Source of the DNA: Pavona decussata
Lineage: Eukaryota
DNA length: 64,000 nt
Direction: 5' to 3'
Assembly: GCA_977016875.1 (NCBI GenBank)
Contig: CDRNST010000054.1
Location: 1,612,001 to 1,676,000, forward strand
The notes under the pieces were generated by a model. It was not told the DNA's origin. It did not search any database and saw only the letters and a program-made list of their open reading frames with translations. Of this stretch, positions 1-64,000 are shown in pieces (within the stretch, counting starts at the first letter, position 1; the number at the start of each line of letters is the position of its first letter). The position numbers and the translations under genes were made by a program.

Positions 1-306
1 GGATCTTCTTCAACAACCACCGATGAACAGTGGAAATCCACGCTGGACTTTGTCAAATCGATCGCTGACCAATTCCCAGTGTCTGACATAGGGGCCCGCA
101 TTGGAGTGATATCCTTTGATACTACTCCAAGAGTTGGGTTTGCATTCGATGCCTTATCTGGCCCTCAGCTAAATAACTTTGAAGTCCGAAGATTGATAGA
201 CAGCGTTCCCTACGGTAATGGCCCTACCAGAATTGACCGTGCCTTGAAGCTTGCCAGCACATTCCTCTTCACACCTGAAGGCGGAGCAAGAAAGAATTCA
301 ATGAAG
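1..306 (+). CDS. VWA1 N-half exon (5' truncated by the window)
   Basis: Open frame 1 GSSSTTTDEQWKSTLDFVK...TRIDRALKLA...GGARKNSMK; donor AAG|GTATAA, phase 0. Confidence 0.9.
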
Positions 307-1053
307 GTATAAACAGTGGCCTTCTTATTTTGGAACATAGAAAGAATTTTAATCCTTAACTCAAAAAATATTGGTTGAGTTAAAATGTGTAAGCAGTCCG
401 GAATTCTGTTTTGTAAAATATCGAATAATACAGCCCCACCAAACAGCTTCGTTTTCCACAGAGACAAACATTACAATTATGTTACGATAGTTGCCATCAT
501 CATCGTTATTGTCATCATGATCATCATTGTCAATTATTTTCTTGAATAGGTTAATATATACAACTCTGAAATCAATGAATGAAATAGGAGTGAACTTAAA
601 CCAAATGGTTCGCTTTCACAATCTAATTGACACGCTTGTTTCCCAAATAACTTCTGTGAGTAATCTGTAAACAAATTATACTATTGCAAAACAAGGGCAT
701 CGTGAGCAATTACTAGACCTAGAAATGTTCTTACTCACAGGAATTCACAATGAGACGTCTCCGATTTGAGCTTACGGAATAGGGTTGATTTCTTTGAGTA
801 AATATTTGTGAGACCTTGTTTTGTTCTTGTTGTTCAAGCAAGTGCATGCAGTCGTATTGACTTATTGTTTATGTTTGTCATGGCGACATAACAAATACGG
901 TGATTGACTGAAATCTGCTTTAGTGGTCGCTTGAGGAAGGTCGTTCCCTCCTTAAGAAAGATATTCTACTAGAATTTCAATCGTTCTTGTTTTTCCTTTA
1001 CTTTTGACTTAAAAAGTCGTAAGGACACTTAATCAAATTCCTCTTTTTTGCAG

Positions 1054-1306
1054 CTACTATTTGTAATTACTGACTCTGGACAAGCCCCCGATCAAAAGCC
1101 GTCAACACCACTTGACCAAGCTTCTCAGCCTCTGAAGGACAGAGGAGTTCAGATATATGCTCTTGCTATTGGAGGAATGGTTCCTGAAGAGAACTTACGA
1201 GACATTACCTCAAAACCACAGAACATTTTTACTCCTGCAAACTCTGTTGATGATCTACCTCAGCGTCAGCCCAGAATAGTAGATGACTGGAAAACATACT
1301 TGAGAG
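1054..1306 (+). CDS. VWA1 C-half exon
   Basis: ttttgcag|LLFVITDS...LKDRGVQIYALAIG...G|GTTAG. Confidence 0.9.
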
Positions 1307-1846
1307 GTTAGAAAAGTCATTTTGAATTTTGTAATCAGTGTAACTGAATGATTAGCTCTGTTAACCTACTGATATTTTGTCACATGTTGGAAAGAATAGG
1401 TTAAAGATGCTTGAAAGAAGTGTGTGGTACCATGATAGCTCGATTTTTAGAGAAACTAAAATTGTAATTCATTTGCTTGTATCTCTTTAGTTCAAACTTT
1501 TAAAGACTTTTGTCTGGTTATTGTTTCGGGACGTGGAAAACGAAATTGTTCCAAACATAGCACTCTTCCTTTTATGATTCAGCCACAGCATATTTATGTC
1601 TCAACTTTAAGACACATTTGGAACGATCTGTTGGCGCATGTTGTAGTTCCAATGAATGGTCCTGTGATATCAAGGGAAAACTAATGAATATGGTTCGATT
1701 GGAACAGAACATTTTGGTGATAAGGAGATAGCATGATAACAAGCTTGAAATTCATGGACATGAACATAAATGGACGGTTAGTTTTGTAAACCCATTATTC
1801 TCCCAAATTCTTGTTAGATCTCTAGTTTGTTTTCTTTCTTTTGAAG

Positions 1847-2187
1847 ATCGCTGGGCAGGTGTAGACATTGGTTTTGTAGTGGAGGCTTCAGACAATGTGA
1901 CACCAGAGCTATGGACAAACTTCCTGAACATTGTAAAGAGGACAGTAGACCGTTTCCATGTTGCGCCAAGGTCTGCAAACATTGGAATGGTCACTTTTGG
2001 AGACAGTTCCAATGTGGTGTTTAACTTCAATACTCTACCTGATGAAATACTTAACAACTTTGAGGTAAAACGACTTGTGGATAAAGCCACACTGCAGGAC
2101 GGAGCACCTAGACTCGACCGTGGTCTCAAGACAGCTTACAAGTCCGTGTTTACGGAGGAAAATGGCATGAGAAGGTGGCTGCCTAAG
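1847..2187 (+). CDS. VWA2 N-half exon
   Basis: tttgaag|DRWAGVDIGFVVEASD...GMRRWLPK|GTGTG. Confidence 0.9.
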
Positions 2188-2744
2188 GTGTGTTTTTGTG
2201 CAGTGATTTATAGTTTATTTTCAATGACGGGCAGTAACTGCCAGGGTGTTAGCACATTTTTTTGTTTCTAAAGTACACAATACTTATCTCAAGACCGTCA
2301 TACCTCCTGTTAAAGGTAAGCCTCCTATTTATAAATTCCTTAATAGACAGCTCATATCAAAACGTAGTAGTGTTCCTTCTAACACAACAACTAAGTTGGG
2401 TAAGAACCACTTCTGCATGTGTATTATTAATTTGAAAAGCATCACTTAAAAATCTTGAGATAGTGCTCTGGTTTGGCTACAAGTACCATATTTATTCATT
2501 GAAACTTTTCTAGGGACCAAAGTTTACTTCTTCTTGTCATGTGTGTTGGAAAATGCTTATGACTGTTTTTGGTTTGTTCTGTCTTTGAAATTTCACCTGT
2601 TGTCTGTCCTTCCATTTTTAAGAGTATTTACTGAATGCACATGTGTCTGGCTCACCTATGCGTTTAGAACAATGTAGACCAAAAGGCATCAAATGCCCTG
2701 TGAGATGTCCTCTCATGAGTATTTCGGATATAACTTTGTTGCAG

Positions 2745-2997
2745 CTCCTTTTCGTGATAACAGCAAGTGCACTGAGTAGTTCTCCCGGGCAATTCACACC
2801 TCTGGCCACAGCATCCCAACCTTTAAAAGACAATGGAATACAAGTTTATGTACTTGGCGTGGGACCTGATGTTGATGACCAGGAGCTGAATGATGTAGCA
2901 TCGCGTCCACAAAATGTTTACAGGGAGTCTGCTGGCCGCTTAGCAAACTTTGGGCCAGCACTTTGGGACAGCTGGAAAGACTACATAAGCAAAAGAG
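2745..2997 (+). CDS. VWA2 C-half exon
   Basis: ttgcag|LLFVIT...LKDNGIQVYVLGVG...KR G|GTAAA. Confidence 0.9.
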
Positions 2998-3314
2998 GTA
3001 AAAATTGGGGGTAAAAATGTGTTTGTAAAGTACTTTTCTTGGCCTTCAAACTGAATTGTCGTTACCTGTCATAAAATAAAACTAAAACTAAACTAAGAGT
3101 TCTTCTTGCTGTGCTAAAAGATTCAGTTGCTGAAGATAAAGCCCATGACATAGACATTGGCATATACCTCCCTTACCTAAATAGTATAGTAAATTCATGA
3201 TCACTTTTCCAACATACTGTGGCATTCATGTTTGGCGTGACTTTCCACACACCAATTGTAGATGATTAAGCAGAGCGCTTTCTGTTGAATGCTTAGCTAA
3301 TTGTCAGTTTTTAA

Positions 3315-3690
3315 AGGGGTACTGTCACGGAGATTCTGTTGTATTTTGGTCAAACCTGCTCAAACATTTGACAAAGAGCCTCTTCTGTAACTTGAAATTA
3401 CTCTTAGAGCACCAGGAGGAATAGGTGAACTGATTTCCTCGAGGAAGAATAAACTATAATAACTATTATCAGTTTCCAGCGATTTCTCAAGAATACACAG
3501 GAAGAACCAATTTTTTCAAGTTGCAATCCATTTCCATCCAAGCCATCTGCAGCTAGAGATGATTGATACTAGTTTCTACGAACTAGTAGGGTTACTGTTA
3601 ACGACATTGGACAATTTTTAAACGTTTCCGTTGACACAAATTAGTATTTGGGCTATTCAAAGTGACAGTAAAATAGGCGACGCTGCTCCT
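3315..3690. mobile_element. Non-autonomous TTAA-target DNA transposon (Kolobok/piggyBac-like MITE)
   Basis: TTAA|AGGGGTACTGTCA ... CGACGCTGCTCCT|TTAA; imperfect TIRs. Confidence 0.5.
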
Positions 3691-3883
3691 TTAAATCAAA
3701 TTGTTGAACTTGAAGGAGTTTTTATTTTTTTTTGTCTGAAAGTGTGTTCAATCTGCCGCAAGTAAATACAGTGAACATCCTATAGTATGCAGGAATCTGG
3801 GTGGGTACAAATGTCTCATGGGTGCAAAACGATTGGATTCTCCAGTGGTAAGACTGGTTGTCAATAGACCCTATGCAGGAACT

Positions 3884-4015
3884 GCTGACATTTTTATATT
3901 CTTTTGTCTGCATTCAAATTAGCCTCATTAGTTTAAATATCAAAAGAATATTTTACCTTGGACGAGGCTAGTGAGGCTAATTTGAATACAGACAAAAGAA
4001 TATCAAAATGTCAGC
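3884..4015. repeat. Long hairpin, probably part of a MITE
   Basis: gctgacatttttatattcttttgtctgcattcaaattagcctca / tgaggctaatttgaatacagacaaaagaatatcaaaatgtcagc. Confidence 0.8.
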
Positions 4016-4273
4016 CATTTTTGGATTAGACGTGTATCTTCATGTCTACTTCTTCATTACTTCCACGCCATGTGATACTAATAAGGATAGTTTTGTACCA
4101 TGTGGTTTTATTGCCAAAATGCTATTTTGACACTTCCATTCTCCTCTCGAAGTCATACTCTGAATCAAGAAGTACTTGTTGTACCTTTTGTGTCTGTTGA
4201 CAAAATCGTCACGCGTGACCATTCAAGGAACGTTTCCTGCACTACTTTTCTATGCTCTATTCAGTTTACAAAA

Positions 4274-5119
4274 CAGGGTTAGAAACTTAAATTTCTCAGC
4301 ACTCAGGTTATACTTGCCCGGATACATTTTCACTCGCCAGATACTCCCTCCCCACCTCCCCCCCCCAAAAAAAATAGTAATAATAATTAAAATAAAATAA
4401 ATAAAATAAAGTACAAGAAAAAAACTTTGCTGTTGTTGTTGATAGTTTTTTCTTGGTGTTTTAGTTTATTGCAAGTACTGTTTTAGCTTACTATTAGGTT
4501 ACAGGTAGTTTAATTTTGCCAGAATCATTTTTTCGGCATCGTTCTTTAACATTTTCAGTGAAGACAACTTCCTTCTCGTCCTCCTCTTCTTCTCCATCTC
4601 GTCTTCTTGTAATCACTAGCATCTGCCTTTTGAGGAGTTTCTTTCTCAATCTTTTTGCTGTGAGTTTGAGATACTCCAGGAAAGCATCTCTACATTTTCA
4701 AATCAAACACGCGAGGGAAAAGGCTAGACTAGGAGCTCCCTGCACTAAACAGTCGCCAATCCATAATTCAGTCCATTTCTATCACCATCAGATTTTGTTC
4801 TCAGCAGCGTGGTTTGTTTATGAGCAGCAGTATCATGACTATTAATGGGTACTTCATGTAATTATTACTTGAACAGAAGCTATTTCTTTATTTACGAAAC
4901 AGAAAGTTTGCGTGTATGTGCCAGGTTTCTAAAGTTTTCAGATTGTGAAAAAGTACTTACGTTTAGATTAGATTTTGTCAAAAACTTTCAGTTACAGTTT
5001 TATTTTCCTGAAGATGAAAATTCTTCTCGCCAAACCGGGCGAGTAACCTGAGATTTCCACTCCCCCGATGGGCTTGAAACTCGCATTGGTGAGTGGGCAA
5101 GCACTACTTTCCAACCCTG
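4274..5119. mobile_element. Non-autonomous TIR DNA transposon
   Basis: Ends CAGGGTTAGAAA / TTTCCAACCCTG, flanked on both sides by CAAAA; subterminal ctcaggtta / taacctgag. Confidence 0.55.
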
Positions 5120-5476
5120 CAAAATGGTAGTTTACCCTGTTTTGAGCATGGATACTCCTGGGAATAAAAAGGAGTTAGGTATCAACCCAGTCCCTAATTG
5201 GGATTTGCAGAGGGCATGTGGGTACTAATCTTAAAACTTTTTTTTAATTTTTTTTTCTATTAACTAATCTAAAAACCTTCTTGTTGAGGGGTATGGGTAT
5301 TTTTCTGCAACAAGGCAATCTTACTTGGCATATGGAGCATCACCCATGAAAAGACTAAAAGGGAGAAAGGGTGAATCAATGAGCCTTTTCTGGGATAGAT
5401 TGTTTCACTGTTAAGGTGTTTACTCTCACCTTCAGTTACTTCAATTCTAACTCTTTCCAAATTGTTGTCTTCTTAG

Positions 5477-5817
5477 GTCGGTATCCTGCAGCAGATGTAG
5501 CATTCCTCCTGGGTTCATCCCCACGCACAACACCCCAGACGTGGACTGCATTCCAGACCTTTGCAAAGACAGTGGTAGACACATTAGGTGCATCTCCAGA
5601 TGGCGTGCGTTACAGTGCAGTTGCATTTAACTCCGAACCTCGTGTCATTTTCCGGTTCAACACTCTGCAAGGACCTCAGTACACACAGGACAATGTGAAG
5701 CAACGTATTGATGAGATGAGGTATACACAAGGGGCTACTCGTATCGACAAGGCTGTGGATCTTGCAAACAACGTTTTGTTCAGACCTGAGTCTGGCGCAA
5801 GAAAAGATGTCCCACAA
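5477..5817 (+). CDS. VWA3 N-half exon
   Basis: ttcttag|RYPAADVAFLLGSS...TRIDKAV...GARKDVPQ|GTAAGT. Confidence 0.9.
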
Positions 5818-6468
5818 GTAAGTGGATTATACATAATTACACCGAATAATTCGTGACTTCTCGTTAATTTTACTACATATACAGACTTTCACTTAAAGTC
5901 CAGGTCACACATGAATTTCCACGTAAATTCAATAAATCCCATCTGTTGAAAGAGTTTACTTAGAAAATATGGGCAACATACTGCCATCATCACCGTCATC
6001 ACCAAGACCACCACCATCATCATCACCAATGATTCTGTCATCATCAGTCAGCTATTGTCCAGATACTTTAGTCCTAGGCGGCATAATGATTCCGTCATAA
6101 TCGGTCAGCTGTTGTCCAAATGCTTTGGTCTTATGCAGCTGGCGTTATATCAACAACCAATAGAAGGGCACTCAGGTTTATCTACTCTACTTCGTAGGTT
6201 GGACGTCTGTTGATGTTCAAATCACAGTTGTGCAGTGGTATCTGTTTTGCTTACCTTCCTCGCTAGTACACAGCTTAACATCATGCCCAGGAATCTGTTA
6301 AAATGTTATTATAATCTCTGAAGAAATCGCCAGATAAAACAATATGATGAAAACTTTGTCATCCTGCAACAAGCTTATCACTTTGATCATATCTTGCTCC
6401 TAATTTTTGTAATTTGTAATTTTTCTCTAGCATGTTCCACGTGTGATAAGCTCATTCTTTTGTTTCAG

Positions 6469-6733
6469 TTGGTAATTATATTGGTTGATGGGCCACAAGC
6501 TGAAGACCAGGTCCCTTACATTCCTTTATCTAAAGCATCACAGCCATTGAGGGATCGTGATATTGCTATTTATGCTGTTGGTGCATTGCCCTTCGCATCT
6601 GAGGAAGAGCTGCAAGACCTAACCTCTGACAAGGAAAGGGTATTCCTTTATCCTGTAGATGAACTTCCTAGACGTACACCACAGGTTCTCAATCAATGGT
6701 TTGACACTTGGTTAACTAGATGGCGTCCTAAAG
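6469..6733 (+). CDS. VWA3 C-half exon
   Basis: tttcag|LVIILVDG...IAIYAVG...RWRPK G|GTAAC. Confidence 0.9.
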
Positions 6734-7876
6734 GTAACGAGGCTATGTTCTATGACATTCAGCTTTTCAACATTTACCATATTCCTATAAGCAATGGAAA
6801 CCTCCATGGATTTATTGTTCTCACAAGGAAAGGGAATTTCGCTTGTTACGGAATTACATGCGTGTGTTACTACAAGTTGTCACTGAAAACCCCTGTTAGG
6901 GGCTGGAGTGTCGTCGATAAAAGTATTGTGTTGTATGGTGTCAGTTTCTCTTTGCAGGGGCTGTAATAATATCAGGCTTTAATTTCTATCCGGTTGCACT
7001 ACGCACTACCGTGCAGGTTGAGAGGCACATTTTGAGGAGTATTTCAATAAAGACTATCTGAAAGATTTCTTTGTATAATATTAGTTGTAAAATTTAAGGA
7101 TAGACCTGAACATCATCTGGCTATTATTAATTATAAAAAGGTCAAAACAGTTTTTCAAAGTAAGTCGACTTTCTCTGCATTTTAAAGTGTATGACAAAGT
7201 CGTTCTCGTGTTTCTGGTTACCAGTGATTTGTTTGGTTGATAATGACATAGCTATATCTAGAGTAAAAGGAATTTTTAAATTCCTTTTAAAAATTTAATG
7301 TTTTTGTTCACTAAGTGAAGTGTTTTGAAATGGGCAATAAAAACCAATAGGTTACCTTGAGAACCAATCAACCCCATTATTTAATTCAATTGCTTACAAT
7401 GTCAACTTTAAGATATACACCTTTAAATTCAGTTCTTGATATATTTCATGGAAACAGTAATTACAGAAATGTCGCAAAAAGTCATATGTAATATGTTCAT
7501 ATCACTGAATGCACAAAACAATTAATTTGGCAGAAAGGCACACTATCACCTTCTAATTAAAAATTGTTCATGTATGATTTTGTTTCCACAAGTGTTAGGC
7601 AAGTTCACATGTCTACTGCTAGCTTATTTTACAGACGTGTTAAATACTCTTTCAACACCGATAACTTCTTGTTGAAAAAAAAAATGCCACGAAAGAAAGT
7701 TCACGATGCTCCTTAAGAAGAAAATAACTATTAATTTATTGACTGAGCTTAGAATCAAGGAAAGCCGTTTTTATTTTAAACGTGCATAGTAATTGTGTGA
7801 TAAGTTATGCGCAGTGCATGGGCAATATGATTACATGGAATCATGTTAACACTCTAAACTTTTTTGTTGCCGCTAG

Positions 7877-8083
7877 CTCCTTCTGATACTGAGTGTAGAC
7901 AAGAATATCAAACGGCATTGCAAAACTATGTGATGGGTCGTTATGTACCACGCTGCAGACCAGATGGCAGCTATGAACCCCTTCAGTGTCGCACCTCGGT
8001 CTGTTTCTGCGTTGATAGATACGGAAAAGAGATTCCAGGGAGTCGAAAGTCTGCATTCAGCCCTCCAAACTGCCTCAAGTTTG
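7877..8083 (+). CDS. Thyroglobulin type-1 repeat 1
   Basis: C..YVPRCRPDGSYEPLQC...CFCVDRYGKEI..C; phase 1-1 exon. Confidence 0.9.
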
Positions 8084-8222
8084 GTATGTATGACGTTTTT
8101 GGATTTTAATGTGGAAACACTGAGTAATAACTCATGCAGAAGTCCTAGAGGGGATTCATGTAAATTGGGGGTACTTGTACGGAATTTAGACAGGAACCCC
8201 TTAAACATACCAGAATCGTATA

Positions 8223-9247
8223 CGGTCGAACCTCCCGTAAGCGGCCACCCATAATGTCAAGGATATGTGGTCGCTTACGGGAGGTGGTCGCTTACCAGAG
8301 GTCAGACCACAGGGGGTCTAAATTTTGCGAAATTTACATATTGCTTATCAAAACCCATAGTGATAACTTTTCTTAGCTACAAGTATATTAAGACTGGTCC
8401 CAAATTATTCTAGCCAAAAAATCTTATGGTGTATGGTGATTATTGTTTGTATCTCACAAATTACTTAATACGGTGATTGAGACAATTCTTGTGAAAGAAA
8501 CTTGACTCTTTTATTACTCCAGGTGGCGCTGCCTAAAATTTTTAGGGCCTGACAGAACATAAGCAAAAAGTTAACAACTCTTTTATAGAACCTGTGATGT
8601 ACGTGGTTACAAGCATTAAAAACACCAGCAGCCCTGTAGGTTGCAAAACAATCCCACACTTGTGCATCGATAAGTTTGGAGCTAACAATAAACTGCTGTG
8701 GGACAGTTTCAATGTGCTTTATTCTCTCAGAGGCCGCACGTGTCAATTTAGTTAAGAGCTTAAAACGTTGTTACACACTGCATGACAGCTCAACACGCAG
8801 GACTCTCCTACAAGGGATTCAATCTGATTAAAGCTTATTTCAGTGTACATTATAGTGCACGTGTATTTATCAATATTATTGTTTCACTGAATGCTAAGCT
8901 ATATCGGGAGACACTTCCGGTAACTCCGACTGTGAGATTTACGGCGTCCGCTGTAATGATGTGGAAGTGGCCAATATGTTACAGCGACACATTTTTCAAT
9001 TTCTGCCCGTGAGGGATACAACAGATCATGTGTCAAGTGGTCGCCTACAGGAGGTTGAAAGCAATTGAAAATTTTAAACAATCATCTCTAAAAGTGGTAG
9101 TTACGAGAGGTGGTCGCTTACGAGAGGTGGTCGCCTACGAGGTTCCATCTATAGTGATTTGACTTGAAAACTTTGGTATTTTGGGAAAGTAGCCGTTAAT
9201 GAGAGGTGGTCGCTTACGAGAGGTGGTTGCAAAGGGAGGTTCGACTG
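8223..9247. mobile_element. Tc1/mariner-pogo-type MITE
   Basis: TA|CGGTCGAACCTCCC ... GGGAGGTTCGACTG|TA; multiple subterminal GAGGTGGTCGCTTACG repeats. Confidence 0.85.
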
Positions 9248-10050
9248 TATATGTAACAAATTCTCAGTAATAAGGACAACTCTGTTGGTGGTCGTGTTAG
9301 AGCTCAACGCTTAAAGTGATACCAAACTTTTTTAGGGGCCCGAGATAATACTTGCCTGGTCAGTGGCAGCTATTTATCTCCAAATTGGAGATTTTTGCGC
9401 GTAGAATTAAATTGTATGACTGACGTACTGAATTTGTTCAGTAACAACGATCTTTTTAAGCATGCAGCACATATAGCTTTTACCAAAATAAAGGGCCAGT
9501 TATTTAAACAGTCTTACGTAGGCAGCGGGTTAAGACAATCAGTGGGCCTCGCAATCTGTTCATAAGTGGTTGAGTTTAAGTAGATAAATAGTTTTCTAGT
9601 CTGGTATGAAAGCCTTCTTGCTTCTGTCAGCAGCAGACAATGTTTAGATATGACTGTTGGCAAAATTGAAAACGACTTAGAATGTGGTTTTGTTAAACAC
9701 CGTCTAAACTGTCTTTTAATAACTGACCCAAAATGTTTTGATGCAAGCTATAATCACCTCTTGCGATGACGACCTCTTCTCAAAATGACACAGTAGCTAC
9801 ATTATATTTAGGGATAGATTGTTATAATTTACCTAACGCCATATATGTTGCTGTCCTATAGCAGTATGGAACATGTTTCTCATGGATGTTGTAAAATAAT
9901 GATCTAACTTGCCACGAGTCTCCCCGTAGCTGAGTGGTTCCACCATCCATGCCGGCTTTGGAAAGTAAAAGACCAGACTCCCGTTGGGAATCTTTATTTT
10001 TTTTTTAACAATTAACTTTGTATTGAGGTTTTGTTTATCATGATTTCCAG

Positions 10051-10254
10051 TTGATCCACCATCTGAGTGCCAGAAAAAGTACAAGCAGGCAGTGGCCAAT
10101 CGTCTTTATACACAAGGCGGAAAAATGCCCAGGTGTATGCCAGATGGAACCTACGATGAAGTGCAGTGTTGTCCGAGTGGTTATTGCTGGTGTAGTAACA
10201 GCTCTGGATCAGTATATGGTGTAACAAGGGGATGGCCCTCATGTGCCACTGGAG
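10051..10254 (+). CDS. Thyroglobulin type-1 repeat 2 (not in ORF track)
   Basis: ttccag|DPPSECQKKYKQAVANRLYTQGGKMPRCMPDGTYDEVQCCPSGYCWCSNSSGSVYGVTRGWPSCATG|GTTTG. Confidence 0.88.
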
Positions 10255-10892
10255 GTTTGTTTTATTGTTAAACGAATGGCTAAAGGCTTGCAATGCGTGG
10301 GTTGAGATGTGGAAAAAGTCCTGATTTTTGCCCTTCTATGCAGCTTTTCATAATGCTAATAATTTTTGAGTTGGCCACTGAATTTGTTTGAACAAGAGGA
10401 ATGAGAGCTCTTCGTAAAAAAAACCCTTGAACTTGTTCCATGGGTAGACTAAAACACGATAGACATTGTGACTGAATAAATTTTAACCTTTTAACCTTTC
10501 TAAGTGAAATATTACACTACAGTATTAAACAGTGCAGCATTTGTTTAAGAGAGGATTCTTCACTTCACAGAGTGCCTCTTTTTGCAACCTGTGCTTGAGA
10601 ACCTTTTCACCTGCTTCTGATCAGGTCTGACTCTAAGGTTGTATTTGATCTTAGAAGAACACCGGGAAGCTGGGCATTTTAGTATGTGTTGTCAGTTAAA
10701 GCACTTCTTTCTTGCTTGTAGTCTCTGTTCCATCTATTTTGGGTGTCGTATCTCGTTCGCGTGGTTCTTATCCATGCAATGTTAAAACTTTAACTAAAAC
10801 GATGAAACAGTCTATTCAAAACATACGTTGCATGAAAATTCCTCTCATATACCAAAATATGAATACTTAAACAATTCACGTGTTGTCTGTAG

Positions 10893-11105
10893 GTAAGCCA
10901 CAGACACCTTGCCAAGAACAGTACCAAAAAGCATACTACACAGCTCCTTCTGGTGACAGGTACATTCCTCATTGTACCCCGGATGGAAAGTACTTCCCTG
11001 TACAGTGTGACGCTTCTGTTTGCTTCTGTGTGGACCAGCAGGGAACAGAAATCAAGAAGACAGCTAAGCTGCTTCCAGAATTTCCATCCTGTGATGCTAC
11101 ACCAG
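10893..11105 (+). CDS. Thyroglobulin type-1 repeat 3
   Basis: PCQEQY..YIPHCTPDGKYFPVQC...CFCVDQQG..C; G|GTAAAC donor. Confidence 0.9.
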
Positions 11106-11510
11106 GTAAACATGACAGTTTTCCATCATACATTTCCTCTGAGACAACCAAATTCAATTTCAAATTGCCTTTATCTTAATAATTGGTCAGTTTGAATTAT
11201 GGATGTTTCAAAATGTCTTTGAAAGAACATGGTTTTTATATATGAGCATGCACTTGGTAAAGGCCGTTTACATAGTGAGTGACATTCACTGTTAATTAGA
11301 AGTAAGCAACCAAGATGCATTCCTTACAAAATCAATCAAACAAACAATCAAAGGTCATGTACTGTCATTTACACATTTTACGAAACCCTACAGTGCAGAA
11401 TACACATTGTAATTTTGAGGAGTAAAAGTTTCATGGTGGTGTTGTTAAGTCAATGTTGCCATAGCTATCAGTGGAATTTTAATTCTGCCATTTTTGATAT
11501 TTATCTGTAG

Positions 11511-11714
11511 CTCTTCCCCTGTCACCATGTCAGAGAGAAAGGTTATCAGCCACCGAGAAACATGTATTAGGACGGTGGGTTCCACAGTGCCAGGAAGATG
11601 GCTCTTACTACCCGGTCCAATGCACTACTGGCTGGGACTGTTGGTGCGTTGATGACGATGGAAGGGAAATTACTGGATCTCGAAGAAGAGGATGGCCAGA
11701 CTGTGACCCAACAG
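11511..11714 (+). CDS. Thyroglobulin type-1 repeat 4 (not in ORF track)
   Basis: ctgtag|LPLSPCQRERLSATEKHVLGRWVPQCQEDGSYYPVQCTTGWDCWCVDDDGREITGSRRRGWPDCDPT|GTAAA. Confidence 0.9.
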
Positions 11715-12447
11715 GTAAAAACGAGGCTACCTTCAACTAGCTAATCACAGTTTATAAGTTGGTCAGACTTTACCCGCTTTAATATGCTGCTTTTGCTTGT
11801 TCTCTAATGTATACGTTTAATGTTTAATGGTTTAATGTTTGTGGTGAATACTGAGGCGATGCTTTGTTTATTTTAACGTTGTTTGTGAAATCAAGTGACC
11901 AATCTTGAACCAATTTGGGTTGATATGTAAAACAGCAGGTAGCCATACGCCAATGAATGTTGACTCTTGTCACAAGTAGTATAAGGAATGAGCGTTCTAT
12001 GTCCGGTGTATCATGGTGGATCCATAACAGCAGTGTTGTCATAGCTCTGAATAGGTCAGTAGAGGCAAAATGGTGACGTCATTGTAGGAAACAATGGATC
12101 TGGACGGCTTGCCCCAGCTAGCCCAGATACAATAGAAAACTTCTTTTGTGGTTCATCGATACCTTGCTGCTAAATTGTGCATGTTAACTATGGTGGACAC
12201 AAACTATAAACACGCACACATAGATTTCACAATATGTATTAACTAAGTGTAGTTGTTGATCATTGAAGCCCATAAGTTGGGTCTGCTACTTGGTGTTACT
12301 AACTGGCTTGTGTTGGATGTAAATGATACTTTTAAGTTTTGCTTTCTTTGAACCCCAATTTGCTGGTGTTAGTTTGGGGTCACAAATCAAGATCTCATAG
12401 TCACGGAGGACTCCAGTGACATATATACCGTTTGTTTTTGTCAACAG

Positions 12448-12654
12448 TAAAGAGAACTACTGAATGCCGGAATCACTTCAAAACAGCATTACTACGCCTT
12501 CTTCCTGGTCGTTTTGTCCCTCGCTGTGGAGCAGATGGCAGCTATGATCAAACACAGTGCCTTGGGTCAATTTGTCTCTGTGTTGATGAACGTGGTATTG
12601 CAATCCCAGGAACATCAAAACCACGCTTTATTAAACCAAACTGCGAATCCCAGG
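12448..12654 (+). CDS. Thyroglobulin type-1 repeat 5
   Basis: TECRNHF..FVPRCGADGSYDQTQC..CLCVDERG..C; G|GTGAG donor. Confidence 0.9.
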
Positions 12655-12774
12655 GTGAGAAAGTAGTTCATCTTTCCTGTCAGTTTTTTACATGGAATGC
12701 CTGCAGGGCATGACGTGTCTAGGTTTCGGTCGGGTTTCGTCGTAGTCACAAATCGCCACATTAATTTATGCATT

Positions 12775-13070
12775 AAAATAATTTTTCCCCTGGTAGGGAT
12801 GTATTGTTCTGATTGTCTTCAACAAAAGCGGCCCAATCAAAATCTGTTATTTGGGCTCATATCACGAGAGAGGGGACCCACTCATCCCTTCCTGTGTGAC
12901 GTCAAATCATTATTTGATTTATTCATTAAACCTTGATTAAATTCTACCCTCTCCCAGGAGGGATTTATTTTTCTGATTGTCTTGAACAAAAACAGCCCAA
13001 TCAAAATCTATTATCGGCGCGTATATCACGAGGGAGGGGACCCACTTATCTCTACCTGTGTGACGTCAAA
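12775..13070 (+). repeat. ~160-bp tandem dimer of a dispersed repeat (inverted homolog at ~52810-52950)
   Basis: Two copies of ...ctgattgtctt..caaaa.c.gcccaatcaaaatct...ggggacccac...tgtgtgacgtcaaa. Confidence 0.7.
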
Positions 13071-13910
13071 GCAAGTCATCATTTCGAAAAGTTGTTTTTG
13101 TTCAATGGCGGCCACATGTATGAATTTAAGACTTTGATCTCCCGTTTTCAGAGAGAAAACTAACCTTTTTCAAGCAGTAAATCGAAATAATAACTTCTAG
13201 GTAGTACTCGACAGTTGAAACAGTAGAAATTGAGAGAGTTCACAGCAAAGAAACTCCGCTTTAAAAAACAGATCGAATGATCAACGCGAAGGATTAGAGC
13301 TAGAGGAGGCCAGACCAGTTCAGCGGGGTCATGACGTTATTGCATAGTTATCTCTGGTATGATGCCTAGTAACACAACGATAAGTATCACGCAATATATC
13401 TGAATAAAACCATTCAGACAATTATTTCAAATGCCAAGGGAGGATAGTTTTTAAATATCTGCGAAACATACAATGGGGAATAATTGGGGCTACATTAAGC
13501 ATTCCGTGTAATGCCATTAGAGGGGCATCTTGTTTTACATACAATTACGCTTCAGTGAGGTACACTTAACTCTTACAGGATCATAAAATTATTTGAATTG
13601 GATGTTGGCCATTCCTTGAGATAACACTGTAAACCCAGGCTTTATGTTCATTCAAAGGAGTTTTCAGGGAATGCTTGTTTTCAATTTGGGTTATTATTGA
13701 GGAAAGTTTTGCTTTTCACAGTTGGTGGGGTTTGACAATAAAAATCAGCTTAAGACTTGGACTTATATCATCTTAGATTTGCGTGGAGCATATTTCTAGT
13801 GGGGCTCATAATGAAACCTTATGGTGTACCGCAAAAGTGGTTGCATTCTACCTACAAAACATCGTTTGCTATTTGTCTGAGGATTTCCTGTGCTGTTGTA
13901 TTACCTGTAG

Positions 13911-14120
13911 GATGGAGATTATCAACATGCCAGCGCCACTACCAAGAAGCATCAAGATTTTACTCTACAGGACGGTTTACTCCCAAGTGCCATGCAGATG
14001 GTCGTTACGAGGAGGTCCAGTGTTATGGCAGTAGATGCTTTTGCGTTGGTAGTGATGGTCTGGATTCAGGTGTCAATGAAACTGTGCTGCCTCAAACTCC
14101 AAGCTGTCCACCTTCTCGCG
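13911..14120 (+). CDS. Thyroglobulin type-1 repeat 6
   Basis: STCQRHY..FTPKCHADGRYEEVQC..CFCVGSDG..C; G|GTTAG donor. Confidence 0.9.
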
Positions 14121-14743
14121 GTTAGGACCTTCTCCTATTTATGCCTGTTCTAACGAGATAGTTTTATCTAAAGAATGTACATTGTCCCCATATCGCCAGA
14201 TCTCGAATCTTGAAATGACCAGCCTCAGATTGAGATAGGTGGTCCCTTAAGGCAGAGGATTGCTAATCAGGCAATCTAGCAACAGCAGTTAAGATGTCTC
14301 CCTATGGCTTAAAGTTTGTGTGCATACTGATGATGCGCGCCTCAGTAATGTGCGTGCGGAAGCTGATGTAAGCTCATGCAAAACAGCGAACAAGTCAACA
14401 ACACAGCTCTTAAATTGTCAAATTAAATCTATATTATTTAATATAGAGAAAATTTAATCCGCAGAGGTCATGTAAATGGTTAGCCTTGTACTCAACAGTA
14501 TAGTTGCATTAGTGCCTCCTTTTGCCCTCGTTTGTGTTTTTGCAACATTAGCTTACAGGGCAGTAGCCTCACGTGTGGCTTCAATGCAATCTGATTTTAA
14601 AAATGCTTTGCTTGAACAGAGACCATTAGCCATACCTCCTGGTCTTAAGAGTCACGATACAATCCCAACAATTCTGTAGTTGTATCCCTTGAAGCTGTCG
14701 TACTTCCTGGCACATATATATTTATTTTGAGCAATTCTTCCAG

Positions 14744-14947
14744 ATCCAGAAACTCCAAGAACACCATGTGAAATACAACGCAGTGCAGCACTTCGAGGAT
14801 CAACAGATGAATTTGCACCATTTTGTAGACCTGATGGATCATTTGATCCAGTTCAGTGTAAAGGTCTGATGTGTTACTGTGTAGACAGCAATGGAAGAGC
14901 CATTAAGGGAACGAACACACCCCGTCCAACTCGACCAGACTGTGATG
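14744..14947 (+). CDS. Thyroglobulin type-1 repeat 7 (not in ORF track)
   Basis: ttccag|PETPRTPCEIQRSAALRGSTDEFAPFCRPDGSFDPVQCKGLMCYCVDSNGRAIKGTNTPRPTRPDCD|GTAAGT. Confidence 0.9.
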
Positions 14948-15368
14948 GTAAGTGATAGGTGATTGTAAGTGCTGTGCAATGAACGGCCCTCTATATAAAC
15001 ATACATCTAGGCCCAGTCTTAGGACAGGCCAAACTAGGGCTATTAAAGTTATACGAAATTTGTTTGAATGTGATTGGACGTCCATCACATCGGAGACCAT
15101 TCCACTTCTGATTTCTGTAATGTTTTGGAGCCAGTCTGTGTCAGAGAAACGTTGTTGCCAACAGTTTTTTTTATTCCACTTCATCCCTTCTCACCAAAAT
15201 TGCAATGCAACGGAAATAGTTACCTCACAAGACCTTGTTTTCTGAAGTAAAACTTCAAAGCATGATTAATCACTTATAACTTTTATCTGGCAGTACACTA
15301 TAGCTGCGGTCAGCGGATGACTTTATAAAAAATACGCCAGTAATCAGTTGGTTTTTCATTTTATTCAG

Positions 15369-15572
15369 GTCCCAGTCCTACTGCATGCCAGAAGACGTAC
15401 TTAGAAGCTCTGAAACAATACCGCCCAGGTCGATTCATTCCACGCTGTACACGCGATGGCAGATTTGAGCCTATCCAATTGAATGGACCGGATGCGTACT
15501 GTGTGGACAATGCTGGAAAAGAAATACCGGGAACAAGAGTGGCAAGGCCAGTAAGACCTAACTGTGTTGCGG
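15369..15572 (+). CDS. Thyroglobulin type-1 repeat 8, 4-Cys variant (not in ORF track)
   Basis: ttcag|PSPTACQKTYLEALKQYRPGRFIPRCTRDGRFEPIQLNGPDAYCVDNAGKEIPGTRVARPVRPNCVA|GTATGT. Confidence 0.88.
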
Positions 15573-16125
15573 GTATGTAGCCATCTCTCCAATCTCTTGT
15601 TGGGACTCGGCTTGATTCAAAAATTTTGTACAGCCATTCCCGTTTTTGTGAGCTATTAGTCCTTCCTCATAAATGGGCTTACTCGATTTATGCCAGTCTG
15701 TCAAGTGGCTCATTGGTAACTTTATCAATGACTAGATTAACATGTAAGGTAGTGGTCATTATTCTGAATGTCTCTTGCATGTTTTGCAACTTCTTTATAT
15801 ACATGAACGTTTATCAAGTTAGACTTCCCAGTTTAAAGTTAAAATTAAAGAAATACTAAAAGAATCACCCAGTCCCAGAAAAATATTTATCTTTTTGAGA
15901 CTTGAACAGGCTATAGAGTAGGACCATTGCATTCACCACTAGAAAAAGCTGAGGTACTTCACGTTCAAATGGAATTACCAAGTGCCTTAGCTTTACATCT
16001 AGGAACGTTAGCATCCAACCATTTATGCAGATCCAACGCGACGTTACAATGGCACACGTTTATGTTGGTCTTCAAGGCATCATTAGTTATAGGTAGTCTT
16101 CATGATAATTATTGTTGTTTTTTAG

Positions 16126-16287
16126 ATAAACCTGGTCGCTGCCCAGTGCCTTGGAAAGAATTAGATGCAGTCTGTGATTTGAAAATAGGAGATGAATGCG
16201 AACGTGACAATGACTGTAAAGATAACGACAAGTGTTGTTTCAATGGCTGCCGAAAAGACTGTGCAAAAGTTCCAAGTGAAAAATACG
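16126..16287 (+). CDS. WAP (four-disulfide core) domain exon
   Basis: KPGRCP..C..C..DNDC....KCCFNGC..C: 8 Cys in WAP spacing; phase 1-1. Confidence 0.88.
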
Positions 16288-16395
16288 GTAAATTTTGTAA
16301 CTTACTATTTGTTTTAATTCATGATTCATGCTCTGGAGATGACGGTTCTAATTTCCGCATACCCTATCAACTCCATCATTAGCCAAAGTAAAGAA

Positions 16396-16550
16396 GTAAA
16401 CATGTTTCGGATGAAACTTCATTCACCTTTAGTACAGAACCCGCTAGTGAGTGTGATATAAGCTATATTGTATACTTTCTGAATTTGTATCACACCCACT
16501 AGCGGGTTCTATACTGAAGATGTATGAAGTTTCATCTGAAACATGTTTAC
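16396..16550. repeat. Long intronic hairpin (~60-bp arms)
   Basis: gtaaacatgtttcggatgaaacttcat..cagaacccgctagtg.gtgtgata / tatcacacccactagcgggttct..atgaagtttcatctgaaacatgtttac. Confidence 0.85.
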
Positions 16551-17054
16551 CATAAAAAAGTCACAAACTTCATAAACGTTAGTTGGAATACTAACAGGAT
16601 CGCAGTATAAGCTGTCAGCATTTCATTTGTTTCACTTGCCACTAGTTAAAAAACATCCAAGCCTCCTATTTTCCCACTGCTGCTCAGTGGATTTTCCAAA
16701 AACTAAGTAACCCCCTAAAAAAAGGTCGATTGTTACGAAGATCTCGGCAAGCAGACTGACCTCCATCAACACCCGTGCACGTTTGCTTTTGTGTGCTATA
16801 CCAATGTTATTTTCGTTTGTAGTGCATAAACATTTCAAGGTCGAACCAAAGTTACTATGCTTTGAAAGTTGTGTACTAACTGCGAGGATCTTTCTTCTAT
16901 TTGATGATGCCTAATGCTGCCCAGAAATTTCACACGTTTGCTTACAAAATACCTTTGGAACAAATGCACCAACAATCTCAATTGTATTTTTTTAAATGTA
17001 CTGGAAGGAATTTTTGTGAACGTAAATGTTAATCTACACATTTTTTGGTAACAG

Positions 17055-17398
17055 GGGAGGAATGTCCAATTCCTATGGATGCCACTATCATAATTGACTC
17101 GTCTGGATGTGTAAGTCGCCGCAATTGGGTTCACTTGCTGAACTTTGTCCAAACTCTGGTCAGTGTCTTTAACGTGTCACCAGCTGGAGGTCGTATTGCC
17201 CTAATACAATACAGCACTGATGCCAATGTGGTTCTCAAATTCAACACATTAACTGGAAACCTTCTCAATGGTGCAGAGGTCACCAGGCAGATAGGTCGCC
17301 TACAGTGTCTGAGAGGTTCTAGACGAGCTGATAAAGGTTTGGAACTAGCTGACAAGGAAGTGCTGACTCCTGCAGCTGGCTTGAGAAATATCACCAGG
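17055..17398 (+). CDS. VWA4 N-half exon (DSSGC type)
   Basis: EECPIPMDATIIIDSSGC...LQCLRGSRRAD...; AGG|GTAAGA. Confidence 0.9.
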
Positions 17399-17575
17399 GT
17401 AAGAGCATTAACTGCTGTAAGAGATGTAACTCCTTGCTGAGATGGCTTCAAAACATTAACTATTAACCTTTAGTTCAAGATTTAAGTACCACATTTAAGC
17501 TATAGTGTTTCTGTTCTTTAGTGAAAGGCTGTAATTATCTTAGCAATATGCAGGATATTTTTGTCACATGAACCT

Positions 17576-17700
17576 AGTCTCCTATAGCTTAGTGGTAGAG
17601 CATCCGAACTAGTAATCAAAAGGTTTTAGGTTCGACTCCTTATAGAAGCACTCCGATTTTCTTTTTCCTATTATGCCTGCGTCACTCACTGAATAATACA
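17576..17700 (+). mobile_element. tRNA-derived SINE
   Basis: A-box TAGCTTAGTGG and B-box GGTTCGACTCC followed by a non-tRNA tail; degenerate antisense copy at ~27610-27680. Confidence 0.7.
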
Positions 17701-18125
17701 TTATTCTCAACAATTGTCTTTGCAAAAACGTTCTGGTTTAGTAATGTATCTTTGAAGTGAATAGCATTAAAGTGTCATCAAAACTATTAAATAGGGGTTG
17801 AAACAGGCAGAAAACACCAGTTGGTACTCGCATTGAAAATAGTACGGCAAAGCAATGACTTTGCTTTATCACCATATCACTTCCCCATATTGCTGTATTG
17901 AGGCAATGGTGGGAAAGTCATACTAAAATTCCCATGATGACATCACCGGAAGTGATTTTCGGAGGTCGAGCACGCAATCTGATTAGAATTGCGCTAAGCA
18001 ATTCTTTTAAACCGAGACTTAACATGCAACCGTATTCCATGTGAATTTATGATAAGGTTGAACATGGTGAAAATTGAATTTTTGACCAGTTTATTGTTGA
18101 TTTTTGTCCTGTTCTCACCCCGTAG

Positions 18126-18366
18126 CCTGTTCTTGTTATCATGACTGGAAAGCAAACGACAGACCAAGGAGTGTACACGCCTCTTGATGTGGCCTCTTCT
18201 CGCCTCAAGAGTAAAGGAGCACCAGTGTTTTCCTTGGGTATAGGAGAAGACGTGGACACTTCAGAACTTGCCAGAGTTGCTTCATCACCTGATAATGTGT
18301 TTACAGTGGACTCATATGAGGACCTAGACAGCAAAGTTAAGGACATGAAGAGAGGCCTCTGTATAG
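18126..18366 (+). CDS. VWA4 C-half exon
   Basis: cgtag|PVLVIMTG...VFSLGIG...RGLCI G|GTACA. Confidence 0.9.
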
Positions 18367-19000
18367 GTACATAGTTGATTTTCCTTTTCCTTCCCGAACA
18401 CCTGTTTCGTTAAATTAAATCCAAACAATGTTTTCTGTTCTAGTTTAAACTTTTACATCATCTGATTTTGGTTTAGTTTTTAATGGTCCACCTTCATTAG
18501 TATTAATTCTGGTTTTTGCTTTTCCTTCATGATTCTACATTAAAATTGATATCTTTAATTTTGACCTGTTTTTCCCAGTGTCTTAATTTTTTTATTTCCA
18601 TGTTGTTCTATAAGTAAATGGTCCCAAAATTTTGTCCAGTCTCTGGTTACATTGTATACAAATTTATGTTGTGTGATATTATTGAAATATTATTGAAAAA
18701 GATATTGTCTGGACCACATTGTGGTTAAAGTTGCATTTTCAACTCAGGCACGCATTATGACTCAACTTGTGCAAAAATGGCAAATATTTGTTCTTTGCGC
18801 CACATGTACTCTGTCTTCTGAATTGACTTTAACCCCCTCCTTCTTTAGGAAACATTTAAAATTTTGTTCGCCTGCACTAACGTGGTGGTTATCCTTTATG
18901 AATTGCAAATACTGCATCAGAGTCTGAATGAGTTCAGGGCCTTGATAATAATCTCTTAAGTCTTAGTACCATTTCCTTATGTAGAAAATTTCCTTCTCAG

Positions 19001-19084
19001 GAATACCGCTTGATACAACTGCATCACCTACACCAACTCCAGCTCCAACACCAACACCAACACCATCAGCCACATTAACAACAG
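19001..19084 (+). CDS. Pro/Thr-rich linker exon
   Basis: ttctcag|IPLDTTASPTPTPAPTPTPTPSATLTT G|GTAAAC. Confidence 0.85.
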
Positions 19085-19191
19085 GTAAACAATTGTACAG
19101 TAGTTGGCTTTGTTGCAACGCGCGATATGCTCAACAATTACCCTTACTCAGAATTTCTTAATATCGTTAACATGTCATATCAACATTACAG

Positions 19192-19401
19192 ATCCATGCA
19201 AGACTGTTGGCTGTAACGCCCCGTACAACATTGGCTGTACAGTTGTGGATGGTTCAGCTGAGTGCATATGTCCTTCATGCCCTGACACACTCAGTCCTGT
19301 GTGTACATCAGATGGTGTTCAGGATCGATCCGAGTGTTTCATGAAAAGGCAGTCTTGTCTGAGTGGTGACCTGGTGACAGTTGCAAAAGCTGGACCATGT
19401 G
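19192..19401 (+). CDS. Follistatin-like (FOLN + Kazal) domain 1
   Basis: 10 Cys: DPCKTVGC..GC..ECICPSC....PVCTSDG....SEC.....SC......GPC. Confidence 0.88.
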
Positions 19402-19589
19402 GTATGAGAACACATCATACCAGTAATAATTATTGTAGAAACTAAAATTGCTAAGTTTCACTCGAGGTGCAAGTCCCCCCCCCCCCCCCCCAAAAAAAAA
19501 AAAGCATAGAAAAAAAAACGTTCATGTAGGTTGACTAAAACGTTAGATGAAGCTATTGTAGGATTGTCTCTGCAAGAAAACATTTTAAG

Positions 19590-19900
19590 GAATAAGGGAA
19601 ACTATCCCAGTTATGTACACAACTTGAACAGTTGCGAAAAGTAAGCCTGAAAAAAATTGAGGAATGGGATTCGAACCCATGACCTCTTGGATTCCTGTGA
19701 CTTGCTCTACCAGCTGAGCTATCAAGCCAGTGGTGAAGTGATGGCATTGTTGACCTCTATGGGTATCTTATGAATTTACAATCGAAGAGGTTATGGGTTA
19801 GAGACCTGCCAAAGCCTGAAGTTCTTTTTGAAGTTTGCTTTATCTGGGATGATCTCTCTTATTCATTCTTTCATCCACAGTTCAAATATATCTAGTTCAT
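19590..19900 (-). mobile_element. tRNA-derived SINE-like repeat (head-to-head remnants)
   Basis: Minus strand TGGCTTGATAGCTCAGCTGGTAGAGC...GGGTTCGAATCCC, with a decayed opposite-facing half downstream. Confidence 0.6.
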
Positions 19901-20066
19901 ATTTTTCTCTTAGTTCCAGAAAACATTTTTTCATTTCACAAACTGGAAGCTATGCTAAACGTGTGCTAAAAAGAAGGACATCCTTTGGACTGCAACTGTG
20001 GACGAATGGTGTTAGTAATTGGTTAAAATATTTAGCATTAAACTGTTTTCAAATTTTCATTCCCAG

Positions 20067-20401
20067 ACAAGGAGTGCGAGGCAGTCATAGACATAGCATT
20101 TGTGATTGATTCGTCGGGAAGCATCGGAGATAGCAGCTGGGATAGAAAGAAGAGATTCTTAAAAGCAATAGTCAGCAAGCTTGATGTTAGTGCCTCTGGT
20201 ACACATGTAGCAGCTGTTGCCTATAGCACCAATGCTGAGGTTGTGCTGCTGTTCAGTAATGGCCAAAGTACAGATGAGGTCAATAAAGCTTTTGATGGAA
20301 TGCGTTGGAAGCGTGGATTCACTTTCACTGACAAAGGCTTGCTGCTTGCAGACAGAATAGTGTTTCAGACTGCAAATGGCATGAGGCCAAGTGTACCAAA
20401 G
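20067..20401 (+). CDS. VWA5 N-half exon (canonical MIDAS DSSGS)
   Basis: KECEAVIDIAFVIDSSGS...GFTFTDKGL...; AAG|GTAAAG. Confidence 0.92.
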
Positions 20402-21355
20402 GTAAAGTGAATGTACTTTGACACTGTCAACAATTTTTTCCATATTTTGCCTTACCAGGATGTTGTTATTATGAACACTGTAGTTGTATACAGAAACATT
20501 GTACTTAAAAATCAATTTATACTATTATAGAATGCAGGTTCGTCTTGTGTAATGTAAAGGTCACTTCTATTTGTCTTGTTTATCTTTGTGAATTCTAAGT
20601 TTTGAAGGACAAAAAAGGTTTCTTCTAACAAAACTTTCACTAAACGTTCACTTCCGTAAACAATGGAACCTAAACGTTGTGCAACTAAAGGTTTGGTGCA
20701 TTTGTTTAGGAGGAGGTTCGGTAAGTTAAAAGTGATCCTAACAAGTTTACTATAATGATATTAGCGATAAACTGCAACCTTCTGTAGATTGTGGGCCCCA
20801 TCAGTAACACTTAAGATTTATGAAGGACAGAGCAAGAAACAAAGCCTTACCTTTAAGGAAATTTCTCTCACTTTGATGAAGAAAGCCAGTTCGAGACACA
20901 TAACATGTACTGCTATGGCTGCAAACATAGTGTTTATCCACTGAAGCATTTGTATGGTAGACATGGAAACAGGAGTGATCATGAACAAACGCAATCTTCT
21001 TAACAAGACTCTTGGAGTGTTTAACCAAAAGGACTGACAAGACGTTTTTTGTGCTCTGTTGGACCAAACACAGGTACCGCAGGATGAGGATGTCTAAACT
21101 CCATTTGTGCTTCGGATTATGTCTGCTTTAGTCTCATAGTCTCATTTCTTCCTTCATGTTTTTTATAATCCCCATTATTAAAAACTGGATCTTTGTATGA
21201 TGTAATTTCCAGGGATTTGATTGGTTTAGCGGCCATGGTACATGAGTCATTATACCATTCCCGAGAAATAGCGACCATTAAATTGTCTTCTGGTTGTTGT
21301 TGCAAAGGGAAATCAGCAAATCTAGCAATATTTCGTGGTGGTTTTTAATAAAACA

Positions 21356-21463
21356 ACTATTCCACTCGCCTTTGTTGGACATGAGATGATTATAGCCAAC
21401 TCCACGCTACGGGCCTTGTTAGCTATCTATCATCTCATATACAACGCACGCTCGTGGAATAAT
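21356..21463. repeat. Palindromic hairpin at the end of a dispersed repeat (~21165-21470)
   Basis: tattccactcgc..tgttggacatgagatgattatagccaac / gttagctatctatcatctcatatacaacgcacgctcgtggaata. Confidence 0.75.
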
Positions 21464-22045
21464 AGTATTGTTAGTTATACACGCAAGATGCTATGCGGCC
21501 TGGTGTAATGGACTTCAGGAAATGATGCACTCAACGTTTCCTCTGCATTGTTATGGTCATAATACTGACTGATGTACCGATATTTATGATAAATGAAGTA
21601 ACTCGGGTGTAAATCAAGTAACTCATAAATTATCACCTTTCTTGTTCATCAAGTTTTATTACCTGCACCAATGACTTGATGTGATTTAATTCTTTTAGTT
21701 CTCCCAGAAAGTTAAATATTTGCTGGAAGGAGCATCGTGGCACTGATTTTGTAGGCCTTTAAACTGATGTCACTTGGGAATTCGATTTGGTCTCTTTAAT
21801 AAACTCCTTTTGATATCAAAATTCAGCTTGACAATGAGGCCAAGAGGACGCCAACAAGGGAAATTGAATATCATGCTTTTTATTCATTTCTGTTTTTTGA
21901 GTCCTGTGGACCTTGATATCAAGTTGAATTTTTATATTTTGAAAGGAGCCTATTTGCCTATTAGATCCAGGGAACTTTTTTTTGGTCACAACTATCTCCT
22001 CCTACTGCAATTCCATGCTTATTTTATGGTAACTTTGTTGTTTAG

Positions 22046-22283
22046 GTCTTGATTGTCATCACGGATGGAAAGCAAACAACATCCAAACCCTACACTGAAT
22101 TGACAGTGGCATCTCAAGGAATAAAAGACAAAGGAGTTTCAGTGTTTGCTGTCGGAGTGGGCAGAGGACCTGACGTGTCAGAGCTCCAGCAAATTGCCTC
22201 AACCCAAGAGAATGTATTTTCATCTGAATCCTACCAGGAAGTCATTTCTCTTGCCCCTCCAATACGAGACAAACTTTGTGACT
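22046..22283 (+). CDS. VWA5 C-half exon
   Basis: tttag|VLIVITDG...VFAVGVG...LCD T|GTAAGT. Confidence 0.92.
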
Positions 22284-22897
22284 GTAAGTAGTAAAATCTG
22301 TTAACAATGACTATACCAGTTCCCAGCAACTAGTATTAATTTTGATTGTGTGTGGATTGCCAGGAAGAAAATGGAGTGCGGCTTGAAAAGGTTGCCCGAT
22401 TTTTCTTCCTAAAGGTATCAGAAAAGTTGCTAAAGAAATCATTTAATATTTTCTTCTAGTGCTCTAAGAGTAGTATTATGTTTGAGCAGAGATCCTTTGC
22501 TAAAAATATTTGTTGACCAACCGACAGCAAAATCTCCACGACAATGTCTCTTTGACCCTTTTGACTTTCAAGACAGGCCGAGCACAAAACAGTGAACAAT
22601 GCTCGAAACGTTTTAGTGGAGATATTGCAAAACAACATTTCTACTGAACAGGTTTCACCCTTTATCAGTGGTCACAGTTTATCTGTTATGCAAAGTGTGA
22701 ATTACTGTAGTAGAACCTCTTTAATCTACATACGGTTTCACTGCAGAAGTTTTAAAATGGCATATGAGAATTTCTTATAATATCTGCCTTTAATTTAAAT
22801 CCTTGACCGCATTCCATTGCATCCCGCTGCCTTGGACCAATACAGCAATGAATAAAATTTCTTTACTTACAACTCTGGAATTATTTTGTTTTCTCAG

Positions 22898-22954
22898 TTG
22901 CACCTCCAGTAGTCACGCCAACTCTAACTCCAACGCCTACTGCAACTCCAACAG
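22898..22954 (+). CDS. Pro/Thr-rich linker exon
   Basis: ttctcag|APPVVTPTLTPTPTATPT G|GTTTG. Confidence 0.8.
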
Positions 22955-23696
22955 GTTTGTTCTAGCACTTGCTTTCTTACACTTGCTGTCGAGACTCCCT
23001 TGTTCTGAATCTGTTTGCCTTAGGACATTTAATCCCAGGAAAACATGATCCCCTACTCATTGCTTTCCCAATTTTCTTACATGCAGGTTTTGGTGTAGAA
23101 ATAAAATTAGTTTGTGTTCTGCTTCCAACAATAATAATCGTATGTGTTATTCCTATTGTGAGGAAACTGGTTCTTCTGGAATATTTCTGATTAGTTACTA
23201 GCAAACATGTTACATTTTATTTATTGTTACTGTAATGGTATTGTTTCAGTTAAGCGCCAGAAACGGCAGTTCTTAAAAGTTATTTAGAATACTACAGCAT
23301 ACATTCATAAATGACCTTAAATTACGTTAACTTGTATTACAGACGTCAAATGTTTAAGTTTACTAAAATCTTTGATAGAATAATTCTTGAAGCCCGCACC
23401 TTTTGGATTGAATTTAAAGAGGGGCACTCAATGTCTGTAGCTTAATGTGCAAGAACAATGTTTAAAATATCATAAATGCTTGTACTGAATATTCTTCTGA
23501 TTGTGTTAGCGTTACTAGTATTTTTTCGGTTGCCAGTGACATAAACACTGTATAGTGAAAACGGCAAAAAGCGCATGGATATACTTAAGTAACGTCCTGT
23601 GAAGTATGGGATGGGGATTATTTGTACGTTTTATATAGAATAAACTGGCTTTTTGGTTGTGATTCTCCTTCTGAAGAGTATCCTTATTTCGCTCAG

Positions 23697-23951
23697 TTCC
23701 AACTGTTACGACACCAGCACCTACACCAACCAACGTTGAGGATCCGTGCAAGACCGTTGGCTGCAATGCACCTTACAACATTGGCTGCAAAGTTGTGGAT
23801 AGTTCAGCAGAGTGCATCTGCCCTACATGTCCTGACACGGTTAGCCCCGTCTGCGCATCAGATGATGTTCAGGATCGGTCCGAGTGTTTCATGGAGAGGC
23901 AGTCCTGTCTAACTGGTGATCTGGTGACAGCTGAGAAGAGTGGACCGTGTG
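23697..23951 (+). CDS. PT linker + follistatin-like domain 2 exon
   Basis: gctcag|PTVTTPAPTPTNVEDPCKTVGC...GPC G|GTATGT; paralog of 19192-19401. Confidence 0.88.
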
Positions 23952-24364
23952 GTATGTGAAGGCAACAATGTCACAAAAGTGTTGTCCTTTATGTTGCCAC
24001 TTTGTGGTAGTGCCAACTCGACAATCAGGTTGCTTCAAAAATATATTAATTAATAAGTACAATAACAAAAAAGTGCAGAACAAGTTGTCAGCAAACATCG
24101 TCTTGCTCATATTTAGACAAATGGATGACTGTACATTCAAAAATCCTCATTTCGTATTGAAATCTCACACCAGACAAGGACTGCAAGCCAGTTTGTATTT
24201 GAGCTTTATTCGTTGGGAAGCACTGGACATAGTAACTAAAAACGTTGCTAAACATGTGCTTATTAGGGACATCCATGGGACTGCAACTGTGTACGAATGG
24301 TTTTAGTTATAATTTGTTGTTTAAATTACTCAGCATTTAAGAGTTTTCATTTTTTTTTTCACAG

Positions 24365-24699
24365 TCAAAGAGTGCAAGGCAGTCATTGACATAGCATTTG
24401 TGATTGATTCATCGGCAAGCATCGGAGTTAGCAGCTGGGATAGAAAGAAGAGATTCTTAAAAGCAATAGTCAGCAAGCTTGATGTTAGTGCCTCTGGTAC
24501 ACATGTAGCAGCTGTTGCCTATAGCACCAATGCTGAGGTTGTGCTGCTGTTCAGTAATGGCCAGAGTACAGATGAAGTCAATAAAGCTTTCGATGATATG
24601 CATTGGCAGGAAGGATTCACATTCACTGACAAAGGCTTGCTGCTTGCAGACAGAATATTGTTCGAAACTGCAAATGGCATGAGACCAGGTGTATCAAAG
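24365..24699 (+). CDS. VWA6 N-half exon (MIDAS DSSAS)
   Basis: Paralog of VWA5a; AAG|GTAAAC. Confidence 0.92.
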
Positions 24700-24840
24700 G
24701 TAAACGAACATGTAGTGTACTACAGACAAAATGATATGAGCTATAGTGTTCAATGAACCAATCACTACATACATCATGACCTTAGATGTTGCTAAGTGTA
24801 TTTTTTTTTCCTGGTGAGATTCCAAATTACAGCACCACTA

Positions 24841-25625
24841 CAGTGGAACCCGCTCTACGGACACCTGCTTAATACGGACACCCAGATATTATGGATAGTT
24901 TCGTTTGACCCATACTCATACTCATACTCATACATTTCCTCTTAAATTAACCTGCTTAATACGAACGCCGGTTAATACGGACAACGGACACTTTTTTGAC
25001 AAATTTTCATACATCGTCAACCCTACTTTGCGGACACTGGTTCCTGCGCACTGTCTGTTTTCCTTGTCACAATTGATCATGCCAAATGTAGACATTGTGC
25101 GTTGTTCAAATAACGACAGATTTCTTTGGGTTAATACGATTTTATTACTAAAATCAGTAGCTTAATAGCATGGCATATTTGATCAGTCTCTTTCTTATGG
25201 TGTTTGACCCTTGTACTATAGTCTTTAATAAAGTTTTCTGCCTGTTATGCCCTCACAACAGTTTCACTTCTTTGGTCTTTGCTGCAGTCATTGCTCGTTT
25301 CCTCCCTCCTCTTTGACAAGCCTTGCTTACCACTATCAACATCAGCCTCTCCTCGGAGACTGATGCTGACTTTGATTCCGTTGTCATGTTTCAAGAACAA
25401 TAACGTAATTCTTAGTCCGAGGATTTGATAAATGAGCGTAAGGTTTCTTTAGTTTAAACTTGTTACAGTTACAGTTAAGAATTAAACAACGTTTTGTTGC
25501 CGAAGAAATGTGTGCTTAAACCTTTGTATCGATAAATCATGTGTCTGTAACGATTTTTTCTGAGAGCCCGCTTAATACGGACACTTTCGCATGTCCCCTT
25601 GGTGTCTGTATTAACCGGTTTCTTT
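24841..25625. mobile_element. Tc1/mariner-pogo-type MITE (right TIR decayed)
   Basis: TA|CAGTGGAACCCGC.., repeated AATACGGACA motifs, right end GTCTGTATTAACCGGTTTC. Confidence 0.65.
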
Positions 25626-25951
25626 ATACTTTTAACTTAACCCATGAAATTCTCACTAACCCAATCAGATTTTGCAGAAGAGGAAAGGTAATTTCACCCT
25701 CATCCCTCTCTAAGCGTTGTATTTTATTAACAATTGACTGGTGCATACAATTGAGGTTGGGTTTCTTTTTTCCTATTCTGTAAGCTTCTTCTCTGGTGAA
25801 CAGGTGCCCCCAAAATTTCTGGTGCTTATTATTCAGATACCGATTTACCTATCCACATAGAGGTTTTCCCTGGAGAGATTCTCGTTGCTTGGTCTTATCT
25901 TTTATTTCATAAGTTCTTAGATGATTGATTCATTTACACTTTCTTGTGCAG

Positions 25952-26189
25952 GTTTTGATTCTTGTCACTGATGGAAAGCAAACTACTTCTATGCCTTACA
26001 CTGAATTAACAGTAGCATCTCAAGGAATAAAAGACAAAGGAGTTTCGGTTTATGCTGTCGGAGTGGGCAAAGAACCAGATCTATCAGAGCTCCAGCAAAT
26101 TGCCTCCACGCGAGAGAATGTCTTTTTATCTGAATCTTTCAAGAGAGTCATTGCTCTTGCCCCTCAAATACGAGGCAGACTATGTGACT
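25952..26189 (+). CDS. VWA6 C-half exon
   Basis: gtgcag|VLILVTDG...LCD T|GTAAGT. Confidence 0.92.
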
Positions 26190-26728
26190 GTAAGTCGTTT
26201 TTTCTTGGAAGTAATCCAGCTGTTAGTAATCAGTTGTCACAATTGTAGCTTCAAATGCAATTTTTTTTAGCTCAGGTCTGTAACGTGGTTGTATGGTCTT
26301 CATTTTGCGTATGAGCCTTCTAGATTTTCAGCGGCATCTGTCGGTACATATAGGGATTATAGGTTTCAGGGATGACAGTAATTTGAACCAAATGGCCACG
26401 TGTTTGTGCTTCACGCTGACGTGGGTAAACTGCCTTCTTGGTTTTTGTTCTTGTTTGTTTCCTCCGTTGATCCATGATATTAATGAAGGATAAGATCAGA
26501 TTGTAATTCAACGCAAAAAAGTGGGCTTTGGGTATAGCTGATGAACATCAGTTTGATTTAAAACCGTGATCTTCTGCTGAGAACGATTTGTAAATATATC
26601 ATCTTCTTAAAATATGAGCTGGAAAGTGCACATTGCAAGTTTATACATCAAAACAAGCTGTATAATAAATGTCAATAAGAATCAAAATGCATTAGGCTGA
26701 CTTGAAACAATTGCATTTTCTCCCTTAG

Positions 26729-26779
26729 TGCCTTCATCAACAGTTACACCAACACCAACGCCTACGCCAACTTCTGCAG
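26729..26779 (+). CDS. Pro/Thr-rich linker exon
   Basis: cccttag|PSSTVTPTPTPTPTSA G|GTAAA. Confidence 0.8.
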
Positions 26780-28043
26780 GTAAAAAGCAAACCATAATGA
26801 TACGTTTAAGCATGACGGCTACTGGCATTCTGGTAACCCAGTAAAGGTCAGAAGAATAGAAAAAGACACACCCAACAATGTGTGATACGGGAAGGTCAAT
26901 GCAGATTTTCCTTTTTTCGATGTGAACAGTCACATAATTTGTCATCTCATTAATTGCCACTTTATCATTGATCATTTACTACTTGATTTCGACTTTCGTT
27001 TGTTTATTTCTCTGTATCAGGTGGCATTCCATATTCTTGAAAGTTCCCACGCTCACTTAGGGTTTGTTTGTGCAGCCACGTAGATAAACCTTATGCATGT
27101 TCACAGGTCCAGGGCTGGGTGGAGTAACCCAACTTGTCTACTTCCATCCATGATTAACAATTATTCTTTTATTTTACTTCGGTAATAACGATTATTTAGT
27201 AGAGAATTTTGTTTCTTTTCTCTCTGTGCCATATGACACCAGGGCGGTTCCTCCTAATACAATGTCTTTTTTTGCAACTATTTGGGAAAAGCATATCTTA
27301 GCAAGGAATTTTAAATCCAACAAGAAAATTGGAGGTAACCACCTATTTTTCAGAGCTAATTAAGCAACAATAATTGTAGCATTTTTAAGATTTTGATCAG
27401 TTTGTATGGGAACAAAGGCATTTTATTCTAGATTAAGTATTCATCCAGTCAAGTTTGGAAAGAAGCGACCTTATCTTGAAGAGGCCATTTGATTTAGGAT
27501 TTCAAGTGGTAGTGAAAGTCTTCAATTGAGAAGTTTGACGACTTTCCGGGAAAAAAAGGCAGGCGTGAAAGACCAAAGTCCCCACAAGGGTCTTGTGGGC
27601 TCTCAACAGGAGTTAACCCTATAACCTTCTAACTACTAGTTCGGATGTGCTACAGCTGAACTACAAGAGACTCGTATGGGTTAAGCCAACCTCTGCTTCA
27701 AATGTTAGTTGGTCTATATTGTAACCAGGGCCAAGTTTCATGTTTCCACTAGGCTCCCATGTTGAATTTCTACCAGGATTTGTAGTGGCACATTAACTTT
27801 ATCAAGAAATACTGCGATTACTATGGAAAGCATATCGCGTATCTCTCTCCTTATAACAGTTTAGCTTCAACAAAGACGGATTAAGTGTAACAGCTAAAAT
27901 ATAAATTAAGCAGGGCATCAAAATAGGATCCACATTTTACTACAGATAAACAATCATCTTTCTTTGGAATAGCAATAATTTCTTCAAAGTTTTAAGTTAG
28001 TCACACAGCGCTACTTTCAACTCTTTTCCTTTTCTCCTAACAG

Positions 28044-28387
28044 AAGAAACATGCCCAATCCCTATGGACACAACCTTCATTATCGACGCTTCTGTTTGTG
28101 ACGATCCTGGAAACTGGAATCGCGTGCTGAAATTTGTCCAAACTTTAGTCACCTTTTACGATGTGTCACCATCTGTTGGACGCATTGCCTTGATCACATT
28201 CAGCACTGATGCCACAGTGGACCTGAAGTTCAACACATTAACTGGAAACCTTCTGAATGGTGAAGAAGTCAACAGACGAGTTGGTCTCCTACAATGCCAG
28301 GGTGGTTCAAGGAGAATTGACAAAGCATTAGATCTGGCAGGCAAGGAAGTGTTGACTCCAGCTGGTGGAATGAGAGGTGTATCAAGT
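28044..28387 (+). CDS. VWA7 N-half exon (array unit 1, DASVC type)
   Basis: aacag|EETCPIPMDTTFIIDASVC...; AGT|GTAAGC. Confidence 0.9.
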
Positions 28388-28501
28388 GTAAGCGAACTCT
28401 TAGCAAAGGTCTTATAGGTCTGGAAGCCTGGAAGTAGGTGATGATGATTTTGTTTGTATTACATTGATCAGTTTAATTTGTTTTCTTTTCGTGTTTTGTA
28501 G

Positions 28502-28745
28502 CCTGTTTTTGTGATCACAACTGGAAAGCAGTCGAAAGACCAAGGAACTCCTACGCCTCTTGATGTAGCCTCTTCTCGCCTCCAGAGTAAAGGAGCAGCC
28601 GTGTTCGTGTTGGGTATAGGAGAAGACGTTGACCCATCAGAACTCAACCAAATTGCTTCTGCTCCTAAGAACGTTTTTAGAGTAGATTCGTTTGCTGATT
28701 TGGATGAGAAATCGAACGAATATAAGAGAGGCATCTGTATACTAG
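28502..28745 (+). CDS. VWA7 C-half exon
   Basis: ttgtag|PVFVITTG...RGICIL G|GTATT. Confidence 0.9.
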
Positions 28746-29377
28746 GTATTGTTTGGGAACGTGGTGTGTTTGTTTTTGTTATTTGGTGTTTATATTATTC
28801 GTAGTGGATTATCCTTGGAGGGTAAATGGCCCGGAGTGAATTTCCAGAAACCTAACCTTGCTGATTCATGGACAATATTGACCTTTTTATATGCACGGCA
28901 TTCATTTTCAAGCTGTTCTTTAATTTATATGATGCACATTTGTTTCCATTAACTGAAATATATAATTGACTCGTTGTGAGTTTAACAACAACTCATTTGT
29001 GTGTCCATTCATCAACAGTACGTTTTACGATTACCTTTAGTTATCAGATTCCTAAATTGACAATTGAGTACAGAATCACTTGGTCTTAATGTTTGCGAAA
29101 AGCGAGGCTTCTTTGAGATCTAATGTAACTTTTGGGAAAGGTATAGCTGCTCTTAGAATGAAATGTATGGTCCCAGTGCAGTGTTATCTCGCAATCCTTC
29201 CATTTTTGTTTGTACGTTTCCTCGTATTTGAAGCAGATCTCTTCATAATATCACACTTTTTTTTCTGTTTCGCTCACAGCAAATCTACTTTTGAACTACA
29301 CTCTGAACTTAATCTTGTGTCCAGAAAATTTTTGTCTACCAAGGGTTTCGCTAACTATTATTTTTCTTCTTTGTCAG

Positions 29378-29422
29378 TACCAACTCTGCCAGTTACATCA
29401 AGTCCAACTCCAACTACAACTG
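29378..29422 (+). CDS. 45-nt PT linker exon
   Basis: tgtcag|PTLPVTSSPTPTTT G|GTTAGT. Confidence 0.85.
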
Positions 29423-29828
29423 GTTAGTAGCGACGGTTGAGTTATTTGAGCATCCTTTGACTGCAGTTACTCCACGTTCATGTAAATACCGTAACTGTAG
29501 TATACTGTTTTAATTAGCTGATTCAGACAAACTCTCTTAAACTTGGTTTGTTGTTTACTTGGCTCTCAACTTAAATATGTCTTTTTATTTATGCTGGCAC
29601 ATTCTTTATGGCTTTTCAGTTCAAGTTACTCTGAGTGTACCTAGAAAAGTATTTTAATAGTTATAATGCAATAAAGTCATTAAGTGTAATAGCTTAAGTA
29701 GGAAGCGATATCTCAGATGTGCGTTTAAGAGCGGACGCCACTCATTTTGATTTGGAGGAACAATAATTTATTCCAAGATTTTAGTTCAAGAAGTGGTTTG
29801 TTAAAGACTTTCCCTCTTTTTTCAACAG

Positions 29829-30172
29829 AAGAAACATGCCCAATCCCTATGGACACCACCTTCATTATCGACGCATCTGTTTGTGATGATCCCGGAAACT
29901 GGAATCGTGTGCTGAAATTTGTTCAAACTTTAGTCACCTTTTACGATGTGTCACCATCTGTTGGACGTATTGCCTTGATCACATTCAGCACTGATGCCAC
30001 AGTTGACCTGAAGTTCAACACATTAACTGGAAATCTTCTGAATGGTGAAGAAGTCAACAGACGAGTTGGTCTCCTACAATGCCAGGGTGGTTCGAGGAGA
30101 ATTGACAAAGCATTAGATCTGGCAGGCAAGGAAGTGTTGACTCCGGCTGGTGGAATGAGAGGTGTATCAAGT
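29829..30172 (+). CDS. VWA8 N-half exon (unit 2)
   Basis: Same protein sequence and splice sites as VWA7a. Confidence 0.9.
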
Positions 30173-30286
30173 GTAAGCGAACTCTTAGCAAAAGTGTTAT
30201 AGGTTTGGAAGTCTGGAAGTAGGTGATGATGGTTTCGTTTGTATTACATTGATCAGTTTAATTTGTTTTCTTTTCGTGTTTTGTAG

Positions 30287-30530
30287 CCTGTTTTTGTGAT
30301 CACAACTGGAAAGCAGTCGAAAGACCAAGGAACTCCTACGCCTCTTGATGTAGCCTCTTCTCGCCTCCAGAGTAAAGGAGCAGCCGTGTTCGTGTTGGGT
30401 ATAGGAGAAGACGTTGACCCATCAGAACTCAACCGAATTGCTTCTGCTCCTAAGAACGTTTTTAGAGTGGATTCGTTTGCTGATTTGGATGAGAAATCGA
30501 ACGAATATAAGAGAGGCATCTGTATACTAG
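30287..30530 (+). CDS. VWA8 C-half exon
   Basis: Paralog of VWA7b (Q>R). Confidence 0.9.
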
Positions 30531-31168
30531 GTATTGTTTGGGAACGTGGTGTGCTTGTTTTTGTTACTTCGTGTTTATATTATTCGTTGAGCATTATACT
30601 CTGAGGGTAAATGGGCCGGAGTGAATGTCCAGAGACTTAACCTTCCTGATGCGTGGACAATATTGACCCTGTTATATGTACGGCATTCATTTTCGAGCTG
30701 TTCTTTACTTTATATGATGGAAATTTGTTTCCATTTACTGCAATATATTATTGACTCGTTGTGAGTTGGACAACAACCTATTTGTGTGGCCGTTCATCAA
30801 TATTACGTTTTACGATTACCTTTAGTTATCAGATTGCTAAGTTGACAAATGAATACAGAATCACTTGGTCTTAATGTTAGCAAAACTGCGAGGTTTCTTT
30901 GAGATCTGATTTAACTTTTGGGAAAGGTATAGCTGCTCTTAGAATGAAATGTATGGTCCCAGTGCAGTGCTGCATGTATTTCGCAATCCTGCTATTTTTT
31001 CTTTTACGTTTCCTCTATTTGAAACAGATCTCTTTTTAATATCACACTTTTTTTTCTGTTTTCCTCACAGCAAATTTACTTTTGAACTACATTTTGAACT
31101 TAATCTTGTGTCTAGAAACGTTTTGTCTACCAAGGATTGCGCTAACTATTATTTTTCATCTTTGTCAG

Positions 31169-31213
31169 TGCCAACTGTGCCAGTTACATCAAGTCCAACT
31201 CCAACTACAACTG
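31169..31213 (+). CDS. 45-nt PT linker exon
   Basis: tgtcag|PTVPVTSSPTPTTT G|GTTAGT. Confidence 0.85.
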
Positions 31214-31609
31214 GTTAGTAGCGACGGTTGGGTTATTTGAGCATTTTTTGACTGCAGTTACTCCACGTACATGTAAATACCGTAACTGTGGTGTACTGTT
31301 TTAATTAGCGGATTTAGACAAACTTACTTCAACTCGGTTTGGTGTTTACTTGGCTCTCAACTTGAGTATGCTAGCACATACATGTACTTTATGGCTTTTT
31401 CAAGTTACTCTGAGTGTACCTAGGAAAGCATTTTAATAGTCATAATTCAATAAAGACTGATTAAGTGTGATAGCTTAAGTAGCAAATAAAATCTCAGATG
31501 TGCGTTTTAGTGCGGATGCCACTCATTTTCATTTGGAGAAACAATAATTTATTCCAAGATTTTAGTTCAAGAAGAGGTTTGTTAAAGACTTTCCCTCTTT
31601 TTTCAACAG

Positions 31610-31953
31610 AAGAAACATGCCCAATCCCTATGGACACCACCTTCATTATTGACGCATCTGTTTGTGATGATCCCGGAAACTGGAATCGTGTGCTGAAATT
31701 TGTTCAAACTTTAGTCACCTTTTACGATGTGTCACCATCTGTTGGACGCATTGCCTTGATCACATTCAGCACTGATGCCACAGTGGACCTGAAGTTCAAC
31801 ACATTAACTGGAAACCTTCTGAATGGTGAAGAAGTCAACAGACGCGTTGGTCTCCTACAATGCCAGGGTGGTTCAAGGAGAATTGACAAAGCATTAGATC
31901 TGGCAGGCAAGGAAGTGTTGACTCCGGCTGGTGGAATGAGAGGTGTATCAAGT
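31610..31953 (+). CDS. VWA9 N-half exon (unit 3)
   Basis: Paralog of VWA7a. Confidence 0.9.
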
Positions 31954-32067
31954 GTAAGCGACCTCTTAGCAAAAGTGTTATAGGTTTGGAAGTCTGGAAG
32001 TAGGTGATGATGATTTTGTTCGTATTACATTGATCAGTTTAATTTGTTTTCTTTTCGTGTTTTGTAG

Positions 32068-32311
32068 CCTGTTTTTGTGATCACAACTGGAAAGCAGTCG
32101 AAAGACCAAGGAACTCCTACGCCTCTTGATGTAGCCTCTTCTCGCCTCCAGAGTAAAGGAGCAGCCGTGTTCGTGTTGGGTATAGGAGAAGACGTTGACC
32201 CATCAGAACTCAACCAAATTGCTTCTGCTCCTAAGAACGTTTTTAGAGTGGATTCGTTTGGTGATTTGGATGAGAAATCGAACGAATATAAGAGAGGCAT
32301 CTGTATACTAG
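32068..32311 (+). CDS. VWA9 C-half exon
   Basis: Paralog of VWA7b (A>G). Confidence 0.9.
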
Positions 32312-32944
32312 GTATTGTTTGGGAACGTGGTGTGTTTGTTTTTGTTATTTGGTGTTTATATTATTCGTAGTGGATTATCCTTGGAGGGTAAATGGCCCGG
32401 AGTGAATTTCCAGAAAGCTAACCTTCCTGATTCATGGACAATATTGACCTTTTTATATGCACGGCATTCATTTTCAAGCTGTTCTGTAGTTTATATGATG
32501 CACATTTGTTCCCATAAACTGCAATATAAAATTGACTCGATATGAGTTGGACAGCAATTCATTTGTGTGTCCATTCATCAACATAACGTTTTACGATTAC
32601 TTTTAGTTATCAGATTGCTAAGTTGTCAATTGAGTACAGAATCACTTGGTCTTAATGTTAGCAAAACTGCGAGGTTTCTTTGAGATCTGATTTAACTTTT
32701 GGGAAAGGTATAGCTGCTCTTAAAATGAAATGTAGGCTTCCAGTGCAGTGTTATCTCGCAATCCTGCCATTTTTGCTTGTACGTTTCCTCGTATTTGAAG
32801 CAGATCTCTTCATAATATCACACTTTTTTTTCTGTTTTCCTCACAGCAAATCTACTTTTGAACTACATTTTGAACTTAATCTTGTGTCTAGAAAAGTTTT
32901 GTCTACCAAAGATTGCGCTAACTATTATTTTTCATCTTTGTCAG

Positions 32945-32989
32945 TGCCAACTGTGCCAGTTACATCAAGTCCAACTCCAACTACAGCTG
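32945..32989 (+). CDS. 45-nt PT linker exon
   Basis: tgtcag|PTVPVTSSPTPTTA G|GTTAGT. Confidence 0.85.
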
Positions 32990-33385
32990 GTTAGTAGCGA
33001 CGGTTGTGTTATTTGAGCATCCTTTGACAGCGGTTACTCCGCGTACATGTAAATACCGTAACTGTGGTGTACTGTTTTAATTAGCGGATTTAGACAAACT
33101 TAATTCAACTCGGTTTGGTGTTTACTTGGCTCTCAACTTGAGTATTCTAGCACATAGATGTACTTTATGGCTTTTTCAAGTTACTCTGAGTGTACCTAGG
33201 AAAGCATTTTAATAGTCATAATTCAATAAAGACTGATTAAGTGTGATAGCTTAAGTAGCAAATAAAATCTCAGATGTGCGTTTTAGTGCGGATGCCACTC
33301 ATTTTCATTTGGAGAAACAATAATTTATTCCAAGATTTTAGTTCAAGAAGAGGTTTGTTAAAGACTTTCCCTCTTTTTTCAACAG

Positions 33386-33729
33386 AAGAAACATGCCCAA
33401 TCCCTATGGACACCACCTTCATTATCGACGCATCTGTTTGTGATGATCCCGGAAACTGGAATCGTGTGCTGAAATTTGTTCAAACTTTAGTCACCTTTTA
33501 CGATGTGTCACCATCTGTTGGACGTATTGCCTTGATCACATTCAGCACTGATGCCACAGTGGACCTGAAATTCAACACATTAACTGGAAACCTTCTGAAT
33601 GGTGAAGAAGTCAACAGACGAGTTGGTCTCCTACAATGCCAGGGTGGTTCGAGGAGAATTGACAAAGCATTAGATCTGGCAGGCAAGGAAGTGTTGACTC
33701 CGGCTGGTGGAATGAGAGGTGTATCAAGT
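33386..33729 (+). CDS. VWA10 N-half exon (unit 4)
   Basis: Paralog of VWA7a. Confidence 0.9.
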
Positions 33730-33843
33730 GTAAGCGAACTCTTAGCAAAAGTGTTATAGGTTTGGAAGTCTGGAAGTAGGTGATGATGATTTTGTTTGTA
33801 TTACATTGATCAGTTTAATTTGTTTTCTTTTCGTGTTTTGTAG

Positions 33844-34087
33844 CCTGTTTTTGTGATCACAACTGGAAAGCAGTCGAAAGACCAAGGAACTCCTTCGCCT
33901 CTTGATGTAGCCTCTTCTCGCCTCCAGAGTAAAGGAGCAGCCGTGTTCGTGTTGGGTATAGGAGAAGACGTTGACCCATCAGAACTCAACCAAATTGCTT
34001 CTGCTCCTAAGAACGTTTTTAGAGTGGATTCGTTTGGTGATTTGGATGAGAAATCGAACGAATATAAGAGAGGCATCTGTATACTAG
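33844..34087 (+). CDS. VWA10 C-half exon
   Basis: Paralog of VWA7b. Confidence 0.9.
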
Positions 34088-34719
34088 GTATTGTTTGGGA
34101 ACGTGGTGTGTTTGTTTTTGTTATTTGGTGTTTATATTATTCGTAGTGGATTATCCTTGGAGGGTAAATGGCCCGGAGTGAATTTCCAGAAAGCTAACCT
34201 TCCTGATTCATGGACAATATTGACCTTTTTATATGCACGGCATTCATTTTCAAGCTGTTCTTTAGTTTATATGATGCACATTTGTTCCCATAAACTGCAA
34301 TATAAAATTGACTCGATATGAGTTGGACAGCAATTCATTTGTGTGTCCATTCATCAACATAACGTTTTACGATTACTTTTAGTTATCAGATTGCTAAGTT
34401 GTTAATTGAGTACAGAATCACTTGGTCTTAATGTTAGCAAAACTGCGAGGTTTCTTTGAGATCTGATTTAACTTTTGGGAAAGGTATAGCTGCTCTTAAA
34501 ATGAAATGTAGGCTTCCAGTGCAGTGTTATCTCGCAATCCTGCCATTTTTGCTTGTACGTTTCCTCGTATTTGAAGCAGATCTCTTCATAATATCACACT
34601 TTTTTTCTGTTTTCCTCACAGCAAATCTACTTTTGAACTACATTTTGAACTTAATCTTGTGTCTAGAAAAGTTTTGTCTACCAAAGATTGCGCTAACTAT
34701 TATTTTTCATCTTTGTCAG

Positions 34720-34764
34720 TGCCAACTGTGCCAGTTACATCAAGTCCAACTCCAACTACAGCTG
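34720..34764 (+). CDS. 45-nt PT linker exon
   Basis: tgtcag|PTVPVTSSPTPTTA G|GTTAGT. Confidence 0.85.
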
Positions 34765-35166
34765 GTTAGTAGCGACGGTTGTGTTATTTGAGCATCCTTT
34801 GACAGCGGTTACTCCGCGTACATGTAAATACCGTAACTGTGGTGTACTGTTTTAATTAGCTGATTCAGACCAACTTTCTTAAACTTGGTGTGGTGTTTAC
34901 TTTGCTTCCAACTTGAATATGTCTTTTTATTTATGCTGGCACATTCTTTATGGCTTTTTCAAGTTACTCTGAGTGTACCTAGGAAAGCATTTTAATAGTT
35001 ATAATTCAATAAAGTCATTAAGTGTAATAGCTTAGGTAGGAAGCGATATCTCAGATGTGCGTTTTAGAACGGACACCACTCATTTTCATTTGGAGGAACA
35101 ATAATTTATTCCAAGATTTTAGTTCAAGAAGAGGTTTGTTAAAGACTTTCCCTCTTTTTTCAACAG

Positions 35167-35510
35167 AAGAAACATGCCCAATCCCTATGGACACCACCTT
35201 CATTATCGACGCATCTGTTTGTGATGATCCCGGAAACTGGAATCGTGTGCTGAAATTTGTTCAAACTTTAGTCACCTTTTACGATGTGTCACCATCTGTT
35301 GGACGTATTGCCTTGATCACATTCAGCACTGATGCCACAGTGGACCTGAAATTCAACACATTAACTGGAAACCTTCTGAATGGTGAAGAAGTCAACAGAC
35401 GAGTTGGTCTCCTACAATGCCAGGGTGGTTCGAGGAGAATTGACAAAGCATTAGATCTGGCAGGCAAGGAAGTGTTGACTCCGGCTGGTGGAATGAGAGG
35501 TGTATCAAGT
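35167..35510 (+). CDS. VWA11 N-half exon (unit 5)
   Basis: Paralog of VWA7a. Confidence 0.9.
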
Positions 35511-35624
35511 GTAAGCGAACTCTTAGCAAAAGTGTTATAGGTTTGGAAGTCTGGAAGTAGGTGATGATGATTTTGTTTGTATTACATTGATCAGTTTAAT
35601 TTGTTTTCTTTTCGTGTTTTGTAG

Positions 35625-35868
35625 CCTGTTTTTGTGATCACAACTGGAAAGCAGTCGAAAGACCAAGGAACTCTTACGCCTCTTGATGTAGCCTCTTCTC
35701 GCCTCCAGAGTAAAGGAGCAGCCGTGTTCGTGTTGGGTATAGGAGAAGACGTTGACCCATCAGAACTCAACCAAATTGCTTCTTCTCCTAAGAACGTTTT
35801 TAGAGTGAATTCGTTTGGTGATTTGGATGAGAAATCGAACGAATATAAGAGAGGCATCTGTATACTAG
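35625..35868 (+). CDS. VWA11 C-half exon
   Basis: Paralog of VWA7b. Confidence 0.9.
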
Positions 35869-36491
35869 GTATTGTTTGGGAATGTGGTTGGTTTACTTTT
35901 GTTACTCTGTGTTTATATCATATATTGAGCATTATCCATGGAGGATAATTTGGCCACGGTGAATATTCAAAGACCTATAACCCTCAACAGCCATGGAGAG
36001 TTTACCTTTTTATATATAGGTATTCTCTTTTTAGCTGTTGTTTGACTTACGTGATGGGCATTAGTTTGTACTTTCTGGATATGGGAAATTTAGTTTTTAT
36101 TTGTTTTGACTTGGATAATTACTCACTTGTCTGTTCATTTGTAAATAGCATATTTTACGGTTACTTTTAAGTGTGAGTTTCAAGTTGAAAAGAGAGTACG
36201 GAATGTGTTATTCTTTACATAGTTGGCAAAAGTTTGAGTTTTCTTTGAGATCGGATTTAAATTTCAGGAAATATAAAAAAATGAAGAGTATAGCTTCAGT
36301 GTTATCCTGCATTCCTCACATATCTTTGCTTCTACCTTTATTCTCAAATTTGAAGCAAATCTCGTCTAAAAATCACTTTTTTCTGTTTTTGTCAATTCAA
36401 TTCAACTGGTAAATTTTGTTTTCCAGTTAATCTTGTGTCCAGTAATATTTTGCGTACCGAGAACTGCCCTTACTATTTTCTTCTTTGTCAG

Positions 36492-36536
36492 GGCCAGCTC
36501 CACTAGTTACAGCAAGTCCAACTCCAACTTCAACTG
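36492..36536 (+). CDS. 45-nt PT linker exon (diverged)
   Basis: tgtcag|PAPLVTASPTPTST G|GTTAGT. Confidence 0.82.
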
Positions 36537-36926
36537 GTTAGTAGCCACGGTTATGTTATTTTAGCCTCCTTTGACTGTCGTTACTCCACAAGATGTTCTA
36601 TACCTAAATTCTGTCACTGTGGTTTACATTTGCTGATTGAGACAAGCTCTCTTTGAAACTTGGTTTAGTGTTTACTTGGCTCTCAAATTGAATATTTCTT
36701 CTAGGATTTGTGCTGGCACATACTTTATAACTTTTTTAAGGTATTCTGAGTATCACATGTAACTCTTAACTAGTTTTCTTTGAACAGCTTTTAAAGTAGC
36801 AAGCAATAGGTGAGGTGCACAATTTAGTGCGGAGGAACGATCATTTTCATCTAGAGAAAATACATTAATTTCAAGTTTTAATTGATCAAGTAGAGGATAA
36901 AAGACTTTTTTCTTTTTCCTCAACAG

Positions 36927-37270
36927 AAGAAACATGTCCAATACCCATGGACACAACCTTCATTATTGATGCATCTGTTTGTGACGATCCTGGAAACTGG
37001 AATCGCGTGCTGAAGTTTGTTCAAACTTTAGTCACCTTTTTCGATGTGTCACCATCTGTTGGGCGCATTGCCTTAATCCCATTCGGCACTGATGCCACAG
37101 TGGTGCTCAAGTTCAACACATTAACTGGAAACCTTCTGAATGGTGAAGAAGTCAATAGGCGAGTTGGTCTCCTACGATGCCAGGGTGGTTCAAGGCGAAT
37201 TGACAAAGCATTAGATCTGGCAGACAAGGAAGTGTTAACTTCTGCTGGTGGAATGAGAGGTGTATCAAGG
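36927..37270 (+). CDS. VWA12 N-half exon (unit 6)
   Basis: EETCPIPMDTTFIIDASVC...GVSR|GTAAAT. Confidence 0.9.
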
Positions 37271-39239
37271 GTAAATTAATTGTTGACTATACCTACGAGT
37301 AATAGTACTGGTAATGTTTTCAAGACAAACATTTAAATAGAAGATTTCTATGTCAGCATGGCTGGTTTAAATGGAGCCCTGCATTGAGGTGAAGTTAATC
37401 TTAATCCTGTTTGCAACAACGCCTCTTACCTAACTAGTTGCAGAAAATTGCTTGGTCAGAAAGAGGATGAAACTGAAGTGATTTATGTCTACAGAAGTTC
37501 TTTAAGGCACTATCTTCTCGAAAGAGGGTAGACTTAGACTTAGGAAATCTCGACGAAGTTGGAGACGAGGCCATGTTTTGTAAAGCTCATTGTTGTTAAC
37601 CGAGCAACGTTTGATAATGCATGCAGAGCGCCTACACAGTCCATATAGGTAGTACTGACACTGTTTACCACAATTGAGTCACAGCATTGTACAATGTAAG
37701 ACAGGTTGATGGAAGCATCGTCTTATGTGCCTTCTACGGCATGTGTAGGCAGTAGCCGAGAAGAGATCTTTTTCCCCATGTGCTTATGTGCTTCTTTCAT
37801 GAAAGTGTAGGGTCCATTTGATACCAAGATGTTTAAGGTGGTCCACCACTATCTATTGGAGCAGAGGGTCGCTTCATTGAAGACACATATAATCTTAAAT
37901 TTTACTTTAAATTAAACACAGCTTTAACATGTAGGTGAAAAGAAATAAGTGATTATGAGATACGGGCACTACAAAAAATCCCTGATGTTTAAAGAAAAGC
38001 AATTTTTTTTCGTGAAACAAAGTCTAAAAAATATACCTTATTTCTAAGTAAGAGCAATAAGTTCTTTGACTTCAAGGTTATCTGTGAGCACGTTTCCACA
38101 AAATCGGATGGACAGAAAGTTTTGGACCATCCATTGAATGTTGAATTTTGACTGGTGGTCATAGCCCCTATTAGTTTTAAGTGTGGTACTTCCGTACTCT
38201 CCTAGACAAAGCATGATTTGCAACCAAAAAATCACCGATTTGTTTTCCTTTATTGTAAAGTATGATAAAACTTAACGTATGTGCAAACGGCTCTCCTAGT
38301 TTCAGGTGTGTATCTTTGACTGAGATCGGTGTATTTGGGTTGACAATTAACATTTAACAACTTCACGTCGTCCATTTTATCTATGCTTTCAAAACTCTTC
38401 GTGTTACCGTAGTTTGTTCAAACCCGACAGAAAGGAGTAAAACACAAACAAACAGGATGTTTAATGGGTCAACGATGCTTGTTTCGTAAGTGGCAAGCAA
38501 ATTCAGCAACAATATCTCTTAGTATCGCGATTCCCCTATAGTTCTGTCTTATGTGAGAGACGTCCATATCACGCCGTATTGCCATGTCACTTTGCCGGTG
38601 TGTGATTGGTTCGCAAATTGTAATTGACATTTTGACACTAAGCTGGGTTGCTCACGTACACATCAAATTCGAAATGTTCTGTCAAAACACTAGCCTGACT
38701 GGTCAAAACTGACTGTGACTGGCATCACTATATTCAAATGGCTTTCCAAATTCTCAGAGTTGATTGAATTTTCGGTTTAATTGAAAACGGACTTCAGTGC
38801 TCTGATTTCACACAATTTTCTTCAAATTTCCCTGTTCGCTGGAAATCATAACTACAAATGGTATTTTTTACGACACGTTTTAATTCCTTTTAATAGAAAT
38901 CGACAATTTTAAGTTATGTGTTGATTAAATTTTCAAAAGTAAACTTCAAAACAACTTTCAAAACAATCATGCGTTTCTCTGATAGTCTCAAGCTTAAGTC
39001 GTGTAAATTCATTTTTCCATTAATAGAGGCAATGACACCTTAACTTTGTCATGAAATGGAAAGTCACTTGTCGTTTGGGAAATTAATGTAAATCTGGCAA
39101 GAGTTCAAAGTGGAACACTAAGTTGAAAAGATTGGAGATCAGCTGCAGGTGCTTGGCGCTCGTCGCATATAGTTGTGGCCGTACTCTTGTAGACAGCTGT
39201 ATCTGTAGAGCACCTTGCCGGTTCAAACATTTCCTTCTG

Positions 39240-39430
39240 TATTTTTTGAGAAAGAAGTGTTTCAGCTGGTCGGAAGCGTTGGTTTTGTTGATGCTTGTCA
39301 ACTCCCATGTCTTGCCATGTCAATCGTTGTACCACGCTTGAAGGCGACGAACAGCACTCTCAGTTCCTTTGACAGTGTTCTTCGTGACCTGCTTTCTCTG
39401 GAACTCTTCAATCTTCTCGTCGTCTAAGAT
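39240..39430 (-). mobile_element. Crypton/DUF3504-type tyrosine-recombinase N-terminal relic
   Basis: Minus-strand translation LDDEKIEEFQRKQVTKNTVKGTESAVRRLQAWYND*HG..DQLKHFFL, resembling the KNT.K.T...W...L..FF segment of the other relics. Confidence 0.55.
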
Positions 39431-39859
39431 TACAATACTACTTTTTTTACTCGGCTCAGTCTGGGCTCAGCTTTGTTAGTTTTTGGCTCGCTATCTTAAT
39501 TCAGCGACTCTCCTGTTTCGGTTCCGGCATCGATGTTCTCAAACAACTCTTTGAAAAAAGTACCGCAAATATCAAAATTTGGTATTTCGCCCGATTCACC
39601 ACCACAGGAAACGATATGGGTCGTCGATAACTCTTCCATTGAATTTCCGCGTTTTTTCTGTTACAATTAAACGATTTTAGACACGAAAAATAACGAAATT
39701 GCCGGTAAATTTCAAATATTCCGTGATGAAATTTGTTTGCGCGTGAAAAATTTTACCATGAAAATGTTTGCAGGTGGTAAGAGTATACATTTTGACCCGG
39801 CGCGAAATGATTTCTTTACAGTTTTACTTGTCCTTAATAGTGAGGGAATCACGACACAA

Positions 39860-40030
39860 AACTAATTGCGATTTTGAGACGGCGATACCGCATTATATTG
39901 ACGGCATTGGCAGAAAATATGTTCCGTATTGAGCTCCGTCGCTATGTGACTCTGCCCAATACGGAATATATTTTCTCCCAACTAGCCGTCAATATAATGC
40001 GGTATTGCCGTTTCAAAATCGCAATTAGTT
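39860..40030. repeat. Long hairpin (~70-bp arms)
   Basis: aactaattgcgattttgagacggcgataccgcattatattgacggc..gaaaatatgttccgtattg / caatacggaatatattttc..gccgtcaatataatgcggtattgccgtttcaaaatcgcaattagtt. Confidence 0.9.
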
Positions 40031-40214
40031 TATAGTATTCTGAAACTATGCCATGTGCACATACAGATTTGCGCACATACCTAGAGATTATGGTTTCCTT
40101 ACGGAGTCCGCAACCATTACACACCAGCTTTTTTCAAAATAGAAATCGGAAGATCGTATTTTCTTGCATTATAGCTTCTTAGTTTTGTATTTTTCGTTTT
40201 GTTTTTTGTTACAG

Positions 40215-40449
40215 CCTGTTCTCGTAATCACATCCGCAAAGCAAACAACAGACCAAAATCTTGATGAGGCCCTGTCTCGCCTCCAGAGTAAAGGAGCAGC
40301 CGTGTTCGTGTTGGGAATAGGGAATGGGGTTGATCCTGCAGAGCTCAACCAAATTGCTTCTGGGCCTGAAAATGTGTTTACAGTGGACTCTTTCGAAGAC
40401 TTGGATGAAAAAGCAAATGAAATCAAGAGAGGCATCTGTGTACTTCGTA
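40215..40449 (+). CDS. VWA12 C-half exon (12-nt in-frame deletion vs paralogs; donor at 40446 or 40449)
   Basis: ttacag|PVLVITSAKQTTDQNLDEAL...RGICVL; candidate phase-1 donors C|GTAGTA and A|GTATGT. Confidence 0.8.
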
Positions 40450-41277
40450 GTATGTATTGATGTTCTATTCTGTATGTCAACTACATCTGATTGTGTTACT
40501 TTCATTACTTTTCAGCGTAAGCAGTATAGGCAAAGCACCTCTTTCATACATTTCCTATATCCTTTTTTAAAAATTACCTCTATATTAACGTTATTGAATG
40601 GAGGTAATTGTTTATCCTTGTTACAATTCAAACTAGCAGTGTTAAATACTTACACGAAGTACTGTGATTAACTGGTGACTAATTGCCATCCTTTTTTTTT
40701 TTCTGTTTGTCTTTGAATTGTGTGTCAACTAAGTTTTGTTGTTTTCTCTCTCTTTACATGATTAATCACTGCGATATGAACTTCTATTGTCTGTACCTTG
40801 ACTGATTTAGAGATTATTATAGCTTTTTCCTTACTCAGTTTAAGATAATTGAACATCACTGGGTTACTTGCTGTTGTATTTAGTTTTCCAGTCCTGTTTT
40901 GTAAGTTATTGCAGCCCGCACAGACCATCCATCCTAATTCTGTCCTGAGAACTCCACTTTGAGATTTCTGGTTATTTAGATGGTTGTTTGTTAGCAGTAG
41001 CCAGGTCCCTGTGCTTTAAAATTGTTTTTCGATTGGCCTGGTTGGTAAGAACCATTACTTGAGCCCTCTTCGGTGTAACAGTACTGCAAGATTTTAACCA
41101 GAACAGAAAGAATGACGTAATATTCTCGTAGAACAAGATTTTACAGAAATGTGAAATTGAGTGCAGAAAGTTGAAATTAAAAATGATTGACAGGATCGTA
41201 AATTTGCAACTTGGCTGCCTCAAAACAAAATGGCAAACAGATTTGAAGAGAGTAACCGCAATTAATTGAGAGTTTAA

Positions 41278-42492
41278 ATAATCAAAGGCCCCTGTTAGCC
41301 AACTCGTGAATGCAGAAGTGAATAATGGTAACCGTAAAGCAGTACTCGCATCAAACTATGCTTCAAGGATTTGTGGACACCATTAAACAATTAAATTACA
41401 CACGCACTCTTATTCCTTCTGATACGCGATGCAACACAAAGGTGGATGTGTGTGTTCTTTTGGTGGTTTTGCGTGGTTGCCAATCGATAAAAAAGCGTCC
41501 AGGTTTTCTTCCAAGAACCTCCGTAATTTTTTTTCCTCGTGTCGTGTTGTTGCCGAATGAAACTTGATACATGTGAACGACTTTGGTTGCCTAGCACGTG
41601 ACCTAAATCTTCCTGTTTTCAGCATGGTGATATTCCTTTCTACGTTCAAACGAAAATTCTGTCACGTTTTATATCAGAAGAAGCTTTCAATCTTGCTAAC
41701 GTTGCTATTTTGGCTTTATATTCGCTATGCATTAGCAAATTTTCAGTGTTTACATTTGTTCTGTTGAATCGATCTTATCGCTCACACTGGACCCCGAATG
41801 AAATTTATTGCGGCTTCTGTCTGGGCGAATTTCATCCGTTAGTTGCGAGAACATGTATATGTTTACATAATGCACAGTTGTCACGTTTGATCAGTAAAAA
41901 TAGAAAAACGCAAAAAGATTTCCTAAATAAAATTTTTCAGATAGGTCTTTTTATAGGCCTAAGAAGCAAAAGCATATAATTTTCACCGCGAGGCGCCTTG
42001 CAAACGATTTGAAGTCAATTTTGAAGCGAACTTTTTCGTGCACGTTTTTCAAACATTTCGTAAAAACTCTTCGGAATACGAAAAATCGGTCTATTGAAAT
42101 AGTATTTCAGTACAAATTCACAATCGAACCTGTAATTATTTGTGTGTTGTATTCCTAGAGGCACTGGAACATTACCAAGGAACTCCGCAGATAAAAAGTT
42201 GATTTGAGATCCGCCCGTTCATCAGGCTAATAAAACCACAAATCGAGCAAAACTTGCCTTTGCCGTTAATGCTTGATCTCCGCTGTTGAAACTGTCTAGC
42301 ATCCCTTAGAAGTTCATCTTTCGATTCACCGTTTCCATGAGGTGTGTTTCCCAATTCGCTAATTTCGACCAGCGCCATACATTACGATCACTCATTTACT
42401 GCGCATGCCTGAAAGGTAACAACCCACCAATCAAGTGAAAACCTCATCATGGCTATAACTCGTTCATTGCTCATGCGCGCATTCACGATTTA
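41278..42492 (+). mobile_element. Non-autonomous derivative of the Crypton element at 57010-60017
   Basis: Shares the 5' end ATAATCAAAGGCCCCTG plus ~500 bp, and the 3' end CTATAACTCGTTCATTGC.CATG...CACGA.TTA, in inverted orientation. Confidence 0.8.
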
Positions 42493-42509
42493 AAAATGAA
42501 AAAATAAAT

Positions 42510-42740
42510 AAACTCAACAAAGTACAAACCAAATTGTCCAGTATTTTCAGCAACAATGAGTAAAAAAGACGCCTAAGACCATACGAGCCTGACAGTCTTA
42601 GCACAGCAATTGACCGTTACCTAAGAGCTCAAAGTTAAAGATTTCCATACCGGCTTGGATGAAAACAACATGGAGTACGTTGAATTGATTGAGAACCCGA
42701 CTAAAACGCGCCAATCTGGACTGTCTGCAAAACCCCGGCT
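42510..42740 (+). mobile_element. Internally deleted Crypton tyrosine-recombinase fragment
   Basis: KKDA...YEPDSLSTAIDRYLR, then LKVKDFHTGLDENNMEYVELIENPTKTRQSGL. Confidence 0.6.
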
Positions 42741-43364
42741 CCTCAAATCAATCAATCCTGAGATTGATTTCAGACTTCTTTTGGCATTCACTTAAAATTT
42801 TGCGTGTGATTTGAAAACTTGCTTTTAAGAGAGATGGCATTTTCGGCATGTTTTTCGTACGTATGAACATGTATGTCAATCCAGTTTGTCATCTTTGAAA
42901 CCAATCAAATACATGCATGTAGGTGGAGCATTTGCTCACAGACACGAAATAAACGAAAGCTCAATTGAAATTTTTGTTGCATTAATAAGTAATCCCATGA
43001 TTTTTCTCGTGCAATTTGGAATAAATGAGCACTTGTAAAATTTTCATAGCCTTTGAAAAGTTTACTTGTGCTCATTTATTCCAAATTGGACTCGGAATCA
43101 TGTGATTACGTGTACAAAGTTGAAATACAAGTCAAACACTCTAGTATTTTCACTCATTTTTGTTTACAGAACTTTGCTTTTCTTCCTGAGATATTAGCCG
43201 GAGAAAACGCACAGTGCAAATTACGAGTATGTAATTAACATGCCGGCACAAATGTGGTGTTTTTTGGCGGCCTCTAAGACGAAGGTTATGACCAGAAATA
43301 TGACTAGTTGAAATACAAAAATAAATTGTGTTGTAGTAACCAAGAGAAATTTTTTCCATTAACA

Positions 43365-44703
43365 TTCTCAAACTCATTAATAATTCATCAATTTACAAAC
43401 CAATCAGGATACGCCAATTTGGCCACATGTGTGTGTTTAGAAACCCCGATGAAACACTGGACAGAGGTTTTTCCCCTATACTTTGATGAAATATCAAACC
43501 CTAGAGCTTGATAAAATGTCAAACCCCACTGATGGAGAATTTATCCTAATTTAAATGTTAATGCCACAACACCAACATGAATTGGCAAGCTTTATTAATA
43601 CTTAAAAGACAATTACAGAATGTCCAAAACCAACTGCCACTGTGATATTTCTATGTTCACCCCCGTGAAGACCGAATAACTTTCCGTTGTAATAATATGC
43701 AAAGATTTAGCTGAATGACAACCCAAAAGTCCCATTTCCCAGAACTTGCTTTCTTCTTCCTCTGTTACCGGCAACTTTTCCGCCTTCTTATTCTGAAGAG
43801 CGACTCGTTCCCTCGTTGCGTCCTTCATTTCAGCATCAAGCACTGTTCGGAAAATAACAAACCTAGAAAATAGAAACAAAATTCATTGTAGTACTACCAA
43901 GAACTTTAACTGCGTAATTTAAACACTATGCGCGTGCTTTGATTGAAATCACCAAGTCATACCTCTTGTCAGATGTACTCAGTGGATTTATATCCTCACC
44001 CGGTTTCTTCTCTGCGAGAAAGCGACGAATACCAGCAACAATGCCGTACAAGGTTCTCGGAGGGTAACGTTCTTTTGAGGGCTTTGCGACCTCTTGGACA
44101 AATTTCGTAAGCCAATAATTCACAGACAACGCATTCATCTCCACCAGAGGTGTTTCCAACGACTCAACTTGATGAAAATCGTAGCTTTTGAATAAACCAA
44201 CGAACTCGACAATGGGTACTTTTACCAGACGCTGCCTTTGCCACTCCTCGAAGATTCCAGAGGCCCATTTATTTTTGTGCTGAATGGACTTGGGTACCGC
44301 GTTTTTAACCAGAATAACCTCTTCTTCGGCTGTTTTGGCTTCCCGAAAATGTGACAACGCCATATCTTTTTAAGAATGACCGAATTGAGACCAAGGGATG
44401 TATATGTGTTCCACTTTAAACAATGACGGTCTTCAGGGACTTGTGACACTGCTAAAATATTTGACAACAAAGGCCAATAACTACTGAAAAACAACACTAA
44501 AAAAAGTAATTTATATTCCGCGTACGATGCCAAAATCGGTGAGATTTTTTTCATTGTTCTTGGTTACTGATGCACGATTGAGAAGCAATTTCAAAAACTC
44601 GTGCTTCGTGTTTCATCGGGGTTTCCAAACACTCGAAAACAATAAATTTTCTCGTGTTTGGAAACCCCGATGAAACACTCGCACTCGTTTTTGGAATACT
44701 ACA
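43365..44703 (-). mobile_element. Crypton-type element (truncated DUF3504/YR ORF with a spliceosomal intron)
   Basis: ORF 44363-43963 joined through a GT-AG intron (43962-43863) to RFVIFRTVLDAEMK..EEESKFWEMGLLG; absent from the paralogous site at ~48316; 25-bp perfect hairpin arms at 44608-44678. Confidence 0.8.
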
Positions 44704-45350
44704 TAATAAATGCAAAATGAGGGTAGTGGGTTGAGCGGCGTTCCACGGTCAAACGTGCTGAGTTCAATTCTCAGTACTTGGCAGAAAAGGTCTTTTTTTT
44801 TTTCGTGTGCTTTTGAGGCGTAATCACTATTTGATGGCATTTTAAAATGGGAATAATAGTATAACGGTGAAAATAGGACTTGGTATATCTCTAACAGCCT
44901 TGTATTAGATCTCTAGATATTTCATAAAAATAAGGGCAACAACGTCCCTTCAAACAATATGCACCTCATCAACTACAAGAAGCCAAACCATTATACAATA
45001 CAGTTAAGGCCTCTTCATGTGGCAGCGCTTCACTTCCAATCTGGAACCTCTAGTTCTTAATTCTTTAGTATTACTTGTTTGGATTAGCCAGGGCTATTCT
45101 GTCTTCAGTATCGTCTTTGTAAATGCCTTGAAGTTAAGAAAATAAAGGAAAATAAATAAGTTTGTGTTAGATGTAATGTAATGTGATGTGACACTTTTTA
45201 AACACGGAGACTCATTAGTTTAGCTTAAAAAATATATACATATATTAAAAAATGCCTACAACTGTTTTACAAGATAGCCGTGTGGGAATCCGAAAGATAG
45301 AAGTTGACATCTTCAATAGTAAGAAACTTAGTAAATACTGTTATCGTCTA

Positions 45351-45474
45351 ACACCATCGACAACACCAACAGCAGTACCAACCACTTCAGGAACACCAAC
45401 ACCAACCCTAGTACCAACAACGTTACCAACACCAACACCAACAGCAGAACCAGCAACTTTACCAGCACCAACAA
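45351..45474 (+). pseudogene. PT linker exon that has lost its 3' splice acceptor
   Basis: Near-identical to 48953-49090 but lacks 20 nt (attcagttccgagcacatca) that include the AG; donor A|GTAAGT intact. Confidence 0.7.
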
Positions 45475-46267
45475 GTAAGTGAGCTTGTTTTTATTTTTGT
45501 CTTCAATTAATTTTAGCTTGAAATGTTCAGAAGACACATAGATCTACACCGGGAACTTTTGGGGCTATCTAAATGTTGAATATGACATGGATCCTGGTGG
45601 CTTCAAAATTAAACCAAAGTACAGGAAGATGAGTGCGTTTTGCATCATCCGATCCCTCCTACTGAAAGTTCTGAATGTCATAAATATGAAATGATTGGGA
45701 AGCCATTCCTTTAGATAATTCATCTTGTTTCAGCTCTGCTCGTTCGATAATCAGGCAAATCATGTGCATGTAAGGTTTGACTGAATTTCCCTTGCGGTGT
45801 ATAGGTAAACTGTAGTGCATGTTTTTGGTCTTTTTGTTCGCTTGACATGTCCATGTCGTTCTAAGGAACATAAGGCTGAGTTGTAGACACGCTTGCCATT
45901 TCTTCTAGATATTGCTTAAAGGTTGAAGCAAAGACCCAACAATGTAAATCTTGTCATGGACCTGTTTGACTGTTATCTATTTTCTGTGACCCGGGTTTCT
46001 GTCTGTCGGTGTGTTTTTGCTTTTACTGTAAAAATACCAACCCGTCATGGCTAAGATAGAGATTTAAACATGGTGACAGCACAGTTAAAATTATGCAAGT
46101 TAAACTTAGTAATCAGAGCAAACAAAGACTTGACCGTGGTAACCAGAGGTAATTGGGTTCTAAATTGTGATATATGTCAGAGATAAGCAACCTGATGGTA
46201 GATTCATACTGTTCGTGGTTCTGACACATGCTTGTATTTTACTAGCCATTGTCTCGTTTTTGTGCAG

Positions 46268-46608
46268 CCTGTAAGGCTACGGTAGATTTGGCATTCATTG
46301 TGGATTCGTCAGGAAGTATTGGTCGTAGAAGATGGCCGCAGATGTTAAATTTCGTGAAAGGCGTCATTAACAAATTCAATGTTGGACCAGATGGCACTCG
46401 TGTAGCTGTGATTGCCTACAGTACGAGTCCGAAAGTTGAATTCACCTTTAATACCCTGTCTGGTGCAGACATTACAGAAGAGGAGTATGGAAAACTCATT
46501 GATCGCATACGTCTTCAGAGAGGCTTTACTTACATTGACAAAGCTCTGAAAATGGCTGATGAGCAATTGTTTATTACAAGTGCTGGAATGAGGCCTGCAG
46601 TTCCAAAG
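46268..46608 (+). CDS. VWA13 N-half exon (MIDAS DSSGS)
   Basis: gtgcag|CKATVDLAFIVDSSGS...GFTYIDKAL...; AAG|GTATGA. Confidence 0.9.
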
Positions 46609-47720
46609 GTATGAAATAAGAATACTTGTTTTTTTCTTTTAACCCAGAGGCTGCGAGTTTTGATGTAAAGAATAAATTCATCACGTTTAGTGACAGAGTA
46701 AATGTTAGTTGTTTTGTTTCCAAGTTGTGCACAATTTTTAAGAGTTGACTGTGACACTGACATTTAACAAAACAACCTTATTCGTCCATGGTCTACATTA
46801 TTTCAGTAGACGGTAGGAGAGGCCCCTATCAAATACACGAATATGGTTTTGTGTGTTTGCTGATTTGCTGGTTTGATTTCCTGACCGTAACATGGATATA
46901 TTTTCCAATTACGATCATTTCGTTGCCTACCATCCCACCACTGATCAACACTTTCTCTTAGCTATAGTCAACTTGGTTTTCTTTTGTTGGGTATTCAGTT
47001 TTACAGTCCTAGAAAACTCGACTTCTTGAAGTCTCAAGTGGCTGGGCAGCTTTACTGTAACGCTTAAGACTTCGTATGGAATCTTTAGTGTTGTCTGTGA
47101 GAGTTTCAGTTGTTTTTTTATTCTCTTTGGTATTAAGACTGGAAAAGATTTTCAAACATTGGACAGTTTCTAAGAAATCTTGCATGACCGAATGAAAAAA
47201 TCTAACTAGGCGTAAATATAATAGTCAACCTCTGCAATGATATTTTTCTTTTACATGTACACTGTGAAGCTTTCAAATTTGCTGCAAAATCCTAATTTCA
47301 ATGTTCAAAAGTTCAAAAGCTGGATTTTTGTAAACTGTGCTGAGACTGCCAAGTTACTATTCAAAGCTGGTGCTAATTAGATTTCACGCATTTTAGGGCA
47401 AGGATTTAGTGTCAGAACAAACCTTCCACGGATTGCAACCACGAAACTCGAAGAATTGAAACAATTTCTTCCTTTTTGCGTAATCAGTAACTGTTGTTAC
47501 CTCTTGAACATGGGTTGATTGCCTTGATTTCCTGCAAATGCCTCATTCTGAAGAACAAATACTGCATTAGTACATTACAGATTATTTTCTATTTAGTTGC
47601 TAACGCTTATTGGCCATGACCAAGAGACCATCACCACCCGAGAGTCCGTAATAATTTTCGTTATCTCTATAGCAACGAACCAATAAAGTTTTGTCTTTGT
47701 TTGACCGTCTTCTAAAACAG

Positions 47721-47958
47721 GTTGCAATTGTGATAACTGATGGCGAACAGACAGAAAAAGGAGGTTTTACGCCATTGGATGTGGCATCTCAAGGCCTCAA
47801 AGACAAGGGAGTGGCAGTGTACTCTTTGGGTATTGGTGGGCATGTACGTGTTGAGCAGTTGCGGCAAATGGCAAGTTCTGATGACTACGTATTTAATGCT
47901 GCTGGATTTGATGAGCTTGGGGAGGTCATCGTTCCGATTGTGGAAAAGTCTTGTCCAA
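47721..47958 (+). CDS. VWA13 C-half exon
   Basis: aaacag|VAIVITDG...KSCP A|GTAAGG. Confidence 0.9.
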
Positions 47959-48952
47959 GTAAGGGAAGCTAATTGGTTACTGGTACAGAATGAACTGTAA
48001 CAGTGTTGGGATCTGTACCCCATTTGTGAAAACGTTTTGAGGCTGGATACTAATTTTCAGAACTTTTTCCTGTAGAGTTTGGGTTGTATTCCGTTGTGCT
48101 GTTTTCAATGTTTGATAACAATGGTCAATATTCAATTGCATATGTTGCCTGTGTCATCACGCACATCTGCCAGATTGCGTCATCATCATTTCAGTATATC
48201 ACATTTGTGCAACCTTAAAGTTCTTCGTAATAGTAACACGTTTGGCAGAAATATGACAAGTTGAAATAGAAAAATAAATTGTGTTGTAGTAACCAAGAGG
48301 AATTTTTCCATTAACACTAACAAATGCATATTGAGAGTATTAGGTTGAGAGGCATTCCACAGTAAAACGTGCTGAGTTCGATTCTCAGTACTTGGCAGTC
48401 TTTTTTTTCGTGTGCTGTTAAGACAAATCATTATTTAATAGCGTTTTAAAATGGGAATAATAGTATAACGGTGAAAATAAGACTTTTCGTATATCTCTAA
48501 CAGCCTTGTATTAGATCTCTAGATGTTTCATAAAAATAACGGCAACAATTTCCCTTCAAACAATCCACCTCATCAACTACAAGAAGCCAAACCATTCTTA
48601 TACAATTCAGTTAAGGCCTCTTCATGTGTTAGCGCTTCACTTCCAATCTGGAACCTCTAGTTCTTAATTCTTTTGTATTACTTGTGTGGATTAGCCAGGT
48701 CTATTTTGAAGAATTTTTATTTCATAGTTTTGCTACCTAAATGCTGTCTTCAGTATCGTCTTTATAAAATAATTAATGCCTTGAATTTAAGAAAATAAAG
48801 GAGAGAACTTTTTAAAAAAAACTGAAGATACATACATATATTAAAAAATGTGTACAATTGTATTACAAGATAGCTAGGTAGGAATCCGATTGATAGAAGT
48901 TGACATCTTAATTAGTAAGAAACTAAGTAAATACTGTTATCGTCTAATTCAG

Positions 48953-49090
48953 TTCCGAGCACATCAACACCATCGCCAACACCAACAGCAGTACCAACCA
49001 CTTCAGGAACACCAACACCAACCCTAGTACCAACAACGTTACCAACACCAACACCAACAGCAGAACCAGCAACTTTACCAGCACCAACAA
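48953..49090 (+). CDS. Pro/Thr-rich linker exon (138 nt)
   Basis: attcag|PSTSTPSPTPTAVPTTSGTPTPTLVPTTLPTPTPTAEPATLPAPT A|GTAAGT. Confidence 0.85.
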
Positions 49091-49887
49091 GTAAGTGAGC
49101 TTGTTTTTATTTTTATCTTCAATTAATTTTAGCTTGAAATGTTCAGAAGGCACATAGATCTACACCGGGGAACTTTTGGGGCTGTCTAAATGTTGACTAT
49201 GACATGGATCCTGGTGGCTTCAAAATTAAACCAAAGTACAGGGAGATGAGTGCGTTTTGCACCGTCCAATCCCTCCTACTGAAAGTTCTGAATGTTATAA
49301 ATATGAAATGATTGGGACGCAATTCATCTTGTTTCAGCTCTGCTTGTTCGATAATCAGTCAAATCATGTGCATGTAAGGCTTGACTAAGTATCCCATGCG
49401 GTGTATAGGTAAATTGTAGTGCATGTTTTTGGTCTTGTTGTTTGCTTGACATGTCCATGTTGTTCTAAGGAACATAGGGCTGCGTTATAGACAGGCTTGC
49501 CATTCCTTCTGGATGTTGCTTAAAGGTTGAAGCAAAGACCCAACAATTTAAATCTTTTGATGGACCTGTTTGACTGTTATATTATCTATTTTCTGTGGCC
49601 CGGGTTTCTGTCTGTTGGTGTGTTTTTGCCCTAGATTTTACTGTAACAATACCATCCTGACATGGCTAAGATAGAGATTTAAACATGTTGACAGCACAGT
49701 TAAAATTAGGCATGTTAAACTTAGTAATCAGAGCAAACAAAGACTTGACCTTGGTAACCAGAGGTAATTGGGTTCTAAATTCTGATATATGTCGTAGAGA
49801 TAAGCAACCTGATGGTAGATTCATACTGTTTGTGTTTCTGACACATGCTTGTGTTTTACCATCCATTGTCTCGTTGTTTTTGTGCAG

Positions 49888-50228
49888 CCTGTAAGGCTAC
49901 GATAGATTTGGCATTCATTGTGGATTCGTCAGGAAGTATTGCTCGTAGAAGATGGCCACAGCTGTTAAATTTCGTGAAAGGCGTCATTAGTAAATTCAAT
50001 GTTGGACCAGATGGCACTCGTGTAGCTGTGATTGCCTACAGTACAGGTCCAAAAGTTGAGTTCACCTTCAATACCCTGTCTGGTGCAGACGTTACAGAAG
50101 AGGAGTATGGAAAACTCATCGATCGCATACGTCTTCAGAGAGGCTTTACTTACATTGACAAAGCTCTGAAAATGGCTGATAAGCAATTGTTTATTACAAG
50201 TGCTGGAATGAGGCCTGCAGTTTCAAAG
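49888..50228 (+). CDS. VWA14 N-half exon
   Basis: Paralog of VWA13a. Confidence 0.9.
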
Positions 50229-50244
50229 GTATGAAATAAGAATA

Positions 50245-50834
50245 CAGTAGAACCCCGGTTAGTCGAACTTACCGCTAACTCAAACTAAGTCCTGTTTCCT
50301 TCGGATTTGACCCTACTTTTCAGTCACTTTTACTCGGATAACTCGAACTAAATTTTGTTTCCCTTGATCGAAATTTACCCCTATAACTCGAATTCTGGTT
50401 CTTGCAACTCACCACTGATGTCATCCCATTAGCTCGGAGCTCCTGTCATGTTATCGGTAAAAAACACTGGAATTGACAAATCTAAAGCAATTTCATTTTA
50501 GTTGGTGCAACAGATCGTGTATTTGATAGTCATTTCCGATCTTTTTAGTCAAACCACAAGCACTGCCTGTTAAGCTGTCACATAGAAAACAAAAAGTTCG
50601 TAGTACAAGTTTATAATGTCCTTATCTCAAGGCGTTCTAATTCTTTCTTTAAAATGTTGACAAAGTTTTTTTGACCCAGTACTGAAGTGTATACTGAAGT
50701 GCTGATAATCAATAAACTATAAATTATTTACATGAAAAGTCGAATTTTCGATCTTCCCCGGCAACGCGAACCCCAACTAACTCGAACAGTATTTTTTGTC
50801 TCCCTTCAGAGTTTGAGTTACTGGGGTTCTACTA
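50245..50834. mobile_element. Tc1/mariner-pogo-type MITE
   Basis: TA|CAGTAGAACCCC ... GGGGTTCTACTA|TA; TAACTCGAA repeats; empty paralogous site at ~46624. Confidence 0.9.
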
Positions 50835-51477
50835 TAGTTTTTTTTTAACCCAGACGCTTCGAGTTTTGAACAAAAGAATAATTTCATCACGTTTAGTGAC
50901 AGAGTAAATGTTAGTTGTTTTGTTTCCAAGGTTTGCACAATTTTTAAGAGTTGGCTGTGACACTATTATTTCAGTAGATGGGTGAAAAGGCCCCTGACAA
51001 ATACACGAATATGGTTTACCACTGTGTGTTTGCTGATTTGCTGGTTTGATTTTCCGATGGTAACGTGGACATTTTTTCCAATTACGATCATTTCGTTGCC
51101 TACCATCCCACCACCGATCAGCACTTTCTCTTAGCTATAGTCAACTGTTTTTTTTTTGTTTGGTATCCAGTTTTACACTCCTAGAAAACTTGCCTTCTTG
51201 TCTTTTTCTTGACTTGACTTCTTCTTTCTTTTTTGCGCAATCAATAATTGTTGTTACCTTTTGAAAATGGGTTGATTGTCTTGATTTCCTGCAAATGCCT
51301 CATTCTGAAGAACAAGCGCTGCATTAGTGTGTACAGATAATTTACTATTTATTTTCTAACGCTTATTGGCCTTGACCAAGAGACCATCACCACCCGAGAG
51401 TCCGATAATAATTTTCGTTATCTCTATAGCAACAAACCAAGAGTGTTTTGTCTTTGTTTGACCCTCTTCTAAAACAG

Positions 51478-51715
51478 GTTGCAATTGTGATAACTGATGG
51501 CGAACAGACAGAAAAAGGGGGTTTTACTCCATTGGATGTGGCATCTCAAGGCCTCAAAGACAAGGGAGTGGCAGTGTACTCCTTGGGTATTGGTAGGCGT
51601 GCACGTGTTGAGCAGCTGCAGCAAATGGCAAGTTCTGATGACTACGTGTTTAATGCTGCTGGATTTGATGAGCTTGGGGAGGTCATTGTTCCGATTGTGA
51701 AAAAGTCTTGTCCAA
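51478..51715 (+). CDS. VWA14 C-half exon
   Basis: Paralog of VWA13b. Confidence 0.9.
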
Positions 51716-53435
51716 GTAAGGGAAGCTAATTGGTTACTGGTACAGAATGAACTGTAACAGTGTTGGGATCTGTACCCGTTTGCGAAAACGTTTTGAGGCT
51801 GGATACTAGTTTTCGGAACTTTTCCGGCAGAGTTTGGGTTGTATTCCGTTTTCTGCTGTTTTCAATGTTTGATAGCAAGGGTCAATATTCAATTGCACAT
51901 GTTGCCTGTGTCACGCACATCTGCCAGATTGCAGCATCATCATTTCATCATTTCAGTATTTCACATTTGTGCAACCTTAAAGTGCTATGTGTTTATGCAG
52001 TAAGCAAGAATTTGTTGTAAACATGTGCAGTAAACTGATTAGCTGTGCGTGTGGCAAATAAAATTAAATAAACTCAGTCGTAAAATTAAAATGCAATGTT
52101 GTGCCTGTGTAGCAAGCTACATTAAATAAAGCTAAGCCTGTTTTTTTTGCTAGCGACACAAGCAAAGCGCCAGCATGGGCGAAAGCACGAGATTCAAACT
52201 TTCTCATTTTCTTGTGCTTTCGTCTGTGCTTGCTTGTGTTGCGTTCCTTTTCACTTGGCATAAAGCTCTTATGGTTGTGCTTGTGCCTGTGCTTGCATCG
52301 CTAGTGAAAACCAGGTTTTAAAGTGCACGTACGTCTTGTGGCAATGCTGTTTGCCGAGTAGTCATTTAGTACTATTGGCCTCTCTGTCCTTGCCTCTGTT
52401 TGCATTTTAGTTTTTTTTTCTTTCTTAGCTTTGCTTGCTGGCTCGTTCTTGCATTGCATGTGGCGCAGATGCTTTTCCCAACTTATGTCGCAATTTTGTT
52501 TATCCCAATGACTCCCAAGGGACCCTCTGTAATCGCTTAGAAGCTGTGACCTGCTAAATTTTTCAATTGTTAAATCCAGGGGTGGGGTGGGGGGCTCTAA
52601 CATTCTATTCCTAATGTGTGAACGGAAAAATTCTATTTGCGCTATGGGGTATGTCTCGAGTACCCTCTTGGCCCTATTCATCCTAGGGGGAGAGGACACA
52701 AAGTGCCCGTGCTGACTTTCAGCATTCATACCTTTATTTTTAAAATGGTGAGTCACAAAACCCACCAATCCTTGTGAGTTTGCCTAAAATTTACTTAAAC
52801 AACCTGCTGCAAGTATCGCACGCATATTCGATCTTCCCTGAGTGGGTCCCCTCCCTCGCGCTATACGCGACAAGAATGTATTTTGATTGGCCTGCTTTTG
52901 TTGAAGGCAATTAGAACAATACATCCCTACTAGGAGAGGGGAGAGCTTAATGAATAAATTGATGTGCAGATTTGAAGCTACCGCGAAAAAAAGATACGGA
53001 GCCCGTTTTTAGACACGGTATGCCCCTCAGGGCATCCCCCGTAAATATGCGATTCCAAGAGTAACTGAGAGTCACTAATTTGCATAAGTTAGACAAAGAC
53101 CTTAGCGCAAATTGAGTCTGATTGCACATTTAAACACGGTCGTAATTGTTTAAAGAGTAACATCTCAGTAATGAGACAATCAAACTTGTTCTGGCGTTTT
53201 TTCAACACGTAAAAGAATTGTGAAGGTCATCTCTCAGTTAATCTTGAAGTCGCATATTTAATTTTAGTTTCCCTTGACAATGATGCCAAGATGTCGCCGA
53301 AACGTAGGACTTTTCTATCGTTAGTTTTTGCCTGTATATGTGCAACAAGATATTTTCATGAACAATTATTCTAAAAATTGTATAGTGGGATGTGTGTGAG
53401 GTGCTGGTGACCCGCTCTCGACTTTTCCAAAGTTT

Positions 53436-54135
53436 AAATCACACAAGAGTTCTACCATCTCAGCGTCTTCCTGTGTGAAACGCTGGTAGCCGTACGGGTA
53501 AGTCAGGAACATTGTGGGAACGATCACTCGTTTATTGTAAACCAGTTTCTATTTGTTGTTCTGTGGCACTGTCTCGATGGCGTACTGTTTGGCATCACGG
53601 ACATTGTGGTACGATTTTACCACGGTTGTTTGACGAACCCCTGACTCTAATGGTTATTGGATGTCGTCAAGCACGTTCTGACGGAGGACAGCATAGTTGA
53701 GCTCCTTGGACCCTTCGCTGTTCAGGGAGGTGCCACGCACTTTACATTGTTCCTTGCCACTGTGGGTCAGGTAGCTCTAACACTTTGGCCCTCCAGAGGC
53801 AAACTCCACAATGTAGTCACCCTCGCTCAATTTATCCTAGAAGTCGCCCAGGTAGTCACCGAGGGGAGGGTCAGGCTGTCCGGGCAAACTTTTGAACACG
53901 ACACTGTCAGTGTCAAAGTAGATAACACGATCTTGCAAAAAATCGAGGGTTTTGTAAAGGCGTACCCGCGCCCAACAGGTCGTGAAACACGCCACGAAGA
54001 TATGAGGTTGGGCGATACTGGATTGTCTTCCACCTTGTGTTTGTAGTGGATCTCTACGCATTCTTCGGTCAGCACATACACATACCGCATGTCAAATTTG
54101 TCACTCTCGAGGAAAGCTGTAAATTTCCGAGGACT
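53436..54135 (-). pseudogene. Protein-primed family-B DNA polymerase fossil (Polinton/Maverick/adintovirus-like)
   Basis: IFVACFTTCWARVRLY..VIYFDTDSVVF..GDYLGDF*..IVEFASGGPK..YSY-like..CKVRG..KRVI..TYPYGY; contains stops and a frameshift. Confidence 0.85.
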
Positions 54136-56059
54136 GTCTTCTTTATCTTATTTAGCTAAATGAACATTTTTAAGTACCATTGGAAGTCCGCGCTGACACA
54201 GTACTACTTTGTACAAAAAACACGCTTGTGTGTAAATAAGTGAGCTGGTCTGGAAGAAACCATCTCCCGCTGCTCACGTAACAAAATCATTTAGTGCCAA
54301 TTTTACAATCAAATCAAGCATGAAATACCCGTCTTCTCCCACACCACTTTTCCAATTTCTATTTTTCTTCCCATTTCCGACTTTTAGTTCCTTTTTTATG
54401 AAGGAGCCTCTGCGGAAGAGAGAGAGAGTAATTCACAAGAGGAGAAAACATTTTGGAGATAAATAGTTTCCGGTCATTTCACTCTCTTTAGTCCCTTATT
54501 TGTCTCCGCTCGACCCGCGTGCTCCTCATTATCACTCTTCTTATTTGCCTCTGCTCGAGCGCAAAAGGGTAAATAGCACACAGCAATTTCATATCTGTCA
54601 GTGTAAGTTAGGGACTAGGAACTGCGGTCTACAGACTACAAGCTGGGTATGAAACATAGACAAGGTGTGAAATTTGGACTGCAGACTGGTTATAAAATGC
54701 CTTTTTTGCCTTCGTAGTATGATCACAGTTCAAAAGTAGCAACATGGCAATGGTTGGTCACATGTTGAAACGTCATACGTTGGTGGGAACATTGTCAGAA
54801 CAGATGGAAATGTGCTGGGGGCGTGAAGTTGTCGCTGGAACGTTTTGTCGGAAAGGGTGACATAGCATGACATAATGTGACAAGAAAACATTACTATTAT
54901 CATTATTAATTGGAAGACAATCTTTTTTGAACATTGAGCCTTTGATTGCGAAACAGTGTAATAAGATCAGTTTTGAGAGTGTGAGAGCAGAGATGGCGTG
55001 ATAGAGAACCCGAAGAAATCTGTAACCAGGGAAAAGCAACAGTAAACCAATTTGAGATATAAACCTATAACGTATTTGTCGGATAACTGTATTCGACAGT
55101 TTTGAGAAAGCAACAATGATTTCTGTATGAAAGTCTGGTCGATATTTGAAGCAAAACTTTTAAAGTAACCAACTTCGGTAGCACGTGATATTCTTAAATG
55201 GAATCCACAGAGGAGGCCCATAGGCTGGTGTGATGCAGGTTTTGACCCACAACAAAATAGTATAGGACGCTTTAGAAATATGAATTACGTTGACATTGTT
55301 CAACGCAGTGCTCTTTTGCATTAATATGTATTGGGCTCCTTAACTTTGTTTCTTTTCTTTAATTTAATGTCAACCATGAAACTGTAAGTCTGGTTAGGTT
55401 GAGAATCCATCTCTAACAAGGAAACAATTGAACTACAGACACTACGTTATTAAGATTTATGCCCGTGTGTGCAGAGCGACCATATGCCCATATGTTAGCA
55501 CAAATCGCCATCTTATCTGCAGCAAGGCATAGGTGGTCCTCTCCTCAAATCTAGTTCGTTTTTTATACTTTGTCGGCAGTCCGTACTGTATTCCTAGTCT
55601 AGTAGCTCATCCAGTAGAAACATCCTAAGCTGACATCCTCCCTTGAGCATCCAAATAGAAAAAAACATAGCTAACATCCCTTACCCCCACGGAAAAAATG
55701 GTAACACTTCCCTTGCCTCTCCACCTCGCTCAATATTGCAGAACAACAGCGATGGATTGTTGATGTCGAAGTTTAATTATTTCGTTAAGTGTACTTTTTT
55801 TAAAGATTGAAGCGTTAGTGTGTGCTCACTGGAAGCACGGGATGGATGGACTGCGCACATGAAATTGAATTAAACTTCGTTTCCTTTCTTATCTTGCTCC
55901 AAAACTTTCGAGAAAGAACGAAGCTTCAATTTAACACTTTAAAGGGTCTCAATGGCTACATTCATATTTCCAACGGGCGATATCCTCACCCACAATTTCA
56001 CATTTTCGAATTTCTGTACAAAATAGTACCATAACTTTTGAAGTTTTTTTTCCCAACAG

Positions 56060-56402
56060 ATGAAACATGCCCGATCCCTATGAACACAACCTTCATTGTT
56101 GATGCATCTGTTTGTGATGACCCTGGAAACTGGAATCGTGTGCTGAAGTTTGTTCAAACTTAAGTCACCTTTTACGATGTGTCACCATCTTTTGGACGCA
56201 TTGCCTTGGTCACATTCAGCACTGATGCCAAAGTGGACCTGAAGTTCAACACATTAACTGGAAATCTTCTGAATGGTGAAGAAGTCAACAGACGAGTTGG
56301 TCTCCTTCAATGCCAGGGTGATTCAAGGCGAATTGACAAAGCATTAGATCTGGCAGACAAGGAAGTGTTTCTCAGGCTGGTGGAATGAGAGGTGTATCAA
56401 GG
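56060..56402 (+). pseudogene. VWA15 N-half pseudo-exon
   Basis: Homologous to VWA7a but has TTA>TAA stop at 56161-56163 and a 1-nt deletion near 56370 (343 vs 344 nt); splice sites intact. Confidence 0.85.
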
Positions 56403-56533
56403 GTAAGACGATAACATGTCGTGGTATTATGTCAGTGTGATTGATCAACAGAAGAAACCGCATGATTATGGGTAGAAACTATGTTCAAGTAAGTTTACTA
56501 TTCACCAATTTTATTGTCCTTTTTGCTTTGTAG

Positions 56534-56777
56534 CCTGTATTTGTAATCACAACTGGAAAGCAAACAATAGACAAAGGACCATACACTCCTCTTGATGAGG
56601 CCTCGTCTCGCCTCCAGAATAAAGGATCAGCCGTGTTTGTGTTGGGTATAGGAGAAGACGCTGATCCTTCCGAACTGCAGCAGATTGCTTCTGGGCCCAA
56701 AAATGTGTTTAAAGTGGATTCATTTGAGGACTTGGATGTCAAATCTAATGAATATAATAGAGGCATTTGCTATCTAG
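56534..56777 (+). CDS. VWA15 C-half exon (open frame, partner exon dead)
   Basis: ttgtag|PVFVITTG...RGICYL G|GTATT; 244 nt like its paralogs. Confidence 0.65.
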
Positions 56778-57009
56778 GTATTTTACGCTCGGCCGCCCTT
56801 TGCTCGTTTTCTTTCTTTCTTTCTTTCTTTTTTATTTTGTCTGCTGAACAAAATTTGAGGAATTATGTTATTAAAACAAATTGTAACGTTACACAAAAAA
56901 GGCAATGCGAAGAATTGCATTTTCTAAACAAGACAACACTCCTGGCCTTTATTCTCACAATTAGCATTAATTAAATTCATGCATCTAGTATCTATTCATG
57001 GTGTTCCAA

Positions 57010-60000
57010 TTAACTCGTGACTGCGACATGCGCAATGAACGAGTTATAGTAGTGAGGGTAAATGTCACTCGCTCGATCTGTCGTAAACCTTATATACATC
57101 TTATATATTAGTCTACGTTTGGTGCATTACGGGACAAAAAATGTAAAATCAACGCAAGGAATAACTTATTCTTAAAAGAAAATAGCTAGTAGGTGTGTTG
57201 TCTACTAAATCCTATTTAGCGAAACTAAGGGGCAACTTATCAGGACGGATATTGTCCAAAAGTTCGACTTCGATAGGCGGAACTGCTCGTTTCAGCAAAC
57301 GTCAAACGCAAGCATGAAAAACTTTAAAGGAGGTTACCCTAAAAATCCGAGGAAATGACATGAGGGAAAAAAGAAGTATCCGTAACTTACATTACGGACC
57401 AAGAAAACGAGGTTAGTAAGATATTTATTATATCTCAGAGGCTAATCCGGCGCGCGGCACAGAAAACTAGTTGAAGTCAAGAGGAACGGTCAACTGCCAC
57501 GAATGATTGGCGTGTGTCAAATCCCAAAACACGAATTAATCTTCTTGGCTGCTTGCACACGATACAACCATTGCAAAAATCAAGTGTACAAAAACCAACA
57601 GTTTCACAAGTTTAATTCACATGAACAACATGAAGACTTACAAGAAAATAGTCTTCGAAATAGTCTTTTGTAAACACTTGAAGAAAGAATTATCCGACGA
57701 AAACTGCTGGGAAAAGTGAGGAACTTACAGCACTCAAAATATTTGTTTACTTGCAAACTAAAAACAAAAAGGCGGTGTTTTCTACAGCGCATGTCAAAAT
57801 GTGAAGGAAGTACAACGGAAAAGTTTTTCTTGCTGCTGCCATCCAGCCTTGGTCGTTTCGCTACATTTTCTTCAGTGCTGCCGGCTGGATCTCGCGGATG
57901 AACAGTAAATACGCAGTTTGAAATTGATCCAATGCTTGCCGACGCGAAGAATGAATGGTGCGGCATCGCTTGAACGCTAAAACTGCTCTGGTTGGAAACT
58001 GAACACTGCAACGAACTGCTGCTATGGTTGAAAGGAAAAACTGGCTCGTGAATGCTTGAACTTGGAAGAGCAACTTGCTGTCGAAGCGTATCCGACATTT
58101 GTCATTGATGAGCGAGGGAGGCCGACTTGTACGAGCTTAAACTTTGTAAATTCTTGCGACCGCTTAGCTGTGTAACGAAATTTTCTGGAATATCAGCGTC
58201 AAGTAAACGAGAGATGCTTGTTTTTCGTACCGAATGGTTGGAAAGTTTCCTTCCACAGGCTTGCAGGCCAGCTTTTTTGGCTGCTTTTGGCAAGAATTGG
58301 CCGATTTGGTTTTTGCCGCGAGGCGACACCTTGTACCAGGTGGATTTAGTACGCCAAGCATTGTGGTTTATGGTTAGAAAGAAAGGGGAAGTTGGGGTTT
58401 TCGCTTCTTCGGTGGCTTTCGAAATTCTTGAAATATCGGACTGGGGACTGCTCTGTTCCCGTGGCAAATATTTTCGGATTAAAATGTCGCTGGTGTGAAC
58501 CTTCCAATCCTTGGCGAGTCTTGCTCCCTCTTTCTGCCAGCCAAACCAAGATTTCTCTGCCTGTTTCAGGATCAATTTGCAGCTCCAAATCGCCCCAGCA
58601 AAGTTTCCGGCTTTTGTCCCTGGCTCTGAATCCAAAGTGGAGTGAAAAGAAGCACCATAATGTGCGCTGGAGCGCTTCGGGATTATGGCAACCAAAAGCG
58701 CCGCTCTCAAACAACTTTTCTTCCTCTTCGCTTGTCAATTCACGGGAAGCGTTTGGCTTGTTTCCTCGCCCTTGTTTCACAAGATTTTTTTCTTTTGGCG
58801 GCCAATACTTCTCTGGCACGACAAAACTCTTCGTCTTTAAGGATGTTGAAAGACAGCTTTAACTCTTTCAGGCGATGCTGAATGCTTCTTTGAAAACTTG
58901 AAAGGCTGCCTGGCTCGTACTCGCCACCATTTTGTTTACGGACCTCTTTAAAAAAATTTCCAAGCAGTTTGTCAAGAGCATCAGCAGGTACGTTTTTCAA
59001 ATTACTGAAAGCTTCCATTGCTCTGCTCCTTACAAAATGTTTCAATTTTTTCCGTTCGTAATATGTCTTCTTCACCGTGTTTTCAGATTTTTCAGAGGAA
59101 ATAAAATCGTCCAATTCTTGACTCAAGCCCGGTTCGTCTTGCTCATCCTTCACCATTTGTCGCTGCCCTTCCTCTAAAAGCTGAAGGAAGTCAATTTGAA
59201 AGTTTGGCATACTTTCTTCGGGGTTCTTTTGGTTTTCTCTGTTTGTTCGCAACTCTTTCAAGTAATATATCAAATTTTTCTTCACGAGACATGTTGGCGA
59301 CAAAATGTTGCACCAAATTTTCAAATTTAGCGGGCCTGACAGACGAATACGGCCCGCAAAATTGACCAAACAGAGCGCGTGTACTAAGTGAGCAATATAA
59401 TAAGATCGATTCACCAGAACAAACGTAAACACTGAAAATTTGCATTCACATAGCGATTGAACCACAGAGAGTCTACTGAGTACCGCAACGCTTGACGCAA
59501 TTCTATATTTACGTTCACTTGGATAAAGCCAAAACAGCAAGTTTAGCAAGATTGAAAGCTTCCTCCGATGTTATAAAACGCTGAAAGAAGCCGTCGTTTG
59601 AATGTAGTAAGGAATTACCATGCTGAAAACGTCGGCAAGATTTAGGTCACGCGTTAGGCAACCAAAATCGTTCACCTGTATTAAGTTTCATTCGGCAAGA
59701 ACACGATGCGAGGAAAGAAAACACGGAGGTTCATGGAAGGAAAATTAAACGCTTTTTTGTCGATTGGCAACCAAGTAAAACCATCTAAAAAACGTACACT
59801 TCCACCTTTGCCGTTGCTTCGTGTATCGAAAGGAATCAGAGTGCGTGTGTAATTTAATTGTCTGCGAGATAAGCAAATAACTTTATTCATAATGCATTCC
59901 CGCAATGCGACATGGCGTCCACGAATCCTTGTAGCGTAGTTTCATGCGAGTAATGTTTTACGGTTACCACTATTCACTTTTGCATTCATGTGGTGGCTCA

Positions 60001-60017
60001 CAGGGGCCTTTGATTAT
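57010..60017 (-). mobile_element. Crypton-type tyrosine-recombinase transposon, near full length, frameshifted
   Basis: ORF pieces at 59200-58102: SENTVKKT..FFKEVRKQNGGEYEPGSL..GRGNKPNAS..HFGFRARD..SKTRQG..NHSVRKTSISRL..QLSGRKNLQSLSSY (R, HxxR and Y present; SGH changed to SGR); ends defined by the 41278-42492 copy. Confidence 0.85.
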
Positions 60018-60456
60018 GTTTCAGTATTATCATAATTTTCTACCTAAGGCCTTTGACAACTTCTCACGCAAATCATCTTAACATAATTGGTTCACTCACT
60101 AACTGATACTTTTTTCTTTTTTCTTTTTTCTTTTTTCTATCTTAAATATTATTATTATTATTATTATTTTCATTTTCTTGTCTACTTGTTGGATTTTTTT
60201 TTCTTGTGTGTTATAACCCAGATAAATTATTATTCCGGCAAAATGTTGCCCCTGTTAACACTTTCGCTGTTCTCATTGACTGGCTTTTATAACCTTTGTT
60301 ATCATCACTGCATTTGTAAGCTTGAGCTACTTTTTTTTCTGTTTATGTTTCCGTGACCCTTGCACACGGTTTCCCGAGGGCTTTGTCGTACTTTGATCGG
60401 GATATTTGATCGTCTTTTACCATAGATAATGTTGTTCAACGTAATTTTGTTTTCAG

Positions 60457-60504
60457 TTCCAGCAACCCCAGCCCCAACAACAACACCAGTGCCAACAACG
60501 CCAG
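60457..60504 (+). CDS. Pro/Thr-rich linker exon
   Basis: tttcag|PATPAPTTTPVPTTP G|GTAAC. Confidence 0.82.
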
Positions 60505-60701
60505 GTAACTAACGTTCACGTTTTTGTGAAGCTCTCATTTTGAGATAGTATCGGCATCCTGTTTCGATTAATTGGATCTTATAAATTTCGAATCCCGTTG
60601 AGTATATAAAGCCAGGCTTGCATGGAACAAAGTAGTCTATAGAATTTGTTATTTTCGTGTATCAAATAGTAACGTTTTGGACATATTTTCTTTACCAACA
60701 G

Positions 60702-61045
60702 AAGAAGTATGCCCGATCCCTATGGATACTACTTTTGTTATCGACTCATCTGTCTGTGATGATTCCAACAACTGGAATCGTGTGCTGAAGTTTGTTCAAA
60801 CTTTGGTCACGTATTTCGATGTGTCACCTTCTGTTGGACGCATTGCCTTAATCCCATTCGGCACTGATGCCACAGTAGTACTCAAGTTCAACACACTAAC
60901 TGGAAACCTTCTAAATGGTGAAGAAGTCAACAGACGAGTTGGTCTCCTGCAGTGCCAGGGTGGTTCAAGGCGAATTGACAAAGCATTAGATCTGGCAGAC
61001 CAGGAAGTGTTAACTTCTGCTGGTGGAATGAGAGGTGTATCAAGG
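60702..61045 (+). CDS. VWA16 N-half exon (DSSVC type)
   Basis: aacag|EEVCPIPMDTTFVIDSSVC...GVSR|GTAAGG. Confidence 0.9.
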
Positions 61046-62297
61046 GTAAGGGAATTCTGATTGAATTTCTATTTTTTTTTTCAAAGACATCACTTCTTAG
61101 TCAGTCTAATTATCTTGAAAAGCGAAGTTTTTTATTCTTTTTAGTTTTATAACTGAACCTGACTCGAACCTGCTTGTCATTAAAGGCTCACATTCACCGA
61201 AAAGGCCTTGCGCGCATATGTTATTGCGATCTGATTGGTTAGATTAAAGAATCCACCCTATTTCTCTCCAGTCTGTCCGATTTATTTGAATTTGTTTGTG
61301 GCTACAAAAAATATTTACTCTCCAAAATGATGGAATTGTCTGTAGCTCTTTATGTAAAAACCTCACCAATAGAAAGTTGATGATTTGGTCCGCATTTCTG
61401 ACCGCCACTCAGCCGGGGATGCGGCGGAGCTCTCTCGAGAGCACTCGACAGTGTATAAAGGAAAGAAGATAGGCCTGCGTGACTCCCACTTGCGTGTTTT
61501 AGCCATGTTCAGTTATAGTCCTAGTCATTATAGAAGTTGACAAGAAGAGAAATTGTATGGGGTGGTTGCTTATTATCACTTTCCCAAATAGCGCTGATAA
61601 CGTTTATTGCATATTATGGTTTATCATGACACTGATATTTCTACCTTTCATAGTATACAAGTGATATGATATTCTTAATTTGCGTGTTTATGAATCTGGG
61701 GCTAACTAGGTAAATGAATATTTTAATTCAACTGCATTTGACCATAAAAACAAACCAAGGCAACCTTCCTGAGAAACCATATAGACGGTTTGTTAAATAT
61801 CTGTTGGGCACTCTATTTACATGCATCAGGCGAATCCTGAATCACTTCGAACTGATCAAACTTACTTGCCAAGGTGAGATATCCATTTAAATCAGAAATA
61901 TCAGTACAAAAGATGCATGCTGCGAGGCGTCAAGCTTCCTGTTTCTTGCCTTTAAAATACAAGCTACGCGAAGAGTCTCTTGACAAGGATAAACTTCGGG
62001 TAAACTAAACAACATTGTCAAGTGCGCGATGTCACGTAGCAGCGACCGACGAAGTATTGAAGAGGAAAAAGTCACATTTTGCCAATACAGTTTCAAAATA
62101 ATTCAAGGCAACAATAACGTGAAATGGAAGAATAAAATTTCTACAAGCATATGAACTTATCATCCTCAAGGTGGCTCCAGAGCAAATGAGTTTTAAACGA
62201 TAACCCGATTGGGGACATCTTCGTGTTAAAGGAACTTCAAACACAACGCCTGCGGTGCGCAAAGCCTTTTAGCAATGAATTCTCTAATTTTCTGAAT

Positions 62298-62549
62298 CGT
62301 GATCGTGGTCTCTCCTTTCGTTTCGAAAGTAAGTGTTCAGCAGTCAGTCTGTGGTTGTGTTACTAGGTCTGTGGCGTTTCTTGTGTGAGGCGAAATCAAT
62401 CTTGGATTTGCATGCACGGCCACATATGGTGCACATGTGTGCAAGAGAAGATGGAGGCAGAGAGGCGGTTGCCTTTCGTCGAGCACGTCTTTCCTGTAGT
62501 TCCGCAACTCTGATTTCCTTTAATGTGTGGACAGCCTTGTGACAACTGG
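62298..62549 (-). mobile_element. 5'-truncated non-LTR retrotransposon 3' end (RTE-like)
   Basis: C-terminal Zn finger CTICGRACKSKIDFASHKKRH, short UTR ending in a CACGAT repeat, 8-bp flanking direct repeat TTCTGAAT (62290-62297, 62550-62557). Confidence 0.75.
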
Positions 62550-62628
62550 TTCTGAATAATGAATTGATCAACATGGTTCTATTAAAATGACTCAATTTTG
62601 ATTTCTTATTCTCATTTTTCTTTTTTAG

Positions 62629-62872
62629 CCTGTTTTGGTAATTACAACAGGAAGGCAAACAACAGGCCAGGGAGCCTACACGCCCCTTGATGAGGCGTCC
62701 ACTCGCCTCCAGAGTAAAGGATCAGCCGTGTTCGTGTTGGGTATAGGAAATGACGTTGACCCCTCAGAACTGAACCAAATTGCTGCTGGACCTAAAAATG
62801 TGTTTACAGTGGACTCGTTTGAGGACTTGGAAGAAAAAGCAAATGAAATCAAGAAAGGCATCTGTGTACTAG
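62629..62872 (+). CDS. VWA16 C-half exon
   Basis: ttttag|PVLVITTG...KGICVL G|GTAATT. Confidence 0.9.
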
Positions 62873-63364
62873 GTAATTGCATTTTATGCTTTGTTTTCCA
62901 TTGTTATGATGCACTAGGTATCCGGTAACATTTTATTTTTTTCTCTCTTTTTTTTTATTCTGTTTTATTAAATTTAATCGTTAGAGCCCGTTGAAGCTGA
63001 TCTTTTGTTTGCTATTAGGTCACGAGTTGTAAGTAGATTCGAGACTTAAATGGCTTTAGTCATTAAGAAATGCAAATTTAGTAAGTAGACTCTGGTTGGC
63101 CAAAAATACAGCCATCACGCAGTTCTAACAACACCTCGCCGGACTGACTAACCGAAAAAAAAAATATTACCACAGCAATGAACAAACAACAGAAACAATG
63201 AACCCCAGCTGAAACAATAGAGCTACATGGTATACAGGTCCAGAAGTTGGTGCACGAAGGCAGGATAATCGACTTGAATGTATTTTTATGGAAACCGAAT
63301 GTTAAAACCAGCGGAGTAAACTCATGTTTACACACGGTCATTTTGTCCGGTACCCAGCCCTTTA

Positions 63365-63600
63365 TTAAGGACGGTGCCTACTAATACCGAAGTATTTTTG
63401 TGCGGTTAATGACTATGTGGGAAAAGCAGACCTTAGCAAGGGCTATTGGAATCCAAAAAGAAAATTGGGAGTAACCACGCATTTTTCAGAGATAATTGAG
63501 CAACAATATATCTAAAAAGCGCCAAAATATAGAGAAATGTATGGCAGTTTTTCCTAAATTGAATTCATTTCTTGAAATGTTTTAGAATACTAAAGTCTTT
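63365..63600 (+). repeat. Dispersed repeat beginning TTAAGGACGGTGCCTACTAA (decayed homolog at ~27240-27400)
   Basis: Shared cttagcaagg...aatccaa.aagaaaattgg...taaccac...tttttcagag. Confidence 0.6.
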
Positions 63601-64000
63601 GTCAAGAGACGAATCTCATTGAATTAACTTACTCCACTGAATTCTCTCTTTGCTTTAAGCGATACTTCTCTAGTAACGGTCTGCTGTTGGGAAAATCTAA
63701 ACAGTTTTCGTAACTTAGGCTGGAATCAGTGGAAGATAAATGTCGATGGTCGAGTAAAATCGTTTTCTGCAAACAATTTTGTTGACGGTTTTTCAAAAAG
63801 AGGATAACGTTATCCAGTGAAAAAGTCACTATTTCGAAGGATAAAGTTATCCACTCTTTGAACAACCGGGGGCCATGCCGTATACTAGGTTGTCATGGTA
63901 ATCTTGTGTCTCCTGCTCAGTTGTTGTCCCCAGTTGTGCCTTTCGGTCTTGCTTAAAAAAAGGAAAGTGTTGATCCTGCTGTTTCCAGAACCATGAGTTT

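Follow-up and report, generated by a model that had tools for sequence, protein, structure and literature searches.

A VWA- and thyroglobulin-1-rich mosaic gene of the coral Pavona decussata, probably encoding a conserved extracellular-matrix protein

In the sea anemone Nematostella vectensis, the 'Thyroglobin repeat proteins' NvThyr-1 (NV2.14419), NvThyr-2 and NvThyr-3 have been listed as core-matrisome components of the mesoglea. They were recovered from isolated mesoglea, and WFIKKN2 or equistatin gave the best hits to them (PMC12549020). The product of the coral gene described here is predicted to resemble them as a secreted protein with thyroglobulin-1 (TY) repeats. Equistatin, a thyropin of Actinia equina, shares with the coral protein the TY fold family (PF00086), its six cysteines and the CWCV motif. 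However, equistatin is a soluble inhibitor of roughly 22 kDa with three TY domains, whereas the coral gene carries 57 TYs among VWA domains and its inhibitory activity is putative. The label 'Equistatin' on related coral models comes from this protein.

Long VWA arrays combined with WAP or Kunitz modules are found in collagen VI alpha3, alpha5 and alpha6, in the Nematostella WAP/vWFA protein NV2.11346 and in Hydra Hcol3. These proteins lack TY arrays, whereas the coral gene lacks a Gly-X-Y helix, with no Gly-X-Y run in the 252 kb searched. WFIKKN1 and WFIKKN2 contain a WAP - follistatin/Kazal - Kunitz run in the same order as the coral N-terminus, but they are about 570 aa long, the coral gene shows no Ig or NTR module, and the resemblance concerns one end alone.

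Exons and domains of the window

The stretch analysed here (the window) covers 64,000 nucleotides of contig CDRNST010000054.1, and coordinates below are window positions. It contains 54 plus-strand exons that make up 16 VWA domains, each with an N-half and a C-half, eight TYs, one WAP, two Kazal domains and 11 Pro/Thr-rich linkers. The domain counts had been given in a preliminary description of the sequence, and they were reproduced on the plus strand by tblastn and HMMs built from the locus (16 VWA N-halves, 16 C-halves, 8 TY, 2 Kazal and 1 WAP); Pfam confirmed VWA, Thyroglobulin_1, WAP and Kazal in representative exons. The proposed phases were likewise found: every domain exon has an AG/GT pair, with phases 1-1 for modules, 1 to 0 for VWA N-halves and 0 to 1 for C-halves, and the linkers between VWA modules have 1-1 borders. 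When spliced, 52 of the 54 exons chain into a stop-free frame of 3,918 aa, close to the earlier estimate of some 4,000. No other Pfam family was found in the window, and this together with the missing Gly-X-Y run upholds the earlier separation of the protein from papilin, agrin, nidogen and collagen VI.

The window opens with VWA no. 14 of the locus, whose N-half starts at -34 (1..306 in the window; Pfam VWA, 1.1e-12, and HMM; GT donor with a phase-0 end) and whose C-half lies at 1054..1306 (Pfam VWA). Two further domains, detected by HMM, are encoded at 1826..2187 (3e-43) with 2745..2997 and at 5477..5817 with 6469..6733. The TYs, numbered TY50 to TY57 of the locus, follow at 7877..8083 (Pfam Thyroglobulin_1, 6.5e-17), 10051..10254 (Pfam Thyroglobulin_1), 10893..11105, 11511..11714, 12448..12654, 13911..14120 and 14744..14947 (these five by HMM) and 15369..15572. 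Next come the WAP exon (16126..16287; Pfam WAP, 2.1e-9), a VWA domain (17055..17398, 344 nt, and 18126..18366, 241 nt; both Pfam VWA), a linker with 74% P/T/S (19001..19084) and the first follistatin-like/Kazal exon (19192..19401; Pfam Kazal_2; AG at 19190-19191).

Transcription of this part is supported by RNA contigs from three studies, which confirmed nine to ten junctions. RNA continuity was examined for 14.7-23.9 kb of the window. One transcript joins TY-TY-WAP-VWA-linker-Kazal: record 1 of X1 (6,941 nt) runs from TY56 through TY57 to the Kazal exon with GT..AG introns and continues for a further 5,484 nt upstream, and its joints recur in X5 and X9, from other studies. The GT..AG joints in the contigs are 14947/15369, 15572/16126, 16287/17055, 17398/18126 and 18366/19001 (placed at 18364>18999 in the linker's alignment), plus the one between the linker and the Kazal exon that starts at 19192. 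The linker at 19001..19084 is 6 nt shorter in X1 and X9, a length difference between individuals. Record 2 of X1 matches the next VWA-linker-Kazal2 stretch to the nucleotide. It covers a VWA N-half with a full DxSxS (MIDAS motif) at 20067..20401 (also HMM); the lengths of the C-half (22046..22283; HMM), which fits 337 unplaced letters of the record, and of the linker (22898..22954; composition and phase) agree with it. Joints 20401/22046, 22283/22898 and 22954/23697 were thus confirmed by exact length arithmetic, the last leading to a combined linker and second follistatin-like/Kazal exon (23697..23951; Pfam Kazal_2; phase 1-1).

The remainder of the window consists of VWA domains and linkers; unless stated otherwise, VWA halves were placed by HMM and phase chain and linkers by a linker scan. 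A copy of the N-half at 20067 (87% aa identity; also tblastn) lies at 24365..24699, with its C-half at 25952..26183 and a linker at 26729..26779. Five tandem units follow, each given as N-half, C-half and linker: unit 1 at 28044..28387 (also Pfam VWA), 28502..28745 and 29378..29422; unit 2 at 29829..30172, 30287..30530 and 31169..31213; unit 3 at 31610..31953, 32068..32311 and 32945..32989; unit 4 at 33386..33729, 33844..34087 and 34720..34764; and unit 5 at 35167..35510, 35625..35868 and 36492..36536. A sixth array-type N-half (36927..37270) is separated by a 2.9-kb intron from its C-half (40215..40449), and the next linker (45373..45474) has an uncertain acceptor (45301, 45304 or 45373). Two N-halves with full DxSxS are found at 46268..46608 (75% aa identity to Porites evermanni P0195) and, as its copy, at 49888..50228. 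Their C-halves, at 47721..47958 (alternative acceptor 47673) and 51478..51715 (alternative acceptor 51430), have AG/GT sites, and a linker lies between the two domains at 48953..49090. The N-half at 56060..56364 is dead: checks of frame and splice sites showed that it contains a stop in frame and that its 3' end falls about 39 nt short. It is paired with an intact C-half at 56534..56777 (HMM and splice-site check). The last exons are a linker (60457..60504) and the VWA halves at 60702..61045 and 62629..62872. The earlier count of at least 16 VWA domains therefore stands for the halves, but only 15 of the 16 domains are intact.

Young tandem duplication is confined to this C-terminal VWA-linker array, in which the duplicates have exons 96-99% identical and introns 73-96% identical. 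The pN/pS values of the tandem copies (0.03-0.5) indicate that the duplicated domains are under purifying selection.

Extent of the gene and orthologous loci

The window probably covers the middle-to-3' portion of one protein-coding gene, which is conserved among hexacorallian cnidarians. As the preliminary description had anticipated, neither terminus lies inside it. The gene spans at least 176 kb, from about 1,508,141 of the contig to the contig end at 1,684,043 (window -103,860 to beyond +72,043). It starts about 104 kb upstream of the window, where a candidate first exon carries an ATG at -103,860, encodes a hydrophobic leader of 19 residues and has a phase-1 GTAAGT donor; the acceptor of the WAP exon at -97,410 is in the matching phase 1. 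Upstream, a search from -180 kb to -97.4 kb found no exon with a domain. Downstream, the gene runs past the contig end, 8 kb beyond the window, and its 3' end is missing because the contig terminates in a high-copy repeat. No second copy of window 7.5-26.5 kb was found in the assembly. Related arrays with other periods occur on other contigs.

The locus encodes 57 TY, 31 VWA, 4 WAP, 3 Kazal and 1 Kunitz modules. Reading from the 5' end, a signal peptide and WAP - Kazal - Kunitz - WAP - WAP - VWA - TY6 - VWA7 - TY3 come first, followed by VWA2 - TY8 - VWA - TY31 - VWA6 - TY8 - WAP - VWA and then by (linker-Kazal-VWA)x2 - (linker-VWA)n, going on past the contig end. Six cysteines are kept in 52 of the 57 TYs, a complete DxSxS metal site is present in 9 of the 31 VWA domains, and the P1 position of the Kunitz module is Thr. 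Continuity of the 176 kb as one transcript is shown for about 7 kb of mRNA, and elsewhere it is supported by phase compatibility, absent terminal exons and conserved order. The product is likely to be an extracellular-matrix glycoprotein of the 'beads-on-a-string' type, secreted and at least about 10,500 residues long, in line with the earlier proposal of a single very large modular mosaic of secreted type.

The gene is also present in sea anemones, with its modules in the same order, so it is old and conserved and has not been freely shuffled. In Actinostola sp., the orthologous locus (JAUJYZ010000702.1; hypothetical protein QZH41_008038, KAK3737699.1) reads WAP-Kaz-Kun-WAP-WAP-VWA-TY6-VWA-TY3-VWA2-TY8-VWA-TY6+. 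The division of its VWA domains into N and C halves is the same, and 19 of its 23 TYs match best the coral TY of the same ordinal, most as reciprocal best hits. However, the annotated model has 1,307 aa and skips most exons; public annotation splits the locus into several models (1,307 and 452 residues and more). The Nematostella vectensis locus (DS469592.1:235657-264241) shows Kaz-Kun-WAP-WAP-VWA followed by about 31 TYs collinear with the coral, but it is compact, at about 0.5 kb for each module, and only the first VWA was seen within 28 kb. The order kept in both anemones shows that the N-terminal two thirds are fixed and not swappable. In Porites evermanni (CALNXI010000707.1), the 3' part has the same VWA types in the same order, and its exons are 72-78% identical in DNA to those of the window, but copy numbers are unequal and the locus is annotated as two models, a 6,838-residue product and then the 840-residue VWFA protein P0195.

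Competing explanations of the locus

The preliminary description had envisaged a protein built entirely from swappable cassettes. In such an adhesive scaffold, unequal crossover, exon skipping and recombination of VWA halves would let length and content vary freely from one individual or isoform to another. The phase symmetry behind this idea is real, and it gains from the five to six young tandem VWA-linker units, the 6-nt linker indel, the related arrays on other contigs and VWA block 2, which has seven copies in the coral versus one in Actinostola and none in Nematostella. Yet the TYs have 1:1 positional orthologues between anemone and coral, as do VWA blocks one, three and four, the duplicated copies are under purifying selection, and RNA contigs from the three studies contained only consecutive-exon joints within the 5.8 kb tested. 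Neither exon skipping nor N-half/C-half recombination was seen in contigs of four RNA runs, which can hide rare isoforms. Hypervariability of the whole protein is unlikely, and for most of the gene the idea of swappable cassettes is contradicted. Unequal crossover does fit the young tandem duplicates and the 6-nt difference.

It is also improbable that the locus comprises at least two neighbouring genes of one family and the window parts of separate transcripts, with a break in the gap at 40.5-46.2 kb or at 51.7-60.4 kb. Such a break would accord with the large TE-bearing introns and dead exon at 52-60 kb, with RNA continuity covering 14.7-23.9 kb only, and with Porites evermanni, where the 6,838-residue model ends and the 840-residue model begins at the equivalent place. 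However, the latter opens with a non-signal peptide spliced straight into a VWA exon and therefore looks like an annotation split. No plus-strand ORF of at least 60 aa in either gap matches any Pfam family, the phase-1 chain is open across both, and module types follow the same pattern on either side. The dead half-exon, which has Crypton-like and other repeats inserted near it, and the transposon insertions at 52-60 kb mean that skipping, truncation or decay could affect the gene from about 52 kb onwards. Extending this to the whole C-terminal array, as a pseudogenising, partly non-functional tail behind a functional TY-rich core, is very unlikely. Array-type VWAs do carry DxSxC in place of DxSxS, but the other 30 VWA domains of the locus are all open, pN/pS in the array is well below 1 with exons better conserved than introns, and the same VWA types are retained in Porites evermanni.

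Proposed role in the extracellular matrix

The single conserved gene is read as a new member of a kind that is already known but uncharacterised; partial predicted models are public. To call it undescribed, as was done at first, was too strong given the orthologous loci in Actinostola and Nematostella, the 6,838-residue Porites evermanni model and the listing of NvThyr in the mesoglea core matrisome. The mesoglea or basement matrix is its most likely location by analogy, because mass spectrometry of isolated mesoglea detected the analogous Nematostella 'Thyroglobin repeat proteins'.

Protease inhibition is only hypothetical, since the Kunitz P1 residue is Thr and many proteins with TY modules do not act as inhibitors. 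By analogy with collagen VI and matrilins, the VWA domains would tie the protein to collagens, to other matrix components or to itself. The 57 TYs with the Kazal, Kunitz and WAP modules may act as small disulphide-rich sites in a fixed series, for binding or for protease inhibition, and the matrix would then regulate proteases or resist them. The short Pro/Thr exons are, from what is known of the family, presumably O-glycosylated spacers. The gene has evolved at two speeds: the order of the TYs has stayed frozen since the split of anemones and corals, and tandem duplication expands the VWA blocks, most of all those of the C-terminal VWA-linker array.

Exons of the window and their splicing

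The DNA examined comprised the window, 180 kb upstream and 8 kb downstream, contig C54 ending 8,043 nt past the window; coordinates are in window numbering, negative upstream of it. The 64-kb window does not contain any N. Pfam searches of ten stop-to-stop ORFs returned the families VWA, Thyroglobulin_1, WAP and Kazal_2, while the remaining 81 + strand ORFs of at least 60 aa in the window matched no Pfam family. The thyroglobulin type-1 (TY; PF00086) scores in the window were 61.2 and 34 bits, above the gathering cut-off of 20.6. Matches to the von Willebrand A (VWA; PF00092) model covered positions 3-106 in the N-half exons and 105-169 in the C-half exons, and thus the two halves jointly span the domain. 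Searches by tblastn with the window exons and then by HMMs gave 16 VWA N-halves, 16 C-halves, eight TY, two Kazal and one WAP. All of these domain exons lie on the + strand, the - strand yielding none. Eleven short Pro/Thr-rich exons of 15-46 residues apiece lie between VWA modules and are flanked by AG/GT in phase 1-1.

The exon table of the window lists 54 exons, of which 52 chain into an open frame of 3,918 aa. A few boundaries were set by homology, and the acceptor of Kazal-1 was taken from the sequence (AG at 19190-19191). Homology searches were run exon by exon; the joined frame was computed solely for phase and length. The sole defect is in the VWA N-half at 56060-56364, which is interrupted by an in-frame stop and shortened at its 3' end. 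Its partner C-half (56534-56777) is intact, and the frame is preserved if both exons are skipped. A Crypton-like element is present in an intron of the gene (57604-59549, - strand), with four ORFs of 157-269 aa that match QRICH1/DUF3504 and, weakly, a tyrosine recombinase (Phage_integrase); a QRICH1 fragment related to it occupies 43926-44363 (- strand). Intronic interspersed repeats at about 12685-13540, 21175-21467 and 24837-25622 have dozens of copies on other contigs at 73-97% identity.

Public RNA data have been linked to this exon chain. Part of window 14,700-20,500 is contained in 19 public runs, and the RNA-type runs contain about 0.1-0.2 of its words, the fraction that exons alone would give. 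RNA contigs from four runs of four studies were compared with the window. Record 1 of run X1 (6,941 nt) and record 16 of run X9 (2,112 nt) were shown to join 14743-14946, 15368-15571, 16125-16286, 17054-17397, 18125-18364, a linker and 19188-19401, in that order. The introns between these exons are all GT..AG after a shift of +1/+2, and run X5 has identical joints on shorter contigs. The RNA-supported exon sizes are 204, 204, 162, 344 and 241 nt; therefore TY and WAP exons are phase 1-1, VWA N-halves run from phase 1 to 0 and C-halves from 0 to 1. In these contigs, which lose rare isoforms, window 14,700-20,500 showed only the GT..AG joints listed and no alternative ones. In record 2 of X1, a VWA N-half piece (to 20403) is separated by 337 letters from a Kazal piece that carries 30 mismatches. 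Predicted lengths of 22046-22283 (238 nt), 22898-22954 (57 nt) and the first 44 nt of 23697-23951, less 2 over-extended letters, sum to exactly 337, which confirms the chain through Kazal-2. Both the exon and domain content of the preliminary description (by Pfam, tblastn, HMMs and splice phases) and its phases are thereby confirmed, with an AG/GT pair in the described phase at every domain exon and independent RNA exon sizes for TY, WAP and VWA.

The linker at 19001-19084 is polymorphic in length, RNA contigs of two studies being 6 nt (one Pro-Thr pair) shorter than the reference. The record has 76 letters from the VWA C-half to the Kazal piece (76 = 2 + 78 - 4), so that the linker measures 78 nt in the RNA animals versus 84 nt in the reference. 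A 6-nt gap at 19045 in X9 agrees with this length.

Extent and module order of the gene

Record 1 of X1 has 5,484 nt lying 5' of 14743, and the window exons upstream of that point total 3,025 nt. If collinear, the record would extend about 2.4 kb of mRNA past the window start. An HMM scan of C54:1,432,001-1,684,043 found 57 TY, 31 VWA and three Kazal domains on the + strand only, and no domain exon from -180 kb to -97.4 kb. Pfam identified a Kazal exon at -90.2 kb, a Kunitz exon at -87.9 kb and two WAP exons at -85.7 and -84.7 kb. A further WAP exon (-97,410..-97,237) is a clear orthologue of the first WAP in the anemone locus. The candidate first exon, a prediction, starts with the ATG at -103,860, encodes MRPVVATLACCSFLIGVSG and ends in a GTAAGT donor in phase 1, which fits the phase-1 acceptor of the WAP exon at -97,410.

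With this candidate as the signal peptide (SP), and PT denoting Pro/Thr linkers, the modules follow the order SP-WAP-Kaz-Kun-WAP-WAP-VWA-TY6-VWA7-TY3-VWA2-TY8-VWA-TY31-VWA6-TY8-WAP-VWA-(PT-Kaz-VWA)2-(PT-VWA)n. The domain exons total 30,608 nt (10,203 aa), and the other exons bring the product to at least about 10,500 residues encoded across at least 176 kb. Six Cys are present in 52 of the 57 TYs, and the TY alignment shows invariant Cys columns; the motif is CWC[VST] in 38/57 and C[YFL]C[VT] in 18/57. The complete MIDAS start motif DxSxS was found in nine of the 31 VWAs; the array type has DxSxC, and five to seven lack the motif. The lone Kunitz module (-87,878..-87,639; L020:2122-2361) has Thr at P1, the residue following the second Cys, which is uncommon among trypsin-type inhibitors.

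Only the N-half of VWA no. 31 precedes the contig end. At its terminus (71180-72043; positions 7180-8043 of L010, the stretch 3' of the window), C54 runs into a very young repeat of high copy number, which recurs at 95-99% identity on more than 40 contigs. Since the contig ends within this repeat, the 3' end of the gene is missing and the assembly is broken inside the gene. VWA exons 86-93% identical to the window array type are present on three other contigs of the P. decussata assembly (G000). Two types alternate about eight times at G000:C473:6856-83369 (- strand), five units recur with a 1.83-kb period at G000:C251:910858-936508 (- strand), and about 27 TY exons accompany the array at G000:C306:2394-76050 (+ strand). 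A second copy of window 7.5-26.5 kb is absent from the assembly, which rules out the window as a haplotig or assembly duplicate and, by the same token, the three arrays as haplotigs of the window. These arrays are either paralogues or the part of the gene that is missing 3' of the contig end. Smaller TY arrays occur at G000:C15:2877453-2894655 (-), C486:1400781-1404987 (-) and C54:1001300-1006952 (+), and half of the approximately 115 TY matches across the genome lie within the giant gene.

Orthologues and evolution of the modules

A profile of 56 TY exons was searched against 1.84 billion representative proteins. The best matches were fish thyroglobulin-like proteins, nidogen-2 and saxiphilin-like proteins, and among the matches listed the number of TY stretches per protein was at most 26, in a fish thyroglobulin-like protein. 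VWA and TY occurred together only in P0017, an Actinostola sp. hypothetical protein, among the best 150 matches. This search returned no full-length orthologue, an absence that is not firm since it also missed a 6,838-residue Porites model. A TY stretch of P0058, a crinoid protein, used as a query for TY proteins of 2,800-8,900 residues, matched only itself. An 840-residue Porites evermanni VWA model (P0195) returned only distant VWA proteins as a query; it is 75-80% identical in amino acids to the exons at 46268 and 66993. The 6,838-residue model lies directly upstream of it on the same strand, and the same VWA types flank the split between the two models. Exon DNA identity between Porites and the window is 72-78%.

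Orthology has been established at the level of loci. The Actinostola locus of P0017 (JAUJYZ010000702.1) was shown by HMM scan to have the order WAP-Kaz-Kun-WAP-WAP-VWA-TY6-VWA-TY3-VWA2-TY8-VWA-TY6+, with VWA domains split into the same two halves as in the coral. In module-by-module BLAST, the same-ordinal coral TY was the best match for 19 of its 23 TYs, mostly reciprocally, where chance would give about 0.4 among 57; the VWA blocks also correspond. In Nematostella, the fragment P0089 led to DS469592.1:235657-264241, where Kaz-Kun-WAP-WAP-VWA precedes a run of about 31 TYs. The best coral matches of these TYs are, in order, TY01-03, 05, 10-11, 13-14, 16-23, 26, 28 and 30-31, and VWA blocks 2-4 are absent from this locus. 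By sequence comparison, the coral gene, Actinostola QZH41_008038 and the Nematostella locus form one hexacorallian orthologue group, collinear and reciprocally best. Public annotation fragments the gene into models of 64-215 aa in Nematostella (2007), a model without most TY exons in Actinostola, and 6,838 + 840 residues in Porites. The Nematostella 'thyroglobulin isoform X2' (P0193) and the Stylophora 'Equistatin' (P0194) were rejected as orthologues for their different collinear architecture. They represent a second conserved anthozoan TY-rich gene, (WAP-Kun-Kun)-TY13-17-VWA-Kun-TY-WAP-TY6-Kun-TY.

The modules have evolved in different ways. TYs are about 39% identical to one another versus 45-67% to their positional orthologues in anemones, and thus their order is ancient and fixed. 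Variation lies in the VWA content and not in the TY array; VWA block 2 has seven copies in the coral, one in Actinostola and none in Nematostella. The array at 28.0-37.3 kb consists of five 1.78-kb units and a sixth N-half, with exons 96-99% identical; introns are 90-96% identical among units 1-4 and 73% identical to those of unit 5. Tandem Repeats Finder was blank here because the period exceeds 500, and the units were aligned instead. The tandem VWA copies have pN/pS of 0.03-0.5. The array units are young duplicates under purifying selection and are consistent with the tandem expansion by unequal crossover that the preliminary description had proposed. That description also stands in its giant modular matrix protein and its phases. 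Its 'undescribed' protein gives way to orthologous loci in Actinostola and Nematostella, and its 'entirely swappable' cassettes to a TY order fixed between anemones and coral.

Affinities and possible function

Several known families share modules with this gene. The hallmark of collagen VI is a Gly-X-Y triple-helical region between VWA domains, and this reading is ruled out by the lack of any Gly-X-Y run of six or more in any frame of the 252 kb. WFIKKN proteins combine WAP, follistatin/Kazal, Ig, two Kunitz and NTR domains in about 570 aa. The gene has WAP, Kazal and one Kunitz in the WFIKKN order, but the ORF list holds no Ig or NTR exon between them and the product is about 20 times longer, which places it outside that family. 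Papilin is defined by TSP1 and the papilin cassette, agrin by LamG/SEA and nidogen by NIDO and G2F; no such Pfam family was found in the 81 ORFs of the window, the upstream part having been scanned with six custom HMMs. Gel-forming mucins have VWD-C8-TIL assemblies, a cystine knot and long PTS domains. None of those mucin families was found in the window, whose Pro/Thr exons encode just 15-46 residues each, and on these scans the mucin, papilin, agrin and nidogen readings were set aside.

The closest described proteins are from sea anemones. The Thyroglobin repeat proteins NvThyr-1, with WFIKKN2 as best hit, and NvThyr-2 and NvThyr-3, with equistatin as best hit, are listed as core-matrisome glycoproteins of isolated Nematostella mesoglea; mass spectrometry detected them in decellularised mesoglea of this species only. 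In adult Nematostella, the classes of protease inhibitor that increase include thyroglobulin-repeat proteins (PMC12549020). NvThyr-1 (NV2.14419) is a plausible orthologue of the giant gene, since a WAP-Kazal-Kunitz N-terminus would yield WFIKKN2 as best hit. Uncharacterised proteins of the TY and VWA types have also been reported from mucus, nematocyst and tissue samples in sea-anemone proteomics (PMC11857728). The literature search found no coral protein with this architecture. The gene is best classed among the already known, uncharacterised TY-repeat matrix proteins; we know of no functional data for these proteins in cnidarians.

The predicted signal peptide and the all-extracellular domain types suggest a secreted product, whose VWA arrays may serve in matrix attachment or self-assembly. 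The short Pro/Thr exons probably encode spacers that carry O-linked glycans. Thyropins (PF00086) are tight-binding inhibitors of papain-like cysteine or other proteases; many TY proteins are non-inhibitors. The TY, Kazal, Kunitz and WAP modules are folds found in tight-binding protease inhibitors, and inhibition is putative here. The analogy with Nematostella suggests that the product most likely resides in the mesoglea or basement matrix; alternatively, it may lie in mucus or skeletal matrix. An unlikely but more specific proposal concerns the longest known thyropin array (57 TYs versus at most 26 among the matches listed), with modules fixed in position and identity since the anemone-stony coral split. 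It would form an ordered mesoglea 'rail' for proteases or ligands, with a lineage-specific VWA tail. If so, the TY modules would be dozens of distinct docking or inhibitor sites rather than redundant repeats, the rail would position or silence a whole protease/ligand set, and the VWA tail would tune coral matrix attachment.

Public annotation cuts the gene into models of 64 to 6,838 residues versus a true length of at least 10,500 with 57 individually conserved TYs. The corrected gene provides a reference for coral matrisome and proteomic peptide searches in mesoglea, mucus and skeleton. It combines two speeds of evolution, a frozen module order beside an actively duplicating array. With a conserved orthologue in the laboratory model Nematostella, the role of long thyropin arrays in the matrix is testable there.

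Follow-up and report, generated by a model that had tools for sequence, protein, structure and literature searches.

The window, a 64,000-nucleotide stretch of a Pavona decussata contig, carries 16 VWA domains, all on the forward strand, located by tblastn with in-frame translation. Each domain is built from two exons: exon A, of about 114 aa, supplies both the DxSxS and the Thr loop; exon B, of about 76–80 aa, supplies beta4 and the C-terminal Cys. Every exon tested passes the Pfam VWA cut-off (PF00092, 23.8 bits), with 49.1 and 38.8 bits for exons A and B of VWA7 and 57.3 bits for exon A of VWA4. The gene is transcribed and its splicing agrees with this exon model, as seen in spliced contigs of run X1 at VWA4 and at Kazal/VWA5. 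It is best explained as a giant secreted multidomain coral gene of matrix type, combining TY, WAP, Kazal, VWA and EGF modules. At the positional counterpart of VWA16 in another coral (L001), EGF_CA exons come next; a 265-aa ORF in L001, considered as an intronless VWA domain, was rejected as such, being exon B plus intron.

Table 1. Modules of the gene, with positions in the window; motifs are given as beta1–alpha1 loop / Thr loop / beta4, and T-5 is the site five residues upstream of the MIDAS Thr position.
Feature	Positions	Strand	Motifs	Details
VWA1-3	1033..6700	+	degenerate MIDAS	without extra Cys; without terminal Cys pair
Non-VWA modules, overall span	10880..19406	+		Pfam
Thyroglobulin type-1 exons (three)	10880, 12432, 13757	+		Pfam Thyroglobulin_1 3.7e-14
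WAP exon	about 16143-16295	+		Pfam WAP 4.8e-8
VWA4, Cys-pair type	17054..18364; exon A 17054-17397, exon B 18125-18364	+	DSSGC / LQCLRGSRRAD / IMTG	Pfam VWA E=3e-15; Cys codon 17108-17110, T-5 Cys 17306-17308; Arg for Thr; IMTG 18132; spliced X1 contig joins A and B with 3 mismatches
Kazal exon	about 19194-19406	+		Pfam Kazal_2 5.5e-7; spliced contig ties it to VWA5
VWA5, intact MIDAS	20066..22283; exon A 20066-20399, exon B 22044-22283	+	DSSGS / Trp at T-5, Thr / ITDG	one spliced X1 contig runs from Kazal exon through both VWA5 exons
VWA6, intact MIDAS	24370..26248	+	DSSAS / Trp at T-5, Thr / VTDG	
VWA7, Cys-pair type	28044..28747; exon A 28044-28387, exon B 28502-28747	+	DASVC / LQCQGGSRRID / ITTG	Cys18 codon 28097-28099, Cys84 codon 28295-28297; ITTG 28508; splice sites from DNA: AG 28042-28043, donor GTAAGC at 28388, acceptor AG preceding 28502
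VWA8, Cys-pair type	29829..30535	+	DASVC / LQCQGGSRRID / ITTG	Cys codons 29882-29884, 30080-30082; exon A 100% identical to VWA7
VWA9, Cys-pair type	31610..32316	+	DASVC / LQCQGGSRRID / ITTG	Cys codons 31663-31665, 31861-31863; exon A 99% identical to VWA7
VWA10, Cys-pair type	33386..34092	+	DASVC / LQCQGGSRRID / ITTG	Cys codons 33439-33441, 33637-33639
VWA11, Cys-pair type	35167..35873	+	DASVC / LQCQGGSRRID / ITTG	Cys codons 35220-35222, 35418-35420
VWA12, Cys-pair type	36927..40457	+	DASVC / LRCQGGSRRID / ITSA	Cys codons 36980-36982, 37178-37180; ITSA 40221; long A/B intron
VWA13, intact MIDAS	46264..47969	+	DSSGS / Leu at T-5, Thr / ITDG	Pfam VWA E=2.8e-26
VWA14, intact MIDAS	49884..51726	+	DSSGS / Leu at T-5, Thr / ITDG	
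VWA15, Cys-pair type	56062..56782	+	DASVC / LQCQGDSRRID / ITTG	Cys codons 56113-56115, 56311-56313; exon A defective: in-frame stop 56161-56163, 3' end short by ~12 codons; exon B open
VWA16, Cys-pair type	60704..62877	+	DSSVC / LQCQGGSRRID / ITTG	Cys codons 60755-60757, 60953-60955; ITTG 62635

Nine of the 16 domains (VWA4, 7–12, 15 and 16) carry two extra Cys residues on what would be the metal-binding face. The first-pass annotation read their beta1–alpha1 loop as DxSxC in place of the DxSxS of MIDAS and their beta4 Asp (TDG) as lost to Thr or Ser, with VWA5, 6, 13 and 14 retaining an entire MIDAS (DSS[GA]S, Thr, [IV]TDG) and having neither Cys; all of this holds in the in-frame translations. 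The MIDAS Thr, with which the helix following the second loop begins, is replaced by Arg in all nine domains, as it is in 122/122 members of their clade. The annotation had further placed the second Cys in the loop that supplies this Thr, where it indeed lies in every one of the nine, but not at the Thr nor at any other metal ligand: it sits five residues upstream, at the "Y" of Y.GG.T, a site that is usually aromatic, where it replaces a Trp that is probably buried. Across VWA domains this site (column 84) is mostly Tyr, His, Phe, Leu or Trp, which suggests that it faces the interior. The terminal Cys pair (C-P-I-P ... G-I/L-C) is separate from the extra one, as had been claimed, giving four Cys per Cys-pair domain. 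Among 122 distinct sequences of the clade (median identity 75%), Cys3, Asp14, Trp24, Arg89 and Asp92 are invariant, with Arg90 kept in 98%, and Asp14 and Ser16 in 99–100%.

The subfamily bearing the extra pair is also the one being amplified, as the annotation had recognized: VWA7–11 are five tandem units of 1.76–1.79 kb with 82–97% DNA identity in our own alignment. All nine Cys-pair domains constitute a single clade, VWA7–12, 15 and 16 being 86–100% identical and VWA4 standing at 63%. Since this clade is young, the perfect co-variation of the two Cys inside the gene, offered earlier as a sign that they belong together, is nearly trivial and counts as a single event; it was dropped as evidence for pairing. 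Outside the gene the co-variation stands on firmer ground: exon-level homologues in other coral assemblies had both Cys in 153/183 cases, neither in 30/183 and a single one in 0/183. Close homologues in other assemblies (69–100% identity) have both in 113/113, and both are kept down to 56% pairwise identity inside the clade. The homologues in protein collections are genomic single-exon ORFs, comprising exon A with intron read-through.

The position of the first Cys has shifted in evolution, with the second remaining in place. Sister lineages have their loop-1 Cys at column 20 instead of column 18 in a loop of unchanged length (GSSGTGC), or at column 19/20 where one residue has been inserted (GSSGTAC); Cys84 is always there. 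The nearest Cys-free relatives of these lineages have Gly at the loop-1 Cys site and Trp at column 84. Sister Cys-pair lineages from another coral have Gly at position 14 in place of Asp and keep VITDG, with the beta4 Asp present; the loss of this Asp is therefore unlinked to the Cys pair, and a three-way link joining it with the two Cys was rejected. The best tree, computed with the trait columns removed, has three joint state changes and no branch with one Cys alone, and the AU test does not reject a single origin of the pair (p=0.12). Independent events in its evolution number one to three, and a sign test on the one or two independent pairs is without power to reach significance.

The predicted fold of exon A is that of a VWA N-half. 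An AlphaFold2 model of VWA7 exon A only has a mean pLDDT of 92.9, with block means of 95 over residues 11–20 and 96 over residues 81–90, and its elements (E7-14, H21-38, E45-52, E56-60, H72-80, H91-102) follow the beta1-alpha1-beta2-beta3-alpha2/3 order of the Rossmann-like alpha/beta VWA N-half. Foldseek gives this model a probability of 1.00 against both the integrin alpha1 I domain and collagen VI alpha3 N5, at 1.6–1.7 A rmsd. The adjacency of the two loops, which the annotation had taken as established, was recovered by mean-field DCA on 706 VWA N-halves having Cys at neither column: among 5778 ranked pairs, the MIDAS contact 18-89 ranks 2, 15-85 ranks 16, and sheet contacts, 12-50 and 51-59 among them, are found as well. 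Column 84 is coupled to loop 1 through 84-23 (rank 32), 84-20 (rank 42) and 84-17 (rank 89), and the direct 18-84 coupling is weak in these Cys-free sequences (rank 681).

VWA and I domains are textbook modules of metal-dependent adhesion with conformational switching, and VWA5, 6, 13 and 14 of the coral gene are of this MIDAS type. The fold is shared with integrin alpha1 and alpha2 I domains (1qc5, 1ck4 and 1aox fit the exon-A model at 1.6–1.9 A), and CMG2 (anthrax toxin receptor 2) and integrin alpha1 are sequence matches to the coral VWA. Compared with such domains, the nine coral domains have Cys for the second Ser, Arg for the Thr and Thr or Ser for the beta4 Asp, and none of the 20 PDB sequence matches has Cys at both positions of the extra pair. 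There is also a likeness to the MIDAS-less VWA domains of the extracellular matrix, with which the Cys-pair domains share the VWA fold, a degenerate metal site and a tandem extracellular array: collagen VI alpha3 (N5, N2) is both the best PDB sequence match and a top fold match (4igi, 4ihk). Yet the collagen VI domains and the VWF A domains of this group (A1, A3) have no Cys on the beta1–alpha1 loop or at T-5. The terminal Cys pair is common to many VWA domains, from which the collagen VI alpha3 N domains mostly depart in lacking it (PMC3919171). Contacts at the two Cys positions are not described in the collagen VI N5 paper, and no paper was found with "DxSxC" in the VWA sense or "MIDAS-less".

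Covalent locking of conformation has a parallel in engineered VWF domains, namely 4c2b (an A1 disulfide mutation) and 3ppv (A2 N1493C), both of which are among the fold matches. The engineered disulfides known from I and VWF A domains lie at other sites, near the C-terminal helix or at the ends of the domain; the bond predicted in the coral domains would differ in being natural and in lying between two MIDAS loops of the N-half. For the bacterial surface protein PilY1, extra cysteines of its vWA domain are proposed to matter for mechanics (PMC8806160); no claim of homology to the coral pair is made.

In light of these observations, the Cys-pair domains are, on their sequences, best explained as a subfamily of VWA domains, specific to corals and MIDAS-dead, in which the two extra Cys probably form an added intradomain disulfide in place of the buried Trp. 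Their constant joint presence in about 150 coral relatives makes an internal bond the most likely state; moreover, as the terminal pair is found in Cys-free relatives too, the extra two would be left to bond each other. The bond would join the beta1–alpha1 loop Cys—at the second Ser of DxSxS in the Pavona clade and two residues later in the sister clades—to Cys84 on the loop before the MIDAS-Thr helix, at a normally buried aromatic site, occupied by Trp in the nearest relatives, and it would be additional to the usual N-to-C terminal bond. The metal site was probably dead or dying in the lineage first (Thr to Arg or Asn), after which the Cys pair would have exchanged Trp packing for a covalent tie of the two MIDAS-face loops. 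The outcome would be a domain of fixed conformation, independent of metal and fit for an oxidizing extracellular matrix. We further infer that Cys84 is buried, that an Arg89–Asp14 salt bridge may replace the metal and that the bond has a rigidifying role. The stronger claim of the annotation, that a disulfide replaces MIDAS, is overstated: the obligate Cys pair, the mobile loop-1 partner and the adjoining loops all speak for the bond, but the closest Cys-free relatives are MIDAS-dead already (P0021 type, GSSGS...W...N; P0039, DSSGN...W...R) and the sister lineages keep VITDG.

The same residues could be read otherwise. Given that these domains lie in an amplified tandem array of an extracellular, matrix-like protein, the Cys might instead form interdomain or intermolecular disulfides that, in the manner of von Willebrand factor and mucins, cross-link the VWA array or polymerize the protein. 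This is unlikely: a single exposed Cys would suffice for such a role, yet no homologue has just one, and column 84 is probably buried, and coevolution sets it beside the domain's own loop 1. It is equally unlikely that the Cys remain as reduced, unbonded thiols, with both substitutions, Cys for Ser and Cys for Trp, tolerated after the death of MIDAS and simply co-inherited. Such drift would accord with the freedom of the second-Ser column once the Thr is lost (Ser in 12/78 Arg-type domains), with an origin that may have been just one and with the tolerance of a lone column-84 Cys in distant VWA domains (P0017, with one Cys per domain, and P0067, with three), but it sits poorly with the retention of both Cys throughout sequences as divergent as those of the clade and with a partner Cys that relocates and never disappears. 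Secreted domains, furthermore, seldom have unpaired thiols.

In another reading the Cys, together with Asp14 and Ser16, build a redox switch or a site for soft metals (Zn, Cd or Cu) on the face that once carried the MIDAS. Such a site would exploit the location of the Cys on the metal-binding face and the near-complete retention of Asp14 and Ser16, and has a possible precedent in the zinc-occupied MIDAS of mussel PTMP1 named in the title of entry 4cn9. Nevertheless, conservation of Asp14 and Ser16 is general among MIDAS-dead VWA domains, the invariant Arg89 and the Arg90 at or beside the Thr position should repel cations, and the coordination geometry would not be preserved in sister lineages with Gly14 and a Cys shifted by two residues, making this the least probable of the readings considered. 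A further, quite improbable reading is a labile disulfide of allosteric type on the former ligand face, which might cross-link the VWA array into a matrix network through redox or thiol exchange, or gate a metal-free surface around Arg89, Arg90 and Asp residues.

The intradomain disulfide of the Cys-pair VWA domains is thus a sequence-level prediction, and its predicted features are a natural covalent tie between MIDAS loops of the N-half, replacing a buried Trp, and an Arg where the Thr would be. Confirmation of the bond would reveal a route from a switching adhesion domain to a fixed, metal-free module, and the Cys-pair domain could guide the design of metal-independent or conformation-locked I domains. 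For the coral, the Cys-pair subfamily marks a lineage-specific and actively amplifying part of a giant matrix or protease-inhibitor-like gene.

A single multi-exon gene on the + strand can be recognized in the window, which has a G+C content of 38–42% and is without long ORFs. A tblastn search of the window with two exon peptides as queries located 16 VWA domains, every one of them split over two exons: exon A (~114 codons), which encodes the N-terminal Cys together with the DxSxS and Thr loops, and exon B (~76–80 codons), with beta4 and the C-terminal Cys. Pfam upheld the VWA assignment for all exons tested and identified further modules between VWA3 and VWA5, namely thyroglobulin type-1 (three exons), WAP (one), and Kazal (one). 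In public RNA runs from the same organism, one spliced contig covers VWA4 and another passes from the Kazal exon to exon A and then exon B of VWA5; thus, the gene is transcribed and spliced as modelled. A relative that is ~94% identical is present in runs labelled 'coral metagenome'. In other coral assemblies, the local module order is kept (locus L003, 1–12465; L004; L001, 5600–13200), and in L001 three EGF_CA exons follow the last Cys-pair VWA, so that the gene probably extends beyond the window's end.

Features of the gene and of its introns, in window coordinates
Feature	Position	Strand	Remarks
VWA4	exon A 17054–17397 joined directly to exon B 18125–18364	+	spliced RNA contig, 3 mismatches
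VWA7	exon A 28044–28387, exon B from 28502; phases 1/0/1	+	splice sites read off the DNA
VWA15 exon A	56062–56370	+	in-frame stop 56161–56163; last ~12 codons absent
VWA15 exon B	56534–56782	+	intact
Intronic ORFs	57604–59549 and 43926–44554	-	weak Phage_integrase and DUF3504 matches; QRICH1-domain match
Intronic stretches	17452–17819, 19476–19659, 21132–21499		thousands-fold RNA-contig coverage

VWA7–11 form five tandem units of 1.76–1.79 kb, 82–97% identical at the DNA level (82–97% in the introns), with exon A at 99–100%. Each two-exon VWA unit in 28044–37000 has a symmetrical outer phase (1-1), which allows in-frame tandem duplication. The minus-strand intronic ORFs look like the remains of Crypton-type tyrosine-recombinase elements, and the highly covered stretches, over which many contigs have loose ends with tRNA-like (box B-type) letters, are probably SINE copies of tRNA origin.

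The motifs that the first-pass annotation had claimed for VWA4–16 agree exactly with the translated sequence. VWA4, 7–12, 15, and 16 have D-x-S-x-C on loop 1, a second Cys within L-Q/R-C-Q/L-G/R-G/D-S-R-R-I/A-D, Arg at the position of the Thr of the metal site (MIDAS), and ITTG, IMTG, or ITSA in place of ITDG, so that none of the three MIDAS sequence features is present in any of these nine domains. VWA5, 6, 13, and 14 have DSS[GA]S, the Thr, and [IV]TDG, and at the site of the second Cys they carry Trp or Leu; VWA1–3 are degenerate and lack the Cys. With residues numbered by exon A, the terminal pair contributes C3, the extra pair is C18 and C84, and the Thr position is 89. C84 thus lies at T-5, usually the aromatic residue of the Y.GG.T signature, which is not a ligand position.

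The same annotation had emphasized the perfect co-variation of the two Cys. The pattern holds within the window, but the nine domains form one clade in the trees, and therefore it represents a single event there, which proves little alone. Exon A was run with HMMER against 1.84 billion representatives, yielding 703 matches; the best 150 of these proteins hold 798 VWA N-halves, among which Cys occurs at the second-Ser column in 9, at T-5 in 16, and at both in 7, the two apparent exceptions being incomplete fragments. A word-indexed search of other large eukaryotic assemblies recovered 120 exon-level ORFs of 69–100% identity, with both Cys in all 113 that are complete. Over all scorable sequences (n = 183), 153 have both Cys, 30 neither, and none a single one, and the proposed co-variation thus extends beyond the window. 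Each of these homologues is an ORF of one exon taken from an unannotated assembly, and only in the longer loci L001, L003, and L004 could the order of domains be read. In the nearest pair-less relatives (50–62% identity), Ser or Asn occupies column 18 and column 84 is Trp; the MIDAS is already lost in some of them, e.g., P0021 (GSSGS...W...N) and P0039 (DSSGN...W...R). A different extra-Cys arrangement is seen in P0099 (724 aa), whose three VWA domains (28–139, 229–341, and 512–623) have DxSxS and the Thr intact, along with CxC or CxxC in the Thr loop, the first Cys being at T-5.

Sister lineages carry a variant of the pair. The L003 locus encodes, in order, TY, a VWA with Trp and no Cys, Kazal, a VWA with full MIDAS, a VWA with GSSGTAC and the T-5 Cys, and Kazal. 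With its third VWA domain as query, ~20 further clusters were found, and in every one the loop-1 Cys lies two positions later than in the window, either as GSSGTGC (same loop length) or as GSSxxAC (one-residue insertion), together with the T-5 Cys. Five Cys-free sisters have Gly at the loop-1 site and Trp at T-5. In trees of ~105 columns, which are poorly resolved, the DxSxC clade has one origin; the best topology, built without the trait columns, requires three joint changes, and the AU test does not reject a single origin (p = 0.12). The evolutionary events thus number only 1–3, and a sign test is without power. The informative fact is the relocation of the loop-1 partner between columns 18 and 20, in either direction, while Cys84 stayed fixed, with no single-Cys lineage.

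Exon A folded alone (148-row alignment) gave a mean pLDDT of 92.9 (95 averaged over residues 11–20 and 96 over residues 81–90), and the model superposes at 1.6–1.9 A on the N-halves of three known structures: the I domains of integrin alpha1 and integrin alpha2, and collagen VI alpha3 N5. As an independent proxy for proximity, mean-field DCA was run on VWA N-halves, leaving out any sequence with Cys at either column (706 sequences, Meff 549). The strongest coupling but one, 18–89, links two MIDAS ligands and acts as a positive control; the sheet contacts 12–50 and 51–59 were recovered as expected. Column 84 couples best to columns 23, 20, and 17 (ranks 32, 42, and 89 of 5778), and the coupling of column 85 to column 15 ranks 16 of 5778. 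The direct 18–84 coupling is weak (rank 681 of 5778), as expected because column 18 is tied to the metal. These couplings place the T-5 residue against the loop joining beta1 to alpha1 and the beginning of alpha1, precisely the region in which the partner Cys falls in either variant; column 20 is itself a predicted contact.

In light of this, the most economical reading is a predicted intradomain disulfide from the beta1-alpha1 loop to T-5: of the four Cys per domain, two already belong to the terminal pair; homologues have both extra Cys or neither, without exception; the partner Cys relocates and is never lost; and coevolution contacts bring together the two sites, with column 84 looking like a buried position. 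Intermolecular cross-linking fits poorly, since it would not require two Cys and the probably buried T-5 is a poor match for it. Neutral free thiols are possible, and a lone T-5 Cys does occur in P0017 and P0067, but neutrality leaves unexplained both the strict retention of the two Cys and the relocation of the partner. Two neighbouring Arg argue against a soft-metal site formed by the pair, as do the sister lineages, which have Gly for Asp14 and a shifted Cys.

The predicted disulfide does not replace the metal in the simple sense first proposed, as the Cys substitutes for Trp rather than Thr and MIDAS decay is seen in Cys-free relatives. Nor does loss of the beta4 Asp belong to the trait: both MIDAS-dead types in L003 retain VITDG, confining that loss to the clade of this genome. 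Loss of the Thr leaves the second-Ser column free to vary: of 78 Arg-type domains, 12 have Ser there. Many MIDAS-dead cnidarian VWA domains share the Arg at the Thr position ('RR[IL]D'), and in the DxSxC clade (122 sequences, median identity 75%) Asp14, Trp24, Arg89, and Asp92 are invariant, with Arg90 at 98%. Arg89 may pair with Asp14 at the former location of the metal. Among HMMER matches, Arg occupies the Thr position in 78 of 718 VWA halves, with Asp14 kept in 95% of these Arg-type halves, and 'G.RR[IL]D' is widespread in the MIDAS-dead VWA of giant cnidarian-type proteins, e.g., P0002 (3534 aa), a possible Arg-for-metal substitution.

The nine Cys-pair domains resemble collagen VI alpha3 N5, a naturally MIDAS-less matrix VWA (PMC3919171). 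The fold and family are known (VWA); none of 20 matched PDB sequences has Cys at both positions, and no account of a DxSxC VWA turned up in full-text literature searches. The proposed disulfide offers a concrete and cheaply testable prediction for this form, and matrix, mucus, or protease control may be seen as candidate roles of the gene.
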